Shown here: one piece after another, positions 1 to 64,000 of the stretch
Numbering within the stretch: the stretch's first letter is position 1
Layout of the letters: each line of letters opens with the position of its first letter
DNA from: a virus
Taxonomy: Duplodnaviria > Caudoviricetes
DNA: 64,000 bases
Virus record (IMG/VR): IMGVR_UViG_3300032281_000616
Span: 32,001-96,000 of that record
Direction: 5' to 3' (one strand)
Position numbers and translations under genes: made by a program
Notes under the pieces: model-generated
What the model saw: only the letters and a program-made list of their open reading frames with translations
Database searches by the model: none
Told to the model about the DNA's origin: nothing

Positions 1-1
1 A

Positions 2-559
2 ATCCTGAATACGTTCAATGTTCAAAAACAAATAAAAACCGATGATATTAATATTTTTAGTTTTAGTTTGGATAGTAAACTAGGTTATGGTTATGTTTTT
101 CTAAATAACGAAATTGTTTTAGAGATCAGATTATCTCCATATGAATATTTCACTAAACAATTACTCCATGGTGATATATTCTATTATGATGGTAAAACCA
201 AGAGAGATATATTGGATGTTTACTACAATAGTGAATTATTCAAAGATTTGATAATAAATCCATATTATATAGATCCTGAATTAGCCTTTACTACACACAT
301 ACTGAATACTCAAAGTGATATAGATGAGATAACGATATCTTTACCATCTGGTATGAGGAATGGTATCGATAATATACAGTCCATCAACTTAGCGTGTTCA
401 TCACAATTCAAATCGAATTTCGTAAATATCAAGATCAACAATACTGGTGTGGATGAACAAAGTAAGACTAAGATTAAGGAATCATTAGAGAACGATTTAT
501 CGAGAATCCTCCCTATAAATACACAAATAAACAACATAACATTCGAGGATTATAAATAA
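2..559 (+). CDS. C-terminal part of a virion structural (baseplate-region) protein, truncated by window start
   Basis: Frame of ORF 68..559 is open back to base 2; lies in the late structural cluster; no specific motif recognised. Confidence 0.5.
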   Translation: MLNTFNVQKQIKTDDINIFSFSLDSKLGYGYVFLNNEIVLEIRLSPYEYFTKQLLHGDIFYYDGKTKRDILDVYYNSELFKDLIINPYYIDPELAFTTHILNTQSDIDEITISLPSGMRNGIDNIQSINLACSSQFKSNFVNIKINNTGVDEQSKTKIKESLENDLSRILPINTQINNITFEDYK

Positions 560-564
560 AATAT

Positions 565-3414
565 ATGGATGATGAATATCAATGGCCGGGATTGTCTTTA
601 TCCCAATCAGGTGGAGTCGTATCAATTAATCTAAAGGAAACCGCTCTTTTAGATTTTGAAAAATATTACACCAATACATATTGTGCTTCTGATGCTCTTC
701 TCACCCAACAAAGTAATCTAGGAATCACTGGCAGTTTTTCTGCAATCATAAGTATTTCTGTTTTAGATGTTGATGGTTTGTTATTGAAACAATTTTCTAT
801 ACCTTATATCAAGGGTAAAAACGATTATTCTGTAACTTATACAACAAATAAATCCCAAAACCTTACAGTAATTGCAAATATTCAAGTTACCACAGGGGCA
901 TGTGGTCAATATATTCGTTATTATGCTGCGAAATATATTGGGGCAACCACTGAAACAACATCCAATCTTCCAGTTTCTATAGATCTCGTGCTAAAGACTT
1001 CACCAACAATTGGGTTGTCATTCGGTCCTTGGAGATATAAGAGAAGCAATGATGTAACTGGTGGTTATTTTGTTGGTGGTGCTGATACATTTTTTCATAC
1101 AATATCTGAAATACCTTACAATTATTACAGTGTTCGTGGAACTAATCCGAAGATTGTTTATAATTGGCCTGATACGATATCATATAAGATATTTGTTGAT
1201 TATAAAAAGGATTCAACTAATTGGGTTAACGTATATAACGAGATAACAATCTCCGAAGACACCTTTTCCAACTTCGCTAAAGTAAAATCATTTGAACATA
1301 ACGCTGTGATGGAGTTAGACTCAAATGATTTGGTTCAATGGACCGGAAAAATGCAAGAGAATTTTTACAATGCAGGTAAAGGTGAATTTTTAGCATTAGA
1401 AGCATTTGGTTTAAATACACCAAGGGAGTTATTCAAAGAACTCGGAACTTATAGGGTATATATAAACAAATATGATCGTGATGTTGCTGTAGCCACGAGT
1501 AACGTATTCTTCATTGACGTTTCAGACATAATCACAGATGTTCCTGAAGAGCCTACTGAACCTACCGAACCCAATCCACCGGAAGAACCAACTGATCCTG
1601 TAGATCCCCCTATAATCCCCGAAGAGGATGAGGTTCCCATACCAACAACATACAAGTTCAACGAGGTTGCTTACTTTAAGCATACCAATGGTGAAGCATT
1701 TACTTTAAATGGACTTCCATATTATGGATTTTTCCATATTTTGAATGGGGAAGCTTATGTAGGAAGAACACATTTAGAATCTCAGACAAAACTAACCAGA
1801 CAAGATACTCTAATTGCTGATATCTTTCTAAGACAGTATCATTTCGATACATGTTTTGGTAATTTCTCTGATATATCTAATGATGCTCAAATAGACGCAT
1901 TTGAATTATTAAATCTCCAAGGTCTGAATAACTTAATTGATAAAATCAATAGCAATAATATCAAATGTTACAGAAATTTAATTATTCAAAATCCAACTGT
2001 TTATAACTTTTTAGATAACAATAACCATTTCTATGGTTTATCAACATTTGAGCAAGAGACTCGATATAAATGGAATACTACGGATGAAAAGTGGAACAAT
2101 TTCAACTTCACTTTCATAAATTCTACAAAATTTGAACCTATAGAATCTGGATTACCAGCTAAAAACAATTACGCTTACATTCAACCATTTAGTGACAATA
2201 AAAACTGGGAATTTTTAGCTAATGTTAAAATCGGTTCTTTTGTGTTAGATGAATATGACGGTTTTAAATACTTTTGTTCCAATGGATACGACACATATAT
2301 TCTAGAGGGCAATTTCTCCAATACAAATCCTCTAAAATTGATATCTTCAGAAAAACAAACCGAAGAAATTATCGATATATACAATGACCAAGAAAACAAC
2401 AAAATATTTTTGGTTAAAAATAACGGTATAGAAATCTACGATTCAACAGCATTCTTGAATTGTAATAATTTGATTATTTTAGATAGACTAGAGACAAATA
2501 CAACTAATGTTGAAAGTATAAAATTTGGAAAAAACATAAGATCAGCTTTAAGTGGTTCATACATTGGATTCTACAACAAATACTCAAATCAAAAGTATTA
2601 TGATTTCGATTTGAAACAATTCGGTATAAAAAATATCTTAGATATATCTATTAGAGATATCGATGATAATATTATCATACTCTATAAGTTGAATACTGGA
2701 TTCTATGTTTGCTTCTTTGATCCAAATAACATTCAAAATACATTCTTCAACAAAAAAATATATGAGTTGAGTGATGTTAATAGTAAAATAGAATTTTCTA
2801 GAATAGATTCTAATATATTTCATATTCACAACAAAAAAGAATACCAAACTAGGTCACTTACATTCCCAGAATATCCAAACGGAAGACTAGAAACTGAGAA
2901 TTTGTTATACCATAATTTCGAATATCGTTGGGGTAGCACTAAACAAGCATACAACTATGTTGATGTGAAGTGGAATTCTAATAATAGTGATTCTAATTCT
3001 TATAATAATCAACTCAACTCACATATGATTAAGAATAATTATATGTATATGTTGTTGCATAATAATGGTAGAATATATTCGATTAAACAACCTGTGAATG
3101 ACAGATATATCGCAGCAGCACCCTTAAACTTAGAAAAGAAGTTCATCGAGACTCAATGTTCTCAATCCTCCTTCGGATTATATTTTAATTCGATGATAAC
3201 CAATATCGTGAAGGATATTTTGAATATATACAACAAAACTTCACATACTTTTAAATTTGAGCAGTCAAAAGTGATATACAATAAGCTTAAAGAGTTGACT
3301 ATAGCGACAGAGAACCTATATATTAATGGAAACGAAACGATTAATGTTTTGACATTGAGAAGAATTTTATCATCAATCATAGATATTCAGAAAAAATTAC
3401 TTCCTAATTCTTGA
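565..3414 (+). CDS. Large putative virion structural protein with a Pro/Glu linker
   Basis: 949 aa ORF; TATAAATA at 551-558 directly upstream; PEEPTEPTEPNPPEEPTDP linker; lies before the tail fibre genes. Confidence 0.55.
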   Translation: MDDEYQWPGLSLSQSGGVVSINLKETALLDFEKYYTNTYCASDALLTQQSNLGITGSFSAIISISVLDVDGLLLKQFSIPYIKGKNDYSVTYTTNKSQNLTVIANIQVTTGACGQYIRYYAAKYIGATTETTSNLPVSIDLVLKTSPTIGLSFGPWRYKRSNDVTGGYFVGGADTFFHTISEIPYNYYSVRGTNPKIVYNWPDTISYKIFVDYKKDSTNWVNVYNEITISEDTFSNFAKVKSFEHNAVMELDSNDLVQWTGKMQENFYNAGKGEFLALEAFGLNTPRELFKELGTYRVYINKYDRDVAVATSNVFFIDVSDIITDVPEEPTEPTEPNPPEEPTDPVDPPIIPEEDEVPIPTTYKFNEVAYFKHTNGEAFTLNGLPYYGFFHILNGEAYVGRTHLESQTKLTRQDTLIADIFLRQYHFDTCFGNFSDISNDAQIDAFELLNLQGLNNLIDKINSNNIKCYRNLIIQNPTVYNFLDNNNHFYGLSTFEQETRYKWNTTDEKWNNFNFTFINSTKFEPIESGLPAKNNYAYIQPFSDNKNWEFLANVKIGSFVLDEYDGFKYFCSNGYDTYILEGNFSNTNPLKLISSEKQTEEIIDIYNDQENNKIFLVKNNGIEIYDSTAFLNCNNLIILDRLETNTTNVESIKFGKNIRSALSGSYIGFYNKYSNQKYYDFDLKQFGIKNILDISIRDIDDNIIILYKLNTGFYVCFFDPNNIQNTFFNKKIYELSDVNSKIEFSRIDSNIFHIHNKKEYQTRSLTFPEYPNGRLETENLLYHNFEYRWGSTKQAYNYVDVKWNSNNSDSNSYNNQLNSHMIKNNYMYMLLHNNGRIYSIKQPVNDRYIAAAPLNLEKKFIETQCSQSSFGLYFNSMITNIVKDILNIYNKTSHTFKFEQSKVIYNKLKELTIATENLYINGNETINVLTLRRILSSIIDIQKKLLPNS
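1543..1640 (+). repeat. Pro-Glu-Thr low-complexity repeat encoding an interdomain linker
   Basis: PEEPTEPTEPNPPEEPTDPVDPPIIPEEDE in ORF 565..3414. Confidence 0.8.
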
Positions 3415-3443
3415 AATATAATTTGAGTCGTTAAATAAATAAA

Positions 3444-4331
3444 ATGAGTTCTCTTAATGACACTTTAATTTCTGATACATTCGATTCCCTGATACACGCT
3501 AATGGTAATGTATTACCTGTCAGTGGATTGATCGATTTGTATGATGGTAGCGGTAATAAAAGCTCTCTATCTATTGGAAGAGATACTTCAGGTATTAAGG
3601 TTGCTGGTAAGGTTACAGCAGATACTTTAACTGTCGGAAGTGTAAATTATCCAACATTAAATGGAACAATCGGTCATATTGTATATCAACAAACAGCTAC
3701 ACAATGGGGATACTTGGGACAAATTCCTTCTTCTTTATTAGAAACACTATCACCGTCTCCAGCTAAGACTTATAGTAATCCAATTACATCGATAACTGTT
3801 AATAGTAAAGGTCAAGTAACGGATGTTGTAGAGATTGATGATTTTAAGGCTAGTAAAAACATCATCGCTCATCATGCGCCACATGTTAGTGTGACATCGA
3901 CAGCTATTATCATACCTGCTAGTCTTTCTGCTGTAAGTTCTTGGGTTAGAATTGACCTAACAAATGATGGATTGGGATCAACAAATCCAGATTTACCGAC
4001 CGCATCTGTTATAAATTCAACTAAAGCGATTACAGGATTCTTGAGATCTTCTGGTGTTGTTGATCACGGTGGGAAACAAACATTCATTCAAGCTACACCA
4101 AGTCCTAATTTATTAAATGGAACTAATCCTTATATGTATCCTGTTTTATATGATATTCCGACAAATTCAAGTGATCAACGAGGATTGGGTGGTATGTTTT
4201 ATTGTCCAGTTTCTAAAGAAACATCTGGTGGTGTCGAGAGAAACGTTATTTACTTGAGAAATAGAGGAGATGGTTCATCTACCCTAAACGCAACCAGTTG
4301 GGTTTTAACAATCATAGCACAACACGTATAA
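3444..4331 (+). CDS. Tail fibre/baseplate-associated protein
   Basis: Ser/Thr/Gly rich; ITVNSKGQVT fibre-type motif also seen in the next gene (ITVDPYGRVT); TAAATA upstream. Confidence 0.6.
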   Translation: MSSLNDTLISDTFDSLIHANGNVLPVSGLIDLYDGSGNKSSLSIGRDTSGIKVAGKVTADTLTVGSVNYPTLNGTIGHIVYQQTATQWGYLGQIPSSLLETLSPSPAKTYSNPITSITVNSKGQVTDVVEIDDFKASKNIIAHHAPHVSVTSTAIIIPASLSAVSSWVRIDLTNDGLGSTNPDLPTASVINSTKAITGFLRSSGVVDHGGKQTFIQATPSPNLLNGTNPYMYPVLYDIPTNSSDQRGLGGMFYCPVSKETSGGVERNVIYLRNRGDGSSTLNATSWVLTIIAQHV

Positions 4332-4332
4332 T

Positions 4333-5679
4333 ATGCCAGATATCGACATTTCAAAAATAAAAACCCGCAGGGGAACAGATAATCAAAGAAAAAACATAAT
4401 CTTTGATCAAGGGGAAATTGTATCTACCGTAGATACTAAGAGAGTTTTCTTAGGAACAGGTGTTCTAAGTGGTGGTGTTGTGGTCGGTAACAAAATTCAT
4501 TCATCAATTACAAATTTCACATCTCTGTCTAATGTAATTGCTGAACCGGGAGATTTAGTGTATTGTAATAATACATTTTACCAACTAACAGCTTACGGGT
4601 ATAACAATATCTCGAATTGGTCCTTGGTTAATACTAAGGTCAACTCCTCATATTTCGATTATGGAAATAATAACACCTTAACTCTAAAACAAAGTTCGAT
4701 TCCTGTTAATTTCTTAACTCCATCGACTATAACCAATGGATTAAAAGTTGAAAGTAATCTTTTACAATTGGATTATAGTCCAACCTTCTTCACTTTATCA
4801 GGAAATTCCTTAATTCCAAAGATTCAAGGTCTTAGTGCTCTACAAATACACCCAAACACATTTTATAAAGGTATTAGTGGTGGTGGATACGATAAAATTG
4901 GTCTAAATGTTGATCCAAATTACTTCTATTTTAATGGTAATGTTCTCAGTTTGTCTGCTACACCAAGCAACCAAGTATACTTCACAGATTTAAGTTCATC
5001 TTGGTTCGGTGATGGATTAATTTATGATTTCGGTGGAAATGTAATAAAAACAACTTTAGTTAGTGTTGATGAAGTAACTCTAACTAAGAGTTTAACTGGT
5101 GGTGTATCTCTGAAATCGTCCCTTATTGGTTCTGGATTGGTTCTAAACAGCGGAACCCTCTCATCCAACATAACAGGTGTCAGTAATAACACTCTAACTA
5201 GAAATTTCAGTGGAGGTGTAGCTCTCAATACGGCTATGTTTGGTAGTGGATTGGTATATGACTCAGTGACCACATCATTATCTACCGTTTTGACAAATGT
5301 AGATAATGTATCATTAACAGCTACTAATAATGGAGTAATTTCTATCCCAAGAAACGCTTTATCGGGAACAAATAATTGGCCACAAATCACTGTAGATCCA
5401 TATGGTAGGGTTACAAACAATAAATCATCCATTTTGGATGTTTTGACCGGGAATGCTGCTTTAAGTTCTTATAACAATTCAAATAGTCTATCAGCTATAT
5501 TCAATGGTGATTCAATGGGTCTATCTGGACTACAAATAACTAAGTTTACTGCTTTATCTTCCGATGGAACTACCATTATCAATCTTTCATCTGCTGGATT
5601 TATAACTTTTGAAGGAAATACAACAACGAGAAACGGTTCAACTGTAGGACGATTCGCAATCCCAATTTTTAGATACTAA
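4333..5679 (+). CDS. Tail fibre protein with Mtd_N (major tropism determinant N-terminal)-like domain
   Basis: N-terminus KIKTRRGTD..GEIVSTVDTKRVFLGTG matches the RRG..GE...TDT..LxIG pattern; internal ~40 aa GGVxL..GSGLV repeats. Confidence 0.75.
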   Translation: MPDIDISKIKTRRGTDNQRKNIIFDQGEIVSTVDTKRVFLGTGVLSGGVVVGNKIHSSITNFTSLSNVIAEPGDLVYCNNTFYQLTAYGYNNISNWSLVNTKVNSSYFDYGNNNTLTLKQSSIPVNFLTPSTITNGLKVESNLLQLDYSPTFFTLSGNSLIPKIQGLSALQIHPNTFYKGISGGGYDKIGLNVDPNYFYFNGNVLSLSATPSNQVYFTDLSSSWFGDGLIYDFGGNVIKTTLVSVDEVTLTKSLTGGVSLKSSLIGSGLVLNSGTLSSNITGVSNNTLTRNFSGGVALNTAMFGSGLVYDSVTTSLSTVLTNVDNVSLTATNNGVISIPRNALSGTNNWPQITVDPYGRVTNNKSSILDVLTGNAALSSYNNSNSLSAIFNGDSMGLSGLQITKFTALSSDGTTIINLSSAGFITFEGNTTTRNGSTVGRFAIPIFRY

Positions 5680-5682
5680 TAT

Positions 5683-6612
5683 ATGGAAATTTTTCAAAAT
5701 ACACTATTACAATTGATAATCAGACAAGGATTAAACTCCGATAGAAAGAAAATAGTCTTAAAGTCTGGTGAATTGGGATATACTACCGATACTGAACGTC
5801 TTTTCATCGGTAATGGCTCTTTGAGTGGTGGTCAGGTTGTTGGTAATCTGTTTAAGGGTATATCAACTGATATAACCACATTATCTCCATGTGAAGTTGG
5901 GGATTTTGCTTTCGATAGTGATAAAAACAAATTATATAGACTAAAAATCAACAATGGTAGTAATTTATCTGATTGGGAACTTATCGGTGGTGTATATACA
6001 TCTGGAGATAATTACATCCTAATATCCACAGACAATAAATTAACATTAAATCCTCTATCTGCTGGTTCCGTATCAACAAATCTTTTAAATTCTCCTTTAG
6101 GACTTAGTGGTGGAAAAATAACCCTAAATCCTCTATCTGCTGGTTATGTGTCATCAGATTTAGTCGAATCTCCTCTATATGTCGAAGATGGTAGGATCAA
6201 ATTCGGTAATGTTGCTATCAATGATGTATCTACCAACACATTAACGGTTAGTAGTGGTCTTACGATGGTTGCTAATGGAGTTCCTGCTACAGGAACAGCG
6301 GTGAATCCATTATCTACCAATATATACATCGAATCTAATCAGATATATGCTAAGTATAATGGCATAGCTCTATCCGCTGAATATTCTAAGAACATTACTA
6401 GTGTATCTAGACTAAGTGCTGGTCATTATAGGTTTTTTTATTTGAATAAACCTACGTCCTTTATGATTCCAACAGTCCAATTATTTGGAAATAGTTACTG
6501 GGATTATCAAATTAGAACTATTAGTATCAATTTGTCTTCTTGTGATGTCAAGATATTAAGTGGTGGGAGTGTTCCAAGTGATGCAATCTTCACTCTCTTG
6601 ATTAATTATTAA
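5683..6612 (+). CDS. Second Mtd_N-like tail fibre protein
   Basis: IIRQGL..GELGYTTDTERLFIGNG; internal duplication TLNPLSAG..SPL (direct repeat near 6047 and 6125). Confidence 0.75.
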   Translation: MEIFQNTLLQLIIRQGLNSDRKKIVLKSGELGYTTDTERLFIGNGSLSGGQVVGNLFKGISTDITTLSPCEVGDFAFDSDKNKLYRLKINNGSNLSDWELIGGVYTSGDNYILISTDNKLTLNPLSAGSVSTNLLNSPLGLSGGKITLNPLSAGYVSSDLVESPLYVEDGRIKFGNVAINDVSTNTLTVSSGLTMVANGVPATGTAVNPLSTNIYIESNQIYAKYNGIALSAEYSKNITSVSRLSAGHYRFFYLNKPTSFMIPTVQLFGNSYWDYQIRTISINLSSCDVKILSGGSVPSDAIFTLLINY

Positions 6613-6613
6613 T

Positions 6614-7426
6614 ATGTATCCAGCCGATGTAAATATTCCTATAAATGCGAAATATTTTGGGTTTATAGATAGAAAAAATCCCTATAATCCACATTGGGAC
6701 ATAACTTGGAGTTTTACCTTTACTTTATCTGGATCTAATCATGCAATCTGCACATTCTTAACGAATAATCCCAATTTATCTGCTGGTATTCCCGGACATT
6801 ACCTTGGTTTTCAAGGTTCTTATAATTATCTAAGAGACGAAAATAGTAATATACTATTATCTGAATTAGGTGATGAGCTTTTTGCTGAGAATGAAGCTCT
6901 AACAGGATATGATATGAGTGGTGTCATTGGGATAGCTCTTGATTCAACTGGATATTTTGCGCTTTCAAATGAAACCAATCCCGGTGTTGGTATACAAAGT
7001 GTTAAACCTAATAGCTTAATCATCAGAGATTCTAGTTCTAAAGTGTTGGTGAATGAATCTTTATCGTCTTTAGATTCTAATTTTCAATTAACCACGCAAC
7101 TACCCCAAACAATTCGTATAAGATGGGCTAATGGTGGTAGAAAGTTATCAGTCGATTATAAATCGTTATCATCTGATTATAAAACTCTAAAAAGTATAAA
7201 TTTATCGTTCTTCGATCCTTACGATCATGATGCTCTTTATCCAAGTTTCTCTTTTTGTTCACCACTTTCTGGATCACAGACCCCATCAACTCTAAAATTG
7301 AAGAATTTCCACACTCAAGGTAGTTTAGAGGAAGCGTCTCATGAAATATTAGACTACACACCAATCATCAAATCAAATAAGACTGATTATACCACTATAT
7401 CTGGAATAACAGCTATACCTATCTGA
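6614..7426 (+). CDS. Putative lectin-like (ConA/L-type beta-sandwich) virion protein
   Basis: WSFTFTL, IGIALDSTG and beta-rich pattern; tail gene context; fold is an inference. Confidence 0.4.
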   Translation: MYPADVNIPINAKYFGFIDRKNPYNPHWDITWSFTFTLSGSNHAICTFLTNNPNLSAGIPGHYLGFQGSYNYLRDENSNILLSELGDELFAENEALTGYDMSGVIGIALDSTGYFALSNETNPGVGIQSVKPNSLIIRDSSSKVLVNESLSSLDSNFQLTTQLPQTIRIRWANGGRKLSVDYKSLSSDYKTLKSINLSFFDPYDHDALYPSFSFCSPLSGSQTPSTLKLKNFHTQGSLEEASHEILDYTPIIKSNKTDYTTISGITAIPI

Positions 7427-7430
7427 TCAA

Positions 7431-7949
7431 ATGCCTGAAGAAACTTCAACAACTACTACGGAGACTTCAACGACTACTCCTAGTCCATCATCGACTAGTA
7501 CAACTACGTCTACGACAACCCCCACAACAACCCCTGATCCGGGTGGTAGCACAACACCCGATCCTAATGGTAGCACTACGCTACCACCTGATCCTCCTTA
7601 TACAACTAGCACAACCACTCCTAGCCCATCATCAACTACGAGTAGCACAACTACGTCTACAACTACTACGACGACCACAGAAGGTCCTTGTGTGCCTTGT
7701 TTACCACCCCCCGATGGAATACCAGATCCGCCACCCATACCTGAGTTAACTACTAGGACGGTTAACCCTATTGTTATCACTATAACAACACCAAAACCTA
7801 TCAATCCTCTTACAAATATTATCTTAACAACTGTAAGACCGACCACTACAACATCGACAACACCTTCGACAACATTTACATCTTCCTCAACAACTCTAGA
7901 TGTGACTCGAAAAAATTGTGTCGATGGTTGCAATAAATTAGGATTTTGA
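7431..7949 (+). CDS. Thr/Ser/Pro-rich mucin-like protein with CxxC and CxxxC motifs
   Basis: About one third Thr; TTPSPSS and STTPDP repeats; GPCVPC and CVDGC; no signal peptide. Confidence 0.75.
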   Translation: MPEETSTTTTETSTTTPSPSSTSTTTSTTTPTTTPDPGGSTTPDPNGSTTLPPDPPYTTSTTTPSPSSTTSSTTTSTTTTTTTEGPCVPCLPPPDGIPDPPPIPELTTRTVNPIVITITTPKPINPLTNIILTTVRPTTTTSTTPSTTFTSSSTTLDVTRKNCVDGCNKLGF

Positions 7950-7961
7950 TAATTATTCTCA

Positions 7962-8744
7962 ATGAGAAAATTAACCATTGGTATGGCTACCCACGATGAT
8001 TACGATGGGGTGTATTTCACAATACAAAATATTAGATTATGTCATCCAGAAGTTATGGATGATATTGAATTTGTTATTATCGACAACAATCCTTCGGGAC
8101 CTCATGGTGCTTGCGTAAGAAAATTTATCGAATGGGTTAAAGAACCTGTTCAGTATCTTCCATTCACCAAATATAAATCTACAACCATCAAAAATAAAGT
8201 ATTCGAACTAGCTGATACACCCTATGTAATGTGTATCGATAGTCATGTTCTTCTAGAACCCGGATCTATAAAGAAACTTATAGATTTTTATGACTTTGGT
8301 AAAGATTTCGGTAATCTTTTACAGGGTCCTTTAGTGTATGACGATCTAATATCCATATCCACTCACTTCGATAATGTTTGGTCCAACTATATGTGGGGCC
8401 AATGGCAAACAGATAATCGTGGAAAGGATAAAAATGGTGAACCTTTTGAAATACCGTCCCAAGGTTGTGGATTATTCACCTGTAGAAAGGATTCTTGGGT
8501 TGGATTCAACAAAGAATTTCGAGGATTTGGTGGAGAAGAAGGATATATTCACGAAAAATTCAGACAAAAAGGTAAAAAAACCTTATGTCTACCATTTTTA
8601 CGTTGGACTCATCGTTTTGATCGACCAAATGGTGTGACTTACCCTAACGATCTCAAAGAAAGATACAAAAACTACTTAATTGGGTTCACTGAGCTTGGAT
8701 TAGATACCAAGGAATTGAATGAACATTTCAAAGATATAATTTGA
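7962..8744 (+). CDS. Glycosyltransferase family 2 (GT-A)
   Basis: LTIGMAT, FVIIDNN, VMCIDSH (DxD-like), GFGGEEG motifs. Confidence 0.85.
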   Translation: MRKLTIGMATHDDYDGVYFTIQNIRLCHPEVMDDIEFVIIDNNPSGPHGACVRKFIEWVKEPVQYLPFTKYKSTTIKNKVFELADTPYVMCIDSHVLLEPGSIKKLIDFYDFGKDFGNLLQGPLVYDDLISISTHFDNVWSNYMWGQWQTDNRGKDKNGEPFEIPSQGCGLFTCRKDSWVGFNKEFRGFGGEEGYIHEKFRQKGKKTLCLPFLRWTHRFDRPNGVTYPNDLKERYKNYLIGFTELGLDTKELNEHFKDII

Positions 8745-8981
8745 TCACAATAATCCATTTTTTATCTCATATTCCACATCATGGAGCATTGAAACCGCTC
8801 TTTCCTCCATATATTTCTCAATTGCTGCTGGTTTTATTAATAATTCCATATTATCAACACCCAATTGTTCAGCCTTTTCCTTAATAAATTCAAAAGCTTC
8901 CACTAAACATGCCCATCTCGTAAATTCTGTAGAACTCATTTCCTCAATAGACCCATCACCACGTTCTATACACACTGTCAT
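8745..8981 (-). CDS. Hypothetical protein
   Basis: 78 aa ORF in a tightly packed minus-strand run. Confidence 0.6.
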   Translation of the reverse strand: MTVCIERGDGSIEEMSSTEFTRWACLVEAFEFIKEKAEQLGVDNMELLIKPAAIEKYMEERAVSMLHDVEYEIKNGLL

Positions 8982-9010
8982 AATTTGTATTAGTTTATCT
9001 TAGTGTTTTA

Positions 9011-9298
9011 TCACCAATCCCACTCTTTGACTGTCGGTTCACCACCAAATGACTTAACCCAAGGAATTAGTTTATCGGTGAAACATTTTGGACAAATATC
9101 GAATGTTATAGTTTCTCCAGATCCTCCTTCTGGATAATTTGATCCAGTTTTCATCCAAATTTCTGATTCATGTGCATCGTAACAGTTCTCTTTCCAACCA
9201 TCCTCTGTGGAATCACCGCAAATATCGCATAGAGTGAGATCTAATCTATTATATTCCTTGATAATTTCCATTTTGGAAACTTTTGTATATTTTTTCAT
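9011..9298 (-). CDS. Hypothetical Zn-finger-like protein
   Basis: CDIC...ICPKC motifs. Confidence 0.6.
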   Translation of the reverse strand: MKKYTKVSKMEIIKEYNRLDLTLCDICGDSTEDGWKENCYDAHESEIWMKTGSNYPEGGSGETITFDICPKCFTDKLIPWVKSFGGEPTVKEWDW

Positions 9299-9325
9299 AC
9301 GATATAACTATATTCTAGTGTTTTA

Positions 9326-9853
9326 TCAGACACTTTGATCCATGGGCTCAGACAAAAGCACAGTATCATAGTTAATTGTCACTCGATAATTGTTCTTACA
9401 CTTCTCACACTGGACTTCATTATCAGTATTAGGAGAAAATAACCCCTTAAAGGTGTTTCCACCACATACACAAGGTAATTCTACTAATTGAGCATCAAAA
9501 ATCTCCTCATAATCTTTGATTACCTTACTTTGCTCCTCATTTACAGACTCCAGATCAAAAATACTCGTTAAAAGCTTCTGTGTTTCTTCATCTTCCTCTG
9601 GATTAGGCTCTTTTAGGATCAAAAACGTGAATATTCCTGCTGGGATACTCATTAGAATAGGAAAGGCAACTAAAAACCATGGGGCTATTAGAAAATATCC
9701 CGATATTGTCAATAAAATGATTAACCACACCCAAACACCGAGAATTATTGATCTTTTCTTCCAAATTGCTGTCATAAACTGAATTCTAGCAGAGTTTTTG
9801 ATGAAGTCAAGCTTAATAAAGCTCTTCTTCCATTCTTTCGTCCTCAATATCAT
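9326..9853 (-). CDS. Putative membrane protein with C-terminal Zn ribbon (true start probably downstream of 9853)
   Basis: Two hydrophobic segments; CVCG...CEKC. Confidence 0.6.
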   Translation of the reverse strand: MILRTKEWKKSFIKLDFIKNSARIQFMTAIWKKRSIILGVWVWLIILLTISGYFLIAPWFLVAFPILMSIPAGIFTFLILKEPNPEEDEETQKLLTSIFDLESVNEEQSKVIKDYEEIFDAQLVELPCVCGGNTFKGLFSPNTDNEVQCEKCKNNYRVTINYDTVLLSEPMDQSV

Positions 9854-10208
9854 CCATCACATGCTTCGCACCAATGGTGTATTTCTCTAAAATGTAATCA
9901 ACATTCTGCATAAGATACAAAACCATCTTCTCTGTGTTCTTTTTAAGCTTCAGAAGCTCTTTTTTGTTCTTAACATCCTTGGTTTTTAGGATATCTTCAA
10001 TGGTTTTTGCAGCTTGCATCCCATTATCGACCATTTCTCCATAATATGTTGGGAGATTTTGCATCTCATAGGGTAATGCATTAGGTCCATTGTGTGTTTC
10101 TCTTTCCTCTTTCTTGTATTTTTTCATTTGCGCCGATGGATCGAGGTCGTGGTCGATGTCGGGACTTGCAAATTTTGTTGAATAAGGGGACTCTCCTTTA
10201 GCTGCCAT
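9813..10208 (-). CDS. Hypothetical late protein
   Basis: TAAATA (minus, 10214-10219) 5 nt before ATG. Confidence 0.6.
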   Translation of the reverse strand: MAAKGESPYSTKFASPDIDHDLDPSAQMKKYKKEERETHNGPNALPYEMQNLPTYYGEMVDNGMQAAKTIEDILKTKDVKNKKELLKLKKNTEKMVLYLMQNVDYILEKYTIGAKHVMDDIEDERMEEELY

Positions 10209-10241
10209 AGAATTATTTAATATAAATGACTAAATATAGAT
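10209..10241. promoter_or_regulatory. Back-to-back divergent late promoters (TAAATA on each strand)
   Basis: tattta at 10214-10219 and taaata at 10231-10236, each 5 nt from an ATG. Confidence 0.65.
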
Positions 10242-10508
10242 ATGAGTCTTAAAAAAAAAGATCAGGATGCTATTGCTAAGTTATATATAGAAGGATTCGA
10301 TGGAGCGTCAGATGGGCCAGAGGATTATGCGGTAGATGACGCAGTTAATGCTATTTTAAATACTTTGGAACGAACCATGCGAAGAGAAGACATCAAATCC
10401 ATAATGATGATAGTAACAGATCCCAAAAACTTAGAAGAGGTTCGTTATATTGTGGATAGCGAATTAGGTGGGAAATCTCCACAATATTACGATGATGACC
10501 AATATTAA
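10242..10508 (+). CDS. Acidic putative internal head protein
   Basis: Late motif upstream; leader ends LYIE. Confidence 0.5.
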   Translation: MSLKKKDQDAIAKLYIEGFDGASDGPEDYAVDDAVNAILNTLERTMRREDIKSIMMIVTDPKNLEEVRYIVDSELGGKSPQYYDDDQY

Positions 10509-10532
10509 TCTCTCAAAATACTAAATATACCT

Positions 10533-11039
10533 ATGAGTAATAGTAATCTATTCGCAAAACGTTTCTTCCAAGTTCTTAGAGAAGATGCAAGGGAACTTGA
10601 ACGCAAAGCTATGGAAGGAGTTCTAGATGATGGAACTAATCCAGAGGACTTTGAGGTTGATATGACACCTGATACCAATCAGGTAGTTGACCAAGTTTCT
10701 AAACAAGCTGCTGATGCCATGTCTCAGAAGAATCAACAAATGATTGATGAACTACAAAGTTGGATCGATGATATCGAATCCTTCTTGAAAAGAATCAATA
10801 GCGAAGACCCAAATTCAATTCAATCTCGTCTAGCTGCTGCTGAACCCGATACAGTCATGGATAAGATGAAGCAGTCTCAACAAACCAAGATTTCTCGTGT
10901 TGCTGCTGACTTAGCTTCCTTACATCAAAACTTCTTAGGGTTTATGAGTCAGACCGCCAATTCACGTTACAAATACGTAGCTATCCCTCTAGCATTCGGA
11001 TTAAGTTTAATGCAAATGGGTATGAATTATTTCTGTTGA
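10533..11039 (+). CDS. Helical putative internal head/scaffold-like protein
   Basis: TAAATA 10522-10527; leader ends VLRE; acidic helical sequence. Confidence 0.5.
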   Translation: MSNSNLFAKRFFQVLREDARELERKAMEGVLDDGTNPEDFEVDMTPDTNQVVDQVSKQAADAMSQKNQQMIDELQSWIDDIESFLKRINSEDPNSIQSRLAAAEPDTVMDKMKQSQQTKISRVAADLASLHQNFLGFMSQTANSRYKYVAIPLAFGLSLMQMGMNYFC

Positions 11040-11073
11040 TATCTCAAAATATCAAACCCGATTAAATTAATTC

Positions 11074-11715
11074 TTATAAGACTGCACTCAAGCCATTGGT
11101 GAGTTTATACATCATTTTTCTTTGATCTGTTGCCGATAGCGTAGCCTCGTAAACAAATCCGTCACTTCCAGTTATCTTAACTAGATATTTGTATGGATTG
11201 GAAGCAATATCTGCTACTTCTTGTCTGGATAAACCCAGATCATTAGAAGTATATCTAGTATCAACTAAGTTGTGGTCTTTATCAGAGAAGTCTAGTGGTA
11301 ATTGAGCCTCTGTTTGCTTTATATCTCCCCAAGCAACTCTACCAACGTTCATTACACATTCAATCTGATTTGGATCAAATACCAATTTACCATTATCGGT
11401 AATATCTTTCAAATCAGGAGTTATGGTGGATAACTTTGTTGAGTAATATGGATGTCCGTCTCGCAAACATTTGATCAATGCTCTGATATCGTATGTTTTA
11501 TTGTCGATGACAACTTTACCGCATGTATTATTACACATGCCACTATCGAAGAGAACCTTTCTTGGTAGAGTATATCTACCTGAATTGTAAGGCTTAGTCT
11601 GTAAACGAAGACCACCCTTTACTGTTGTATCTAACACAAATCTTTGTTTAAGATGTTCTAGGGTGAACATCGGTGTATTTCTATCTGTTTTCATATCGAA
11701 ATTATAGTAACACAC
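11074..11715 (-). CDS. Hypothetical early protein (likely start 11694)
   Basis: ORF preceded by a TTGACT/TACTATAAT promoter-like motif at 11701-11731. Confidence 0.55.
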   Translation of the reverse strand: MCYYNFDMKTDRNTPMFTLEHLKQRFVLDTTVKGGLRLQTKPYNSGRYTLPRKVLFDSGMCNNTCGKVVIDNKTYDIRALIKCLRDGHPYYSTKLSTITPDLKDITDNGKLVFDPNQIECVMNVGRVAWGDIKQTEAQLPLDFSDKDHNLVDTRYTSNDLGLSRQEVADIASNPYKYLVKITGSDGFVYEATLSATDQRKMMYKLTNGLSAVL

Positions 11716-11727
11716 CTCTCGGTAAAG

Positions 11728-12810
11728 TCAACCCTTCGAGAGAAGAATTTTTATTTTCATAATAGCCGACTTTCCACACTCTGAATTCTTTTTTATCCAA
11801 GCTGGAGACACTTGATCCAACCCACACGCGACACAAACCTCATTTAAGTCTTTGTATTTCTTTCCCCAAATCTCAGGCCAAATGAATACACATTCCCCAG
11901 CCTGTAATAATGATAATGTTTTCTCTCTGGATGTCTCATCTATCCACTGCGAGTCCAAAACCCATATCTTATCAAACAATTTCAGAGATTCCATCTGATC
12001 CTTCTGAGTCTTTGTTAGAGTGAATCCCTTACCCTTATTGATCCCAGCTACACCAAGACCATTCTTAACGAAGAAAGAATCAATTGGACCCTCAAATAGA
12101 AAAACTGTATCCAGATTAGGATCAACCTTATCTATACCGTATAATGTTTTATCTGCATTAAGCTTAGAAAGGTAGGATGGGTTATCATCCCAATCAAATA
12201 GTTTGCGTGTCTGGTAGAAGACGATATCCCCTTTCTCGTCCTTGAATGGTATCACTAGACGCTCAGGCTGAAACTTGTCTTTCAAGCTGATATAGAGGGC
12301 ATCTGGACGGTTTATAGCGGTGTCTAGTCGCCTCTCTTTGATATAGTCCAGAGCAAACTGCACTCTGCTATTGGTTTTGTAAAAATTAACCTGATTCGGA
12401 TCAAAAAGATTGATAGAATCTACTGGAAGAGTCTCAACTTTTAATTTAGGAATATCATCTTCAAAGAATGTATCACTATATCCAAAATCTCCTTTATCTA
12501 ATTCATCACATAGTTCTTTATGTGTTATACCAGATACTTCTCTGATCCAGTTGTATGTGGATAGATTACTTCCACAATTGAAACATGATATATTGCCCCC
12601 GTCTGGATCATACCAACATCTTTTCTTTCTTCCCCAAGAGGTTCCTTCTCGACATATAGGACAACATGAGTTGTATTTTCCAGACGCCTTATTATAGACT
12701 ACTTTGTAACCCAGTTCATAAAATTTAGATACAACATAGTCAACAGGGAGATTAAAATCAAAGCTTGCTTTCTTTTTTGAATCGAGCGTTGGTAATTTTT
12801 TTAATCTCAT
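11728..12810 (-). CDS. gp61: DNA primase, T4 gp61-like
   Basis: Zn finger CPIC..CFNC; RLVIPF; TOPRIM FLFEGPIDS and VLDSQWID. Confidence 0.9.
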   Translation of the reverse strand: MRLKKLPTLDSKKKASFDFNLPVDYVVSKFYELGYKVVYNKASGKYNSCCPICREGTSWGRKKRCWYDPDGGNISCFNCGSNLSTYNWIREVSGITHKELCDELDKGDFGYSDTFFEDDIPKLKVETLPVDSINLFDPNQVNFYKTNSRVQFALDYIKERRLDTAINRPDALYISLKDKFQPERLVIPFKDEKGDIVFYQTRKLFDWDDNPSYLSKLNADKTLYGIDKVDPNLDTVFLFEGPIDSFFVKNGLGVAGINKGKGFTLTKTQKDQMESLKLFDKIWVLDSQWIDETSREKTLSLLQAGECVFIWPEIWGKKYKDLNEVCVACGLDQVSPAWIKKNSECGKSAIMKIKILLSKG

Positions 12811-13045
12811 CTTTTTCCGCTTTTGATGGTTGTGGGTCTACTAAATCGAGTATACCATTCTTAACTCCAAAGTCAAAATCCTTTTTAGAAATCCATCGAA
12901 TGTCCATTTTTCCATCAAAAATATCACAGAAACCATATGTGTCTCCATGTTTTTTAACAAAAATTATAGTATGGCCTTTGTATTGACCATCTAAGACGCC
13001 ATAAGTTTTACCAAACTCTAAATCCTTTTTAAAAAATTGAATCAT
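12758..13045 (-). CDS. Hypothetical protein
   Basis: 95 aa ORF overlapping its neighbours' start/stop codons. Confidence 0.55.
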   Translation of the reverse strand: MIQFFKKDLEFGKTYGVLDGQYKGHTIIFVKKHGDTYGFCDIFDGKMDIRWISKKDFDFGVKNGILDLVDPQPSKAEKDEIKKITNARFKKESKL

Positions 13046-13335
13046 TCCATTCGTTCGTTCATAAACTTACTAACACTCTGCATGAATAAATCATCGAGTG
13101 CAGCTTTTTCCATTTTTTCCTTATAGATAGTCATATTGATCGGATTTCCATCTAGATCATAACCCATCAATTTAAAACATGTTAAAAACTCTCCTAGAGT
13201 GGATATCATAGCTTTGTTTATCTGGACTTTACTTGGAACTTTTCTTTTTTCCTTCAATCTAGTTGTGAGTGCTTCTCGAAGAATATTAGTTATTTCTTCA
13301 TCTGTGAACTCTTCGGGAATTTCTTCATCCTTCAT
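13042..13335 (-). CDS. Hypothetical protein
   Basis: 97 aa ORF in operon-like packing. Confidence 0.6.
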   Translation of the reverse strand: MKDEEIPEEFTDEEITNILREALTTRLKEKRKVPSKVQINKAMISTLGEFLTCFKLMGYDLDGNPINMTIYKEKMEKAALDDLFMQSVSKFMNERME

Positions 13336-13343
13336 TCAATTAT

Positions 13344-13679
13344 TTAACTCTTTTTCTCAAAAGAACAACCCTCTGCCTTTTGCGGGATTCCTCTCTCGAT
13401 CAAATTAGTTATAATAACCTCCATAGACTTAGTTTTGAGATTGAAGTTCTTGATGAATTTATTTCCACCATCATTAAACTCAAAGGCTACTTCTCCCTTA
13501 TCATCTTTATTTTCGTAACAAGTAATGATCAATGATACCCCACCCGGATCGACCATAACAGTCCATCTTCTTGGATCTAGAATCCCATAATCTTTAAAGA
13601 GTCTGATGGTAACGAATCCAGAATCTCTCAATCTTTTAATAAAGTAACTTCCTGTAGTAATTTTATTTTTATTTGTCAT
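13344..13679 (-). CDS. Hypothetical protein
   Basis: 111 aa ORF in operon-like packing. Confidence 0.6.
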   Translation of the reverse strand: MTNKNKITTGSYFIKRLRDSGFVTIRLFKDYGILDPRRWTVMVDPGGVSLIITCYENKDDKGEVAFEFNDGGNKFIKNFNLKTKSMEVIITNLIERGIPQKAEGCSFEKKS

Positions 13680-13965
13680 ACTTATATATTTCTAATTTAA
13701 TATATTCCATAACTTCTGGAGAAACTGCTATCATCCAAACAAAAGGCAATTTTTCATTACACCAAACACCCACATGCATATCCCCACCCGATATATTTTG
13801 ACTGTCCAACTTCCACACATAATTATTTTCTATATCTGAAAAATGTTCGATCCAAAATTCCGGTATCGGTAATGTATCCAAATGAACTGTTAATATTGAT
13901 GGTTTTCCTTTTTCTTTGGCATCTTTAAAAATGCGTTCAACGTAATTTGTAGGGTCTTCTCTCAT
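13669..13965 (-). CDS. Hypothetical protein
   Basis: 98 aa ORF; start overlaps the stop of the upstream endonuclease. Confidence 0.55.
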   Translation of the reverse strand: MREDPTNYVERIFKDAKEKGKPSILTVHLDTLPIPEFWIEHFSDIENNYVWKLDSQNISGGDMHVGVWCNEKLPFVWMIAVSPEVMEYIKLEIYKYDK

Positions 13966-14768
13966 TATTTATTCGATCCTTTTAATTTGGATTGTCTTAT
14001 CTTTTCTTTGGTTTCTTCTGAAAGAATTACACCAAGTCTAGGGCTAGGTTTTCCTCTTCTGGATTCACTCATTTTCATCTTTGTTTCTTCTGAATGTTTG
14101 CGACCTTTGAGATTATTAGACTTTCCTTTTTTCGCTTCACTCATTTTCATCTTTGCTTCTTCCGTGTGCTTCTTTCCTAATTTAGCGTTTCTCATTTTTT
14201 CTATAGTTTCTGGTGAATTTTTTCTACCTAACCCACACTGGCTAATTTTTTGTTTATGTTCCTCTGATATGGTCTTTCCGACTCTAAGTGTTCTCAACAT
14301 ATCCTGTATGTGCTTGGGTCGAGGGACTCTCATCTTATCTATACGTTCTTTTGAGAGTGGTCCCCGAATTTGTTTAGCTCTCGCTATCCTCAATTTAGCT
14401 CTATGTTCTTCAGAAAATGGTTTTTTAGGAACCCCCGCACCATCACCCGAATGTTTTTGGATATTATAACCTATATCTTTGTTGGCGGAGTTGTATTTTT
14501 TTATATAAAAAGTCTCCAATTCCAAAAGTTCTATATTATTTTTTGATTTGTCAAAATTCTCAAAAATTTCCAATATTTCAACATCAAAAGAATTCCAACC
14601 ATGTTTTATGATAGCATTTTCTAAATACCATCTTCCCTTGGTATTATTCTCTCGATACCTATGTTGATTAAGTCTTTTATGTAAGTTTATAGATTTACCT
14701 ATATAAATCTTACCATTGTTTTTACATGTTAGTTTATAAATTCCTGCTTCCTTCGGATAAGTTTCCAT
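13965..14768 (-). mobile_element. Free-standing GIY-YIG homing endonuclease with NUMOD3 repeats
   Basis: GIYKLTC..IYIGKS; repeated KHSEETKxKMS units; TAAATA (minus 14774-14779) 5 nt before ATG. Confidence 0.9.
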
Positions 14769-14781
14769 TAATGTATTTAAC

Positions 14782-15504
14782 CTATCGGGTCAAACTTGAT
14801 ACAATATAATTCAATTGTATGTTTCCAGATTCCACACTAATCTTCCCGATACCATTCTTGGATACTTCAAATTTGGCTACGTCACCGTCTCCAAAATCAA
14901 TAAGTCTGACATTATCTAAATTGAGAATGAATTCATCCATCTCAAAATCAACCTCTTCGCCAACAACTGTTAGTGTATCGGTATTCTTCATGGTTCTATC
15001 AGCTAGGGACCAAGTGAGATGATCATCCTCTGTATAAATGTATAGTTTATTGGTATCCTTGAATATGCTACTATTAGATAGTAGTGTTTTAAGAAACTGT
15101 TTAGATATTTCGAATTCGTAATCGAATGTAAGAGATTTAATCTTAGCTAAGGTTATTTTCGCTTTAGCTAGGATACCCTCATCATACAAATGATAATTAA
15201 ATTTTACTAGTTTAGATTTATATTCCAGATTATTTCTATTCAATTTAAATTGAATGTCAGTAGATCCAACCATATCTAAAAGTTTAGATAACTTTGATAA
15301 GGATGGTAAATTCAGAGTCGTTTCAACATCAAAGTCTCCTTCCATAGAGGACCAAAGAAACATACTCCTATCGTCAGAAGCGGCGATGGAGTATATTTCG
15401 TCAGACTTAACTTCTAGAATCGATGTATCACTAATCTTTCCAAGACTGCGTAGGAATATTTTGAATTCCTTTGACTTTAGGTTCAAGTTTGACTGGTTGT
15501 TCAT
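14782..15504 (-). CDS. gp45: DNA polymerase sliding clamp, T4 gp45-like
   Basis: 240 aa two-domain PCNA-like pattern; next to gp32 and primase. Confidence 0.7.
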   Translation of the reverse strand: MNNQSNLNLKSKEFKIFLRSLGKISDTSILEVKSDEIYSIAASDDRSMFLWSSMEGDFDVETTLNLPSLSKLSKLLDMVGSTDIQFKLNRNNLEYKSKLVKFNYHLYDEGILAKAKITLAKIKSLTFDYEFEISKQFLKTLLSNSSIFKDTNKLYIYTEDDHLTWSLADRTMKNTDTLTVVGEEVDFEMDEFILNLDNVRLIDFGDGDVAKFEVSKNGIGKISVESGNIQLNYIVSSLTR

Positions 15505-15967
15505 TTTTGTTCTTTGATTCTAGCAAAGAGATTAACTTTTGCAACAACTTATTATTCTTTTCCAACAATTCATTCGTCTTCTTCTGCTCCGTTAAACTAA
15601 AATCAAATTCTAGTTGTGGATCTTCTTGTTTAGGAAACATTGATCCACTAGGTCCCGGAATTTGACCTCCGGTTGTAGATGGTTCATAATAATTAGTAGG
15701 TAAAGGTATATTAGTTACTTGGGGAGGTTGTATATATTGAGGAGGAGGTTGAAAAGGAGGTGGGGTTGGAGTCCTCACTGCATTTTGTACAATGTTCTCA
15801 AACCCCCGCTTCAGTTGATCCGTCCCCGATACAATAGCCCCAATGCTGTCTTGTGGTCTGGTCCCCGTCATTCTGTCAATCTCTTTAGATTCGGCATATA
15901 GAGGTCCAGCTAGACCTACCAGAAGACCAATATCTTCTGGGTTTAGTGCTTCGTATGGGTCATTCAT
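15431..15967 (-). CDS. Hypothetical Pro/Gln-rich protein
   Basis: PTPPPFQPPPQYIQPP segment; follows gp32. Confidence 0.6.
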   Translation of the reverse strand: MNDPYEALNPEDIGLLVGLAGPLYAESKEIDRMTGTRPQDSIGAIVSGTDQLKRGFENIVQNAVRTPTPPPFQPPPQYIQPPQVTNIPLPTNYYEPSTTGGQIPGPSGSMFPKQEDPQLEFDFSLTEQKKTNELLEKNNKLLQKLISLLESKNKNEQPVKLEPKVKGIQNIPTQSWKD

Positions 15968-15968
15968 A

Positions 15969-16907
15969 TTAATCTTCTAGATCAAGTCCAGCAAGTAGCT
16001 CATCTACATCGTCTTCTGCTGGTGCTGGTTCAGCTTTTTTACCCTTACCTTTTTTCGGTTCTTCCTTTGGGGTAAAATCCATAGGAATTTCATCATCTAG
16101 ATCTTCATCTACTGGTGCAGATTTACGTTCAGATAATTGTTTCTTGACTTCGGATTTCTTTTCTGTGGATTCGCAGAAGAAATGATCCTCAAGAAGTTTT
16201 TCAAGTTCTTCCTTAGTCTTCACAGTATAGATTGACTTTAGATCGTGAACTTGTTCATAAACCTTTTCAATTTCATCGTCATCGAGATCAAGCTTTGACT
16301 TGGTTGTGAAGAATGAACTCTTAAAGGTTGTAAACTCACCTTGTTTCTCAGCCTTGATTTTTAGATCCGCTCCATCCTTTGATAGATCAAAGATTGCTGG
16401 ACCAAACTCTTCAGCACGATCACCTGTCATCGCATCATCTACCAAAGATTTAATCTGATATCCCATGCGAAGGATTTGGATAGTTCCATTCAATTCTGGA
16501 TTAGCTGGATTATCTACCCATAAGGCATTAACCAACCATTGTTCCTTATTTGAAATTGGATTATCAAATGGAACCTTCTTACCATCTTTATCAACTGGTG
16601 GAACTGGGTTAGCCTTTTTCCACTCTTGATACTCTTTCCAGTATTGGTTAGTAACTGGATCTTCATCTCCGAATGTTTGGAGAGAAATTGCTGAAGTATA
16701 TTTCCCTGTTGAACGACTCTTCCAGCTATTGATATAGTGGTGGAAGAATGTGTCATCGATATTATCGACATTTGGAATTAGTCGAATTGTATAGGTGTGT
16801 CCTTCTGGGAACTTCATGATATTTGCGAATGAACCACCACCGTCTGTCTTTTTCAACTGATCCTTAAGAGAATCGAACATTGACGCATTGAATTTATTTT
16901 TTGCCAT
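15969..16907 (-). CDS. gp32: Single-stranded DNA-binding protein, T4 gp32-like
   Basis: TIRLIP, FFHHY, N-terminal basic segment, strongly acidic C-tail ending DELLAGLDLED. Confidence 0.85.
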   Translation of the reverse strand: MAKNKFNASMFDSLKDQLKKTDGGGSFANIMKFPEGHTYTIRLIPNVDNIDDTFFHHYINSWKSRSTGKYTSAISLQTFGDEDPVTNQYWKEYQEWKKANPVPPVDKDGKKVPFDNPISNKEQWLVNALWVDNPANPELNGTIQILRMGYQIKSLVDDAMTGDRAEEFGPAIFDLSKDGADLKIKAEKQGEFTTFKSSFFTTKSKLDLDDDEIEKVYEQVHDLKSIYTVKTKEELEKLLEDHFFCESTEKKSEVKKQLSERKSAPVDEDLDDEIPMDFTPKEEPKKGKGKKAEPAPAEDDVDELLAGLDLED

Positions 16908-16970
16908 ATTTTTTGTTTTTATCTTTTTTTGTTTATTTTGTTTTATTGCTCGCTAGGAGAACTATATTTA
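16908..16970 (-). promoter_or_regulatory. Late promoter plus unstructured A-rich leader of gp32 (candidate autogenous operator)
   Basis: TAAATA at 16965-16970, then AATAAAACAAAATAAACAAAAAAAGATAAAAACAAAAAAT before ATG. Confidence 0.5.
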
Positions 16971-16986
16971 GTCTTCAGATGAAAAT

Positions 16987-17466
16987 TTACAATCTTGGTT
17001 TGTATGCAGCTACACCCACTGGACTTGGATTCTTAATTTGACTCTCTTCCTTTTCTTCTTCTGTCATTGTGTCAATCTTTTCTCCAGACAATCTACGAAT
17101 ATCAAAATCTACGCTAAGGGGAACTGTTCCAGTTTCTTCTAAGATCTGTTGAGACTGTAAAGATACATGAACACATCCATTGATATGGAGTCTTAAGGAA
17201 GTAATAACTCCTTCATATCCGCTTGCATTATCTTTAGCATAAGATCCGAGAATGTCAACTGGAAGATACGGTGGAACCACTGTCACACCACCCTCAATTG
17301 AGGAATCGACAATCCACCGAGCTTCTAAAGGTTCTCCAGTTTTTGGGCTTGTTCCTCTTGGTTGAAAATAATAATAAATATTTTCGTTCTGTTCAACTTG
17401 CATGAGAGTAAGCATACCCTCTTGATTTGTTGATTTATCTTTTACGTTTGTTCCTAATTTTAGCAT
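16987..17466 (-). CDS. Hypothetical protein with two tandem homologous small beta domains
   Basis: LGTNVKDKSTNQEGMLT and LGSYAKDNASGYEGVIT. Confidence 0.6.
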   Translation of the reverse strand: MLKLGTNVKDKSTNQEGMLTLMQVEQNENIYYYFQPRGTSPKTGEPLEARWIVDSSIEGGVTVVPPYLPVDILGSYAKDNASGYEGVITSLRLHINGCVHVSLQSQQILEETGTVPLSVDFDIRRLSGEKIDTMTEEEKEESQIKNPSPVGVAAYKPRL

Positions 17467-17927
17467 AATACTGTTTCTAATTTTTCCTTAGCTTTCTTTC
17501 CAAAATCTTTCATCCTTTTTGAATTATAAAACTTTTGTCTTGTTTTTTGAAAGTTGACAAAGAAATTCGGAATCACGAAGTTCAACAATTCAGAGTCTAG
17601 CATAGGTTTTGATATTTGCAAGGTGTGAAGAGTGTGAAAATCGATTTGGTGATTTTTTAAATGTGTCACCCAACAAGGTAAGGTATGTTCTGAGTATGTC
17701 AGGTAATCCGAGAATGTCAACCCCTTATCTTTACAAAATTTAAACACATACTTGAGTCCAGATTTTAAACGCTCAATCGATTCATCTTTATCTGGGTCAT
17801 CTAGGACAAGTGATTTTACATACTCGACATATAACTTGATAGCTTCCTTCTCTTCTATATCCCAAGGTGGTATTGCTGCAATAAAGTATTCTCGGTTAAT
17901 GTTTGGGTATTTTTTAAATATCTTCAT
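17460..17927 (-). CDS. Hypothetical protein
   Basis: 155 aa ORF; ATGA overlap with upstream gene. Confidence 0.6.
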   Translation of the reverse strand: MKIFKKYPNINREYFIAAIPPWDIEEKEAIKLYVEYVKSLVLDDPDKDESIERLKSGLKYVFKFCKDKGLTFSDYLTYSEHTLPCWVTHLKNHQIDFHTLHTLQISKPMLDSELLNFVIPNFFVNFQKTRQKFYNSKRMKDFGKKAKEKLETVLC

Positions 17928-18172
17928 GCGAATTTATAAGGATTTCTCTCGACTGCTATAAACGCTGCGTGTATTATGACTGATCTATCTGAATTTCTTC
18001 CTTGGTATGTAACTGGTCCGATATGTTTAAACAAACAATCTCTACTCAATAGATTCTCAACTTGAGAATATAAACCTTTACCTAGTTGCCACGAATCAAA
18101 TGTATCCAACCCCTCAATATATTCTTTAATCTCGTCAATCGATCCAGCTATTAAATCAAATTTTTGAATCAT
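17924..18172 (-). CDS. Hypothetical protein
   Basis: 82 aa ORF with overlapping start/stop. Confidence 0.55.
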   Translation of the reverse strand: MIQKFDLIAGSIDEIKEYIEGLDTFDSWQLGKGLYSQVENLLSRDCLFKHIGPVTYQGRNSDRSVIIHAAFIAVERNPYKFA

Positions 18173-18444
18173 TTCTTTTTGTTTTGTCCATTGACAAATT
18201 TTGTGACATACTTAGATTTGCTGATAGAATTGTCGAATGCTAAGAATACCTTCACCAATTCAAAATCACTATCTAAAGATAGCATAGTCTTAGCTACGTT
18301 CTTTAATTTCTCGTCTTGGAGAGTTTGAACAAAAACATTCTGGACAGATAATTTCTTCCCCTTTAGATTCATTACAAATGTGCAGAATGAAAGGAAAATA
18401 TGATCTGATTCTTCGCTTATTAAGTTTGATGATGGGTCGCTCAT
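18169..18444 (-). CDS. Hypothetical protein
   Basis: 91 aa ORF with overlapping start/stop. Confidence 0.6.
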   Translation of the reverse strand: MSDPSSNLISEESDHIFLSFCTFVMNLKGKKLSVQNVFVQTLQDEKLKNVAKTMLSLDSDFELVKVFLAFDNSISKSKYVTKFVNGQNKKK

Positions 18445-19025
18445 ATTGTGTTATATTCTTTGGTGTCCATCCAAAATACCTTAGTGTCTCTACCCTTCAA
18501 ATAATTGAAAATGGTGTGTGGATATCTAGTATATGACCAATTATCGAACAAGGATATTGATGGGTTCTTACCTCTAATTCCATCAGAGTGTATTAAGAAA
18601 AACGGTTCCATCTGTGTCCAGACCTTTCTCGGAAACTTTTCTCTAAAATTGATCATATTTCTTTTATATATACCCACACAATATTTTCTATGATATTCTG
18701 AAAATGTAAAATATGATACGGTTTCATTCTTAAGTGATTTATATGCAGCTAACGTAATTGAAAAAGTAGTTGTTCCAGTCTGTCTACCCATTGTCATTTT
18801 CTTATAATCTTTATTATACCAATCATAAAACATCTTTTGGTCTTCGCTTATCGGAAAGCCATTAAATTTATGAAAAAATTCATAAAAATCTTCTTCATCC
18901 GTTCTGATGACTTTAACTTCATCTGATTTTGCTTTGATAGATGTTCCAATTAAAGCAATAGATGATAATACTCCTCCTATAAAATTTCTTCTTCTCATTT
19001 TTTTAATTTTCTCTGTATTCTCCAA
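18441..19025 (-). CDS. Twin-arginine-signal-like N-terminus fused to a degenerate terminase-type ATPase fragment
   Basis: MRRRNFIGGVLSSIALIG; MGRQTGTTT (Walker A-like, K replaced by T); GIRG...SLFDN (Walker B-like, E replaced by N). Confidence 0.5.
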   Translation of the reverse strand: MENTEKIKKMRRRNFIGGVLSSIALIGTSIKAKSDEVKVIRTDEEDFYEFFHKFNGFPISEDQKMFYDWYNKDYKKMTMGRQTGTTTFSITLAAYKSLKNETVSYFTFSEYHRKYCVGIYKRNMINFREKFPRKVWTQMEPFFLIHSDGIRGKNPSISLFDNWSYTRYPHTIFNYLKGRDTKVFWMDTKEYNTI

Positions 19026-19291
19026 GTTTTCATTTCATTGGATTCTTTTTTAGGTTTTGATAAAAATTGTTTTAAGTCTTCTTGTAAGACAAACTTATTG
19101 TAAAAATTATCCCACTCTTTTTTAAAAGCATTCTTTCTAGGGACTCTCGCTGTTGCACTTATTTCTACCTTTTCTCCCATACATCCTTCAGTATGGGCAG
19201 TTTTATACCCAAAACATTTACAAGATGGACAATACCAGTTTATTTTACCATGTTGTCCATGATAGTCACCAAGATTTCCCAATCTACTCAT
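18995..19291 (-). CDS. Hypothetical protein with CxxC
   Basis: WYCPSCKC..HTEGC. Confidence 0.55.
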   Translation of the reverse strand: MSRLGNLGDYHGQHGKINWYCPSCKCFGYKTAHTEGCMGEKVEISATARVPRKNAFKKEWDNFYNKFVLQEDLKQFLSKPKKESNEMKTWRIQRKLKK

Positions 19292-20178
19292 AAACTCGAA
19301 AGATTCGTAGTGAATCCTAAAAACTTTTCAGTCATTTGACCACCCGATGCATACTCACCCCCTCCACCATCACATAAATTTTCTGCCATATAAACAATAT
19401 CAGCAGGTGATCCTAGAGGTTTTCGGAAAGAGATGAACTTCGTGTCGGGATTGACCACGATGATAACATCAGCTTTGTGATTGTCAATCAATTCCTTCGC
19501 TATTTCGTTCACTGAGAGCTTGGAGAACGCTGCCAGCACCTTCCAACCCTTGAATTCACCAGAATATAGGTCTATTGTCGAGACTTCTTTCTCGATTTCT
19601 TTAAAAAATCCTTCAGCTATATTAATCTCCGTATCAGTGAAACCATCAAATCCATCAAAGAATCTATCCACAAACTTATAAAAGCTTCTGTAACCAGATC
19701 TACGATAAATTGCATTTAAATACTTGGATTCTTCGTGTTTTAAAAGATATTCATTGTAATCATCAACATAAACCAGTAGTTTTTTAACATTTACCGAGAA
19801 TTCTCTGATCTTTTTAAACTTTTTGTAGATTAATTTGGAACAAGATGAACATTCTTCTGTAATTAAAGTAGAGTCATAGGCTGTAAGCTTCTCTCCACGG
19901 TCTGAAATGATGACCAAACGAGGATCATCGATCTTATTGAGTAGTTTTTGATCAATAACCATACCCACAACAAAGACTTTATCATAATTTTCTAGATTAG
20001 TCTTGGCCCAAGTAGTATAATTTTCCTCAAATTTACCAAAGAAGCATGATTGATATTCAAATTCTTGAAAAACTTGTCCAAGTAAGATTACTGAACAGGC
20101 ACCATCAAGGTCTGAATTCGACCAAATAAATATACGACTACGCACGTCGATATTTACATCGTTATTCATATATGTCAA
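19288..20178 (-). CDS. DHH/DHHA1-family phosphoesterase-like protein (degenerate motifs)
   Basis: SDLDGACS motif I; C-terminal GGGGEYASGG DHHA1-like motif; no DHH triad visible. Confidence 0.7.
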   Translation of the reverse strand: MTYMNNDVNIDVRSRIFIWSNSDLDGACSVILLGQVFQEFEYQSCFFGKFEENYTTWAKTNLENYDKVFVVGMVIDQKLLNKIDDPRLVIISDRGEKLTAYDSTLITEECSSCSKLIYKKFKKIREFSVNVKKLLVYVDDYNEYLLKHEESKYLNAIYRRSGYRSFYKFVDRFFDGFDGFTDTEINIAEGFFKEIEKEVSTIDLYSGEFKGWKVLAAFSKLSVNEIAKELIDNHKADVIIVVNPDTKFISFRKPLGSPADIVYMAENLCDGGGGEYASGGQMTEKFLGFTTNLSSL

Positions 20179-20516
20179 TCTAATTTTTTACTTAACCTGT
20201 TTCTCAATCCCATCGCTTCCCTTTTACTTTTTTCTCTCCTAAAGTTAGGATATACTGCATTATAAGCCAAGTCTACTTCCTTTTTTAAGTCTTCGACATT
20301 TATACTGCCACCGTAAACCATAAGTTTTAATCTATGTAATGATTTCCACGCTTCTTGTAAATCAGAAAAAGGAATTTCAATCCCATCCTCTACTTGATTA
20401 AGTCCACTGCCATCTGGAGCAGAAATGATTCCACCATGCCCAACAATTGATACATCATTATTTTCTAATATAGAACCGTATACCGTCTCCAAATTTATTC
20501 TATCGATTTTTTCCAT
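20175..20516 (-). CDS. Putative internal head protein
   Basis: TAAATA (minus 20522-20527); leader ends SILE. Confidence 0.5.
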   Translation of the reverse strand: MEKIDRINLETVYGSILENNDVSIVGHGGIISAPDGSGLNQVEDGIEIPFSDLQEAWKSLHRLKLMVYGGSINVEDLKKEVDLAYNAVYPNFRREKSKREAMGLRNRLSKKLD

Positions 20517-20537
20517 GATATTATTTAGTTACAAATA

Positions 20538-20783
20538 TTAGTCCAGTTGTTTAAACGCTCTTACAATCGCATCCGTATCACATTCGTAAATTCCAGAAGA
20601 ATTCACATTATTGAGTTCTACGATTTTCCACCAATCTCCAACCAATCCAAGATCTAGCACAAAAGCGTTGTCAATTGAACCAAACATCTTAACCATTCTC
20701 ACACATTCATGAAAAACGTCCTCATGGGGTTCCACTCTATAATGATGAACCTCCCTATTTACGATTTCATTCATATATGTCAA
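20538..20783 (-). pseudogene. Possible C-terminal fragment of an R2K-clade ATP-grasp protein
   Basis: AFVLDLG..WKIVELNNVNSSGIY resembles the ATP-grasp C-terminal D/ExN motifs; no N-terminal part; begins at the end of the ART-like gene. Confidence 0.4.
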
Positions 20784-21144
20784 CTATCACATCGGGAGAA
20801 ATAGTTCCAGCATATTGATAGGTATCACCACTCAAATTATTATCATCTATTTCCAAGAGAGCCGGGTCTAATTTACTGATGTCTATTTTCAATATTACAA
20901 TTAAATCTAACCAATCTTCATCAACTATATCTGATGTTTCAGCATAAGATTCTGCCACATTTGGATCATCCGACAAATACACGACATCTGGAGAAGAGTC
21001 ATCCCAAAATTTATTGATCCCACCTCGCAAGCCAGATTGTTTGATCTTACTTAATAACGGTTTATAAGTAGCGTGATATAAATAATCCGGTAAGTTTATA
21101 TACATATTTTCATATATAAGTTTAATATCTTTTAAATATTTCAT
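20767..21144 (-). CDS. ADP-ribosyltransferase-fold protein (H-x-T type; KptA/DarT/PARP-like)
   Basis: YLYHAT..IKQSGL..VYLSDD..AESYA..IVILKID; own TAAATA (minus 21150-21155). Confidence 0.6.
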   Translation of the reverse strand: MKYLKDIKLIYENMYINLPDYLYHATYKPLLSKIKQSGLRGGINKFWDDSSPDVVYLSDDPNVAESYAETSDIVDEDWLDLIVILKIDISKLDPALLEIDDNNLSGDTYQYAGTISPDVIVDIYE

Positions 21145-21152
21145 ATTAGTAT

Positions 21153-21650
21153 TTAATTCTTGGAAAGTCTCTCCAACACGCTCAGTTCTTCATCATCCAT
21201 CAATTCCTCCGATTCCTCGCTCTGAGATATACTCAAAGTTTCATAATCTATACACATAGGTTGAACCATTCCTCTGGGACCATATCGATTCTTGATCATC
21301 CCCAGCTTAACTAACCCCAACTCCATATCTTCTTCTGTTTGGAATATGGATAATATAACATCTGATACGTGCGCGATCCCCATGGAGTTTTTGGTTAATA
21401 TTCCATTACAATAAAATAATTGATCTCCAGTAACACTAATATCGACTGTTTCCATATCACCCAACGCCACAATGTCTAAAATTTCATCATTATATTCTAA
21501 TAATAAATCACTTTTATTATTTTTGTCTTCTTGTTCACTTAATACTAGATTAACCACCTCAACACATTGCTCGGTGTCAATATCTGGATTGATTAATCCA
21601 ATATTTTTCATCAATTCCACCCTCTCTCTCACAAATTTATCGTTATTCAT
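21153..21650 (-). CDS. gp41: Split intein C-fragment fused to the gp41 helicase C-terminal extein
   Basis: ETVDISVTGDQLFYCNGILTKN|SMGIAHVSD..GMIKNRYG: intein F/G blocks followed by the DnaB-family C-terminus. Confidence 0.92.
   Translation of the reverse strand: MNNDKFVRERVELMKNIGLINPDIDTEQCVEVVNLVLSEQEDKNNKSDLLLEYNDEILDIVALGDMETVDISVTGDQLFYCNGILTKNSMGIAHVSDVILSIFQTEEDMELGLVKLGMIKNRYGPRGMVQPMCIDYETLSISQSEESEELMDDEELSVLERLSKN
21387..21650 (-). mobile_element. Split intein C-part (IntC, 88 aa including an N-terminal extension)
   Basis: Ends ILTKN followed by a Ser +1 nucleophile. Confidence 0.9.
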
Positions 21651-22737
21651 TTCTTATCCTATTGAAGAGTTCTTTATGTGTCGGTAATTCATCAGCCCAC
21701 ACATATATTATCTTAAATCCTATATTTTCAGCTACCTTCTGTTTATACTGGTCAAATTCTAAAGATTTTTCATACGTTGTGAAATTGTTTTTCCACTCAT
21801 CTTTCCTCCTAGCGTGCCAAAAGGAGTCATTATATTCTATAATAATTCTTTTTGATTTTATTACGAAATCGTATGCGAAATTTTTACCACTTACAGAATC
21901 TTTCGTCACGAATTCCTTTTTCTTAGCTATACCCCAAACAATATCATCTTTAGATATTCCACTTTTTCTCAATAATTTATACAGTGGTATGAAATATTTC
22001 AAAGACGCTTTTGATACGTGACTACTAATAAACAGCGTCCCATTATTTTTCATTCTACTTTCTAATCTTTTTAAATTTGCTTGGCGATATTTTTCAACCC
22101 CCAACACTTCACCATATCTCTCCACGAATCCCTCAAGTGAATTCAAATATGGTCGAGTGATCGTTTTCATGATCTCTTCAACATCTTCTTTAGAATACCC
22201 CAAATCTTCCCAGTGTTTTCTACTGTTCGGTGCTTTTCTATTAACGTAACGTGTTCTAAATTTTTTTGGATTATTTAAAAACAAATTTTTATTCGCTTCT
22301 ATAGCCTTAACCACATTTTTGTTTTTATAGTCATAAACCTTTTGTATTGATTCCGCTTCACTAAATCCTTTGTTTATCCAATATTGTGTAACGTGGGGAG
22401 TTATCTTATCGACGCACAAAAGCTTAAGGTTATTGCTGTGTTTTTCACCAGATCCCTCACCATACCTGATATCCATTCGTCTTTTTGTTGATTTGGAATC
22501 ATAGTATTCATAAACCAATTCTTTAAGATTTTTGGGGTTGTTGTTGATTTTATTAATCTCTTCAATAGTTTTGTGTCTTTTATAAAAAACCTCTCTACCC
22601 ATTGGGTATAAATTATAATCATTTAAATAAATTCTATAGAATTCTTTAAGATTTGTTCCTGTGTGTATCCATCTATCAAAATATTCATCAAATTCACTCG
22701 GATCTTTGCATTGTCTTCTTTTCGGCTTATCGCTCAT
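21643..22737 (-). mobile_element. Free-standing Vsr/DUF559-like endonuclease between the helicase halves
   Basis: C-terminal FAYDF..IIIEYNDSFWH; repeated YWxxKGFSE and RYGE units; TAAATA (minus 22743-22748). Confidence 0.85.
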
Positions 22738-22768
22738 AACTATATTTAGTATCGGCGTTACGTTTATC

Positions 22769-24121
22769 TCAAATGCTATTCAATTTATCGCCAACATTTA
22801 ATCCTTCTCGAATCGAAAGTCTACCACGGTTACTTGGGAATTTGTGATCCTCGCTCACTATTATTTCCTTCCCAGACTTCAATCTGATTTTAAAGCATGG
22901 TTTTATTTTTTTATGATGTATCTGAGTTACTGTTTTGTATTCATCGTTTGATTTGATTTGATCTCCGAATTTCAAATCTCCTATTTTTTTATATTCTCCA
23001 CTTCTTAATGTGACCAACTGATTGACTTCTATACATTCTCCAATACCTTCCAAACCCGGATTTTCCTTACCGTATCCGGGTTTTGATAACTGACACGCTG
23101 AAAAAAACGGGCATTTGAAAATATAAGATAACGCTCTGATCTTTTCACAAATATGCTTCACTCTTTCATATGAATTAGAACCAGTTTCGGTCGTTAGCAA
23201 ACTTATATAATCAATAACCACGGCATCTATATTTTCTCCAGAGTCTTTAATTTTTTTTATAAATGCTTCTATTTGCTTCGGTGTTATACTAGATGGTGGA
23301 AATTCTTTGATCATTATTTTTCCATCTGGGTTATTCTTCTTTTCATCCATTAAAGCGTTTCGCAATGGGTGAGTGTTAAATTTAAAATCCTTCATCGGGA
23401 TTTTAGTGATATTGGCTGATATACGTTTGGCATACACCATTTCGGACATCTCCAGAGAAATTACAAGCACACTCTTGCCTTGTTTAGCGATGTTCGCGGC
23501 TACATTGCCCAGAAAAATACTCTTACCTATATTTGCCTGCCCAGCGAACATATAGAGTGCCTTACCAGACTCTAAATACCCACCTCCGGTAGCCTCGTCT
23601 AACCATTCCCACCCCGAAGAAATATAATTTTCGACGTTGAGGATATCATCAATGATTAAATCGACATCTTTGTAAATCTCAATACCTCTATCAATATTCA
23701 GATTAATCTTACAAATATCGTCAAACGCTTCAAGAACTTTCTGAGGATTTTTTACTTTATCCTCCGCATTCTCAGCGATGTCCAGCATTTGGACCCAAGT
23801 GGCTCTTTCCTTTAAAAACCTTTCTGTATTATCATACAATTCAGCATTGTCAAATTCTTTATCTAACTTTTTAAAAGATTCTAAAAGCTTTCTAAAGTTG
23901 TTTTTGAGAATATCATTGGTTAGATATGTCTTAACCTCTGTGAAGGTTGGAAGCTTTTTTCTCTTTTCGTAAAAGTCATTTACGATTTTGAAGTATTCGG
24001 CTATGTTTTGGTTTTCAAAGTATTCTGGTTTTACATAATCTGCAATAGTGTTTAAGTATACAGGGTCAGTGATCGCTTTATATGCTATCACAGTTTCAAA
24101 AAAATCCAAGTCAAGGGTCAT
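22769..24121 (-). CDS. gp41: Replicative helicase gp41 N-terminal extein fused to split intein N-fragment
   Basis: Walker A AGQANIGKS, SLEMSE, VIDYI, ACQL, then CIEV..SEDHKFP (intein blocks A/B) and a stop. Confidence 0.95.
   Translation of the reverse strand: MTLDLDFFETVIAYKAITDPVYLNTIADYVKPEYFENQNIAEYFKIVNDFYEKRKKLPTFTEVKTYLTNDILKNNFRKLLESFKKLDKEFDNAELYDNTERFLKERATWVQMLDIAENAEDKVKNPQKVLEAFDDICKINLNIDRGIEIYKDVDLIIDDILNVENYISSGWEWLDEATGGGYLESGKALYMFAGQANIGKSIFLGNVAANIAKQGKSVLVISLEMSEMVYAKRISANITKIPMKDFKFNTHPLRNALMDEKKNNPDGKIMIKEFPPSSITPKQIEAFIKKIKDSGENIDAVVIDYISLLTTETGSNSYERVKHICEKIRALSYIFKCPFFSACQLSKPGYGKENPGLEGIGECIEVNQLVTLRSGEYKKIGDLKFGDQIKSNDEYKTVTQIHHKKIKPCFKIRLKSGKEIIVSEDHKFPSNRGRLSIREGLNVGDKLNSI
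22772..23035 (-). mobile_element. Split intein N-part (IntN, 88 aa)
   Basis: Starts at Cys1 after GLEGIGE; block B IVSEDHKFP; ends GDKLNSI-stop. Confidence 0.92.
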
Positions 24122-24620
24122 CTTTATGTTTTTTACCGTATTCGTTTGCTGTATATAAACATTCCCACATAAATTTTGTAAAGAAATCCATTTTCTTGAC
24201 TATCGTTTTTGGGTCAGATCTATCTAGTTTATCTAAACCTAGATGTTGAGCGATATTTGATTGATTTGTTATCGTCTCGAATAATGTCAACCATAAGAAA
24301 CTGTTATAAATCGACAATCTTTCCATTGATTCTTTAGTTTGATTACCATCCTCATCAAATTTACACAGAGATAAAATTGTATTAAATTGGTATATGCTAG
24401 GTATAGTCGATGGATGCAACATATTAGGAAGATCCGCATATATGTATGCCATCACACCCGCTTGTGATAATAGAGACAATGCTTTCTCTACAGCATCGTG
24501 TTTATTTTTTTCCTCATCATTACAGATTTTTTTCCTATTTTCTCTTATCTGATCCACATTAACTTGCATATCTTTAATCTTACCCAAAGAACAAGCATCT
24601 TTTATTTCTTCATCTGTCAT
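24111..24620 (-). CDS. Hypothetical protein
   Basis: 169 aa ORF upstream of the helicase. Confidence 0.6.
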   Translation of the reverse strand: MTDEEIKDACSLGKIKDMQVNVDQIRENRKKICNDEEKNKHDAVEKALSLLSQAGVMAYIYADLPNMLHPSTIPSIYQFNTILSLCKFDEDGNQTKESMERLSIYNSFLWLTLFETITNQSNIAQHLGLDKLDRSDPKTIVKKMDFFTKFMWECLYTANEYGKKHKDDP

Positions 24621-24838
24621 ATTATTCCGTATTTCTCTTTTCTAACCTCTATTATTTTATCCTGTAAATCCTTTGGTAAATCCAAATATCTATAATTCAA
24701 TTTCTTTTCTAACTCAAAAATCTCTTCTGTTGATACTCCGCGATAATTTCTATAATTATCATCTGATCTCAAGGCTAAGATTATTAATTTTTGGTGGAAT
24801 GAAACCAATTCCGCAATTAATTCAGTTTGATCCAGCAT
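24617..24838 (-). CDS. Hypothetical protein
   Basis: 73 aa ORF with overlapping start/stop. Confidence 0.5.
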   Translation of the reverse strand: MLDQTELIAELVSFHQKLIILALRSDDNYRNYRGVSTEEIFELEKKLNYRYLDLPKDLQDKIIEVRKEKYGII

Positions 24839-25526
24839 ATTTGTTTAAGAACCATCGTTCACCGTTCAAAAAATCCTCTGTAAATTCTCTCAATCCCGGA
24901 GATTCATGAGTAATTAAAATATCACCAACTCCAACTTTCAATCCAGCTAAGTGTGCATTGAGGCTAAAGTCTAAATCATAGAAGTGAAATTTACAAGGAT
25001 TATTTTCGTCAAATCTTAACGTCTCCATAGCTTCTCTATTTAAAGCCATAAAAACACCATCAATCATTACTGCTCGGTGTGGATATGGTCCAAAGTTTGA
25101 AGGGTATTTTTGTAAATGTCCTATCTCTCCCCTATAAGCATGTTGAACACATCCATGTAGATTCCCTCCTTGAAATCCTCCACCCATCAAATGCCACAAT
25201 GCGGGTAACTTCAATTCTATTTTAGATGCTCCAGCAACCCCAACTACATCATATTCATCAAATAATTTCTCTAATTTGGGGATTGGGTCTTCTTCTAGAA
25301 TCACATCGTCATGAACTAAAATCAAACAATCTATATCGTCAGAAATAGCATCTTCAATGGCTTCATTATATCTTTTAGATAGCTTTTCTTTATTGTTTAA
25401 TAGATACCAATGTGCAGCATGACCAACAAAATCTACACACAATTTCCTAGTCGATTGGTGGATGGTTGTTTTTTCTGAATTATCCTTAGATGTGGCGGAT
25501 ATATACCGAACTCTTTTAATCTCCAT
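24822..25526 (-). CDS. Glycosyltransferase-like protein (GT-A)
   Basis: LSKRYN, LILVHDDV, IDGVFMA, FHFYDLD. Confidence 0.8.
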   Translation of the reverse strand: MEIKRVRYISATSKDNSEKTTIHQSTRKLCVDFVGHAAHWYLLNNKEKLSKRYNEAIEDAISDDIDCLILVHDDVILEEDPIPKLEKLFDEYDVVGVAGASKIELKLPALWHLMGGGFQGGNLHGCVQHAYRGEIGHLQKYPSNFGPYPHRAVMIDGVFMALNREAMETLRFDENNPCKFHFYDLDFSLNAHLAGLKVGVGDILITHESPGLREFTEDFLNGERWFLNKYAGSN

Positions 25527-25532
25527 GGACCA

Positions 25533-25561
25533 ATCCTAGCACGGGTGACTTCCTGAGTCAA
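25533..25561 (-). promoter_or_regulatory. Sigma70-like early promoter
   Basis: TTGACT-N17-TAGGAT, 6 nt before the ATG at 25526. Confidence 0.6.
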
Positions 25562-25578
25562 GACCCTAAATACCTTCA

Positions 25579-26304
25579 ATGACAGCAGAAACAGTTCTCT
25601 TTGGATATTTTGGGTCCAAGACTAGAATAGCATATAAATACCCAAAACCAATTTACGACACAATCATTGAACCTTTCGCGGGAGCGGCTGGATATTCATG
25701 TTTATATCCAGAAAAAAATGTTATTTTATATGAAAAGGATGAAATTATTGCTGGTGTTTTAGATTTTCTTATAAAATCAGAACCAGAAGATATCATGAAT
25801 TTGCCCCTGATTGCTCCGGGTGAAAGTGTGGATGATTATAATATTTGTCAGGAGGCGAAGTGGGCTATTGGTTACTGGTTAGCATCTGCAAAACAAAATC
25901 CCAATAAAAGATTATCTAAATGGGCTACAGAAAAAAGAATTTGGCCTGATTTGACTCTTAATTTTTGGGGAACTGGCTGTAGGGAAAGACTAGCGAAAAC
26001 AGTTTCTAAGATTGGGCATTGGAAAGTTTATCATGAATCTTGGGAGAATTCTGAAAGACATACTGAACCTGCAACTTGGTTCATTGATCCACCCTATATC
26101 AAAGAAGGAAAATGGTATAGGAAATCGAATAAACACATAGATTACGAAAAATTGGGTGAATGGTGTAAAACCAGACCGGGACAAACGATTGTTTGTGAGA
26201 GTAATGGAGCATCTTGGCTAGATTTTTCTGATCTATGCGAATTGAAAGGTGTTGGTAAAGGTAGAAAGCGTTCTACTGAAGTTATTTGGACACGAAACGA
26301 CTAA
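25579..26304 (+). CDS. dam: DNA adenine methyltransferase (D12/Dam class)
   Basis: YFGSK, IEPFAG (motif I), IDPPY (motif IV); TAAATA at 25567-25572. Confidence 0.85.
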   Translation: MTAETVLFGYFGSKTRIAYKYPKPIYDTIIEPFAGAAGYSCLYPEKNVILYEKDEIIAGVLDFLIKSEPEDIMNLPLIAPGESVDDYNICQEAKWAIGYWLASAKQNPNKRLSKWATEKRIWPDLTLNFWGTGCRERLAKTVSKIGHWKVYHESWENSERHTEPATWFIDPPYIKEGKWYRKSNKHIDYEKLGEWCKTRPGQTIVCESNGASWLDFSDLCELKGVGKGRKRSTEVIWTRND

Positions 26305-26312
26305 ATAGTATC

Positions 26313-28019
26313 ATGAATTTTGATTATTTCGTAGAACGTGCGGATATTTTTACCGAGATGGCTCGCGCAACATCTATTTTTGGAAATTTTCCAGAAGTTA
26401 GAGATGCATATGTTTCATTATACGCAAATATTAAAAATAGTGGAGACGTTAATCCATCACAAACCAGTCAAATAAGAAACCGATTGTATAATTTCACCGA
26501 AACATTTTTAAATAGACAAGATGAAAGTGTTATGAATTATTATAAATCTATAGCCACGAATAGCAATGCTCGTTTTGCGAATTGGGCAAAGATCATGGAT
26601 ACACTTTTAAACGAAGGTAAAATTGATTCTAAAGAATTAATATCTTTCTGGAACTCTATTTTTGAGGATAAAGCGGAGGAATCAACCACAGAAGATGGAA
26701 GTGATTTAGATTCGAAGATGCTTGATTATATATCATCAGATGATAGTGACGAGGTAGAAAGATTAAACTCCAATCTTCGTATAGGTGTCAATCGTAGGAT
26801 GAAAGAATTGACTAGTTCTGGTACATACCCGATGTCATATCTTCAATATACTAAATTGACATCTTATCTTGAACCTAGACTTCGTAAAGCATTATATGAA
26901 TCTAGAAAACTTAAAAAAACAAACAATCCAGAATCTCAAACAGAAGCATCCAAATCCGATCTGGAAAATCCTTATGGTGATGTTCAGGGATGGATCGAGG
27001 ATGCCGCAGAAACATTAAAAGAAGGAATTTTATCATATAAGGAATTATATGATTCTGGTGAAATTGAAATGGATGAAATTGTCGATAATTCTGGTCGTCC
27101 AGATAAATTAGCTCAGATTTTGGTGATGTGGAAACGAGAGAATTTTGAAAAGTCACTAAACGATATCGTCACATCATTCGCCAGTCTTCAAAATAAACCA
27201 TCTCCAGAAAAATTCATGGAGAAAATGGTTAGTTTATCTGATAAAATGGCTGATTCTGGGAATAAATCCGCATCCGCTTTATTCATGGCTCTTGGAAGAG
27301 AGTTTAAAGAATTATATGAAACCGAAGCACCTGAAGATTATACTGAAACCGATGAACAGCCTTATGCTGGCTTTGATCTAAGAGTTTTAAGAAAAATATT
27401 TCAAGGGGATGGGGGGGAACTATTTAAAGCTTGGTACGAATTTCGTAAGGCTTTACAAGAATTTAATTTAGAAAGATTAGACTTTAGAAAATCTAATAAT
27501 TTAATGGATGCTAAGGAGAAATTGAGAGCATTTGCTTCTGGTGAAAATATTTCTAAATCTCCCGATTCCGGTTTAACAAAGGCTATTATTAGACAAAAGG
27601 CAGTTATCGCTAATATGCAAGATGCTGGTCAAGACACAACAAAGGAAGAACTTCGTCTACAAAAAATGGAAGCTAGTTTGGGTAAAGAGCAATCTCCCGA
27701 ACCAAAGCAACAAAAGAATCCTTATCAAAAAACAATTGATGATTTACAAATCAAGATTCAAAATGCTGAAGAGCAATTGAAATATGCTGAACCTGAATAT
27801 GCAACACAATTAAAACAAAGTATTGCTCGTATGAACGCCGCCTTAGAATCAGCTTATCAACAGGCATCAGATTGGCAACCTGTTCAAGAATCAGTATTAA
27901 GTTATATGACCGAGCAAGTAAATAGGGATAATAAATTCTCTAAACAAAAGGGTCAATTTGTAGATAGAGGATTTAAGAAAGTCAAAAATTACAACCATTG
28001 GATGATCGTAAATGAGTGA
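26313..28019 (+). CDS. Large helical putative internal head protein (start reassigned from 26286 to 26313)
   Basis: TAAATA 26302-26307 lies 5 nt before ATG 26313; leader ends FTE-MAR; coiled-coil C-half. Confidence 0.55.
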   Translation: MNFDYFVERADIFTEMARATSIFGNFPEVRDAYVSLYANIKNSGDVNPSQTSQIRNRLYNFTETFLNRQDESVMNYYKSIATNSNARFANWAKIMDTLLNEGKIDSKELISFWNSIFEDKAEESTTEDGSDLDSKMLDYISSDDSDEVERLNSNLRIGVNRRMKELTSSGTYPMSYLQYTKLTSYLEPRLRKALYESRKLKKTNNPESQTEASKSDLENPYGDVQGWIEDAAETLKEGILSYKELYDSGEIEMDEIVDNSGRPDKLAQILVMWKRENFEKSLNDIVTSFASLQNKPSPEKFMEKMVSLSDKMADSGNKSASALFMALGREFKELYETEAPEDYTETDEQPYAGFDLRVLRKIFQGDGGELFKAWYEFRKALQEFNLERLDFRKSNNLMDAKEKLRAFASGENISKSPDSGLTKAIIRQKAVIANMQDAGQDTTKEELRLQKMEASLGKEQSPEPKQQKNPYQKTIDDLQIKIQNAEEQLKYAEPEYATQLKQSIARMNAALESAYQQASDWQPVQESVLSYMTEQVNRDNKFSKQKGQFVDRGFKKVKNYNHWMIVNE

Positions 28020-28449
28020 ATTTGATACATTATATAGAGAATTAATGATAGAAATGGCTAGACCAGCAACTTTTCTAGCATTCGATCAACAATTAAACAA
28101 TGCTTATGCTCAATGTTTGAAAATTATGAGAATGTATGGAGAAACAAACGCTCCAACTTTTGCTATTTGGGATTATATTTGGAGATGTTTACCATCCGAG
28201 GTCAAAGACGTTTACGGAGAAGAAAGAAAAAAACATAGTTCTCCAACATTAAAACATTTTATGTGTGATCTATTAAAAAACAAGCTGAACCCCCAAATTA
28301 GAGTTCAGCTTGTTGAAGATTTGACAAATGAATCTAAAATTAGATCGTATGTCAATAGACCTCTAAACGGTAGAGGTAATAGGGCTAAGGGTGCAGCTAA
28401 TCAATCAGGATTATCTCCTTGGTCATTAGATGATGTTTCTTCAATGTGA
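28012..28449 (+). CDS. Putative internal head protein
   Basis: Leader ends MIE-MAR, the same motif as the upstream gene. Confidence 0.5.
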   Translation: MSEFDTLYRELMIEMARPATFLAFDQQLNNAYAQCLKIMRMYGETNAPTFAIWDYIWRCLPSEVKDVYGEERKKHSSPTLKHFMCDLLKNKLNPQIRVQLVEDLTNESKIRSYVNRPLNGRGNRAKGAANQSGLSPWSLDDVSSM

Positions 28450-29618
28450 TCTAACTTATCTGAAACCTTTTGTTTCAGCTTTTTCAAAGTATCTAGTGGA
28501 TTCGATGATTCTTCCACCAATTCTTCCTCGTCATCATCAAATTCTGTTGGTATTTCTTCCACATAATCAACACCGTATGTCCACTCCTTTTGAATTCTCT
28601 TTTCAAACTCTGGAATTAAGGTATTTTCCCAAAGATCCTTATCTTTAGACCAAGATTTGAGATATCCTAGCTTATTACCGTTCCAATCATAGTAAGTAGA
28701 TCCCTTATTATCAATAATCTCTAGACCTTTCATCAACTCAGCTAATCCATAATATCTGTTAAGACCTGTTGAGAATGATAGATACATTTCACCTTCAAGA
28801 TATTGCTTAATCAAGCGATTCTTTACGGTTAATGCTCTGATTACAACACCTGAATACTTCTTCTGACCAGCAGCAAGTTTAGATTCGAGTGTTTTTCCAC
28901 CATCATCAGCAACTAATTTTCTAGCAAGTTGAACTGTTGTAGTTGGAAGATATACAGCAGCTTTTCCACCAGCAATATCTTTCTCAATTGTTGGAAACAT
29001 CTGTGCTGGATTATCATAAATATGGTTAGTCATAATAATCGGACATTTTGTGATAGTTGAGTAGATGTTGCAAGTCTTAAGAAGACTTTTAACAGATTTA
29101 GCGAATGTTCCCATATCAGCAGATTCACTATCCTTTTCCATTCTAGTTTTCTCCATTGCTGAAAGCATATTAGCAACTGAATCGATAGCGATAATGATCT
29201 TACCATGTAGATTGTTTTCTTCTACATGGGTTAAAATTTTCATCACACCATTTCGACATTGTTCGATGGATTTAGGATTGGAATATTTGACTTTATTAAC
29301 ATCCAAACCAAATCTCTTAGCACCTACAGCATCGATACCACCTTCTGTATCGAATAATACAACACCCATTCCTTGTCTTTGAGCATTTGCTAAGATTTGT
29401 AAAAGGAAACCACTCTTGAAAGTCTGGGAAGCACCTACAAACTGTGTAATACGTCCTTTGGGAATTCCCCTCTTTGTTGATCCAGAAATCAATGCATTAA
29501 GCATTAAACTCCCGGTATCAATCCAATCATCGTCTCCTAAAAACGATTCATTTAAATACTTTGCACTGATATCAATCTCGTTAAGAGAATCGAGTGCTTT
29601 TTTAATATCTCTATCCAT
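28401..29618 (-). CDS. uvsX: RecA-family recombinase, UvsX-like
   Basis: IDTGS..LNALISG, GASQTFKS, FDTEG, IDSV, AGGKA motifs. Confidence 0.92.
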   Translation of the reverse strand: MDRDIKKALDSLNEIDISAKYLNESFLGDDDWIDTGSLMLNALISGSTKRGIPKGRITQFVGASQTFKSGFLLQILANAQRQGMGVVLFDTEGGIDAVGAKRFGLDVNKVKYSNPKSIEQCRNGVMKILTHVEENNLHGKIIIAIDSVANMLSAMEKTRMEKDSESADMGTFAKSVKSLLKTCNIYSTITKCPIIMTNHIYDNPAQMFPTIEKDIAGGKAAVYLPTTTVQLARKLVADDGGKTLESKLAAGQKKYSGVVIRALTVKNRLIKQYLEGEMYLSFSTGLNRYYGLAELMKGLEIIDNKGSTYYDWNGNKLGYLKSWSKDKDLWENTLIPEFEKRIQKEWTYGVDYVEEIPTEFDDDEEELVEESSNPLDTLKKLKQKVSDKLDHIEETSSNDQGDNPD

Positions 29619-29622
29619 AATT

Positions 29623-29820
29623 TTAACAAAGTGGGTTGGTTGAAAGTCCTGTGAATCTTGTATTGATTAATTCATACCCTAAAGTTTCTTTTCTAAAGAC
29701 TAATTCAAGATGTGAACGAATCATATTCATTGTTTCGGGTGTTGCTCCTGAACTATGATCTATGGTATCGTTTAACTCAAACCATCCCTGTAACCAATAG
29801 CAAAAGTTATCAGATGTCAT
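29623..29820 (-). CDS. Small phage protein (start reassigned to 29820)
   Basis: MTSDNFCYWLQGWFEL start avoids overlap with the upstream ORF. Confidence 0.55.
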   Translation of the reverse strand: MTSDNFCYWLQGWFELNDTIDHSSGATPETMNMIRSHLELVFRKETLGYELINTRFTGLSTNPLC

Positions 29821-30154
29821 CAATACTAATAACTTTAGGTTGGGTTTGTTTTGGTTCTTCTGGTGGAGTATTGATCTTCTCATATTGAGAGAGAATGCGT
29901 TCATCCAGAACTACATTACTAGTCACAACATTTGACTTCGTGTAAGTCCAAGCATTCTTATCTCTATTACTCTTATCAATGAACTCGAAGAAAAATGTTG
30001 GGAATGTCTGAACCTCCAATTGTCCGTTTTGTTGAGGTTGAACGTGTAGAATAACTGGATTCTGAATAGTGATTACAGAATCAGTTTCTTCGACCAATTT
30101 TCCGATAATATTTCGACCCACATGGTCGATAATTGCTACGTGCTTATTTGTCAT
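29810..30154 (-). CDS. Hypothetical protein, possibly Sm-like fold
   Basis: IIGKLVEETDSVITIQNPV pattern; fold is an inference. Confidence 0.5.
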   Translation of the reverse strand: MTNKHVAIIDHVGRNIIGKLVEETDSVITIQNPVILHVQPQQNGQLEVQTFPTFFFEFIDKSNRDKNAWTYTKSNVVTSNVVLDERILSQYEKINTPPEEPKQTQPKVISIDDI

Positions 30155-30175
30155 ACACCTAAATTTATCATATTA

Positions 30176-30424
30176 TTACTGAGAGTCAAGTAATGCTCTT
30201 GAATTATCAAGTTCTTTTTTAGCGTATTTACCTACATTACTCTTTTTATTGTTAGCCAATCCATTGATGTAATCTAGTTGAATCCTGAGAGCGTTTTTTA
30301 ATTTCTCTAATTCTGGATTGTTGTAAGAGTCTAGTGGTTGATCGTATATCAACTGAGTTAGTATTTTGATAGTAATAGCCTCGCTATCGTCCAGTCCTTT
30401 ACAGTAAGCTTGATTTATTGTCAT
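30176..30424 (-). CDS. Hypothetical protein
   Basis: 82 aa ORF downstream of the polymerase. Confidence 0.55.
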   Translation of the reverse strand: MTINQAYCKGLDDSEAITIKILTQLIYDQPLDSYNNPELEKLKNALRIQLDYINGLANNKKSNVGKYAKKELDNSRALLDSQ

Positions 30425-30430
30425 AATTTT

Positions 30431-33004
30431 TTAACTGAGAAAATCCTCTAATTCTACTCTAACATTTTCGTTTGGTTTTCGTAATGTCCAATTTACTGCG
30501 TTGTAAAACGCTTTAACTGATGCGAATACAATTTTATCAAACTGTTTCTCATAGTCGACCTCAAAAAGGTCTTCAAATTCTTTTGGATATTTGTTATGGA
30601 AAGCGATTGTCTCCAAACCATATCTATTCGGTGTTTTTAAACTAACAAATCTAACTTTATCCCCACTTTTAAACTTCGGGTATTTGTTATTAAGTTTAAA
30701 TTCTTTGATTATGTAATCGTGTCTATATGCTGCCTTCAAAGCGACAGGCATTCCCTTAGCAGTTTTCAACGCATCACACTTTCTAGAATATTCTTCATAA
30801 TTATTCATTCCACTAATATTGCATATGTTATGATACGGCAAAGATTTAAACTTTTCATATGCGTCATTAAAATAAGAATTACACTTTTCTCTATTCTTTT
30901 CTAAGATTAGACATTCTATTACAGTCTTGATGTATGGTTTAACCACCTTTGGCATTTTTCCAGTAACCACAGCAACACCCTTGTATTTGAATTTGTTGAC
31001 TTTAAGACCTTCATCATCTAATACATGCAAAACGTATTGTTTCTTTTCTAAGAAAATTCCAGCATCACAAACAGATTCCCTTTTATACACAATCCTAGAA
31101 TCCAAGGATCTAAATTTTTTAGAAACCCATTCGGATATATGTGTGTTGATATAATCAGATATTTTATCACACTCTTCATAGAATTTATCTGATATTTTAT
31201 CTCCCTCTAAAAGATTCAATCCATACTTATCTTCTAAAATATGAAGAGAGAAATATCCTGAGTCTGTATCAGCCCCAATACAACAATTCTCTGCTTCCTC
31301 ATCAGAAATTCCATATGTATTCTGCATATATTCCACAAACAAATCTCTGTTTTTTCCATTGATTGCTTGTCCAGTCAATGTAATTGATGCCGCAATATCA
31401 TCATCACCTAAAGGAGCATAAGCATTTCCCATGTAACCATACATAGAATTTAGACAAATCTTATAAGCGTTTTGGAATGTGTCGCATTTTTGGATCTCAG
31501 ATTCTAGGTTTTTTATTTCTTCTGGAGATAACTTATCCTTATTATCGTTTAAATAACCTTCCTTCTCTTTACCAAGATTCTTCATGTTCTTCCTTTTTGT
31601 GTAAAGGTTCTCTAAGAATTCTGGCATCAATCCCTTCTCTTTTTGTGTGAATAAATGTTTAGATTTTGATATTGCAACCTTCTCCTCCTTTAAATATTTG
31701 GCAAAGGCGTCTTTGTTGAGTGTAAATGTTCTACCTGAAACATGATGTATATTATAGTCGTCTCCAATAGTCTCAAGACTACCTAATTTAGTCTCTGGAG
31801 AGATATTCAAAGATATCATAATACTTGGGTAAAGCGAATTAGCATCGAAAGATACAACATTTCGAACGTGACCAACCTTTGGGTCTTGAACAGCACCACC
31901 CGGATTCTTTCCATCTTTAAGAGTCCTATAAAATGTAGAAATATATTTGTTATGCTGTCTAGCTTTGATGGCTACAGCACCATTAATTACCGGAACGGTA
32001 TCAATCGCTTGCGATAGCCCACACAACCCCGCATGTGATAGAAATCGTATAAGGTTGATATACTGCAATTTCTCATCAAGTATAATTAATAGTTCTACAT
32101 CTCGTAGGTTATAATCAACATAAGTTTCCCAATCGTTGACAGATAGATCCCAAAGGGTTCCATCATAATCAATCTTATTAACTCCAACCTCATGTTCTCC
32201 AACAGTATCCAATTTATAATCTTCTGGTTTGTTGAATATCTTAAATTTTTGATACATTACAAGATAGTCGAGACATGATACACCTTCAATGACATATTCT
32301 TTTGAGGTTTTTCCGAATTTTCCAGCCTTGTTAACCTTCTCGTATATTCTACCTATAGGAGACAATTCATCTGCCCAATCTTTACCCAATTCAAACGTTA
32401 TTCGATTTATCAAATAAGGAACATCGTAACCATTACTGTTCCATCCACACAATACATCAGGATAATCACTTGAGAAGTGTCCGATGAATCTCTTTAAGAG
32501 ATCGTGCTCTGATTTACAGTGATAATAATCAACATTATCTTTCTTTGGTTTATATGCTTTCAACCCAAAAACGGTATATCTCTTAGTCTCTGTATCATAG
32601 CATGTCAGCAAATTTATAACTGTATCAGCTAATTCGACATTTGGCTGACGATCTGATGCTGGATTTTCGATGTCGATATAACAAACCTTGAGGGGATATT
32701 GTGAAAATTCCTCTTTTTCAGAATCTCTATAATATTCATCGATTAAAAATTGCTGATATGGTGTGATGTTTTCAAATATCCTTTTAACACCAGATTCTTT
32801 GGTAAATTTTCCCCTATCGTATTGAGTTTCGAACTCCCTCTTTTTGAGGGTCGTTCCATAGATGCTTCTGAAAGGACCACTCTTATCCTCAAGCATGATA
32901 TATGGCTTGTATGGTATTTCTTGTTTTACCCTATTTCCATAGGCATCCCAAGTAAAAAGGTGGATCATTCGATCTCTGTTTGAATATACGCAGTTTCTAT
33001 ACAT
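30431..33004 (-). CDS. gp43: Family B DNA polymerase, T4 gp43-like (uninterrupted)
   Basis: Exo DIE, WNSNGYD, YNLRD; polymerase SFDANSLYPS, K..LNSMYG, ADTDS. Confidence 0.97.
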   Translation of the reverse strand: MYRNCVYSNRDRMIHLFTWDAYGNRVKQEIPYKPYIMLEDKSGPFRSIYGTTLKKREFETQYDRGKFTKESGVKRIFENITPYQQFLIDEYYRDSEKEEFSQYPLKVCYIDIENPASDRQPNVELADTVINLLTCYDTETKRYTVFGLKAYKPKKDNVDYYHCKSEHDLLKRFIGHFSSDYPDVLCGWNSNGYDVPYLINRITFELGKDWADELSPIGRIYEKVNKAGKFGKTSKEYVIEGVSCLDYLVMYQKFKIFNKPEDYKLDTVGEHEVGVNKIDYDGTLWDLSVNDWETYVDYNLRDVELLIILDEKLQYINLIRFLSHAGLCGLSQAIDTVPVINGAVAIKARQHNKYISTFYRTLKDGKNPGGAVQDPKVGHVRNVVSFDANSLYPSIMISLNISPETKLGSLETIGDDYNIHHVSGRTFTLNKDAFAKYLKEEKVAISKSKHLFTQKEKGLMPEFLENLYTKRKNMKNLGKEKEGYLNDNKDKLSPEEIKNLESEIQKCDTFQNAYKICLNSMYGYMGNAYAPLGDDDIAASITLTGQAINGKNRDLFVEYMQNTYGISDEEAENCCIGADTDSGYFSLHILEDKYGLNLLEGDKISDKFYEECDKISDYINTHISEWVSKKFRSLDSRIVYKRESVCDAGIFLEKKQYVLHVLDDEGLKVNKFKYKGVAVVTGKMPKVVKPYIKTVIECLILEKNREKCNSYFNDAYEKFKSLPYHNICNISGMNNYEEYSRKCDALKTAKGMPVALKAAYRHDYIIKEFKLNNKYPKFKSGDKVRFVSLKTPNRYGLETIAFHNKYPKEFEDLFEVDYEKQFDKIVFASVKAFYNAVNWTLRKPNENVRVELEDFLS

Positions 33005-33007
33005 ATT

Positions 33008-33424
33008 TTATTGTAAAAAAGCTTCAACCCAATGATAAACAGTTCTTTCATAAGAATCGTATTCACTATCCTCTAAAAATTTGAAAGCTAATTCGTGTGT
33101 TCCAGCGGAAATTAGATCATTCGCCTTTTCTAATTCATAATATCTAGAATATGAACAATAATAATCATTATCCTTTTGTCTAAGTAGGACAAATTGTTTC
33201 TTAGTTTTAAGATCTACATCACATATCTCTTTACTTTGATGTTTATAAACCTTCAACCCTCGATTTTCGGGTTCGGTTACTATGTCCAATAAGCAATCTA
33301 ACTCTGATTCGTATATCAGTTGGACATCTATCGGTGATTTCGTCCTAGTGATTGTGATGCATTGTCCCGAGTAAAATTCGTGTCCAAATTTTTCAATTTT
33401 CCAAATTTTAGAGCTTTTTCTCAT
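33008..33424 (-). CDS. Hypothetical early protein
   Basis: 138 aa ORF preceded by TTGACT-N16-TAGAAT. Confidence 0.55.
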   Translation of the reverse strand: MRKSSKIWKIEKFGHEFYSGQCITITRTKSPIDVQLIYESELDCLLDIVTEPENRGLKVYKHQSKEICDVDLKTKKQFVLLRQKDNDYYCSYSRYYELEKANDLISAGTHELAFKFLEDSEYDSYERTVYHWVEAFLQ

Positions 33425-33431
33425 GAAAGAG

Positions 33432-33459
33432 ATTCTAGCATCCGAAAAACCAAAGTCAA
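33432..33459 (-). promoter_or_regulatory. Sigma70-like early promoter
   Basis: TTGACT-N16-TAGAAT, 7 nt before ATG 33424. Confidence 0.55.
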
Positions 33460-34649
33460 TTCCACATTTTCAGAAATTTTCGATCCCTTGACCCGTATTC
33501 AGTATTCAAAACATCCATGAAACTACCAACATTCGGTTCAAGCTCTAGGAATCTAGTTGATCCAACTTTTCTCAAATCATCAACCAGACGATAATATCCT
33601 GCTTTATTCTTGAGAAGTTTTTGAATTTTATCCTCTAAATCTTCAGCAGTTGTGAATCTCAAGAAATCTGGAGCACTCGAATAAGTCACCAAATCCTGAC
33701 ACAGACAAGGAATTCCTAATTGAGCAGCTTCGATAAATTTGATATCAGATTTAGCCTTATTGAAATTATTATCTTGTAGGGGAGCGATGAACAATTGAGC
33801 ATTTAGAGAAGCTAAGAATGTGGGATATTCTAAAAGACTTTTCCATGGATGGAACTCAATCTCACGCGCCACAACGTAAGGCTGTAAAGGAGGTGGATAG
33901 GCACCAATAAAGACAAACTGATACTTATGTCGATTATCGATAATGAATTTTAGAACATGTGAAAAGTCATCCTGTTGACCCACTTTGTTTTTCATATCAA
34001 AATGAGCACCAGATCCAGCATATACTATTCTTGGTTTTCTTTTATATTTTTCGAAATTGTCGCAAATTTTTCGATAATCATACTGATGACCAATCCACCA
34101 ATAAGGCATGAAATTTGGAATCGCAGTGATCTCCTTTTTACCAGTCTTTTCTATATATAGATCACGCATGAACTTACACGTAACTGTAACCTCGTCCACC
34201 ATATTGATCATATCGATGCAATTTTGGCGAATATTGTCATCATCAAATCCAAATTTCGAAGCATTATAATCAGGAATTTCTTCTCTGAAAACTACATCAT
34301 CAACTTCATAAATTAACTTGAATCCCATTTCTGGTTGAATGGATTTCAAGAATTTCATGAATTCTTTATGATGATCGGTAGCTTGCCTCTGTAGGGTAAT
34401 TGTTTTAATATCTCTATAAAACGATTTATCTAAAATCATTTTCGTCATATCCGTCACATCACCAATCCCAGCTAATCTGATGTGATTGGATAAAAAGCCT
34501 CTTCGATAAGCCATGCATCCATCATTACCAGCATTAAAATTTAAATACCTATTCTCTTTTGGCTGTTCTTCTTGAACAACTGTTTTATTAGTATTCTGAA
34601 AAGGTGATGCTGGGAATGGGCTTACAAATGGACTAGAATTTAGAAACAT
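33456..34649 (-). CDS. Glycosyltransferase (GT-B/GT4-like)
   Basis: YEVDDV, IVYAGS, IAPLQDNNFNKAKSDIKFIE..LG; TAAATA (minus 34655-34660). Confidence 0.8.
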   Translation of the reverse strand: MFLNSSPFVSPFPASPFQNTNKTVVQEEQPKENRYLNFNAGNDGCMAYRRGFLSNHIRLAGIGDVTDMTKMILDKSFYRDIKTITLQRQATDHHKEFMKFLKSIQPEMGFKLIYEVDDVVFREEIPDYNASKFGFDDDNIRQNCIDMINMVDEVTVTCKFMRDLYIEKTGKKEITAIPNFMPYWWIGHQYDYRKICDNFEKYKRKPRIVYAGSGAHFDMKNKVGQQDDFSHVLKFIIDNRHKYQFVFIGAYPPPLQPYVVAREIEFHPWKSLLEYPTFLASLNAQLFIAPLQDNNFNKAKSDIKFIEAAQLGIPCLCQDLVTYSSAPDFLRFTTAEDLEDKIQKLLKNKAGYYRLVDDLRKVGSTRFLELEPNVGSFMDVLNTEYGSRDRKFLKMWN

Positions 34650-34678
34650 ACCTATATTTAAATATCGATTTTATATTG

Positions 34679-36478
34679 TCAATTTATTCTCCTAGTGACA
34701 TTACCAGATTTTTCAAGCATGATGATTTCACCATCAATTTTATCCTTAACTTCCTTACGGTGAGATATCAAATAAACACATGTATCATTTTTATCGATTC
34801 TGTCCTTGATAATATTGATAATTTTCTCAAGACCAACTGTATCTACCGCAGAATCCAAACATTCGTCCATCCACTCAACATTTGATGTGACTTGATTGAT
34901 CTTCTTTCTCATATCAGAGAAAGCAAAACAACACGCAAAATCCAGAGACTTCTTTTCTGCTCCAGAAGCGTTTTTATAAGAAAATTGTTTACCTCCAGAA
35001 GTAACAATCTCTTCAAAATACTCATCAAACTTAACTCTAACACTTAGTCCAAGATCGATTAAATATTTTTCGATTGTGTTGTTTAAAAGATCTAGTAGTT
35101 TTTTAACTACAAAACTTTTTACACCTTCTTCTCCTAAGATAAACTTACAGATATCATAATCTGATAATTTTTGCTGTAATTCAGTAAGATTTTTACTTTC
35201 CTCATCGAGTCTTTCACTCGTAGAGTCAATATTCGCATCAAAGGACGCAATTGACAAATTAGATATATTCATATCATCATCCAAATCTTTTTTAGACTCT
35301 AATAATTGTTCCAAATTTTTCTCCAAATTTTGCTTTTTGAGAATATCTGTCTTAGCTTCTTCTAGGGATCTTTGGATTTGTGTCTGTTTGCTAACCAATT
35401 TATTTTTGGTTTCTCTATTTTTTACTAACTCTTTATGTAATTCTACAAGAGCATCTTCATAATTTTTCAACAAAATATTCGCAGATTCCTTTTCCACTTC
35501 GATCAGCTCAGTATGGGTATGATCAATATCCTGAAGACATTTTTCGCATCTGACACCTGATTTAATATCCGACATTTTCTTCAATTTATCTTTAATACCA
35601 GCAATAAAATGCTCATTGGTTGTTATAGTCATATGACATTCACCTATTTTAGAATCTATGTCGTAGATTGCTGATTCCAACTTTTTCAAATTGGACTGGA
35701 ACTTAGTTAGTTCCACTAATTGATATTTTTGAATTTCATCTGTGGCGCATTGTATTCTAACATCTAGATCATCTCTCCTCTTCCGTAGAATTTCGTCTCG
35801 TTCTTCGATTTGTTTTTTGATAATCTCTTTCTGATCAATTAAAGATTTTAGACTTCTTTCAATTTCAGAAACTTTAGCAGATGAAACATCTTTATCTTTT
35901 TTGGTTTCTGTGATCATTTTCTTTAGATCTTTCAACATAACCCCAAAAACATCAATAGAAAAAATGGTTTCTGTGAATGCACGTTTATCTTTAGCTTCCA
36001 TCTGCATAAATGGAACAGTATCTCGAACTGTTATAACATCACAGCAACGATAAATATCTGGATTTGTGGATAATAGATCACAAATATATTTGTCAGTTTC
36101 TTTAATAGTGGATTTTGTTATATCCTCATCACCTTCCCAAAGTTCCACCTTAGATGCTTTTTTAACGTGTCTTTTAATGGTGTATGATTTAGTTCCTTGA
36201 GATGTTTCAACGTCAAATTCAAGTTCGACCAAACCATTCGATTTTGTGACATTATTGATCACAAATTCTGATTTGATTTTGTTGATCGTTTCTCCAAACA
36301 AAGCAAAGAAATGAGCATTAGTCACGACAGTTTTACCGACACCGTTTTTACGGTCTGGGATATCAGAATTTATACCATCTATTTGGTGTAATCCCTTTTG
36401 AAAATCAATCTCGATTAATTCATTTCCAACACTTAGGAAATTTTTGATTTTTAAATTTTTATATTTTACATTTTTCAT
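34679..36478 (-). CDS. gp46: SMC/SbcC-like ATPase, T4 gp46-like
   Basis: KNFLSVG, NGVGKT, coiled coil with CEKC hook, SGAEK signature, WMDE, ISH. Confidence 0.95.
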   Translation of the reverse strand: MKNVKYKNLKIKNFLSVGNELIEIDFQKGLHQIDGINSDIPDRKNGVGKTVVTNAHFFALFGETINKIKSEFVINNVTKSNGLVELEFDVETSQGTKSYTIKRHVKKASKVELWEGDEDITKSTIKETDKYICDLLSTNPDIYRCCDVITVRDTVPFMQMEAKDKRAFTETIFSIDVFGVMLKDLKKMITETKKDKDVSSAKVSEIERSLKSLIDQKEIIKKQIEERDEILRKRRDDLDVRIQCATDEIQKYQLVELTKFQSNLKKLESAIYDIDSKIGECHMTITTNEHFIAGIKDKLKKMSDIKSGVRCEKCLQDIDHTHTELIEVEKESANILLKNYEDALVELHKELVKNRETKNKLVSKQTQIQRSLEEAKTDILKKQNLEKNLEQLLESKKDLDDDMNISNLSIASFDANIDSTSERLDEESKNLTELQQKLSDYDICKFILGEEGVKSFVVKKLLDLLNNTIEKYLIDLGLSVRVKFDEYFEEIVTSGGKQFSYKNASGAEKKSLDFACCFAFSDMRKKINQVTSNVEWMDECLDSAVDTVGLEKIINIIKDRIDKNDTCVYLISHRKEVKDKIDGEIIMLEKSGNVTRRIN

Positions 36479-36708
36479 CCTTGTATAGCGGCGATGCTTC
36501 CATCTTTTCTATAGATATATCTACAATTATCTAGATTATAACCATTCAAAATTTCTTCCTTAGTTTTCACTACATCCCTCGTATAAGGTTCTGTTGCTAT
36601 ATCCACCAAAAATCTCCCATCACTCAACACATCAACAATACGAATACCTCCCCAAGTTGTTTCAGATTTTTTTACTCTCCAATTTTGACCTTTCCTTATT
36701 TCTTTCAT
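36475..36708 (-). CDS. Hypothetical protein
   Basis: 77 aa ORF between gp47 and gp46. Confidence 0.5.
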   Translation of the reverse strand: MKEIRKGQNWRVKKSETTWGGIRIVDVLSDGRFLVDIATEPYTRDVVKTKEEILNGYNLDNCRYIYRKDGSIAAIQG

Positions 36709-36897
36709 TCATTCATTCATTTCTCGGTAAATTTCTTCATAAGATTTGCAATATCTTTTGTGCCATATAGCACCAAACGTATCATTCCCTATAAAATCTC
36801 CTTTATGGTAATTACATTTAAATGCTGTTAGGATACCATTTGGTAAAATAACTCTAAAACATTTACCAATATAATTTTCTTCACTTATTTCTTTCAT
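36709..36897 (-). CDS. Hypothetical protein
   Basis: 62 aa ORF between gp47 and gp46. Confidence 0.45.
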   Translation of the reverse strand: MKEISEENYIGKCFRVILPNGILTAFKCNYHKGDFIGNDTFGAIWHKRYCKSYEEIYREMNE

Positions 36898-37900
36898 ACA
36901 GTTCCTTAATTATGTCATCCACTCGTCCCTCTTGCTCTTCCTCCAGTTTTAATTGGACAACAAACTCATCCATCATATCTGGGATATTGATCGCATCGAT
37001 TTCTTCAACGCTATCGATTGTCGATTTTACAACATTGTGTTCAATAATCAAGCGATACGGTCTGAATTTGTTCAGATATACACGGAACTTATCTAGTTTT
37101 TTATCGTCCACTTCCATATCAACAACCATCTTGACTATATTGTTTTTAATATAATCTTCAGTTATCGATTTAATTTTAGATAAATTGAATTTTTTAAATT
37201 TTGGAGATATTGTATTTTCAAAAAACTCAAATCCTCCGGTTTCAACATCGAGAATATGATAACCCTTAGTGTTATCAACATCAGCAAAGTCCATTGGGAA
37301 AGTATTCCCGACATATAAGATTCTACCTTCGTTATATGATCCCATACTTCTACGATGAAAATGTCCTGAAAATACACTATCTGTTTTCGATCCAAGAAAA
37401 TCAATTGGAGATAATCCATGATCGCATACCTTGAAATTGTTCATTTTGAAACTTACAATTTCAAAATGTCCGAAAATATAATCAAATTTTCCATCTGGGA
37501 GTTCATTATTCCATGGCACAAAAGCAAATTTCTTACCGTAGTCTTCAAACTCAAAATTCTTATCAACGATTGTTATGTTTGGATGACCAGATGCCAATCC
37601 CATACTATGAATATCAGATCTATTCTTATAGAATGCATCATGATTACCAATGATCATAAGCATATTAAAATCCTTAAATTTATTAAGAATCTCTGATGCT
37701 AAGTGGAGAGTTTGAACAGATATTTCTGATCTATTATCGAAAAAGTCTCCAAGGAAGAAAATATCTTTAATTTTCTTTTCTGTCAACTCTTTCACAATCC
37801 AATCCGCCCACCACAGAGCAATTTTATGCCAATCTTCGGAATTATTATGAATTCCGAGATGTAGATCTGAGAATATAGCCACTTTAGATTTTTTTAACAT
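36881..37900 (-). CDS. gp47: Mre11/SbcD-like nuclease, T4 gp47-like
   Basis: SDLH, GDFFD, GNHD, FGH, SGHFH metallophosphoesterase motifs. Confidence 0.95.
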   Translation of the reverse strand: MLKKSKVAIFSDLHLGIHNNSEDWHKIALWWADWIVKELTEKKIKDIFFLGDFFDNRSEISVQTLHLASEILNKFKDFNMLMIIGNHDAFYKNRSDIHSMGLASGHPNITIVDKNFEFEDYGKKFAFVPWNNELPDGKFDYIFGHFEIVSFKMNNFKVCDHGLSPIDFLGSKTDSVFSGHFHRRSMGSYNEGRILYVGNTFPMDFADVDNTKGYHILDVETGGFEFFENTISPKFKKFNLSKIKSITEDYIKNNIVKMVVDMEVDDKKLDKFRVYLNKFRPYRLIIEHNVVKSTIDSVEEIDAINIPDMMDEFVVQLKLEEEQEGRVDDIIKELYERNK

Positions 37901-38310
37901 TATCTTTTATAAATTTCCTTAAACTGTCTTATATTTGTATTATTCTCGAACAATTTTACAGTAACCTCTATAGCAATGTATTCCAAAACTTTATTCATTA
38001 TCAATTTTGGTATTTCTTCTGATTTGGTGTATTGGCACGGTAGAATAATGTCTTTATCGAAAAGACGACCATTCAACATAAATCTAACTCTAGCCTTTTC
38101 TGAGAAAGTATATGGATCATAATATATCCACCAAGTAATATCCTTCAACTCGTTATTGTCTAATTGAACACATGATAAAACATTATCAAAAGCCTTCTGT
38201 TGCATCTCATTCAAAAGTCGAACAGATTCATCGGTTGGTGCTCTTTTCTCAGTTACATCTATCTTAGATGGTCCTCTATATGAGTTATCTATTTTATAAG
38301 TATTAAACAT
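37900..38310 (-). CDS. Hypothetical protein
   Basis: 136 aa ORF with overlapping start/stop. Confidence 0.55.
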   Translation of the reverse strand: MFNTYKIDNSYRGPSKIDVTEKRAPTDESVRLLNEMQQKAFDNVLSCVQLDNNELKDITWWIYYDPYTFSEKARVRFMLNGRLFDKDIILPCQYTKSEEIPKLIMNKVLEYIAIEVTVKLFENNTNIRQFKEIYKR

Positions 38311-38312
38311 AA

Positions 38313-38774
38313 TTATTCGTAATCTCCATCGTTCTCATCTGATTCTAGATGTGGTTTAACATAAATATGGCCTTGAAAAGATGGATCATGCATCGCATCT
38401 TCATATACTCTTTGTTTGTATTCTTCCAAACCATCGTGTTGCCTTTTTTCCTTTTTAATTCTATTACAAAAAGCGTGCCAAGCTATTTGGTTGAAGTATC
38501 CGAATGGAGAAAACTCTGAATCAATTCGGAATTTTTTAGATTGTAAAGCAGCATACATTTTCACCAATGCATCACCAACCATCTCATCCTTCCATGTGTA
38601 ATTGATGAAGTTATATTTGTAACTAAGCCCTTCAGCTATTTTAACGAGGTTAATTGCAAGCTCATCTGTCATAATATCACTCTCGTAATATTTTTGAATC
38701 TGATCCTTGAAAACTTTCGGTGAGACATAATAATTTTCTTTATTTTCGTCCTTCATAGTTCTGTCTCCTTCCAT
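38313..38774 (-). CDS. gp55: Late transcription sigma factor, T4 gp55-like
   Basis: YYVS, IAEGLS...NFINYTWKDEMVGD, SPFGYFNQIAWHAF..RIKKEK. Confidence 0.9.
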   Translation of the reverse strand: MEGDRTMKDENKENYYVSPKVFKDQIQKYYESDIMTDELAINLVKIAEGLSYKYNFINYTWKDEMVGDALVKMYAALQSKKFRIDSEFSPFGYFNQIAWHAFCNRIKKEKRQHDGLEEYKQRVYEDAMHDPSFQGHIYVKPHLESDENDGDYE

Positions 38775-40168
38775 TCAATACTTTCTCCATCATAAAAAAT
38801 CTTTCTTTCCTCGACATGTTCCATCGAATACTTAAGATTATCACAGATATCAAATAAAGTCAACTTATTTTTTGATGGGTGTAACCTAAGTCCTCGACCA
38901 ATTGACTGAACGATTCTGATGAAACTTCTACCACCAGATAAAAATATAATATATGGAAGATTTTTGATATTAATACCTGTGGAGAAGCAAGTCGAGTTAG
39001 CTACTGTAACAATATTACTATTCTCCTCCATCTCATTTATTATCTTCATTCTTTCTTCGACAGGAACTTCCCCATTGATAAAAAAACATTTCTTATCAGA
39101 TATTGAAGACATCATATCAAGAGTATCCAATCCATGTTCGGTATGATTCACGATAATCAAAACATTACCATTCAATTTTCTGACAAGATTTCTAACTAAA
39201 GTGTGTCTCCTAGGAGATGTGTAAATGTATCTCAACTCTTGACGATAATTCATATTACGAGAATCGAGATGATTTATCTTAACTATTCGTATCTCCACAT
39301 TTGAAAGAAAACCTTCTTCTCTCAATTCTTTACTATTTTTTTCGTAAATTATAGGTCCGAATGTTCCAATAACCTTCCAGTAGTCGATTTTATCCTTTGG
39401 TAGAGTTCCAGTAAAACCGAATTTATGTGGAGTGTTTATTTTTTGTATTAATTTGGATACCGTTGAAGAAGCATTTATCTTGTGACATTCATCAACTAAT
39501 AATAGATCTACCTTTTTTATCCACTTCAAATTTTCAGAAAACTTTTTACAGAAATTCTCTGTATTACAAATAACAACATCCGTATTTTGAAGCTTCATTC
39601 CCTTTACTCCACCAGTCCAACCAGAATATGTAAAATTTACACCATACTCTTCAAAGTTTTCCAATAACTGTGATACTAAGTTTAATCCGGGAACAATTAA
39701 AAGGCATTTAAAGCTCTTTCCTGAGCATCTCCACACGTTTTCGATAAGAGACGCCTGACATAGAGACTTACCTGCTCCTGTAGCCCACAAAACGGTTCCA
39801 TAGCCTTGTTTCAAGGCAGAGTCTAAAGTCTCTAATCCATAATATCTATGCTTGTAATTTAGACCATCATATATTTCTGGAATTTCGAAATCGCATTCCA
39901 ATCTAGAACGAAATTCATTAGTTAACTCATACTCGATATCATTTTGTTTCAGAAAAGATAGAAGCTCATCATACAATCCAAAATCAAACATACCAGATTC
40001 CTGAATCGCGTATGTTGTGTCTGGTATTTTATAATTGTTAGCCTTTTTTCTAACAAAGTCTATATCTTCAACCTTCTGTGAGAAATGTTCACGAATCATA
40101 TTAAAGGTATTAAGATCGCATTTGATCTTACCCTTTCTATATGATTTGTTGTAATCTACAGTAATCAT
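38753..40168 (-). CDS. uvsW: SF2 DNA helicase UvsW
   Basis: ATGAGKS, VDECH, GFTGT, STGINI, QSIGRGLR. Confidence 0.93.
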   Translation of the reverse strand: MITVDYNKSYRKGKIKCDLNTFNMIREHFSQKVEDIDFVRKKANNYKIPDTTYAIQESGMFDFGLYDELLSFLKQNDIEYELTNEFRSRLECDFEIPEIYDGLNYKHRYYGLETLDSALKQGYGTVLWATGAGKSLCQASLIENVWRCSGKSFKCLLIVPGLNLVSQLLENFEEYGVNFTYSGWTGGVKGMKLQNTDVVICNTENFCKKFSENLKWIKKVDLLLVDECHKINASSTVSKLIQKINTPHKFGFTGTLPKDKIDYWKVIGTFGPIIYEKNSKELREEGFLSNVEIRIVKINHLDSRNMNYRQELRYIYTSPRRHTLVRNLVRKLNGNVLIIVNHTEHGLDTLDMMSSISDKKCFFINGEVPVEERMKIINEMEENSNIVTVANSTCFSTGINIKNLPYIIFLSGGRSFIRIVQSIGRGLRLHPSKNKLTLFDICDNLKYSMEHVEERKIFYDGESIEWKETEL

Positions 40169-40569
40169 TTCAAATAGAATCTGATTGTATCCATCTCATC
40201 ACGCTCCCATTTTATGGGTTTCCAAAGATCAGGATATAAAAAAGAATCTGAACATTTCAGACATCTGAATCTTTTATTTCCGTTAGATGCATCGGACCAG
40301 TAATATGCTGCATTATTACAACCCTTCCTTCCACATTTAGGTTGTAATTCGGCACAACCCCTATTTCCGATATTGTTTCCATCCATGTCAGATACATATA
40401 CACTATTAGGATATATAACATCCACTACCAATGCACCTTCGTATGGTATATCGCAATCTCCATAAACCATGACAACCTCCATACCTTTAAAAAAATTATC
40501 TGTAGGTATCATATTAACAATATGTATTATTAAATTTTGGTATGGTATATGATACCTTATATTTTCCAT
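40165..40569 (-). CDS. Hypothetical Cys-containing protein
   Basis: CGRKGC..CLKC; start uncertain. Confidence 0.45.
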   Translation of the reverse strand: MENIRYHIPYQNLIIHIVNMIPTDNFFKGMEVVMVYGDCDIPYEGALVVDVIYPNSVYVSDMDGNNIGNRGCAELQPKCGRKGCNNAAYYWSDASNGNKRFRCLKCSDSFLYPDLWKPIKWERDEMDTIRFYLK

Positions 40570-40909
40570 CTACCATAGAAATTTCAACATCGTATAAAGT
40601 TGAAAATTTTCCATGTTCATACTTTAATGGAATACCTGCTCCGATAAAAATACCCAATTTCTGGTTAGATGTTAAATCTTCTACTGATTCACCCATAGAT
40701 TGTGCTACCACAGCATCTAGAACGAAATTATTCAATGTATCATGGATAAATTTTGTATGAGATGACTCTGGAACTAATTCCTTATCAAAGATTTCACAAG
40801 TTGGGTAAATGTAATGTTTATCTGGTTTGGAATAAACAGCATCAATACATCTAAGATTTGATCCTGTATACTTTTCAAATTCTTCTTTAGTTTTAAATTC
40901 CATAATCAA
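40514..40909 (-). CDS. Hypothetical protein
   Basis: 131 aa ORF. Confidence 0.55.
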   Translation of the reverse strand: MIMEFKTKEEFEKYTGSNLRCIDAVYSKPDKHYIYPTCEIFDKELVPESSHTKFIHDTLNNFVLDAVVAQSMGESVEDLTSNQKLGIFIGAGIPLKYEHGKFSTLYDVEISMVDGKYKVSYTIPKFNNTYC

Positions 40910-41412
40910 TCTATCTTTTCGTATTTTAAACTTTTAAAATCAACAACATCCCTAAATCTATTAACCGAATCGAGTTTCCATTTAATTAATGAACAATTCC
41001 AATCAGCACCTTGACCTGATTCTGGCAACCAATGTGGAAACGCCCAAATTAAATCTTTACCAAGATGGTGCGAATAATCTCGATGACATTGATCCATGGT
41101 CGGTTCCTTGGAATAGACTGCCACTGTTTGTCCTGTTTGCCAATTGGTTAAAATATAAATCCATTTTTCTTCTTTGGCTGTTCTTGAACCATGTTCATCC
41201 CATCCTCTCATAATAGAGTTCGAAAACCACCCTATCATAGTTTCTTCATCTGTAGCTATTTCTGGTTTATTTTTAACCATTGATACAAATTCTTCAGCCC
41301 AATCCCTAGCATCGAATGACTCGGGTATCGATTTTTTAATTCTTTCCTTTGTAGGCATAATCAATATTCTTCTGTTTGAATATAACTGTATCACACGATC
41401 ATTAATTGTCAA
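40906..41412 (-). CDS. Hypothetical protein (likely start at internal Met, MPTKE)
   Basis: FDARDWAEEF..MIGWFSNSI segment. Confidence 0.55.
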   Translation of the reverse strand: MTINDRVIQLYSNRRILIMPTKERIKKSIPESFDARDWAEEFVSMVKNKPEIATDEETMIGWFSNSIMRGWDEHGSRTAKEEKWIYILTNWQTGQTVAVYSKEPTMDQCHRDYSHHLGKDLIWAFPHWLPESGQGADWNCSLIKWKLDSVNRFRDVVDFKSLKYEKID

Positions 41413-41474
41413 TGAAATTTTTAAATCCTCTATCTGTAATTTATAAAAATTCTACTACTATGTTAAATACACAC

Positions 41475-42365
41475 ATGATTAAAACATTTTATGTTTATAT
41501 GTTGTATGATGAGAATAAAACGATTAGATATATAGGAAAGGCTAATGATTCTTATAATAGAATACAAAGACATTTTAAAAGATCCAGTAATCCTCGGGTT
41601 AGACAATTCATAAACGATAATTGGTCTTCTGATATAGTTTATCGAAACTCTGACGAAAAATCCGTATTAAATGAGGAGATAAAACTCATCAAAGAACATA
41701 AAATAACACTTTACAACGAGAGTCGTGGTGGTGAGGGAGGTCCAACTAAAGATGGTGATGGAAATATGATAACTTTAAAAAATTTAAAAACGGGAGAAAT
41801 AAAAACTTTTAAATCCAACTTATTAGCTGCTAGATATATTGGGTGTTCTAATAGTTATATTGGAAAAATATCTTCTGGTAAATATTTGCATTATAAATTA
41901 ACATGGGTTCTTGAGCCTACTACCCAATACATTCTAGATAATCGACCCATCAGCAGAAATCACCCAAAACCCGGTTTACGGCACCCAGTCACAATTTTCG
42001 ATAATAAAGAAGAAAAATATTTATCATTCAATTCATTATCCGAATGTGGGAAGTTTATAAAAATCGCCATTGCAGATGTTTGCTTATTAGTAAGTGGAAA
42101 AGCTAAAACGTTGAAATACGGCAGATATACAATGGCACCATCTAAGGGGACATTCACAAAGTCTGTTGAAGTATATGACACAAAAGAAAAGAAAGTATTG
42201 AAATTCGATTCTCGTGTTCAATTTGCTAAACATTTTAATTTTGATAAGACTCACGCAAACTCCTTAATGAATGGCAAAATGAAATCTATAATTAAAAATA
42301 GATTTATAACCATCGAAACCGCTATTCAGATGTCTCTAATCGATGAGCATCCAAAAGGTTTTTGA
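41475..42365 (+). mobile_element. Antisense GIY-YIG homing endonuclease with NUMOD1-like repeats (start reassigned from 41406)
   Basis: FYVYML..RYIGKA; repeated 'F.S..E/AA.F..' HTH units; TAAATA 41464-41469 lies 5 nt before ATG 41475. Confidence 0.8.
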
Positions 42366-42729
42366 TATCTTGTGCAATGTAAGCATACATCTTTACGCTG
42401 TATTCGAGGTATGTGATTAAAAATTCACAATCCTTGATCTGTTCATTGATCTCCTCTAATTGGGGAGAATTATCAATCGCTGCCATGGTTGACTTATCTA
42501 AGTTGACTGGGGATTTTTCTATAAGCTTTTCTGTAATTATCTTCTTAAGATTCTCTTTCTCCTTTTTAAGTTTCAATAAATCTCTCTTGTAATCAAAGAG
42601 CCTAGCAACTACCCACTGCTTTCTTCCAATGGCTTGTTTAGTTTTATCTCCAATGTTCGTCAAGTTAATCGAACACCATTCTGCTGTGTCTTTTTTGAGA
42701 CGCTCGTATTCTTTTTCGTAATCTTTCAT
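42322..42729 (-). CDS. uvsY: Recombination mediator UvsY-like
   Basis: 135 aa coiled coil, C-terminal DIKN; upstream of uvsW in the same orientation. Confidence 0.7.
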   Translation of the reverse strand: MKDYEKEYERLKKDTAEWCSINLTNIGDKTKQAIGRKQWVVARLFDYKRDLLKLKKEKENLKKIITEKLIEKSPVNLDKSTMAAIDNSPQLEEINEQIKDCEFLITYLEYSVKMYAYIAQDIKNLLDAHRLETSE

Positions 42730-43196
42730 AAATTCAATAATTCTGGGTTTTCATAAATATTTCCAATGACTTCACTAAGAGCACGGTAAGAATAATCCAT
42801 ATAAGAAATCATGTTGTCTCGTTTTAATCCAAATCCGGGGGATACTCTAAACCAAATAACCTCGTATATATCGTGTGGAGATTCTTTAGAAAGTTCTCCA
42901 GTATTAAAAATTGGGGTGGGTTGTTTCACACCATAAATCTTTAAAATATCACCTTCATAAATTTCTTTTTCGTTTTTATCCTTTAATCCGGTGTATTGTT
43001 GAATCACATAATTTTCAGAACAATCCACATCACCACAATGTTTAAAATCTCCTCTAACTTTACCATAAAGAGTCAAATACAATTTTTCGTCATAATCTTT
43101 ATTTTTCGATAAAGAATTGTAAAACATTTCTCGATATGTTTCATTCCACAATCTAAATTTAAATTCTCTAGAATTCATATCATTAAATAATAACAT
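42726..43196 (-). CDS. YopX-family protein (likely start 43178)
   Basis: REFKFRLW, QQYTGLKDKNEKEIYEGDI, EVIGNIYENPELL. Confidence 0.9.
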   Translation of the reverse strand: MLLFNDMNSREFKFRLWNETYREMFYNSLSKNKDYDEKLYLTLYGKVRGDFKHCGDVDCSENYVIQQYTGLKDKNEKEIYEGDILKIYGVKQPTPIFNTGELSKESPHDIYEVIWFRVSPGFGLKRDNMISYMDYSYRALSEVIGNIYENPELLNL

Positions 43197-43451
43197 ATGA
43201 GCCTAAGATTGTCAAGTTTAGAAGAGAAAAAGATTGCCGATCTTTATGATCAGATTCTTGAAGACATGAGTGCTGGTGAGGGTGGCATGTTTGGCACTCC
43301 ACAAGACTCTGTGGATGATCTTGGTGAACCTAATGGGGACAATTATGCAGCGGGCGATACACGCATTCCTAAATCGATTTTCGAAGGTGATATTTTATCC
43401 AGAAATGGTTTGGTGAAGAAAAAGAAGAAAAAATCGAAAAGAAAAGCTTGA
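43197..43451 (+). CDS. Small putative internal head protein
   Basis: TAAATA 43184-43189; leader ends QILE; acidic middle, basic tail. Confidence 0.55.
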   Translation: MSLRLSSLEEKKIADLYDQILEDMSAGEGGMFGTPQDSVDDLGEPNGDNYAAGDTRIPKSIFEGDILSRNGLVKKKKKKSKRKA

Positions 43452-43690
43452 CTTTTAGATTTTTGGGCACACTATAAGTACAATAATAGTCGCGGAGCGA
43501 CAAAACTGTAAATCTTTATTATTGTACATTGATTAAGATTAATACTAATAGATTATGATTTATTTTTATTAATAATTGTACCAGAGCCCGCCCACTACAC
43601 CCATAACTAATTTACGAAAAAGTAAAAGTCAATGGGGAAAATAGAAAAAGTTTAAAATAATTTCAATTTGACAGCTTATTAAGTAATTAC

Positions 43691-43798
43691 ATGTCAGATT
43701 GGATAGGATTACCTGAGAATATTAGTGATTATATGGGGATTATATACTTAATTAGAAATAATCATCCCGATAGTACAAAGAAATTATATATTAAATAA
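43691..43798 (+). pseudogene. 5' remnant of a small GIY-YIG nuclease gene, truncated at the YIG motif
   Basis: Translates MSDWIGLPENISDYMGIIYLIRNNHPDSTKKLYIK*; resembles the N-terminus of the intact inverted ORF 45196..45591; not in the ORF track. Confidence 0.7.
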
Positions 43799-45199
43799 TT
43801 CATCATTAACATCATTTATTATATTTTCATAAAAAGAAACATCAATAGATTCCGTATAACCATCACTTAATTCATCCTTAGTAAAAAATTTAAAATTGTT
43901 TTTATATTTTTTCTTTATAAATCTTTCTAATCTCAATATATCAACCCCAGAAGCCTTAACATTATAAACCGTATCAAACTTTGAATTTGATAATCTACAT
44001 TGCGCCAATTTTCTCTTATGTATATTATTTGTTATTCCAATTTTTAGACCTTCTTTTCCACTAAAATGAGTGATTTTGTGTATATAGAAAAATCCATCTT
44101 TGCTTTGATTGAATCCCTTTGTACAACAGAATGGACATCCAGATTTACTGTTTATAACACAATCAATTTTAGTGAACCATGTGTTTTCACAAACATCACA
44201 TCTAAACTTTGCTTTTTGTTTAACTCCGGGTGGATTATGATCCAATAATGTTATTTCTTTTCCTTTCAATCTTTCGCATATATCTCCATATGTCAACTTC
44301 GCCTTACCTATACATTTTCCACATTGATATGATGGATTTCTTAAAATTATAGAAGGGGTGATACATATATGATGTCCATTTGGACAGGTCATTTTAATTT
44401 TTTTTGTTGAGTTTTTTATAATTTCAGTGGAATCTACAGAAAACCCGCGAAGTTTTAAGAAATATTTATATTGCTCGTCTGTTGGCCTCCATCTGTTGCC
44501 CAAACTTTTATCTGTAAAATTGCATAGTATGCATCCATTAGAACTCAGCAATTTGGTTGGAGCAGTTTCCCAACTATATCCACAAGAACTACAGGAAACG
44601 TTCCATTTTTCACAATTTTTATTCACGATATTAATATGATTGGTCAAACAATGATCGGATACACATTGTTCACAAAAAATATTTTTCAAAAATTTATCAG
44701 ACTGGAATAGGTTTTTATGACCTTTCTGACAATTTGATGATATGAATGATTCATCAATTGAAAAATTATAAAAGTTTAGATTCTTAAGCTTTTTTATATT
44801 TTTATTGACTTGTTTAGAATTTATTTTCTCTTTATGTTTATTGGTTCTACATATTTTACACCCTATTGTGGATTCTATTTTAAAAATATCATATATTCTT
44901 TTAAATGTTTCAGTTTCACAATGTAAACATTTAAGTTTGTGTTTTTTTAAAGTTGGATTATAATTCCCAACCAATTGAAATCCATAACTATTCAATTTTT
45001 TATTCATCGTTTCTGTGTTCAAACAATCACCACTACAGAATTTACAACTTCTTTTTCTATTAACAACGGAATACGGGACATTTTTATAAATGTGTCCATT
45101 ATCACACATTAATAGGCATGATTTGTAAAACTTTTCATAATTTGAATGTATTCCCCACCCAAATGGTTTCAATTTGATGTTGGCTTCTTCTAAATTCAT
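43784..45199 (-). mobile_element. Zn-ribbon-repeat endonuclease with C-terminal GIY-YIG-like (T5orf172-type) domain
   Basis: Six Zn units alternating CxxGH..CxxC and CxxC..CxxC; GFFYIHK..LKIGIT..R. Confidence 0.8.
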
Positions 45200-45591
45200 A
45201 TATCTTTTCTATAAAATTTTCCGTTTATATTATTATTATAATAATTATCTTTCTCCAAAACCTCGTTTATGAATAAATATTTTAATTCATAATATGTCAA
45301 TTGTTTTTCAAAATTACATAAATGTAATATTTCCCTCTTTATAATATCCCCGGTTGATATATCAATCTTTAATTCTTCATTTGAACCACAATATTTTTTC
45401 CAATCGCTTTCTCTCTTGATTCTTTTTGTTTTACTCCCTATCTTTTTTTTGATAATGTGGTATAAAAATTTTTTCCCAACATATGTTTTATTTTTTGTAA
45501 TATTTGTTATTTTATAAACAAAACCAAAACAATTTATAGGAAAGTCTTCCAAGGTTTTAAGCTCAACGTCATTAAAGATCCAATCTGTCAT
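45196..45591 (-). CDS. Small GIY-YIG nuclease-like protein
   Basis: GFVYKITN..TYVGKK, DWKKYCGS, KREIL, YYNNNING; TAAATA (minus 45597-45602). Confidence 0.75.
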   Translation of the reverse strand: MTDWIFNDVELKTLEDFPINCFGFVYKITNITKNKTYVGKKFLYHIIKKKIGSKTKRIKRESDWKKYCGSNEELKIDISTGDIIKREILHLCNFEKQLTYYELKYLFINEVLEKDNYYNNNINGKFYRKDI

Positions 45592-45677
45592 AAATATATT
45601 TAATCAAACATGTTAATATTTTCAGATGATAACAAATAATCAATATATTTGAAAAATGTCAAATGAAAATTATAAAC

Positions 45678-45705
45678 TTGACATTGAGAGAAACCCTGAT
45701 ATTCT
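45678..45705 (+). promoter_or_regulatory. Sigma70-like early promoter
   Basis: TTGACA-N16-TATTCT with TG extension, 9 nt before ATG 45715. Confidence 0.45.
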
Positions 45706-45714
45706 GAATTTACA

Positions 45715-45960
45715 ATGAAAAATACAAATAGGGTATATAGGAAACGACTCCATAAACAAATTTATAGGAAAAGATTTGGTGGATCTCAACCATCTCAACA
45801 ATTTCGATGGAAATGGAAAATAGCACTATACAAAACATTATTTTATAAAACACCAAATGTTGGACTTTGCTCGGAAATTGTGGGAATACAGCCCATGGAT
45901 GATCCAATTGGTCAAGCCTTTTACCTAAATTTATATGAACCATTACGAGATCAAAACTGA
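45715..45960 (+). CDS. Small basic protein carrying a T4 gp23 major-capsid-like motif
   Basis: LCSEIVGIQPMDDPIGQAFYL resembles gp23 (A)xDIxGVQPMxGPTGxIF. Confidence 0.5.
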   Translation: MKNTNRVYRKRLHKQIYRKRFGGSQPSQQFRWKWKIALYKTLFYKTPNVGLCSEIVGIQPMDDPIGQAFYLNLYEPLRDQN

Positions 45961-46474
45961 GGAAAATTATACAAAAATCATTTTTCATGACGAACGTATA
46001 ATTTTTACTGATATCGATACAGTTTTTAGAGAGACTAATATATTTTTCGCTAAAATATTAAGAGCAATGTTTATTGATGTTACATTCGATTTTTCTAAAA
46101 GCTATAATAAAACAATATACTCACATGCTTTCCTAAAAATAGTTTGCGAACATATTATAAGTCAAGAATCTAATTACAGATTATGTTTTTATAGCAATTC
46201 TCTAACTAAGGATAAATTCAGAAATTCCCTATTAAGAAAATTAAAATCAATCTTTGGATTCAAAATCTTAGAAGATGTTATGGATTTTTCTGAAGTTATT
46301 GAAAAAGTCGAAACAAACGATGCTGGATTGACTCCGAGATTAGAAATATTCTTTCAAAAAGACACCAAACCGAAGAGTTTTAAACATATTAAAAAATATC
46401 TAGAAAAAACTGGATTGAAAGATATGGGAACGCATTTTTATGATGTCGCCAATAAAATGAGCCTGATGTCATAA
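45935..46474 (+). CDS. Hypothetical protein
   Basis: 179 aa ORF. Confidence 0.6.
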   Translation: MNHYEIKTEENYTKIIFHDERIIFTDIDTVFRETNIFFAKILRAMFIDVTFDFSKSYNKTIYSHAFLKIVCEHIISQESNYRLCFYSNSLTKDKFRNSLLRKLKSIFGFKILEDVMDFSEVIEKVETNDAGLTPRLEIFFQKDTKPKSFKHIKKYLEKTGLKDMGTHFYDVANKMSLMS

Positions 46475-46482
46475 ATATATGT

Positions 46483-46932
46483 ATGAGTCGTTTTCTTTCA
46501 ATCCTAGAAGAATATAATCCAGAAAATACAGAAGATCCTAAATGGGATCTCATTGATTTTTTAAAATCTAAAGATGTTAACGTAAGATTAGATAGGTTGT
46601 CTGGTATGATTTTTGTAGATACTGGGAGTAAGGAAATACCCCTACAAGTATCAGGCATGGATAATGAAGAAGAAGCTGAAAGTATCGAGGCTGGAGTAGG
46701 AACATACAAGGTTGATCAAGAAGTTGAAAAGTTGGGTAATACTGCTGCATCTGGATTGAAAGGTGTAGCTGGTAGAATGCTTGGAACATCTGCTCAGAGA
46801 GCTAAACAAGCGATGAAAAAACGTCAACAATTAGCTGGTCAAGCTGTTAAAACTTACGAAGATTCTACTAGAGAACTAGAGCGATCATTACAACAAGCTA
46901 GAAGAGCTGGACCAATCCAAGTTAACTATTAA
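46483..46932 (+). CDS. Putative internal head protein
   Basis: TAAATA 46472-46477; leader MSRFLSILEE. Confidence 0.55.
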   Translation: MSRFLSILEEYNPENTEDPKWDLIDFLKSKDVNVRLDRLSGMIFVDTGSKEIPLQVSGMDNEEEAESIEAGVGTYKVDQEVEKLGNTAASGLKGVAGRMLGTSAQRAKQAMKKRQQLAGQAVKTYEDSTRELERSLQQARRAGPIQVNY

Positions 46933-46935
46933 TTT

Positions 46936-47295
46936 ATGAAATCAAAAACTTTAAGGTTGATTGATACCTGTCTAAAAATCATCAAAGAAGAGGGTGAAAT
47001 GCCTGATATGAGTCAAGAACAGCCATCTGGAGATGCTCAAGCTGCACCACAACCTCAAGAGGAGATAATGCCTCTGTCATCTGCTGGGGAAGATAAGTAT
47101 ATTGCTGATATGATTGATGCTGCTTTATTCGAGCCTTCTCCAGAGCAAGCTAATACTTTACTCAATCTCCAGAGTCAAATGCAAATGAAAAAATATAAGA
47201 ATTCTAGAGAAGAAATTTTACCAAGTGTTCTAGGAATTATATCATCTTCAACATCTGGTGGAGATCTCAGAAAACAACTTAACAAAATCAACTAA
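46936..47295 (+). CDS. Putative internal head protein
   Basis: Leader ends IIKEE; Gln/Pro acidic linker. Confidence 0.5.
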   Translation: MKSKTLRLIDTCLKIIKEEGEMPDMSQEQPSGDAQAAPQPQEEIMPLSSAGEDKYIADMIDAALFEPSPEQANTLLNLQSQMQMKKYKNSREEILPSVLGIISSSTSGGDLRKQLNKIN

Positions 47296-47303
47296 ATAAT
47301 ATA

Positions 47304-47747
47304 ATGGGTAAGAAATTTAAGAGAGAAGAAAATGATGTAATCTGGGAAAGCTATACAACTCCGAATGATCAGAAATATGCTGATTATTATAATGACTACA
47401 ATACATTCGAAGATGAAGATGCAGAAGCTATCATTACAATGGAAAAACCTTTAATGGTTGAACCAGAGATGGGAGATGATGATATTTTCGAGGATGATGA
47501 TATTTTCGAGGATGATGATATTTTTGAAGACGAGGATGATGATCTAGATAATGAGATCATTGTTAAAGCTCTACGTAAATTGATCAAACGCGCTGATATT
47601 CTTCTAAATCATTGTGAAAGTGATAAACTAGATACTTGGATGGTTGCTAAAATCATCAAGGCTGAAGATTATATTTCAGATGTCTGGAATGAATTGGATG
47701 ACGTTGCGGATTTTGCTAATGATGGATTTGAAGATGTGAAAATTTAA
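47304..47747 (+). CDS. Highly acidic putative head protein
   Basis: TAAATA 47293-47298; leader ends IWE; DDDIFE x3. Confidence 0.55.
   Translation: MGKKFKREENDVIWESYTTPNDQKYADYYNDYNTFEDEDAEAIITMEKPLMVEPEMGDDDIFEDDDIFEDDDIFEDEDDDLDNEIIVKALRKLIKRADILLNHCESDKLDTWMVAKIIKAEDYISDVWNELDDVADFANDGFEDVKI
47475..47528 (+). repeat. 18-bp tandem repeat x3 (GATGATGATATTTTCGAG)
   Basis: Two identical copies (47475-47492, 47493-47510) and one variant (47511-47528); encodes DDDIFE. Confidence 0.9.
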
Positions 47748-48187
47748 TGATCAGTTTTAAGCAATTTTTTATGGAAAAACTCATAGTAGGACTCGAAGAG
47801 ATTCTTACTTTGGATGGCATTGGACCCATAAAATCTAAGCTTGATTCTGGAAATGGTGCATTCAATGTTCTTCATGGTGAGGATATTGAAAGTGATGGAA
47901 AACTAGTCAGATTCACTACTGAAGGTGGTATAAGCGTTGAGAAAGAATTAAAGGACACAATTACGATTAATCTAGGTGCAGGTAATAAAGAAGAACGTCC
48001 TGTGGTTTTATTTGATGTGAAATTTGGAAACAAGGTCTTTAAAGATGTTCCATTTTCTATTGGTAATAGGTCTGAGAATGCTCATAAAATATTAGTAGGG
48101 AAGAATTTCATAAGTCAAAACCTAAATGCACTAATCGATGTTTCGCTAGTGGATGTAGCCGGAAAAAATTTACAAGTAGATATATGA
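47747..48187 (+). CDS. Retropepsin-like aspartic protease (putative ATP-dependent Zn protease/RimK-associated family)
   Basis: IKSKLDSGNG catalytic D-S-G; ERPVV; ILVGKNFI; capsid-targeting-like leader MISFKQFFME. Confidence 0.75.
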   Translation: MISFKQFFMEKLIVGLEEILTLDGIGPIKSKLDSGNGAFNVLHGEDIESDGKLVRFTTEGGISVEKELKDTITINLGAGNKEERPVVLFDVKFGNKVFKDVPFSIGNRSENAHKILVGKNFISQNLNALIDVSLVDVAGKNLQVDI

Positions 48188-48888
48188 AAAATAATATTAA
48201 ATATCCCAAAGAAGCTGGTGTATATAAATTGACGTGTATCAATAACGGAAAAATTTATATAGGTAAATCTGTCAATTTATATTACAGATTGAGTTGTCAT
48301 AAAAGTTGTGAAAAAAAATCTAATGGTCGTTATTATTTTGAAAATGCTATAATAAAACATGGGTGGGATTCGTTTAATATTGAAATATTAGAAATCATTC
48401 AAGATTTCAATAAATTGAAAGATAATGATATCCTTTTAGAAAAGGAGAAGTATTACATAGAATTATTTGATTCTACAAATCCTAAAAATGGTTATAATAT
48501 ATGTAAATCTTCTAATGATAGAACAGGGGTTAAAAGTTCCGAGGAAACTAAAAGAAATATAAGTTTAGGACAAATGGGTAGAAAACATTCAGAAGAAACC
48601 AAGGAAAAAATTAGACAGTCGAAATTGGGTAAACGTGGAAAACCTCACACTGAGGAACATAAAGAAAAAATGAGACAACTCAATCTAGGTAAAAAAATGT
48701 CCATCGAATCTAAAGAAAAACTTAGACAAATTAGATTAGGGTCAAAACATTCTGAAGAAGCTAAGGCTAAGATGAGTATGTTTAGGAGGGGAAATAGATA
48801 CGCTCTAGGATTTAAACATTCCGATGAAACTAAAGAAAAACTGAGAGCGGCTAAACACAAAAAAGATTATCTAATATTACACTCTTAG
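48184..48888 (+). mobile_element. GIY-YIG/NUMOD3 homing endonuclease inserted at the 3' end of the protease gene
   Basis: GVYKLTC..IYIGKS; KHSEETK repeats; close paralogue of 13965..14768. Confidence 0.9.
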
Positions 48889-48938
48889 ACGTATCACTGG
48901 TTGATGTAGCTGGAAAAAATATGGAGGTTGATTTATGA
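48882..48938 (+). pseudogene. Displaced duplicate 3' end of the protease gene
   Basis: Encodes LLDVSLVDVAGKNMEVDL*, versus LIDVSLVDVAGKNLQVDI* at 48131-48187. Confidence 0.85.
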
Positions 48939-49489
48939 AAAAGGATATTAGAAAATACACACAGAGAGAACTTTTAGCTGAAGGATTTTGGAGCAACCTA
49001 GCACAAAAATCTGTCCAAGGTGTTAAAAATACCGCTAGTTTAGCAGGTAGAACTGCAAAAGGGGCATTAGCAATTGGAAAATTTGCCTCTGAAAAAATGG
49101 CTCCTGAATTATATAATCCGATTAAAGGTGTAGTGGATTCTATCAAAGATTTAAATAAACGATTGATTAAAGCAACTACTCCTGAAGCTACATATATTGA
49201 AAACAAATTAAAGAATCAAGGATATTCTTTAGTGGATAATAACGTGTATAAAGTAAAAATGCAACCGGGAGATGAGAAACAATTATATAAAGTTTTGGTC
49301 AAAATTCGACCAGAATTTATTTCAGTTGGAGAATCAAATCCTCAAAAAATATTCTTAGTTGATAAAGATGGAAATATTGTTCGAGATTTGAGCGCAAAAG
49401 ACGCAGTAACAGGTGGCAGGAAACCCAAAAAGAAGAAAAGAAAAAGGGTTTTGTCTACTTCGGCAAATAATCCACAATCAACTCCTTGA
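48935..49489 (+). CDS. Putative internal head protein
   Basis: Leader ends LLAE-GFW; Ala/Gly/Lys helical segment. Confidence 0.55.
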   Translation: MKKDIRKYTQRELLAEGFWSNLAQKSVQGVKNTASLAGRTAKGALAIGKFASEKMAPELYNPIKGVVDSIKDLNKRLIKATTPEATYIENKLKNQGYSLVDNNVYKVKMQPGDEKQLYKVLVKIRPEFISVGESNPQKIFLVDKDGNIVRDLSAKDAVTGGRKPKKKKRKRVLSTSANNPQSTP

Positions 49490-49519
49490 CATATTGATAT
49501 CATATGCTTTAATATTGTT

Positions 49520-49783
49520 GTGAATATAGAAATTCAAGCAATAGAAGATGATAATTTCAAGATCCAAGTTAAGAAATTTGGAGAACAGTTTATGGCTACT
49601 ACAGGAGAAACCGTAGCCATTGCACCAACACCAGAAGAAGCTATTCAAAAGGTCGAGGAACAATCAACTCCACAGCCTATTAAACCAATCCCACAAGGAC
49701 CAAGAGGAGCACCTATCAATAATAAAGTTTATAGTGGAACTGGATGGTTTGAGGGAACACCGTGGTCAACTAACAATCGATAA
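49520..49783 (+). CDS. Hypothetical early protein
   Basis: GTG start just after TTGACA..TAATAT (49486-49515). Confidence 0.5.
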   Translation: MNIEIQAIEDDNFKIQVKKFGEQFMATTGETVAIAPTPEEAIQKVEEQSTPQPIKPIPQGPRGAPINNKVYSGTGWFEGTPWSTNNR

Positions 49784-49784
49784 T

Positions 49785-50591
49785 ATGGTTAAATCAATTA
49801 AAATTTTAAATGGATTTCTAACACAAATGCCGGGATTTTATCCGGGCATTAAGTTTGATTTTGAAGCAGATAAAGTGAATGTTTTACTAGCTCCGAATGG
49901 ATTTGGTAAGTCATGTATTCTGAAGATGATCAAGTCTTATTGTGGAATTGAAAAGGGTGGATGGTCTAAAATTAGCTCAGAATTAGCTCTAGGAGCACAA
50001 TGTAAAGAACATTTTCCTTGGGTTTATAGAGCCTATTGTCCAGCCTCAACTGATTGTGTCGTAGAATGGGATGGAATTGCATCATTTTATAATGATGGAG
50101 ATATTAAAATCGATGAATGGGCTTGGTTCTCTAATAACATCTCTCTTTCAGAAGATGGAATGACCACTGAGCAAGAACAATTTCAATATCTGATGGATAA
50201 GCCTTCTTCTGGACAATATCGGATGATTAAGTTGAATAAACTTCTAAATATGGCTAAGAATCCACCAGATTTGACCCAATATGTTTCCGCGCATCCTACA
50301 CAAAGAGCGGAGTCCGATTACATAAGATCTCTACCCAGAGATGGAAAACCTACGTTGATTTTGGATGAGCCTGAGAGAGCTTTGTCTCTTCCAAAACAAG
50401 TAGAATTATATAAGCTTTTAGCTGACCTAACAAAGGAGTATCAGATTATAATTGCAACACACTCACCATTTGTTTTATTTCAAGATAATATGAAAATTTT
50501 TGATTTACAGAAAGGTTTCTCTGAAGAATGTATACAAATTTTCAAAGAATGTGTTCAAAACCATATAAATAAAGAAAATGAATCACTATAA
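49785..50591 (+). CDS. Stand-alone ABC-type (AAA_21-like) ATPase (start reassigned from 49620)
   Basis: APNGFGKS, PSSGQ signature-like, ILDEPE, IIATHS. Confidence 0.8.
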   Translation: MVKSIKILNGFLTQMPGFYPGIKFDFEADKVNVLLAPNGFGKSCILKMIKSYCGIEKGGWSKISSELALGAQCKEHFPWVYRAYCPASTDCVVEWDGIASFYNDGDIKIDEWAWFSNNISLSEDGMTTEQEQFQYLMDKPSSGQYRMIKLNKLLNMAKNPPDLTQYVSAHPTQRAESDYIRSLPRDGKPTLILDEPERALSLPKQVELYKLLADLTKEYQIIIATHSPFVLFQDNMKIFDLQKGFSEECIQIFKECVQNHINKENESL

Positions 50592-50811
50592 AGAACCTGA
50601 TCAGGTAAACATGGTTGGAGGTAGACCAGTTTTAAATAGCAGCGAATGTAACGTATCTTTGGGATTTCTTGAAGGAATTTTGAACACCAGAGACGGGAAA
50701 GCGTTGGCTGAACTATATGAAAATCACGTAAAGAGTCATGGATTGATTAATCTAGAAGAATCTACAACCGATGTTAATGGAATGAGTTTAACATGTAAAC
50801 GTTGGTTATAA
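50578..50811 (+). CDS. Hypothetical protein
   Basis: 77 aa ORF ending before the terminator. Confidence 0.5.
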   Translation: MNHYKEPDQVNMVGGRPVLNSSECNVSLGFLEGILNTRDGKALAELYENHVKSHGLINLEESTTDVNGMSLTCKRWL

Positions 50812-50867
50812 TCTGTGTAAAAACGATAAGCTCACAACAGCACAGTTTATAAAAAAACTTCTTGCAT

Positions 50868-50902
50868 AAAAAACCCTCTCAAATTACTGAGAGGGTTTTT
50901 TT
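50868..50902. terminator. Bidirectional intrinsic terminator
   Basis: AAAAAACCCTCTC-aaattact-GAGAGGGTTTTTT between convergent genes. Confidence 0.85.
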
Positions 50903-50910
50903 ATTTGATG

Positions 50911-51651
50911 CTACACCGAGAGAACTTGAGTTATATGTTTGAGTATAGCAGATCTCGAAATATCGTGTATGTCAAACTTCATACAATGAATATGATTCTT
51001 TCTTGAAAATTCAGTATCGAATAATTCGAAGACTTTAGTAAACCCTGAGTCTTTAATATCACTTTGTTTGGCGTCTCCACAAATGATATATTTCGATCCT
51101 CTACCAAAACGAGTCATAATGGTTGTTAATTCGCTTCTAGTAGCGTTCTGAGCTTCATCGATGATGACCACAGCATTATTGAATGTAAGACCCCTGACGA
51201 AGTTTACAGGCATAGCTTTGACATACTCTTGTTCAAGTAATGCACTGACAGTTGGTTTGTCAGTGATTTCTGAGATTTTTTCAATTAAAGGTAGCGTGTA
51301 AGCTGCGAATTTTTCGTTCTCGTCACCTTTAAGATATCCCAAAGATTTTGATGCACTCTCAACAACAGTTCTTATATAAATGATTTTATCTACTTTTCTA
51401 TCCCTAAGCATTTCCATTGCAGAATAAACAGAGATGTAGCTCTTCATTGAACCAGCGGGTCCATCCAAGAAAACCATATTAGTTTTATCATTTTGTGTCA
51501 GGTAATAAAAAGCAGTGTGATTATCTGTGAATGGGAATGGTTTTTTGATTACTATATTAGAACAGTCGAAATTCTTTTTGTATTGTTTAGTGAATTCTTC
51601 TGTAACATCAACCGACTCTTTCCTCTTGCGAGGTGCTTTTTTAGGTGTCAT
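50911..51651 (-). CDS. phoH: PhoH-family ATPase
   Basis: GPAGSMKS, RTVVE, LGYLKGD, FVRGLTF, IDEAQN, GDAKQSD. Confidence 0.93.
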   Translation of the reverse strand: MTPKKAPRKRKESVDVTEEFTKQYKKNFDCSNIVIKKPFPFTDNHTAFYYLTQNDKTNMVFLDGPAGSMKSYISVYSAMEMLRDRKVDKIIYIRTVVESASKSLGYLKGDENEKFAAYTLPLIEKISEITDKPTVSALLEQEYVKAMPVNFVRGLTFNNAVVIIDEAQNATRSELTTIMTRFGRGSKYIICGDAKQSDIKDSGFTKVFELFDTEFSRKNHIHCMKFDIHDISRSAILKHITQVLSV

Positions 51652-51717
51652 CCTCCATTATTTAATACATATTTTATAAAATCAAGTGATTGACTTTTTA
51701 GTTAAATATGGTAAATT

Positions 51718-52455
51718 ATGGATATGAGAATTGCCATGGTTGGTGCAGCAAACACCGGGAAGTCAACATTAGTCAAATTATTTCGTGATAAATGGCCCAT
51801 GTTCGTGAGTCCAACAAAAACATATAGAGATGTGATCACTGAATCTAATTTATCACATTCTTCTAATACATCTGAAGAAACTCAATTATTGATTTTGGAT
51901 TGGATGATGAAGGAGCAAGAAAAATATGGAGAGAAATCTAAAGTCATTTACGATCGTTGCCCTCTTGATAATCTAGTATATACACTATACGCAAATAGTA
52001 AAAATTTGATATCTGATGAGGTGTGCGCGGCTTCAATCTCTCTAGTTAGAGAATCCTTGAAAAATTTAGATATCATTTTCATGCTACGTTATGATCCAGA
52101 AATCAAAATCGTAGATGATGGAATGCGTGATACCGATCTACAATTTATTAAAGATACTGATCAAATTTTCGGTGATTTATATCATCAATATTGTGAGAAT
52201 TTGGAATCTGATATTTTCTTCCCGAAAGAAGATTGCCCAGCCATTATTCAAGTAGATGGTAAGAGTGTAGATGATAGAATTTGGTTTATTGGAGAATTTA
52301 TTGACTATAAAGGAGATCTAATCGAGACTACTAATAGTATCTTAGATCCAAGTAATGTTGATCTTCTTGAACAGATGTTGGGTGAACAACAAGCTGAGAT
52401 GGGTAAAGATGCTCAGATCAAATCCTTAATGAATCAAATCAAAACACAAAGATAA
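51718..52455 (+). CDS. P-loop nucleoside/nucleotide kinase-like protein (AAA_28 type)
   Basis: GAANTGKST, IYDRCPLDNLVY, DDGMR. Confidence 0.75.
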   Translation: MDMRIAMVGAANTGKSTLVKLFRDKWPMFVSPTKTYRDVITESNLSHSSNTSEETQLLILDWMMKEQEKYGEKSKVIYDRCPLDNLVYTLYANSKNLISDEVCAASISLVRESLKNLDIIFMLRYDPEIKIVDDGMRDTDLQFIKDTDQIFGDLYHQYCENLESDIFFPKEDCPAIIQVDGKSVDDRIWFIGEFIDYKGDLIETTNSILDPSNVDLLEQMLGEQQAEMGKDAQIKSLMNQIKTQR

Positions 52456-52456
52456 T

Positions 52457-53284
52457 ATGTTGAGTGGATGTGATATGTCAAAGGTTGAAAAGATCGGAAT
52501 AGGAATCCTGACATGTAACAGGAAATCTATGCTTAATAAATTATTAGATTCTATCAAGTATAGAAATGATTGTGAGTTTATCATTATAAATGATGGAGAT
52601 GATTTGGAAGTAGAGGGATACAATTTCTACGTTAGAAATAATATGGAAAATTTAGGGGTCGCAAAATCCAAAAATTTAGCATTGAAACATTTATTGAATA
52701 AAGATTGTGATCACATCTTCTTAATTGAAGATGATATGCTGATTAAAAATGATCAAATTTTTGAAGCATACATCAAAGCATCCAAAGCTACAGGAATTCA
52801 ACATATGATGTTTGGGTACCATGGTCCAGCCAATAAAAATGGAATCTCGAAAGGAGAACCACATCCAAGATTAGTTGTGAAATACTCCGATAACGTTTCC
52901 ATTGCTCTGAATCAACATTGTGTCGGAGCGTTTTGTTATTACACGCGAAAATCTTTAGAAGATGTAGGGTTGATTGATGAGAATTTTAAAAATGCTTTTG
53001 ATCATGTTTCGCATAGTTATGAATTAGCTTTGAAAGGTTATTCAACACCTTATTGGTGGTGGGCTGATCTGGCCAATTCGTGTGATTATATTGAAGAACA
53101 AGCATGTTCTGAAGAATCATCCACGATTAAGACGAAAGAAAAGATGGAAGAGTGGAGAACTAATATGTATAAATCGTATGATTATTTTAAATCAAAATTT
53201 GGGGTCACACCTTTTGGATATGATGGGGTTCCTGATCAAACTGAAGATAACGTTTTAAAATTTTTAAAGACAATTAAACCATGA
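52457..53284 (+). CDS. Glycosyltransferase family 2
   Basis: IGILTCNR, IINDG, LGVAKSKN, LIEDD, LIDENF. Confidence 0.85.
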   Translation: MLSGCDMSKVEKIGIGILTCNRKSMLNKLLDSIKYRNDCEFIIINDGDDLEVEGYNFYVRNNMENLGVAKSKNLALKHLLNKDCDHIFLIEDDMLIKNDQIFEAYIKASKATGIQHMMFGYHGPANKNGISKGEPHPRLVVKYSDNVSIALNQHCVGAFCYYTRKSLEDVGLIDENFKNAFDHVSHSYELALKGYSTPYWWWADLANSCDYIEEQACSEESSTIKTKEKMEEWRTNMYKSYDYFKSKFGVTPFGYDGVPDQTEDNVLKFLKTIKP

Positions 53285-53964
53285 TGATTGATGCTATAAT
53301 ATTAAGTAATACTTTCGATTTGTCTCATTACGGCTTGACGAGTCGGACAATAAATAGTCTCAGGGTATCAGATCATTGTAATGATGTAGACATAATTGTA
53401 GTAGAATCTCAATCAATATTAGATTTTCAGACAAATGGGTTTTTATATCCCGGATGTAAAATCATCCACCCAAAAGATTCTTTTGGGTATAATAGATTCC
53501 TAAATATAGGGATCGATCAAACTGATCCTGATTCTGAATGGATTCTTATTTGTAATAATGACTTATTCTTTACCAAAGATTGGTTATCTGAAGCGAAGAA
53601 AATCATTGAAAAATATCCCAACATTAGATCATTTTCTCCTAGATGTCCCAATTGGCATTTGCATCAAAATCCTAGTGGTGATATTGTAGAAGGATATACA
53701 GTCTCGAAGGAAATTTGTGGGTGGTGTATTTTATTACATAGAGATATTATTGGTGAATGTGGGTTGTTTGACGAACAATTTGATTTTTGGTATCAAGATA
53801 ATGATTACGCAATGACACTAGAATCTTTTAATATTAAGCACGCTTTGATGAATAATAGCAAGGTTTATCATATGGTAAGTGGATCACATGATTTACTGAA
53901 TGATAGATATCAAGAATTAACACATAATCAACAACAAAAATTTTTGAATAAATGGATAAAGTAA
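53281..53964 (+). CDS. Glycosyltransferase family 2
   Basis: GYNRFLN, ICNNDL, GLFDEQF, YQDND. Confidence 0.85.
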   Translation: MMIDAIILSNTFDLSHYGLTSRTINSLRVSDHCNDVDIIVVESQSILDFQTNGFLYPGCKIIHPKDSFGYNRFLNIGIDQTDPDSEWILICNNDLFFTKDWLSEAKKIIEKYPNIRSFSPRCPNWHLHQNPSGDIVEGYTVSKEICGWCILLHRDIIGECGLFDEQFDFWYQDNDYAMTLESFNIKHALMNNSKVYHMVSGSHDLLNDRYQELTHNQQQKFLNKWIK

Positions 53965-54719
53965 TTTGTAATATTAGAGGAGTTGAATATAACTTTGAGA
54001 AAGAGTCAAACAAAAACATTGCATGTTTTAATTGGTTCATTGAAAGATTTGTATCAGAATCATGGGAACCTGAAACATTTGAATTTTTTGAAAATGTACA
54101 GGATTCAAAAAAAAATGCAATTGACATGGGTGCTTGGATCGGAGCGACCTCTATTTGGTTATCTAAAAAATTTAAAAATGTGTTATCTATAGATGCTGAT
54201 CCAGTGGCATATGATACTTTACTAAAAAATTTAAAATCATCGAATTGTGAAAATGTTATTCCTTTAAATCGTCCAGTGTATTCATCAGAATCAGATATTA
54301 TTTTTGGAGTCAATCAATTTAATGAAAATTTCCAAAAAGAAGGACTTGGTTCTTCGACTAGTCAAATAAAAAACGAATCGTTATTTGTCACCGACAGAGA
54401 GGTGAAGGGTATTCCAATGCAAAAAATAGATGATATGTTCCCATTTTCGGATGTATCGTTTGTCAAAGTTGATATTGAAGGTGGAGAAGAAAATATCTTA
54501 AATTCTCTATTTGAGTATGGAAAAAAATATAATCTTGAATTGTTAATATCTTTCCACTACGAATGGTGGGTCGATAAAAATATTCAAAGATTTTCGAATA
54601 TATTTAATGATATGAAAGATGTGAGATTTGATAGATGGATCAATAAAATTGATGATCATTCTGAAATAATACCACACATACTTTCGAACCCATTCACAAC
54701 CATTTACTTCAAATTTTAA
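53952..54719 (+). CDS. FkbM-family methyltransferase
   Basis: IDMGAWIG, VKVDIEGGE. Confidence 0.88.
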   Translation: MDKVICNIRGVEYNFEKESNKNIACFNWFIERFVSESWEPETFEFFENVQDSKKNAIDMGAWIGATSIWLSKKFKNVLSIDADPVAYDTLLKNLKSSNCENVIPLNRPVYSSESDIIFGVNQFNENFQKEGLGSSTSQIKNESLFVTDREVKGIPMQKIDDMFPFSDVSFVKVDIEGGEENILNSLFEYGKKYNLELLISFHYEWWVDKNIQRFSNIFNDMKDVRFDRWINKIDDHSEIIPHILSNPFTTIYFKF

Positions 54720-54721
54720 TT

Positions 54722-55357
54722 ATGGATAATTTAGGATCTTGTATAAGAAATCATAAGATTGTTAATAAGTTTAACATTGTTATACCAACTTACAATTGTA
54801 ATACTATGTTGGATGTCATTATAAACTGCTTTTTATCTCAGACTTCTAATAATTGGAATATCACGATAGTATCCGATGGGTTTGATTCAAATTTATATAA
54901 ATTTGTCGATAGATACGAACACGATAACATCTCCTTTCACACTTTAAAAAAACGATATAATGATTGGGGACATACTCCGAGGGAATATGGAATATATCAA
55001 AGCGATTGCGAATACACTATAATGACCGGATTCGATAATTATTACGTCCCAACGTTTATTGAAGAATTTGACAAAGCAACAAAAATTTTTGAAAATGTTG
55101 ATATGGTATTTTGTGATTTTGTTCTAAATCATTTACGAGATAACATACCATACAATGGTTATATTGAATCTAAATTAGAAGTTAATTTTATCGACATTGG
55201 CAATTTTGCGACAAAGACATCTTTATTAAAAAATGTCGGGTTTAAATGGCGAAACTTCGCAGCAGATTGGTCGTTGGTCGAAGAGTTGAAGAGGAAAATA
55301 CCCGAGAGAAATAGTAAAATAGTTAAAATACCTCAAACTTTATACATACACAATTAA
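54722..55357 (+). CDS. Glycosyltransferase family 2
   Basis: IVIPTYN, VSDG, WGHTPR, TGFDN, IDIG, ADW. Confidence 0.85.
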   Translation: MDNLGSCIRNHKIVNKFNIVIPTYNCNTMLDVIINCFLSQTSNNWNITIVSDGFDSNLYKFVDRYEHDNISFHTLKKRYNDWGHTPREYGIYQSDCEYTIMTGFDNYYVPTFIEEFDKATKIFENVDMVFCDFVLNHLRDNIPYNGYIESKLEVNFIDIGNFATKTSLLKNVGFKWRNFAADWSLVEELKRKIPERNSKIVKIPQTLYIHN

Positions 55358-55361
55358 TATT

Positions 55362-56087
55362 ATGAATATTGAATTATACACTATAACTTACAATGAGGAA
55401 AAAATTCTACCTTTTTTTCTCGATCATTATTCAAATTTTTGTGATATTATCAATGTTTACGATAACATGTCAACAGATAAAACATTAGAAATATTGAATA
55501 ATTTCGATAGATGTAAAATTAATATCATACCATATGACACTAACTCCAAACTAGACGATTCTGTATATTTAGATATTAAAAATAATTGTTGGAAAAACTC
55601 ATCAGCCGATTATACTATAATAGTTGATGCCGACGAATTTTTATATCATCCTAATATTATAGATTTTTTAAAAAATACCGATGAATATCTCTATAGGCCA
55701 TTGGGATATGATATGTGGTCAGAAAAATTTCCACAGAAAGATATATTAAATGAAATCAATATGGGGATTCGCTCAATCAACTACGATAAAATATGTATTT
55801 TTAATCCTAATGAAATAAAACAAATTAACTACTCATTGGGTTGTCATCAAGCGAATCCTATTTTAAATTATGGTGGGGGGGTTGATATAACGATATATGA
55901 TGATTTAAAATTACTACACTATAAAAATATATCATTTGATTATAGATACAACAAGCATCAGGAATATCTAAAAAGATTGAGTAAATTCAATATTGACACT
56001 GGTTCTGGGATACATTACACCTTTTCTGAGAAACAACAGTATGAAGAATTTGAAAATATATCTAAAAAAATAAAAAAAATTATATGA
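55362..56087 (+). CDS. Glycosyltransferase family 2-like (GT92-related)
   Basis: YNEEKIL, YDNMSTD, IVDADEF, LLHYK. Confidence 0.8.
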   Translation: MNIELYTITYNEEKILPFFLDHYSNFCDIINVYDNMSTDKTLEILNNFDRCKINIIPYDTNSKLDDSVYLDIKNNCWKNSSADYTIIVDADEFLYHPNIIDFLKNTDEYLYRPLGYDMWSEKFPQKDILNEINMGIRSINYDKICIFNPNEIKQINYSLGCHQANPILNYGGGVDITIYDDLKLLHYKNISFDYRYNKHQEYLKRLSKFNIDTGSGIHYTFSEKQQYEEFENISKKIKKII

Positions 56088-56719
56088 AACCTATATCAGT
56101 AACACTAACCACTTGTGGCCGTTTAGATTTATTAAAATCCACCATAGATTCTTTTCTTGATACTAATTCATATGCTATTGATGATTTTACGATTATTTGC
56201 GATGATCCAGAGTCGAATAATTCAGTATTTAGAGAGTATGGTAAAGATTTTGAAGTGATTTGCAACTCAAAAAATATAGGACAAAAAAAATCTTTAGATA
56301 TTTTATTCTCCAATGCTAAAAATGAATATATTTTTCATTTGGAAGATGATTGGTATTTCGATAATAAAAGCCCGTATATTTTAAATTCTATCAAAATATT
56401 AGAAAACAATCCAGATATACACCAAGTTTGGTTGCGTCATGAACACGATAACCCACACAAAACAATTGGTGAAAATGAGATATTAGAAGATTTCTCTTAT
56501 AGATACGTCGATCCAAATTTTAGAGATTGCTGGTGTGGATATTCTTGGAATCCGGGATTGCGTCGAAAAAGTGATTATTTGAAAATGTTTCCAAGCGGAA
56601 TAAAGAAACATGTTGATGAATTGGAGTGTTCCTTATATGTTAAAAATTTTAATTATAAAGCTGTGTTGTTGAATCCCACAGTTTGTTACCATATTGGATA
56701 TAATAGAAGCACACAATGA
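56084..56719 (+). CDS. Glycosyltransferase family 2
   Basis: LTTCGRLDLL, IGQKKS, HLEDDW, SWNPGL, CYHIG. Confidence 0.82.
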   Translation: MKPISVTLTTCGRLDLLKSTIDSFLDTNSYAIDDFTIICDDPESNNSVFREYGKDFEVICNSKNIGQKKSLDILFSNAKNEYIFHLEDDWYFDNKSPYILNSIKILENNPDIHQVWLRHEHDNPHKTIGENEILEDFSYRYVDPNFRDCWCGYSWNPGLRRKSDYLKMFPSGIKKHVDELECSLYVKNFNYKAVLLNPTVCYHIGYNRSTQ

Positions 56720-57390
56720 AAAATAAAATAATAATAGGTGAAACGTGTCTTTTAGATAAACAGTTGAGAAGATGTGGTATAATAAATGGACCACACGGAT
56801 TATTCGATAACGTATTGATTAATTTGGATGGTGTGAAATATATAATAGAAAATGATTTCAGTTATATTTTAGATCGGAATTTTTTAATAAACGAATCGTA
56901 TAATTATTATCCTAAACATAATATAATTTATAGTAAATGGATTAACAAAAAGTATTCAATAGATCGAGATAATATATATTCTTGGAATGTTATGTCATTT
57001 TTTCATTTAGATAATATAAATAATTTAGATAGTTTGTGTAGAAAATTGAACAGAACCAAATCTTGGTTAGAAGATTCTAATGATGTTGTGATGTTCTACT
57101 ATTATAGAAGATCCGATAAATATAATACACAGAAACATGAAAACAAAATAATAAATTTTTCTAATTTTATAAATAAAAAATACAATAAAACAATCAAAAT
57201 AGTTAATTTTAATAATTTGATAGGTGAATCACATTATGATATTAAAATGTTTGAAGAATTGATATTATCGATTGATATATATTCTAAAAATTGTTGGACT
57301 GATATAGATGATAATTGGGATGCACATACTGATAATTTTTTATTTGATAAAATATTCAATTGTCAAAAATTTCTAGAATTTGTAAAATGA
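56716..57390 (+). CDS. Hypothetical protein in the glycosylation island
   Basis: 224 aa, very Asn/Ile-rich. Confidence 0.5.
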   Translation: MKNKIIIGETCLLDKQLRRCGIINGPHGLFDNVLINLDGVKYIIENDFSYILDRNFLINESYNYYPKHNIIYSKWINKKYSIDRDNIYSWNVMSFFHLDNINNLDSLCRKLNRTKSWLEDSNDVVMFYYYRRSDKYNTQKHENKIINFSNFINKKYNKTIKIVNFNNLIGESHYDIKMFEELILSIDIYSKNCWTDIDDNWDAHTDNFLFDKIFNCQKFLEFVK

Positions 57391-58160
57391 AAGCATTGGT
57401 AATATGTCCAACCATAGGTAGGGTTCCTTACCTAAACAGAATGCTATCATCTTTCACGAATCAAACTTACGATGATAAACATTTGGTCGTAGTTAATGAT
57501 GACAAACATATTCAAATCTGTTGTGATAGATCGGATGTTACAGTCATAAATTGTAACAAGAGGATGACGATATCCGATAAAAGAAATATAGCAATCTTAG
57601 CCAAAGATGCTGATATAATATTTCCTTTAGATGATGATGATATATTTACTCCAGATAGAATATCTAATCATATGAATCAGTATGATAAAGAAGATATTAA
57701 CGGATATAGAAATTTAGAATCTTATATAATTTACGGTGATGTTTTTAAAAAATCGAATTCTTGTCCACACAACGCGATGTCTTTTAAGAAGAGTGAGTGG
57801 TTCCGGGTTGGTGGTTACAAAAATGATATCAGAATATATCAAGATATTGAATTACATGATAGTATCACTAAGTTGAAGGTTGAAAGAGATTCAAAAAATA
57901 AAGATTTTATATATCATTTCGGTGGAGTTAATTATCATTCATGTTGTTTTACACCGGATGAACACGAGGCTAAAACAGGAGAAATTGCTTATAAACAGTT
58001 GGAAAAAATGAATTTACTTTATAGAAAATATTCGATCATCCCAGATGACGAAGAATATGATAAATGTATGAAATTGAAGAAAATGTTTGACTTTGGGGAA
58101 GAAGAGATTACAATAAAGCATATTTCCGATGGAAAAATAGATATATCACATTTATTATAA
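57360..58160 (+). CDS. Glycosyltransferase family 2
   Basis: ICPTIGR, VVNDD, ISDKRN, LDDDD. Confidence 0.85.
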   Translation: MSKISRICKMKALVICPTIGRVPYLNRMLSSFTNQTYDDKHLVVVNDDKHIQICCDRSDVTVINCNKRMTISDKRNIAILAKDADIIFPLDDDDIFTPDRISNHMNQYDKEDINGYRNLESYIIYGDVFKKSNSCPHNAMSFKKSEWFRVGGYKNDIRIYQDIELHDSITKLKVERDSKNKDFIYHFGGVNYHSCCFTPDEHEAKTGEIAYKQLEKMNLLYRKYSIIPDDEEYDKCMKLKKMFDFGEEEITIKHISDGKIDISHLL

Positions 58161-58161
58161 T

Positions 58162-58506
58162 ATGTTCGACGCTGTAAATTATCTACTACACGAAAAGAAT
58201 AAAACCGAATTGGATGCTGATCTGATTCAGGAATTTAATCCACATATAACTACGAAAACCTTTTCATTCTACGATTCTGGTAAGTATTGTGATTATATTA
58301 ATGATACTTTGAATGTATACTCCAATCTATTCAAGGAAAAGGACGAACAATTCAAATTCTTCGATTCTATCATTCCAAAATTGAAGAGGAGAAAATCAGA
58401 ATATATCAAGAGAAAATATAAGGAAGAAGAAAAGTCAGAAATTCAGCATATACCAGAATTCATGTCTAAGAGAGAATTGGAATATTATGAACAAGGAAGA
58501 AATTAA
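58162..58506 (+). CDS. gp62: Clamp loader small subunit, T4 gp62-like
   Basis: FNPHI..FSF, LN, QFKFFDSIIPK.KRRKSEYIK pattern. Confidence 0.6.
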   Translation: MFDAVNYLLHEKNKTELDADLIQEFNPHITTKTFSFYDSGKYCDYINDTLNVYSNLFKEKDEQFKFFDSIIPKLKRRKSEYIKRKYKEEEKSEIQHIPEFMSKRELEYYEQGRN

Positions 58507-58771
58507 AGCTAAGAGAATCGAATTGAGGACACTAGAATCGGAGGAAAGATCTAAAATATTGCACCCTCATATTGAAAAATATCACACATTAGAGAAAAAA
58601 TTACAAGATGAATGTGAGGAAAGTGGTCACTATTTTCAAATATGTTACTATAATTGGGGGAGTTTTGATGATAGGAAATACACACATGAATCAATGTTGT
58701 GTAAATATTGTCATAAACGCATTTTCGTTCCACACGACGAAGTTGACAATGTGAAAAGACAAAATAAATAA
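58487..58771 (+). CDS. Hypothetical Zn-binding protein
   Basis: CEESGH..CKYC. Confidence 0.5.
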   Translation: MNKEEIKAKRIELRTLESEERSKILHPHIEKYHTLEKKLQDECEESGHYFQICYYNWGSFDDRKYTHESMLCKYCHKRIFVPHDEVDNVKRQNK

Positions 58772-58777
58772 AGTCCT

Positions 58778-59209
58778 ATGCAAAGAGCAATTCACATCGA
58801 ACGAGATCCAATTTCAATTGACCACGCACCTGTTCAAAAATCACATATTGATCTCTCTGATCGATCTTTACCGAGTGATTTTGGATTAGATGATTACATC
58901 TTCTCTCAACTTCTCGATGATATTATTTTAGTTGAATATGCTGATATTGTTATGGACGAAGCTGCTGGTGATTACATTCTAAGAAAGGGTATTGCCATTC
59001 CAGTCAATCAAATTCACAATGCTTGGAGAAAGGGTAAGGTTGTTTTGACTGGTCCTCAAGTTCGTTGGGTTAATGTTGGTGACATTGTAGTTTTCCCGAA
59101 CAATATGGGAATCCCAATTACTAATCTAGAAGTAGAGGGTCATGGGACTATGAAGAACGGTCTATTCCTTAATGAGCAAAGATTGTTTGGTATTTGTAAA
59201 GCTAAGTGA
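58778..59209 (+). CDS. groES: GroES-like co-chaperonin
   Basis: DDIILVE..GIAIP..GKVVLTGP..VGDIVVF; TAAATA 58765-58770. Confidence 0.8.
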   Translation: MQRAIHIERDPISIDHAPVQKSHIDLSDRSLPSDFGLDDYIFSQLLDDIILVEYADIVMDEAAGDYILRKGIAIPVNQIHNAWRKGKVVLTGPQVRWVNVGDIVVFPNNMGIPITNLEVEGHGTMKNGLFLNEQRLFGICKAK

Positions 59210-59856
59210 TTATGAAAGACTACGACAAGACAACTCTGGGTGAATTATACGAAGATATAAGTCGTGGTAATTTCGATTGGGATTATTTATTCGAATCTGG
59301 AATGGGATCAGATTCAGTTTTGTTATGGGAAAGTTTGAAAAAAATATCCTCTGGTGAATCCGCGAATGGGACCGAGGATGTGTATGAGGTTGTATTGAAC
59401 AATGGTCAATCGTTTTATGTTTTTTTCAGTTTCTTAAATCCTAAGAAAACAAACGATACCATAATCAACAATACTTTAGCAAATAATAAAAATGATTCAC
59501 CCACCGAAGCGTTTCGCTTATATAATAAACATTTTTCAGATCTAAAACCTACCGACAGAATGTGTTATATATCTTTCAAAGATGAAAGAGGTCGTCAACA
59601 TACCACAGGAGAAGTTGGTTTAGCTGCAAAGGGGTTATTTTCTGGATTGAAGGGTGCTATGTTGGATAGCCTTTGGGGTGATTCCCAGAATCATATAAAT
59701 CTAAAGGCTATTTGTATAAAGGCAAATGGGAAAGATCCTTCAAGAGTAAGTCTTTTTAAAAAATTAATGGAGAAATATTTAGCGGATACTTACCCACATA
59801 TTATTATGGATTATAATTCTGATTCTCCGTTTGTATCCATCATGGCAACTAAATAA
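59206..59856 (+). CDS. Hypothetical protein, possible internal head protein
   Basis: Leader ends LYE; TGEVG..A..LF and SRVSLF motifs. Confidence 0.5.
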   Translation: MIMKDYDKTTLGELYEDISRGNFDWDYLFESGMGSDSVLLWESLKKISSGESANGTEDVYEVVLNNGQSFYVFFSFLNPKKTNDTIINNTLANNKNDSPTEAFRLYNKHFSDLKPTDRMCYISFKDERGRQHTTGEVGLAAKGLFSGLKGAMLDSLWGDSQNHINLKAICIKANGKDPSRVSLFKKLMEKYLADTYPHIIMDYNSDSPFVSIMATK

Positions 59857-59860
59857 TTGA

Positions 59861-60406
59861 ATGGCGAAGCGTTCTACCAAAGACAGATATGAAAGAATTT
59901 GGCAGGACTCTAAAGGAAATCTTCGTGATGCTTGGGGTCGATTCTTAAAAAGTTGGCAAGAGATCGATGGTTACAAAGAAGAAGAGAATTATCAATCTCA
60001 AATTAAACAATCTGATAGACAAATTCAAAGAGGTGAGTTAAAAAATATACTCACTAATAATGTCTGTGAGATTGTTTTTGTGCGTAGAAGACCCGAGAGA
60101 GCACCGGGAAGACCGGAGGTTAGGAGAATGCTATGCACATTATGTAGAAACATCCAAGTATCTGAAAGAGGAAAACGATCTCTTTCTTTTGAAGAACCAA
60201 AGACAAGCAGGAGGTTGGACGAAGTAAAACACAACATCGTAGTGGTTTGGGATATAATACAATGCAAATATCGCAATGTGAGTATGGACACATGCTATCT
60301 AAGACAGACAATACCCGGAGATGAAACTTTTTGGAAATATTATGATAAGGTATTTGCGCCAATGTCCTTTGGGCAAAAATCACAATGGATAGACTCTATC
60401 ACTTGA
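59861..60406 (+). CDS. WYL_2/DUF2693-like SH3-fold protein
   Basis: LTNNVCEIVFVR..RRMLCT..VVWD..YRNV; TAAATA 59850-59855. Confidence 0.6.
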   Translation: MAKRSTKDRYERIWQDSKGNLRDAWGRFLKSWQEIDGYKEEENYQSQIKQSDRQIQRGELKNILTNNVCEIVFVRRRPERAPGRPEVRRMLCTLCRNIQVSERGKRSLSFEEPKTSRRLDEVKHNIVVVWDIIQCKYRNVSMDTCYLRQTIPGDETFWKYYDKVFAPMSFGQKSQWIDSIT

Positions 60407-60435
60407 TTAATTTTTAAATTGTTGTAAGTAACATC

Positions 60436-60771
60436 ATGATTAAACTGGAGAATGATCTTAAAGATATCGTGTTAAAAAATGTAGATTTTCAAATAGACGG
60501 GAAATCGATTAAAAAAGGTAAGGTTAAGGTTTTTAATACAAAACAATTTTTCATACGATTTAAATTGGAGAATGAAGAAAAAACTATAGAGTATGATTTG
60601 CCTTATCCGTTTAGAGTTGTTAAAAATCCCAAAGGTTATTTGTTTGATTATTCATTGTCAGCATTTTGCCCAAGAACAGAAGAATTATACTGGAAGATGA
60701 AACTTATGAATAAATCAGAAGCTTCCAGACTGCACGACAATTATCTCCATGTAATCACTTTATCTGCTTGA
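60436..60771 (+). CDS. Hypothetical protein
   Basis: 111 aa ORF; TAAGTA variant upstream. Confidence 0.55.
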   Translation: MIKLENDLKDIVLKNVDFQIDGKSIKKGKVKVFNTKQFFIRFKLENEEKTIEYDLPYPFRVVKNPKGYLFDYSLSAFCPRTEELYWKMKLMNKSEASRLHDNYLHVITLSA

Positions 60772-60796
60772 CTTTTGGTATCTTTGTGAGTATAAT
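60768..60796 (+). promoter_or_regulatory. Near-consensus sigma70 promoter
   Basis: TTGACT-N17-TATAAT, 8 nt before ATG 60805. Confidence 0.8.
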
Positions 60797-60804
60797 TTCA
60801 GTAG

Positions 60805-62418
60805 ATGACCAACTTAATTTTAAATTTTCCAGAGGGATATTCTCCAAACAAATCCCAGACAACCATTCTAAAAAAGATAGAGAAGGCTTTTTCGGATGGT
60901 AAAAAATATGTTATTGTGAATGCTCCCACCGGATCGGGGAAAGGCCACCTTCCTCTAACTTTATCGAATTCTACCAATGAGCCATCGGAGAAATTTAAAG
61001 AAAATGTAGATAATTATTCTATATTTGGGGAGGATGGGTTGAGTGTTATGGGTGATGAAACCTTTGGTTGCTATGCATTAACAATCACTAAATCTCTTCA
61101 AGATCAATATAAAAATACTTTCTCAGAAACAGGAGTATTAAAAGGTCAAAGCAACTATCAGTGTAAAGTGGATGATGAAATGACAGTAGATGTTGCTCCT
61201 TGTATCTACGTTAAGGGAATGAAAAACGATTGTTGGAAAGCTAACAAATGTCCGTATTACAATCAGAGGAATAAGATGTTGAAGAGTAGATTTGCAGCAT
61301 TAAATTACAGTATGTTCTTCTCTTTACCAGAGCACTTGAAGAAGAGAGAAATTTTGGTTTGTGATGAGGGATCGGAGTTGGAGGAACAACTCGTCTCGCA
61401 ATTCACATGCGAAGTAGATATCCCTTTTCTTATGAAGACTAACACCTCTGTTTCTTCATTTCCAGTAGAAGAAAAGCCTGCTAAAGTTGTCAATTGGTTA
61501 TCTGAACTTCTTAGAAATGTTTCAACTAATGTGGAATCATATAAGGAATACTTTAAAGAAGGTAAGAATGATCCAATGGAATTCAATAAAAAGAAGGGTG
61601 AATATTCTAAATTATTGAATCTACAATCTAGTTTAGAAATTCTCATTGGGACTTATTACGATTCAGAATATCTAATTGAAAGAGTTGACAAAAAAATTAG
61701 ATTCATACCTTTAAAGGTTGATAAACTTTCTAGCTTTTTGTTTGACCACGCTGATCGTGTTGTTATTATGTCTGCTACAATCATTGATCCACATAATTTC
61801 TGTAAAAATTTAGGGATAACAGATTACGAATATATTGAGGTTGATTCTGCTTTTGATTCCGAGAAAGCACCAATTTATATCTTAGCTTCGCAGAAATTAA
61901 ATTTCAAAAATATGGATCAAATGCTTCCAAAAATCGCTAAACAGGTTTCGGAATTGTTGGAAGAGCATAAGGACGAAAAGGGAATTATTCATACCCACAC
62001 TCAGTTTATAACCGACTATATTAGAAACAACGTAAAGTCTTCTCGTTTGCTATGTAGAGAAGGTGGAGTGCGTAATGAGGAACTTCTGGACATTCATGAG
62101 CGAAGTAAGGAACCCACTGTCCTAGTGAGTCCTAGCATGACTTATGGGGTTGATTTGAAGGGTGATCTTGGAAAATTTCAAATTCTTTTGAAAGCACCTT
62201 GGCTACCTACCAAAGATATCCGAGTTGAAAAGTTAATGAAGATTGATAGAGATTGGTATTCCAATGCTATGTTGAAAACATTAATCCAAGCTTGTGGTCG
62301 TGGGGTTCGATCTTTGGATGATGAATGTGTGACGTATATTTTAGATGGAAGTATTTTTGACGCTGTTCATAGAAATAAGAAGAAGTTGCCGAAGTTTTTC
62401 ATAGATAGATTTCAGTAA
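60805..62418 (+). CDS. DinG/Rad3 (XPD)-like SF2 helicase
   Basis: Q motif, APTGSGK, Cys cluster, VCDEG, MSAT, EGVD-like YGVD, QACGRGVR. Confidence 0.88.
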   Translation: MTNLILNFPEGYSPNKSQTTILKKIEKAFSDGKKYVIVNAPTGSGKGHLPLTLSNSTNEPSEKFKENVDNYSIFGEDGLSVMGDETFGCYALTITKSLQDQYKNTFSETGVLKGQSNYQCKVDDEMTVDVAPCIYVKGMKNDCWKANKCPYYNQRNKMLKSRFAALNYSMFFSLPEHLKKREILVCDEGSELEEQLVSQFTCEVDIPFLMKTNTSVSSFPVEEKPAKVVNWLSELLRNVSTNVESYKEYFKEGKNDPMEFNKKKGEYSKLLNLQSSLEILIGTYYDSEYLIERVDKKIRFIPLKVDKLSSFLFDHADRVVIMSATIIDPHNFCKNLGITDYEYIEVDSAFDSEKAPIYILASQKLNFKNMDQMLPKIAKQVSELLEEHKDEKGIIHTHTQFITDYIRNNVKSSRLLCREGGVRNEELLDIHERSKEPTVLVSPSMTYGVDLKGDLGKFQILLKAPWLPTKDIRVEKLMKIDRDWYSNAMLKTLIQACGRGVRSLDDECVTYILDGSIFDAVHRNKKKLPKFFIDRFQ

Positions 62419-62431
62419 CTAAATATGATTA

Positions 62432-63499
62432 GTGCATAACTATTCTTATTTTCGAGAGGCTTATAACATGATGTCGCAATTTGTAGCGGCATTTGATGGA
62501 ATGTTTTTATATAGATATGATAAAAACGGTATTCCGAAAGAAAAAATAAATGTTAGATATATCAATGGTTCTAAACAAAGAGCCCTTTTCGATATAGTAA
62601 ATCCAGCTAAGAATATAACTTTACCTGCGATTTCGATCAATAGAAAGAATCTAAAGCGCGATCCAGACAGAGTTCAGCATAAGGATCAACATATGTATCG
62701 TCATCATGTTAATTCTAAAAATGTTGCAAAGATTCCTATGCCAATACCTGTATCTTGTGATATAGACGTTTCAGTAATAGCTCATTACAAAGAGGATATA
62801 GATCAAATCGTATCGAATATTATACCCTATTGTAATCCATATTTTATAATCTCTTGGAAAGTTCCAGAAGAATTTGGGATGGATTTTGATGATGAATTGA
62901 GATCAGAAGTATCTTGGTCTGGTTCTTTTGATTACGAAGAACCTATTGAAGTTGATAAAGCAGAAAAGCATAGGATTATTGCTAATACATCCTTTACTAT
63001 AAAGGGATGGATTTTCCCAGCATTGGAGACAACAGTTGCTCCGATTTATGTTGTTAATAATAGTTTTTATACTCTTGGAACTGGTTCAGACTTCACACTC
63101 AATGGGTTGTCTTCCTATCCAGTAGATGTCATATCTATCTCAGCTTATCCAGAAATCACAAACGAATTCATAAACGGTAAGTCTTATAGATCATCGATAA
63201 CGATAAATTCACTGAATGACAATATCATAACTTTATACGGTAAAAGGTTTAATTTCGATAACGAATGGTTTTTGAGTTCCAATAATGTTATTAGTGGGTT
63301 AGAATACAAAAAAATAACTACATTCAAACATCCGACAATATCTGCTTACAAATTACCGGATAGTTTAATTGAAGTGGTAAATGACAACATAGCTTCAATC
63401 TCTCTCACATCAGAATTTTTGAGTAGTGGATTATTTACATTAGTTACGTCTAATAGTGCTGGATGGATTTCTAATAATTACGAAATCGTTGTTATTTAA
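62432..63499 (+). CDS. gp15: Tail terminator/sheath stabiliser, T4 gp15-like
   Basis: SQFVAAFD, VRYINGSKQR, LPAIS, RDPDR, PIPV, QIVSNIIPY..PY; TAAATA 62420-62425. Confidence 0.75.
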   Translation: MHNYSYFREAYNMMSQFVAAFDGMFLYRYDKNGIPKEKINVRYINGSKQRALFDIVNPAKNITLPAISINRKNLKRDPDRVQHKDQHMYRHHVNSKNVAKIPMPIPVSCDIDVSVIAHYKEDIDQIVSNIIPYCNPYFIISWKVPEEFGMDFDDELRSEVSWSGSFDYEEPIEVDKAEKHRIIANTSFTIKGWIFPALETTVAPIYVVNNSFYTLGTGSDFTLNGLSSYPVDVISISAYPEITNEFINGKSYRSSITINSLNDNIITLYGKRFNFDNEWFLSSNNVISGLEYKKITTFKHPTISAYKLPDSLIEVVNDNIASISLTSEFLSSGLFTLVTSNSAGWISNNYEIVVI

Positions 63500-63521
63500 T
63501 TGATTGACATTAAATACTCAT

Positions 63522-64000
63522 ATGGCAGGTTTGATGAACAATCCAAATAATCGCACAAATATTTCTAGAGATGGAAAATCATCGACATATGATAGATCGA
63601 TGACTTCATATTTGAAGAATCGATTACCATATAATTATAATGTTTTAGATTCTGATGAGTCTAAAAATCCAAAATATAAGTATTTCCAACATGTCGGGAT
63701 GCGCCGTCCAGAGGCGATTGCGAAAAATTCTGTAACTCTAAGCAATGATTATAATAATACAGCTTTCTCTGCTATTGAGCAAGATAAGAGTTTCTCGAAT
63801 ATCATGTATGCTACGGCGTCTGAGGATAAACCGGGACGTATGCGCGATTATCGAACCATGGCTGCGTTCTCAGAAATTGCCGATGCTTTGGATGAAATTT
63901 GCGATGAGACGATAAATCCTGATGAAAACGATGACATTGTAAAATTAAAATTCAAAAATTCAGAAATTGAATCCGATAAAAAGGAAGAGATTATGAAAGA
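63522..64000 (+). CDS. gp20: Portal protein, T4 gp20-like (N-terminal part, runs off the window)
   Basis: Open frame from ATG 63522 translated by hand; YRTMAAFSEIADALDEICDETI matches gp20 YRxMA..PEVDxAIEDIVNEAI; TAAATA 63511-63516. Confidence 0.85.
   Translation, partial: MAGLMNNPNNRTNISRDGKSSTYDRSMTSYLKNRLPYNYNVLDSDESKNPKYKYFQHVGMRRPEAIAKNSVTLSNDYNNTAFSAIEQDKSFSNIMYATASEDKPGRMRDYRTMAAFSEIADALDEICDETINPDENDDIVKLKFKNSEIESDKKEEIMK

Follow-up and report, generated by a model that had tools for sequence, protein, structure and literature searches.

The phage analysed here is a distant freshwater relative of T4, and its clade, judged by sequence, puts a ten-residue address label like that of T4 at the N-terminus of some ten unrelated proteins per genome, most of them late. 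By analogy with T4, this label probably serves loading into the capsid. The original prediction had listed 13 ORFs of the window (the whole stretch of 64,000 nucleotides that was analysed) as late proteins with leaders that direct them into the capsid and are removed by the prohead protease. We give a probability of roughly 60% to the reading that a subset of these ORFs belongs to a clade-wide set with a capsid-targeting leader of the T4 internal-protein type, and that the remaining flagged ORFs are chance-like.

The DNA polymerase of the phage is only ~30% identical to those of T4-like phages, and megablast of 6 kb against cultured phages gave no match. Two T4-type head genes lie just outside the window, encoding an S77 (gp21-type) prohead protease at genome positions 102380–103051 (PF03420, 98.8 bits) and a gp23 capsid protein (PF07068, 285 bits). 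Between them is a 298-aa scaffold-like gene, identified by position and sequence character only, whose product has an N-terminus that ends in F-S-E at residue 9, in parallel with T4 gp22.

The descriptive part of the original prediction stands. The sequence contains every one of the 13 ORF starts and leader strings as written, with the qualification that ATG 59212 is the likelier start for ORF 59206. A TAAATA late promoter is found 5–7 nt before the ATG of eight of the ORFs, the remaining five come after a TAAATA-promoted gene, and BLASTP detects no related pair among the 13 proteins. Searches of Pfam and PHROGs left 11 of the 13 without a family above threshold.

What fell away was the use of the hydrophobic-x-Glu motif as a family marker. 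Defined as [LIVMF]-x-E with the Glu within residues 8–25, this loose motif is no commoner than chance: it is present in 36/79 late-promoter genes versus 81/231 others (p=0.11), in 33% of internal 25-residue windows, which give the background, and in 33 of the 94 genes in the window, replication genes among them and 20 of the 33 unflagged. It had been expected to be scarcer in early genes, and it occurs in 17 of 41 early-box genes (p=0.70). A PSSM profile built from the leaders, with the Glu as anchor and tested leave-one-out, had little power to generalise (late versus early, p=0.24). Unbiased enumeration of 3- and 4-position patterns gave nothing that survived multiple testing, and N-termini compared all against all by BLOSUM similarity were no more alike than internal segments. 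Another motif, Y-x-x-[ILMV]-[ILMV]-E, reached 5-fold enrichment in this genome but failed to replicate in the related genome G001 (p=0.16) and was dropped as a class. One result speaks for a tagged subset: the motif is fully conserved in 16 of 26 N-terminal occurrences in late genes versus 3 of 18 in non-late genes (p=0.005). Hydrophobic-x-Glu alone is unusable for calling cargo.

Most of the 13 leaders could then be chance, picked by eye from a motif that is expected near an amphipathic first helix in about one-third of proteins. Such an origin would fit the presence of the loose motif in 35–46% of genes of every class, the lack of significant signal in the pattern enumeration, PSSM and pairwise comparisons, and three of the flagged ORFs in particular, which have neither the tag signature described below nor an ortholog in the five relative records G001–G005:

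10242–10508, + strand: 88-aa late ORFan with the loose motif only (Y-I-E)
20175–20516, − strand: 113-aa late ORFan with V-Y-G-S-I-L-E, the loose motif only
20767–21144, − strand: 125-aa late protein with a minimal ADP-ribosyltransferase-like fold (a lead only) and a loose leader

For these three ORFs nothing past the loose motif is apparent. The first two have no family match. The third had been called ART-like, and its Atlas feature and structure neighbours do include Arr, PARP, KptA and DUF952 (cosine 0.91–0.92, TM 0.60–0.64); with no Pfam match, the label stands as a lead. Marginal similarity (E 0.02) links it to a 252-aa protein of G001 whose leader is M-K-F-D-L-L-V-E. As an account of most of the list, chance is nevertheless unlikely, though a serious contender, because it leaves unexplained both the invariant leader of ORF 26313 and the enrichment in four genomes of a stricter signature tied to Glu at residue 9 or 10 and to late promoters. 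Given this enrichment and the invariant leader, chance therefore holds for part of the list only.

The stricter signature, M-x-x-aromatic-x-x-aromatic-hydrophobic-x-Glu, follows the published map of the T4 IPIII capsid-targeting sequence, in which mutagenesis showed that residues 4 and 7 drive targeting and residues 8 and 10 drive processing (PMC9026906), although it was written down after the N-termini had been viewed. The search was keyed on aromatic residues at 4 and 7 and a hydrophobic residue at 8. This genome has seven carriers versus 1.8 expected (column shuffle, p=0.0014). The corresponding counts are 10 versus 2.2 in G001, 9 versus 1.8 in G006 and 10 versus 2.2 in G007, and in each of these three genomes 0/20000 shuffles reached the count (p<5e-5). 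Two features that were not used in selection accompany the signature, namely Glu at residue 9 or 10 (19/35 carriers versus 210/1189 other genes, p=1.8e-6) and an own TAAATA late promoter (19/35 versus 268/1189, p=6e-5), in pooled counts that are not fully independent since the compared genomes share some orthologs. By promoter sequence, six of the seven carriers in this genome lie within late units. Most carriers are without orthologs in the other compared genomes, BLASTP finds no relationship among them, and residue 8 is F or Y in the majority. Tag-like leaders open both gene 12939 of this genome and its ortholog in G001, and the alignment of the two starts only at residue 12 of one and residue 70 of the other.

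The presence of the tag on many non-homologous, mostly late proteins, in a genome with an S77 protease and gp23, makes the idea of capsid-targeted cargo reasonable. The idea survives in the form that a T4 internal-protein-type tag exists in the clade; as a description of the 13 flagged ORFs it does not, as only ORF 47747 fits the T4 register. One of the 13 has the signature exactly and about four come near it. The aromatic residues at 4 and 7 are absent in nine, ORFs 46483 and 28012 have F4 only, and the pattern in ORF 26313 is shifted by one residue.

The likeness between leaders might also lie in the nucleic acid, either as a first-codon constraint of leaderless late mRNAs or as a copied DNA cassette of promoter plus first codons, and not in a protein signal. 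TAAATA is found 5 nt before the ATG, so late messages probably begin at AUG, and AT-rich codons favour K, F, I, N and Y. Yet the enrichment holds under a null that preserves position-specific composition, the signal includes a Glu at fixed distance, and early genes are likewise leaderless while none of 41 early-box genes carries the register tag. We regard an origin of either kind as very improbable. Differences at synonymous sites, with other codons used for the same residues, led us to reject the cassette version.

Among the flagged ORFs the strongest candidate, and for certain a member of the predicted tagged set by its leader, is:

47747–48187, + strand: retropepsin-like protein (PF05618) with a DSG motif and a full T4-register leader (F4, F7, F8, E10)

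The stop of late gene 47304 and its own start overlap. The description of this protein as a protease is supported by the DSG motif and the PF05618 match (E 6.4e-6; 26.6 bits versus a cut-off of 27), which is also precomputed for 120/120 listed homologs. The domain starts at residue 14, right after the leader. Across 113 full-length homologs, positions 4 and 7 each hold an aromatic residue in 97%, F is found at 8 in 96% and E at 10 in 96%, with positions 2, 3 and 9 variable.

Five further flagged ORFs are probably members of the tagged set, with partial or independent support:

46483–46932, + strand: 149-aa ORFan with its own TAAATA and a near-register leader (F4, I7, L8, E9)
26313–28019, + strand: 568-aa all-helical ORFan with its own TAAATA and a leader (F3, Y5, F6 ... 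I-F-T-E15) one residue out of register
28012–28449, + strand: 145-aa ORFan coupled to 26313, with leader F4, L7, Y8, M-I-E14
10533–11039, + strand: 168-aa late protein whose orthologs begin M-x-K-[FY]-x-x-x-F-hydrophobic ... L-R-E, with aromatics at 4 and 8
43197–43451, + strand: 84-aa late protein with a 22-aa leader ending in I-L-E and a polybasic tail

ORF 46483, which has no Pfam or PHROG family, opens a conserved cluster (46483–49489), and its leader F-L-x-[IL]-[LIC]-E is retained in eight relatives at overall identities of 30–74%. In ten homologs of ORF 26313, F3, D4, Y5, F6, V7, R9, E15, M16 and A17 are invariant, as are the C-terminal ~45 aa, whereas the middle region is only 25–31% identical. 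A low-confidence AF2 model (mean pLDDT 59.6) places residues 4–16 of this protein in a detached leader helix, and an Atlas search gave no hit. The leader of ORF 28012, which is within the relaxed-register list, is followed by an M-A-R-P junction as in 26313, and the junction is kept in one ortholog. In ORF 10533 the L-R-E is conserved in three relatives, and the protein has a weak PHROG match to PmgS-like head morphogenesis (E 4e-4). ORF 43197 has Y17, I20 and E22 invariant in seven relatives. Its leader is followed by a segment resembling the predicted maturation site and N-terminal arm of the capsid protein (family residues 21–62 against MCP family residues 55–95, hhalign probability 87%, E 3.7e-6). 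A split gp24-like gene made up of 43197 and 45715 was rejected, as 43197 stands alone (82–84 aa) in all relative records that contain it. The predicted set includes at least six more genes outside the window, where the tagged genes include those for a CCA-adding enzyme and a NUDIX hydrolase. Leaders with a Glu that would be a predicted cut site are also present in genome genes 12939, 130838 and 132373.

A third group shows a conserved putative junction only:

47304–47747, + strand: acidic late ORFan of 147 aa with its own TAAATA and a [VLM]-I-W-E junction, lacking the aromatic 4/7 signature
48935–49489, + strand: 184-aa ORFan with a variable-length leader and a conserved hydrophobic-L-x-E, then G-F-W
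46936–47295, + strand: 119-aa acidic ORFan with I-I-K-E at residue 18
59206–59856, + strand: 214–216-aa ORFan with L-Y-E at residues 12–14

ORF 47304, in which the junction is retained in eight relatives, and ORF 48935 are possible candidates. ORFs 46936 and 59206 are weak ones: the motif of the former is retained in five of six counted relatives, and in G005 and the near-duplicate locus L012 the protein as called starts at M-I-N-E, without a leader; the L-Y-E of the latter is kept in its single ortholog, at 31% identity. In T4, Alt, gp24, gp67, gp68 and gp22 have short, heterogeneous N-terminal propeptides that end in hydrophobic-x-Glu (L/I-x-E sites). All four ORFs could belong to this class, although such sites hold too little information to be recognised by sequence and here cannot be told apart statistically from background.

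If the tag works as a capsid-targeting leader, TAAATA promoters 5 nt before the ATG would express the tagged proteins alongside the head genes, the leader would dock them onto the prohead scaffolding core, and the gp21-type S77 protease would cut after the leader Glu. The mature proteins would then stay beside the DNA inside the capsid and accompany it into the next host. We infer docking, cleavage, packaging and ejection from the T4 precedent. At P3, the position two before the Glu, T4 gp21 favours Leu or Ile. The tag usually has Phe or Tyr there, which counts against cleavage, and the predicted capsid-protein site of this phage is I-E-E.

Phe or Tyr in place of Leu or Ile at P3 would suit a real aromatic tag that the head protease leaves in place and that serves some other purpose, for example docking to a membrane or a partner, oligomerisation or marking the protein for degradation. 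We consider this improbable, given that the tags are closely similar to the T4 IPI and IPII/III leaders (in the T4 record, IPI starts M-K-T-F-K-E-F), that the genome has a gp21-type protease and the carriers are tied to late promoters, and that the scaffold-like N-terminus ends like that of T4 gp22. A radical-SAM tag was rejected, the genome being without a radical-SAM gene.

Proteins delivered with phage DNA are typically first-strike counter-defence or takeover factors. Returning to capsid targeting, it is conceivable, if doubtful, that the clade pre-loads each capsid with an exchangeable set of some ten proteins, enzymes as well as small proteins, that are injected to repair tRNA and disarm host defences before phage expression; the set would include the retropepsin-like protease, the CCA-adding enzyme, the NUDIX hydrolase and ART-like proteins. 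Tagged and expressed late, a CCA-adding enzyme, a NUDIX hydrolase and an aspartic-protease-like protein would, if true, be unusual cargo. Should the tag work as in T4, the set of proteins delivered with the DNA would become readable from sequence in uncultured phages. The negative result is useful too, since hydrophobic-x-Glu by itself cannot mark cargo.

In the giant phages phiKZ, 201phi2-1 and SPN3US, a gp21-like protease cleaves many of the head proteins after Glu, and SPN3US gp53 and gp54 have identical N-termini with mature parts only 34% identical (PMC5694885, PMC10052503), a pattern that resembles the 26313 family. The giant-phage propeptides differ in being mostly >100 residues long, in having the motif S/A/G-x-E and in being known by mass spectrometry.

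[quoted passage not shown] IPI, IPII and IPIII all carry a CTS that gp21 removes (PMC9026906, PMC3012670). The clade described here differs from T4 in having ~7–11 carriers per genome rather than three, in the residue at position 8 (mostly Phe or Tyr, versus Ile in the T4 CTS) and in including enzymes among the carriers: the retropepsin-like protein, the CCA-adding enzyme and the NUDIX hydrolase. Common to both are a leader that makes up the first ~10 residues of the protein, aromatic at 4 and 7, hydrophobic at 8 and with Glu at 9 or 10; otherwise unrelated and poorly conserved carriers linked to late expression, here by promoter sequence; and a genome with an S77 protease, a scaffold (scaffold-like here) and a gp23 capsid protein. 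The tag appears to have been retained across the distance between T4 and this lineage, whose DNA polymerase has diverged to the extent noted above.

The window spans bases 32,001–96,000 of a viral genome that is complete, at 202,205 bp with terminal repeats. Its DNA polymerase shares about 30% identity with gp43 of T4-like cyanophages and pelagiphages, and a DNA-level search against cultured phages gave no match. Just past the window end, a scaffold-like gene is flanked by genes for a gp21-type prohead protease of family S77 (PF03420, 98.8 bits) and for a major capsid protein of the gp23 type (PF07068, 285 bits). The N-terminus of the scaffold-like protein ends F-S-E at residue 9, equivalent to I-A-E in T4 gp22, and the predicted maturation site of the capsid protein is I-E-E followed by A-G.

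The original prediction picked out 13 unrelated ORFs with leaders ending in hydrophobic-x-Glu. All 13 starts read as described and BLASTP detects no kinship among them; Pfam and PHROGs give no assignment for 11 of the 13. Eight of the ORFs have the putative late promoter TAAATA 5–7 nt before the ATG, and each of the remaining five is preceded by a gene of that type. Across the genome, 45 genes have TAAATA at exactly 5 nt upstream of the start codon and 17 more have it at 6–7 nt, including the scaffold gene and many others in and around the head module. Examples in the window are:
46472–46477, TAAATA
47293–47298, TAAATA
26302–26307, TAAATA

The leader motif as originally defined is not above chance. 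Counted as [LIVMF]-x-E with Glu at any of residues 8–25, it is found in 36 of the 79 genes with a late promoter and in 81 of the remaining 231 (p=0.11); among internal 25-residue windows, 33% have it. It is present in 33 of the 94 called genes of the window, 20 of them unflagged and including replication-module genes, and in 17 of the 41 early genes defined by a AAACACTA-box promoter (p=0.70 versus late). The refuting outcome named with the original prediction, a motif as frequent in early genes, therefore applies to the motif as stated. Nor did a family signal emerge from reduced-alphabet pattern enumeration used as an unbiased search, from all-against-all similarity of N-termini versus internal segments, or from the proposed leader profile, a PSSM anchored on the Glu and run leave-one-out. 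Some of the 13 are accounted for by chance. In T4, gp21 has ‘very few apparent determinants’ besides L/I-x-E (PMC9026906); so short a site would be a weak discriminator there too, and the missing enrichment thus reflects low power, not absence. Late genes keep the N-terminal motif fully conserved in 16 of its 26 occurrences, a larger share than in non-late genes (3 of 18, p=0.005) or among internal occurrences (about 41%, p=0.04).

Mutagenesis of the ten-residue tag of the T4 internal protein IPIII assigns targeting to residues 4 and 7 and processing to residues 8 and 10 (PMC9026906). In the T4 record, the IPII and IPIII leaders begin MKTYQEFIAE, and IPI begins M-K-T-F-K-E-F and is cut 19 residues in. 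We tested a narrower signature (aromatic at 4, aromatic at 7, hydrophobic at 8), written down after the data had been seen, though following the published T4 map, against a column-shuffle null that preserves the position-specific composition of N-termini. Its carriers number as follows, with major capsid protein identity to this phage in brackets:
This genome: 7 observed; 1.3 expected from internal density, 1.8 from column shuffle; p=0.0014
Related genome G001 (87%): 10 observed, 2.2 expected; 0 of 20,000 shuffles reach 10
Related genome G006 (81%): 9 observed, 1.8 expected; 0 of 20,000 shuffles
Related genome G007 (75%): 10 observed, 2.2 expected; 0 of 20,000 shuffles

The narrower T4-register signal is real. 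Six of the ten G001 carriers have no ortholog in this genome, and most of those in G006 and G007 have none in this genome or G001. Two properties outside the selection are also enriched in pooled counts that are not fully independent, some carriers being orthologous between genomes: Glu at residue 9 or 10 (19/35 carriers versus 210/1,189, p=1.8e-6) and an own TAAATA promoter (19/35 versus 268/1,189, p=6e-5). Here, six of the seven carriers lie in late transcription units and none is among the 41 early-box genes. The carriers and near matches are (genome coordinates):
79747 (window 47747), exact register
12939, 128208 and 130119, exact register
130838, minus strand, exact register, CCA-adding/poly(A) polymerase-family enzyme, Pfam domain starting at residue 52
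132373, minus strand, exact register, NUDIX hydrolase that carries a long N-terminal extension
196721, minus strand, exact register
21339, 107947 and 190980, among the near matches in shifted register, as are window 26313, 28012 and 46483; in G006 and G007, members of the 190980 family are in exact register

Outside the window, four adjoining genes at genome 130119–134939 (window 98119–102939) each have their own TAAATA promoter. The exact tag is on a 254-aa ORFan, the CCA-adding-family enzyme and the NUDIX hydrolase; the fourth gene encodes a 574-aa ORFan whose leader, Y-x-x-L-L-E-E, is looser. In the sister genome G001, the NUDIX gene is the only one of the four with an ortholog. In two tag genes that lack TAAATA, the ATG is directly preceded by a shared string, ACAGAAGA-[CT]-AC (genome 12925–12938 and 197159–197172, outside the window), a possible further element for regulation or ribosome binding.

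The T4 late promoter is TATAAATA, and by its spacing late mRNAs here should start at or beside the AUG. A constraint at the mRNA level is an unlikely source of the likeness between leaders. Carrier leaders differ in synonymous codons, and are thus not a recently copied DNA cassette.

Among the flagged ORFs, 47747 is a strong tag-bearing candidate. Its leader, MISFKQFFME, is in exact T4 register, and a retropepsin-like domain (PF05618) begins right behind it at residue 14. Across 113 full-length homologs, residues 4 and 7 are each aromatic in 97%, and F8 and E10 are each present in 96%, with positions 2, 3 and 9 variable. ORF 46483 (F4, I7, L8, E9), a good candidate, has a late promoter of its own, and eight relatives preserve its leader. 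The run 46483–49489 is preserved as a block in eight relatives, gains an extra gene with a perfect tag in G001, and is comparable to the variable loci for internal proteins in T-even phages (PMC9026906). ORFs 47304, 48935, 46936 and 59206, with a conserved hydrophobic-x-Glu junction and no tag signature, are possible tagged proteins.

Four further ORFs are also good candidates by their sequences. The leader and junction of 26313 are near-invariant in ten homologs whose central regions are only 25–31% identical, a pattern noted for SPN3US gp53/gp54 (PMC5694885). In the 26313–28019 family, the invariant ends (about 18 aa N-terminal, the last ~45 residues C-terminal) flank a hypervariable, low-complexity, helical middle; a low-confidence, all-helical model of 26313 places the leader as a detached helix. 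ORF 28012 (F4, L7, Y8) has an M-A-R-P junction identical to that of 26313. Orthologs of 10533, which weakly matches PmgS-like head morphogenesis, have aromatics at 4 and 8 and a conserved L-R-E. The fourth is:
43197–43451, conserved 84-aa late protein with a polybasic C-terminal tail

Its junction and next ~40 residues (21–62) align to the predicted maturation site and N-terminal arm of the capsid protein (hhalign probability 87%), and such a tail would suit an internal protein that associates with DNA. The protein may mimic the N-arm, or may be an internal protein bound to DNA. Nearby, an 81-aa ORF (45715–45960) adjoining a GIY-YIG-like gene (45196–45591, minus strand) contains 21 residues that copy, at 52% identity, the capsid protein’s conserved ‘CGVQPM’ segment, possibly as a stranded fragment that a homing endonuclease brought along.

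For 10242, 20175 and 20767, which have the loose motif alone and no orthologs in five relative records (G001–G005), assignment as tagged proteins is unsupported. The ‘ART-like enzyme’ proposed for 20767 stands as an Atlas lead to an ADP-ribosyltransferase-like fold only: the nearest Atlas neighbours of this small late protein (20767–21144) are the minimal ADP-ribosyl-clan folds Arr, PARP, KptA and DUF952. A 252-aa G001 protein has a Y-H-G-T start like that of 20767, behind an M-K-F-D-L-L-V-E leader.

By analogy with T4 (PMC5694885, PMC9026906), late transcription would make the tagged proteins together with the head genes, the leader would dock them onto the scaffolding core, the S77 protease would cut after the Glu, and the mature proteins would stay with the DNA, to be delivered when the next host is infected. 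The sequence-level elements are what we observe of this series; we infer expression, docking, cleavage, retention and delivery from T4. A real tag with a different function is conceivable. A radical-SAM-linked tag is ruled out by the lack of any radical-SAM gene in the genome.

Two residues before the Glu, Phe or Tyr predominates here, instead of the Leu or Ile preferred in T4; the F-S-E of the scaffold-like protein hints that Phe is tolerated there. Both the T4 tag and the variety of internal proteins that bear such tags are textbook knowledge, and the interest of the present phage lies in its great evolutionary distance from T4 and in its candidate enzymatic cargo.

Follow-up and report, generated by a model that had tools for sequence, protein, structure and literature searches.

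A helicase gene cut in two around a putative endonuclease gene

The DNA analysed here is a window of 64,000 nucleotides, positions 32,001 to 96,000 of IMG/VR record IMGVR_UViG_3300032281_000616, and all coordinates refer to it. The source is a metagenome record of a T4-like phage, whose genome it gives in full, at 202,205 bp and with terminal repeats. The replicative helicase locus of this phage comprises three minus-strand ORFs that share one orientation and lie in three different reading frames. The N-gene (24121..22769, minus strand) encodes 450 amino acids, made up of a 362-residue N-extein and an 88-residue IntN. The N-extein (23036..24121) carries residues 1-362 of a gp41/DnaB-like replicative helicase (Pfam DnaB_C 2.3e-22; PHROG 19 2e-58), ends ..GLEGIGE, and aligns with the T4 gp41 structure 8dtp as far as E373. 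IntN (22769..23035) runs from CIEVNQ.. to ..KLNSI and is closed by a TGA stop. A spacer of 31 nt separates it from a free-standing ORF of 364 amino acids for a putative Vsr-like endonuclease (21643..22737, minus strand). The C-gene follows (21650..21153, minus strand); it starts 8 nt before the endonuclease ORF ends, and an AGGA stands 6 nt upstream of its ATG. The 165-residue product consists of 88 amino acids ending ..GDQLFYCNGILTKN and a 77-residue C-extein (21153..21386, with the stop) that starts SMGIAHVSD at the +1 Ser, matches PHROG 19 (2e-7) and aligns to T4 gp41 from S374 onwards. Within the 88 residues, codons 1-51 (21498..21650) form an N-terminal extension of two helices that is conserved in homologues from Met1, and codons 52-88 (21387..21497; ..ETVDISVTGDQLFYCNGILTKN) form the IntC core, with blocks F and G, a penultimate Lys87 and a terminal Asn88. 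The arrangement of host-N plus IntN, spacer, endonuclease gene and IntC plus host-C on one strand is that of a fractured gene, for which non-coding spacers of 27-51 nt have been described (Dassa et al., 2009, PMC2677866). All sequence strings quoted in the original prediction lie where it placed them. Megablast of the 2,969-bp locus against phages returned zero matches.

The splice junction is fixed by an intein-less homologue of 439 amino acids, P0068, which reads straight through the corresponding segment (GLEGIGESMGIAHVSD; GLEGIGE-SMGIAHVSD) without a gap. The joined exteins are colinear with this protein and 87% identical to it over the full length, with no gaps, and a second intein-less homologue, P0219, likewise has 439 residues, equal to 362 + 77 with a gapless junction. 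The expectation that splicing would restore GE-SMGIAHVSD is thus borne out by a natural allele. The intein-less allele is carried by a related 197-kb phage within the same gene neighbourhood, and the insert in the window is therefore a clean one of 1,649 bp. The intein interrupts the helicase between E362 and S363, which by alignment correspond to T4 gp41 E373|S374 and P-SSM2 E367|S368. Taken with the ORFs and the homology of the insert to gp41-1 described below, the colinear homologue confirms that a gp41/DnaB-family helicase is fractured by a natural split intein, as had been proposed.

The origin of the record in a metagenome could point to an artefact of contig assembly or gene calling. 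We consider this scarcely credible: the genome is complete and ends in terminal repeats, and the same three-gene layout and junctions recur in independent contigs from many samples and in one sequenced isolate.

The intein halves and the case for trans-splicing

IntN matches the structure of the gp41-1 intein (6qaz) with an E-value of 2.8e-11 and the IntC core matches 6qaz residues 96-128 with an E-value of 2.9e-3, both without gaps and with about 41% and 52% identity respectively in the HMMER match lines. The two inteins agree in an IntN of 88 amino acids, an IntC core of about 37, Cys1, a +1 Ser and the distribution of charge. Here the net charge is +7 for IntN and -7 for the IntC core, and a positive IntN with a negative IntC was reported for gp41 inteins by Dassa et al. 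(2009, PMC2677866). The T4-type gp41 host and the three-gene order with a free-standing endonuclease are likewise shared with gp41-1 to gp41-7 (Dassa et al., 2009, PMC2677866; 6qaz). Judged by its sequence, the intein is a homologue of gp41-1 and a class 1 split intein of the gp41-1 family.

The residues expected to carry the chemistry are strongly conserved. C1, S61 and H64 are each kept in at least 95% of 39 distinct IntN sequences, with Cys1 of block A present in all 38 that include the N-terminus, and S61-E-D-H64 provides the T/S-x-x-H of block B. The 34 IntC sequences do not vary at L85, T86, K87, N88 or the +1 Ser (S89), and the terminal Asn and +1 Ser are also kept at all surveyed loci. 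The exception is the penultimate position, where the His of gp41-1 (THN) is replaced throughout the family by Lys87 (TKN). A penultimate His usually assists Asn cyclisation; it is not obligatory, and inteins that splice without it are known.

Structure prediction suggests that the two halves associate. The modelled complex of IntN and IntC has an ipSAE of 0.80, against 0.00 for the best control, and passes a mark that 51 of 78 solved complexes and 2 of 108 mismatched pairs attained; at least 93% of contacts are common to the runs, and the partners have pLDDT values of at least 72. Because structures of split inteins have already been solved, this pass may reflect only likeness to them. With this qualification, the IntC core is predicted to dock on IntN.

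Tight docking would be predicted irrespective of any chemistry, and together with the Lys in place of the penultimate His in every member it lends some weight to a different view, in which catalysis has been lost and the intein halves serve as a dimerisation module that holds the helicase pieces together non-covalently. We think this improbable. Several diverged helicase lineages show little or no change in Cys1, the block B S-x-x-H, the terminal Asn or the +1 Ser, and such constancy would be expected only of residues whose chemistry is in use. In addition, an unspliced insert of 176 amino acids would adjoin a segment that, by motif likeness, may correspond to the DNA-binding loop H4 of DnaB, and the known splicing of inteins that lack a penultimate His weakens the objection from Lys87. 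Trans-splicing thus remains our preferred reading.

Selection on the locus bears on a further alternative, that it is decaying and non-functional and that replication proceeds with the host's helicase or another one. A feature in its favour is a second DnaB_C-like match elsewhere in the genome, which at 15.5 bits falls below the cut-off. All three ORFs are intact, the exteins match an intact homologue over its full length (see above), and the same layout has been kept by dozens of diverged phages, one of them a T4-type phage that is viable in culture. Moreover, pN lies well under pS in all partitions; for the IntC core pN is 0.03-0.22, below that of the helicase C-extein in most pairs, with pS at 0.6-1.0. 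A dN/dS value was abandoned because synonymous sites were saturated. Decay is accordingly even less probable than a purely structural role of the halves. This helicase is the only DnaB_C gene above the Pfam cut-off in the complete 202-kb genome, and the proposal that an essential helicase needs trans-splicing is therefore a fair one.

We also looked for a contiguous form of the intein at this site. There was none among 24 matches of 248-788 amino acids, which is weak evidence of absence since the search requires shared 5-residue words. Two long matches that were considered as contiguous forms, P0046 and P0063, were rejected, both being N-genes with a second intein.

In our assessment the split-intein locus is real and most likely functional, and we put at roughly 85% the probability that the helicase gene is fractured by a split intein of the gp41-1 family that acts by trans-splicing and carries a homing endonuclease cassette. 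A class 1 split intein interrupts the single gp41-type helicase between E362 and S363, and the gene for a free-standing Vsr-like endonuclease breaks the intein at the usual point of endonuclease insertion. According to this model, the N-gene and C-gene would give two separate translation products, which would associate through the basic IntN and the acidic IntC core, and trans-splicing would then be mediated by Cys1, the His of block B, the Asn that ends IntC and the +1 Ser. The reaction would yield a helicase of 439 amino acids with a layout identical to that of the intein-less allele.

The putative free-standing endonuclease and a possible promoter before it

In the endonuclease protein the N-terminal region is helical and the C-terminal domain is a Vsr-like nuclease of the EDxHD type. 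The protein has 802 homologue clusters, and in an alignment of 40 sequences D290, E301 and H308 never vary and D329 is kept in at least 90%. The HMMER alignment to 1cw0 places the conserved residues on Vsr D51, H69 and D97, with a Glu at the position of Vsr F62, and the FWH that corresponds to Vsr F67-W68-H69 is conserved. These features, a separate N-terminal helical region and a free-standing gene within a split intein are shared with the EDxHD homing endonucleases (Dassa et al., 2009, PMC2677866; I-Bth0305I, 3r3p). A single-sequence phmmer search of the PDB gave only noise, and a profile and a fold search were needed. The profile found Vsr (1odg, 1vsr and 1cw0) as its best PDB matches with an E-value of 0.02; likeness to I-Bth0305I was weak, at an E-value of 0.64. 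With the AF2 model (pLDDT 90.5), Foldseek placed 1cw0 first (E 2e-3, probability 1.00), 1vsr second and 3r3p fourth (probability 0.95, TM 0.53 by target), and no match reached an E-value of 1e-3. Pfam returned no family for this protein even at E 10, and its PHROG match is to a family of unknown function only. We therefore uphold the original description of the middle gene as Vsr-like, and with moderate confidence assign to its modelled product a Vsr-type restriction-endonuclease-like fold. We propose that the protein cuts DNA and homes, spreading the cassette into cassette-free genomes in co-infection.

No Shine-Dalgarno sequence precedes the endonuclease start. Directly 5' of its start codon, within the 31-nt spacer, lies a TAAATA-N5-ATG box (22735..22748, minus strand; ACTAAATA tagtt ATG). 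The window holds 17 copies of this motif, most of them before ORF starts, where shuffled sequences have 2.9 +/- 1.6. The ACTAAATA box resembles a late promoter and may act as one, in which case the endonuclease would be expressed from its own TAAATA box 5 nt before the ATG, without a ribosome-binding site, and perhaps with late timing. At 15 of 16 loci, Dassa et al. (2009, PMC2677866) found that the endonuclease start was preceded by an RNA hairpin with a late-promoter element. The present locus differs from these: folding of the stretch before the endonuclease gene gives -11.1 kcal/mol, and a hairpin there is not significant (z -1.0; 28 of 200 shuffles as good). In two related loci, L041 and L042, TATAAATA lies inside an inverted repeat. 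Scans of the locus for sigma-70 promoters and terminators gave no excess over shuffles, and upstream of the endonuclease no match to the early leaderless promoter 'AAACACTA' was seen.

A possibly new insertion site and its distribution

[quoted passage not shown] The junctions of gp41-1 and gp41-8 are SGY|SSS and LNR|SAY (Pinto et al., 2020, PMC7090010 supplement), in agreement with those given in the original prediction. The present site, P-SSM2 E367|S368, lies 12 residues downstream of the gp41-1 site at P-SSM2 356, the distance that had been estimated. Identity with the allele of gp41-1 to gp41-7 was rejected on this ground. The gp41-8 allele was rejected in the same way, the insertion being 15 residues past QL(N/S)(R/K)|, a point that in this helicase clade falls after CQLSK and is occupied there by other inteins (P0016, P0046). 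What gp41-8, as described by Dassa et al. (2009), has in common with the present locus is that a phage-like gp41 is fractured and accompanied by an endonuclease gene, and that intein size and charge pattern are similar. A third site, that of gp41-9, reportedly coincides with neither of these two (Dassa et al., 2009, PMC2677866). The present site is distinct from those of gp41-1 and gp41-8 and may be new. Our literature search found no paper describing the E|S site, and none that gives the gp41-9 junction.

Beyond the phages, the alignment with Bst DnaB (2r6a) spans the insertion site. With the Ssp DnaB junction at ESG|SIEQ, the present site would be two residues upstream, at a different Ser. 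Bacterial DnaB 'site a' inteins (Msm DnaBi2, Mtu DnaB) lie in motif H4 (Kelley et al., 2018, PMC6195587); like the present intein they use a +1 Ser and sit in this short conserved stretch of the RecA-like domain, but they are contiguous and contain in-frame endonuclease domains.

The original prediction held the site to be apparently uncommon, and in this it was mistaken. The same E|S site and intein family recur: we counted 44 IMG/VR loci, over 30 protein clusters and one cultured isolate, Shigella phage ESh36 (ON528746.1), although the latter is the only one of 50,697 GenBank phage records with an intein at this site. In ESh36 the junctions are ..SDIAE|C and ..LTKN|S, the intein is homologous (IntN 45% and IntC core 64% identical), IntC is extended, and a Vsr-like endonuclease gene lies between the halves. 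It differs in that the interrupted helicase is T4 gp41 itself, with 28% identity to the present one, its endonuclease is only a remote homologue (hhalign probability 96%, 19% identity), and its IntC part is longer, at 105 amino acids. ON528746.1 is annotated only as primase/helicase, hypothetical protein and primase/helicase. The literature search likewise turned up nothing relevant on ESh36 as an intein host or on the H4 junction of DnaB, and the 'Moraphage' paper (PMC12619734) does not mention inteins. The cultured T4-type phage has the same allele, and the dependence of an essential replication enzyme on trans-splicing is therefore directly testable.

Protein engineering makes heavy use of the few natural split inteins, and the two gp41 inteins characterised so far count among the fastest on record. 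The locus belongs to a large and unannotated third gp41 allele, of interest for a site only 12 residues from that of gp41-1 in the same conserved segment, again with Ser at +1, for the Lys at the position of the assisting His, and for an IntC more than twice the usual length. The additional 51 residues have no counterpart in gp41-1 (6qaz alignment) and no Pfam match even at E 10. In 34 sequences E39, K43 and D48 are invariant; AF2 predicts helices at residues 3-17 and 26-49 (pLDDT 76-87), outside the confident predicted interface between IntN and IntC. It is conceivable, though we hold it rather doubtful, that this two-helix cap and the invariant Lys-Asn end define a distinct natural subclass of split inteins with equal halves of 88 and 88 residues, the cap being a working part rather than a relic of an endonuclease-insertion linker. 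Such a cap might maintain the solubility of the disordered IntC, or it might hold back association while the helicase pieces fold. In that event the subclass would offer a new, possibly orthogonal and regulatable tool for trans-splicing, and ESh36 a culturable model for why phages tolerate a fractured essential gene.

The endonuclease gene is present at about half of the E|S-site loci, survives as a decayed remnant at some and is missing from the rest, all at one fixed position across about 45 loci, a distribution that lends indirect support to homing, and the intein too is polymorphic for presence and absence. The collected loci also preserve, at a single site, the stages of the gene-breaking model of 2009: helicase genes free of the intein, and split ones in which the nuclease gene is intact, frameshifted or truncated, or gone.

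A helicase locus in three reading frames

The helicase locus lies on the minus strand of the window and comprises an N-gene (24121..22769, 450 aa), the ORF of a Vsr-like endonuclease (22737..21643, 364 aa) and a C-gene (21650..21153, 165 aa), which cannot be joined by read-through because they occupy three different reading frames. The N-gene encodes a DnaB/gp41-type helicase (Pfam DnaB_C, 2.3e-22; PHROG 19, 2e-58) whose helicase part ends ..GLEGIGE and is followed in frame by an 88-aa segment, CIEVNQ to KLNSI-stop, the N-terminal intein half (IntN). The first 88 residues of the C-gene (IntC) end ..GDQLFYCNGILTKN, and are followed by SMGIAHVSD and 68 more helicase residues. The sequence strings quoted in the original prediction were all found where it placed them, and its structural reading, a gp41 helicase divided by a split intein with a Vsr-like gene between the parts, is right and the arrangement real. 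Most likely the locus is a functional trans-splicing system that includes a homing endonuclease, a reading to which we give a confidence of 0.85. It belongs to the known fractured-gene class and its intein to the gp41-1 family; however, its insertion site is neither that of gp41-1 nor that of gp41-8, the two characterised gp41 inteins, and a penultimate lysine together with a conserved extension on IntC distinguishes it from the fractured-gene members already described.

The source IMG/VR record (202,205 bp), of which the window covers bases 32001-96000, has direct terminal repeats and a completeness rating of 100%, and no second DnaB_C gene above the Pfam cut-off was found elsewhere in it. 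Genes for a T4-type DNA polymerase and the UvsX recombinase adjoin the locus, and the helicase is ~28% identical to gp41 of T4-like phages.

P0068, an intein-less homologue from the database, has 439 aa (362 + 77) and reads uninterrupted ..CQLSKPGYGKENPGLEGIGESMGIAHVSD.., the joined exteins aligning to it at 87% identity with zero gaps. A 197-kb contig carries, among the same neighbouring genes, the gene for a near-identical protein, P0219; since the 1,320 nt of this gene are the exact summed length of the two extein parts, at 78% DNA identity, the window insert is a clean 1,649 bp. Immediately downstream of the C-gene lies a segment of ~940 bp (20175-21144, minus strand) with three small ORFs (125, 81 and 113 aa); the intein-less relative L055, colinear elsewhere, lacks it.

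On T4 gp41 (PDB 8dtp) the N-extein aligns with ..SDVNMSDIAE373 and the C-extein with S374-AGLPATADF, and on gp41 of cyanophage P-SSM2 the junction maps to E367|S368. Relative to the Ssp DnaB junction, the window site would be two residues upstream. The gp41-1 to gp41-7 site corresponds to P-SSM2 position 356 (Dassa et al., 2009, PMC2677866), and the published footprints are SGY|SSS for gp41-1 and LNR|SAY for gp41-8 (Pinto et al., 2020, PMC7090010). The window site therefore follows the gp41-1 site by 12 residues and the gp41-8 site by 15, and the original prediction gave both these junctions and the offset of about 12 residues correctly. A third site has also been mentioned, for a gp41-9 locus (Dassa et al., 2009), and bacterial DnaB 'site a' is placed in motif H4 (Kelley et al., 2018, PMC6195587).

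Intein halves and the IntC extension

The gp41-1 intein structure 6qaz matches IntN in a gapless alignment (E 2.8e-11), and its residues 96-128 match IntC residues 56-88 (E 2.9e-3). Conservation of Cys1, S61 and H64 (block B) is 95% or higher among 39 distinct IntN sequences, and L85, T86, K87, N88 and S89 are invariant in 34 IntC genes. The catalytic set of the window intein is thus that of class 1 save for the penultimate residue, which is lysine in every family member and histidine in gp41-1. Net charges of +7 for IntN and -7 for the IntC core give the same polarity as in gp41-1 and gp41-8 (Dassa et al., 2009). Docking of the halves is supported by complex prediction (ipSAE 0.80 against 0.00 for the best control; at least 93% of contacts in common between runs; partner pLDDT at least 72), an ipSAE mark that 51 of 78 solved complexes reached, as did 2 of 108 mismatched pairs; because split inteins have solved structures, this result may mirror only likeness to them. 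Comparison of diverged loci gives pN of 0.03-0.22 and pS of 0.6-1.0 for the IntC core, and in most locus pairs the constraint on this core exceeds that on the helicase C-extein; no dN/dS ratio is given because synonymous sites are saturated.

The C-gene, whose start codon is preceded by AGGA and lies in an 8-nt overlap with the end of the endonuclease gene, starts 51 residues ahead of the part that matches gp41-1. This extension (net charge -5) is kept from Met1 onward in homologues, with E39, K43 and D48 invariant, and is predicted to form two helices (3-17 and 26-49; pLDDT 76-87) outside the confident predicted IntN-IntC interface, the contacts of which are residues 44-45, 48 and 51-89. It is confined to IntC N-termini, occurs with or without an endonuclease gene (for example in loci L007, L009 and L022), and is missing in a more distant CL(D/S)..FYAN subfamily with IntC parts of 39-42 aa. 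Its pN of 0.29-0.43 against pS of 0.67-0.97 points to constraint that is weak but not nil.

The endonuclease and its expression signals

The endonuclease family is present in single copy in the genome. The protein has no Pfam family match and a sole PHROG match of unknown function, and its homologues form 802 clusters. In a 40-sequence profile D290, E301 and H308 are invariant and D329 nearly so, aligning respectively on D51, the F62 position, H69 and D97 of E. coli Vsr, which gave the best PDB matches (1odg, 1vsr, 1cw0; E ~0.02) along with I-Bth0305I (3r3p; E 0.64). These residues show the features by which the Vsr-like family was defined (Dassa et al., 2009). The AlphaFold model (pLDDT 90.5) combines a long helical region at the N-terminus with an alpha/beta domain at the C-terminus, and Foldseek returned 1cw0 first, 1vsr second and 3r3p fourth.

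The 31-nt spacer ahead of the endonuclease ATG ends ACTAAATA-tagtt-ATG and contains no Shine-Dalgarno sequence. The window contains 17 copies of TAAATA-N5-ATG, mostly ahead of ORF starts, against 2.9 +/- 1.6 in shuffles; examples are 22735-22748, 20514-20527 and 21142-21155 on the minus strand and 10231-10244, 26302-26315 and 47293-47306 on the plus strand. The commonest version, ACTAAATA followed by 5 nt and ATG, generally stands where an ORF begins and lacks a Shine-Dalgarno sequence. The box is similar to the late promoter of T4, and a promoter at this position would yield a nearly leaderless mRNA. The hairpin described at most fractured loci is not significant before the window endonuclease gene (z -1.0); in the relatives L041 and L042, TATAAATA lies within an inverted repeat.

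Distribution of the allele and loss of the endonuclease

Among 50,697 phage records in GenBank the window intein family is found only in Shigella phage ESh36 (ON528746.1), which has the identical site (..SDIAE|CLDK.., ..LTKN|SAGLPA..) and the same three-gene layout, annotated merely as primase/helicase, hypothetical protein and primase/helicase; its endonuclease is a remote homologue of that of the window (hhalign probability 96%, 19% identity). The C-gene matched 40 protein clusters, mostly IntC genes (34 aligned), and the IntN region 24. The site had been called apparently uncommon, a description that fails for environmental phages: the allele, that is, the E|S site with this intein family, is frequent in metagenomes, with 44 IMG/VR loci recovered. 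Both junctions can be read in 35 loci; all of these have ..(S/A/G)E|C (D|C once) and LTKN|S, and they span several helicase lineages, including cyanophage-like ones adjoining uvsX.

We surveyed 52 loci, some of them incomplete, among them the window, ESh36 and contigs from an exact protein look-up. In 20 the window-family endonuclease gene is complete; in one it is frameshifted (L029:2789-3851), in two only C-terminal remnants persist (87 aa in L016:1189-1449, 57 aa in L044:3763-3933), and from the other complete loci (about 20) it is wholly gone. Where it is absent the halves lie 1-138 nt apart, except in L038 (overlapping) and L043 (416 nt), and in L022 they are divided by an in-frame TAA-TAC-ATG. 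These states of presence, decay and absence correspond to the stages of the gene-breaking model (Dassa et al., 2009).

Several loci carry further inteins or breaks. In the helicase N-gene at L020:2116-3969 (protein P0046), the gp41-8-type site holds a contiguous mini-intein (QLNR|C ... THN|C), and the split IntN of the window allele follows 15 residues later (ISE|C) as a second intein; the cyanophage-like gp41 N-gene at L038:2064-3872 (P0063) combines a contiguous P-loop intein (LAG|C ... SHN|T) with the split IntN at DTSE|C. P0016 (133 aa), from the same helicase clade as the window protein, has a different IntC, ending LTHN with Cys at +1, at the gp41-8-type site 15 residues upstream, so that this helicase lineage holds two non-allelic split inteins. 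At L006:1224-4005 the helicase is broken again further upstream, with an opposite-strand 304-aa ORF between the pieces, and L049 and L050 (592-2743) likewise have a second, further-upstream break, accompanied in L049 by an endonuclease-like remnant and a weak IntN-like match.
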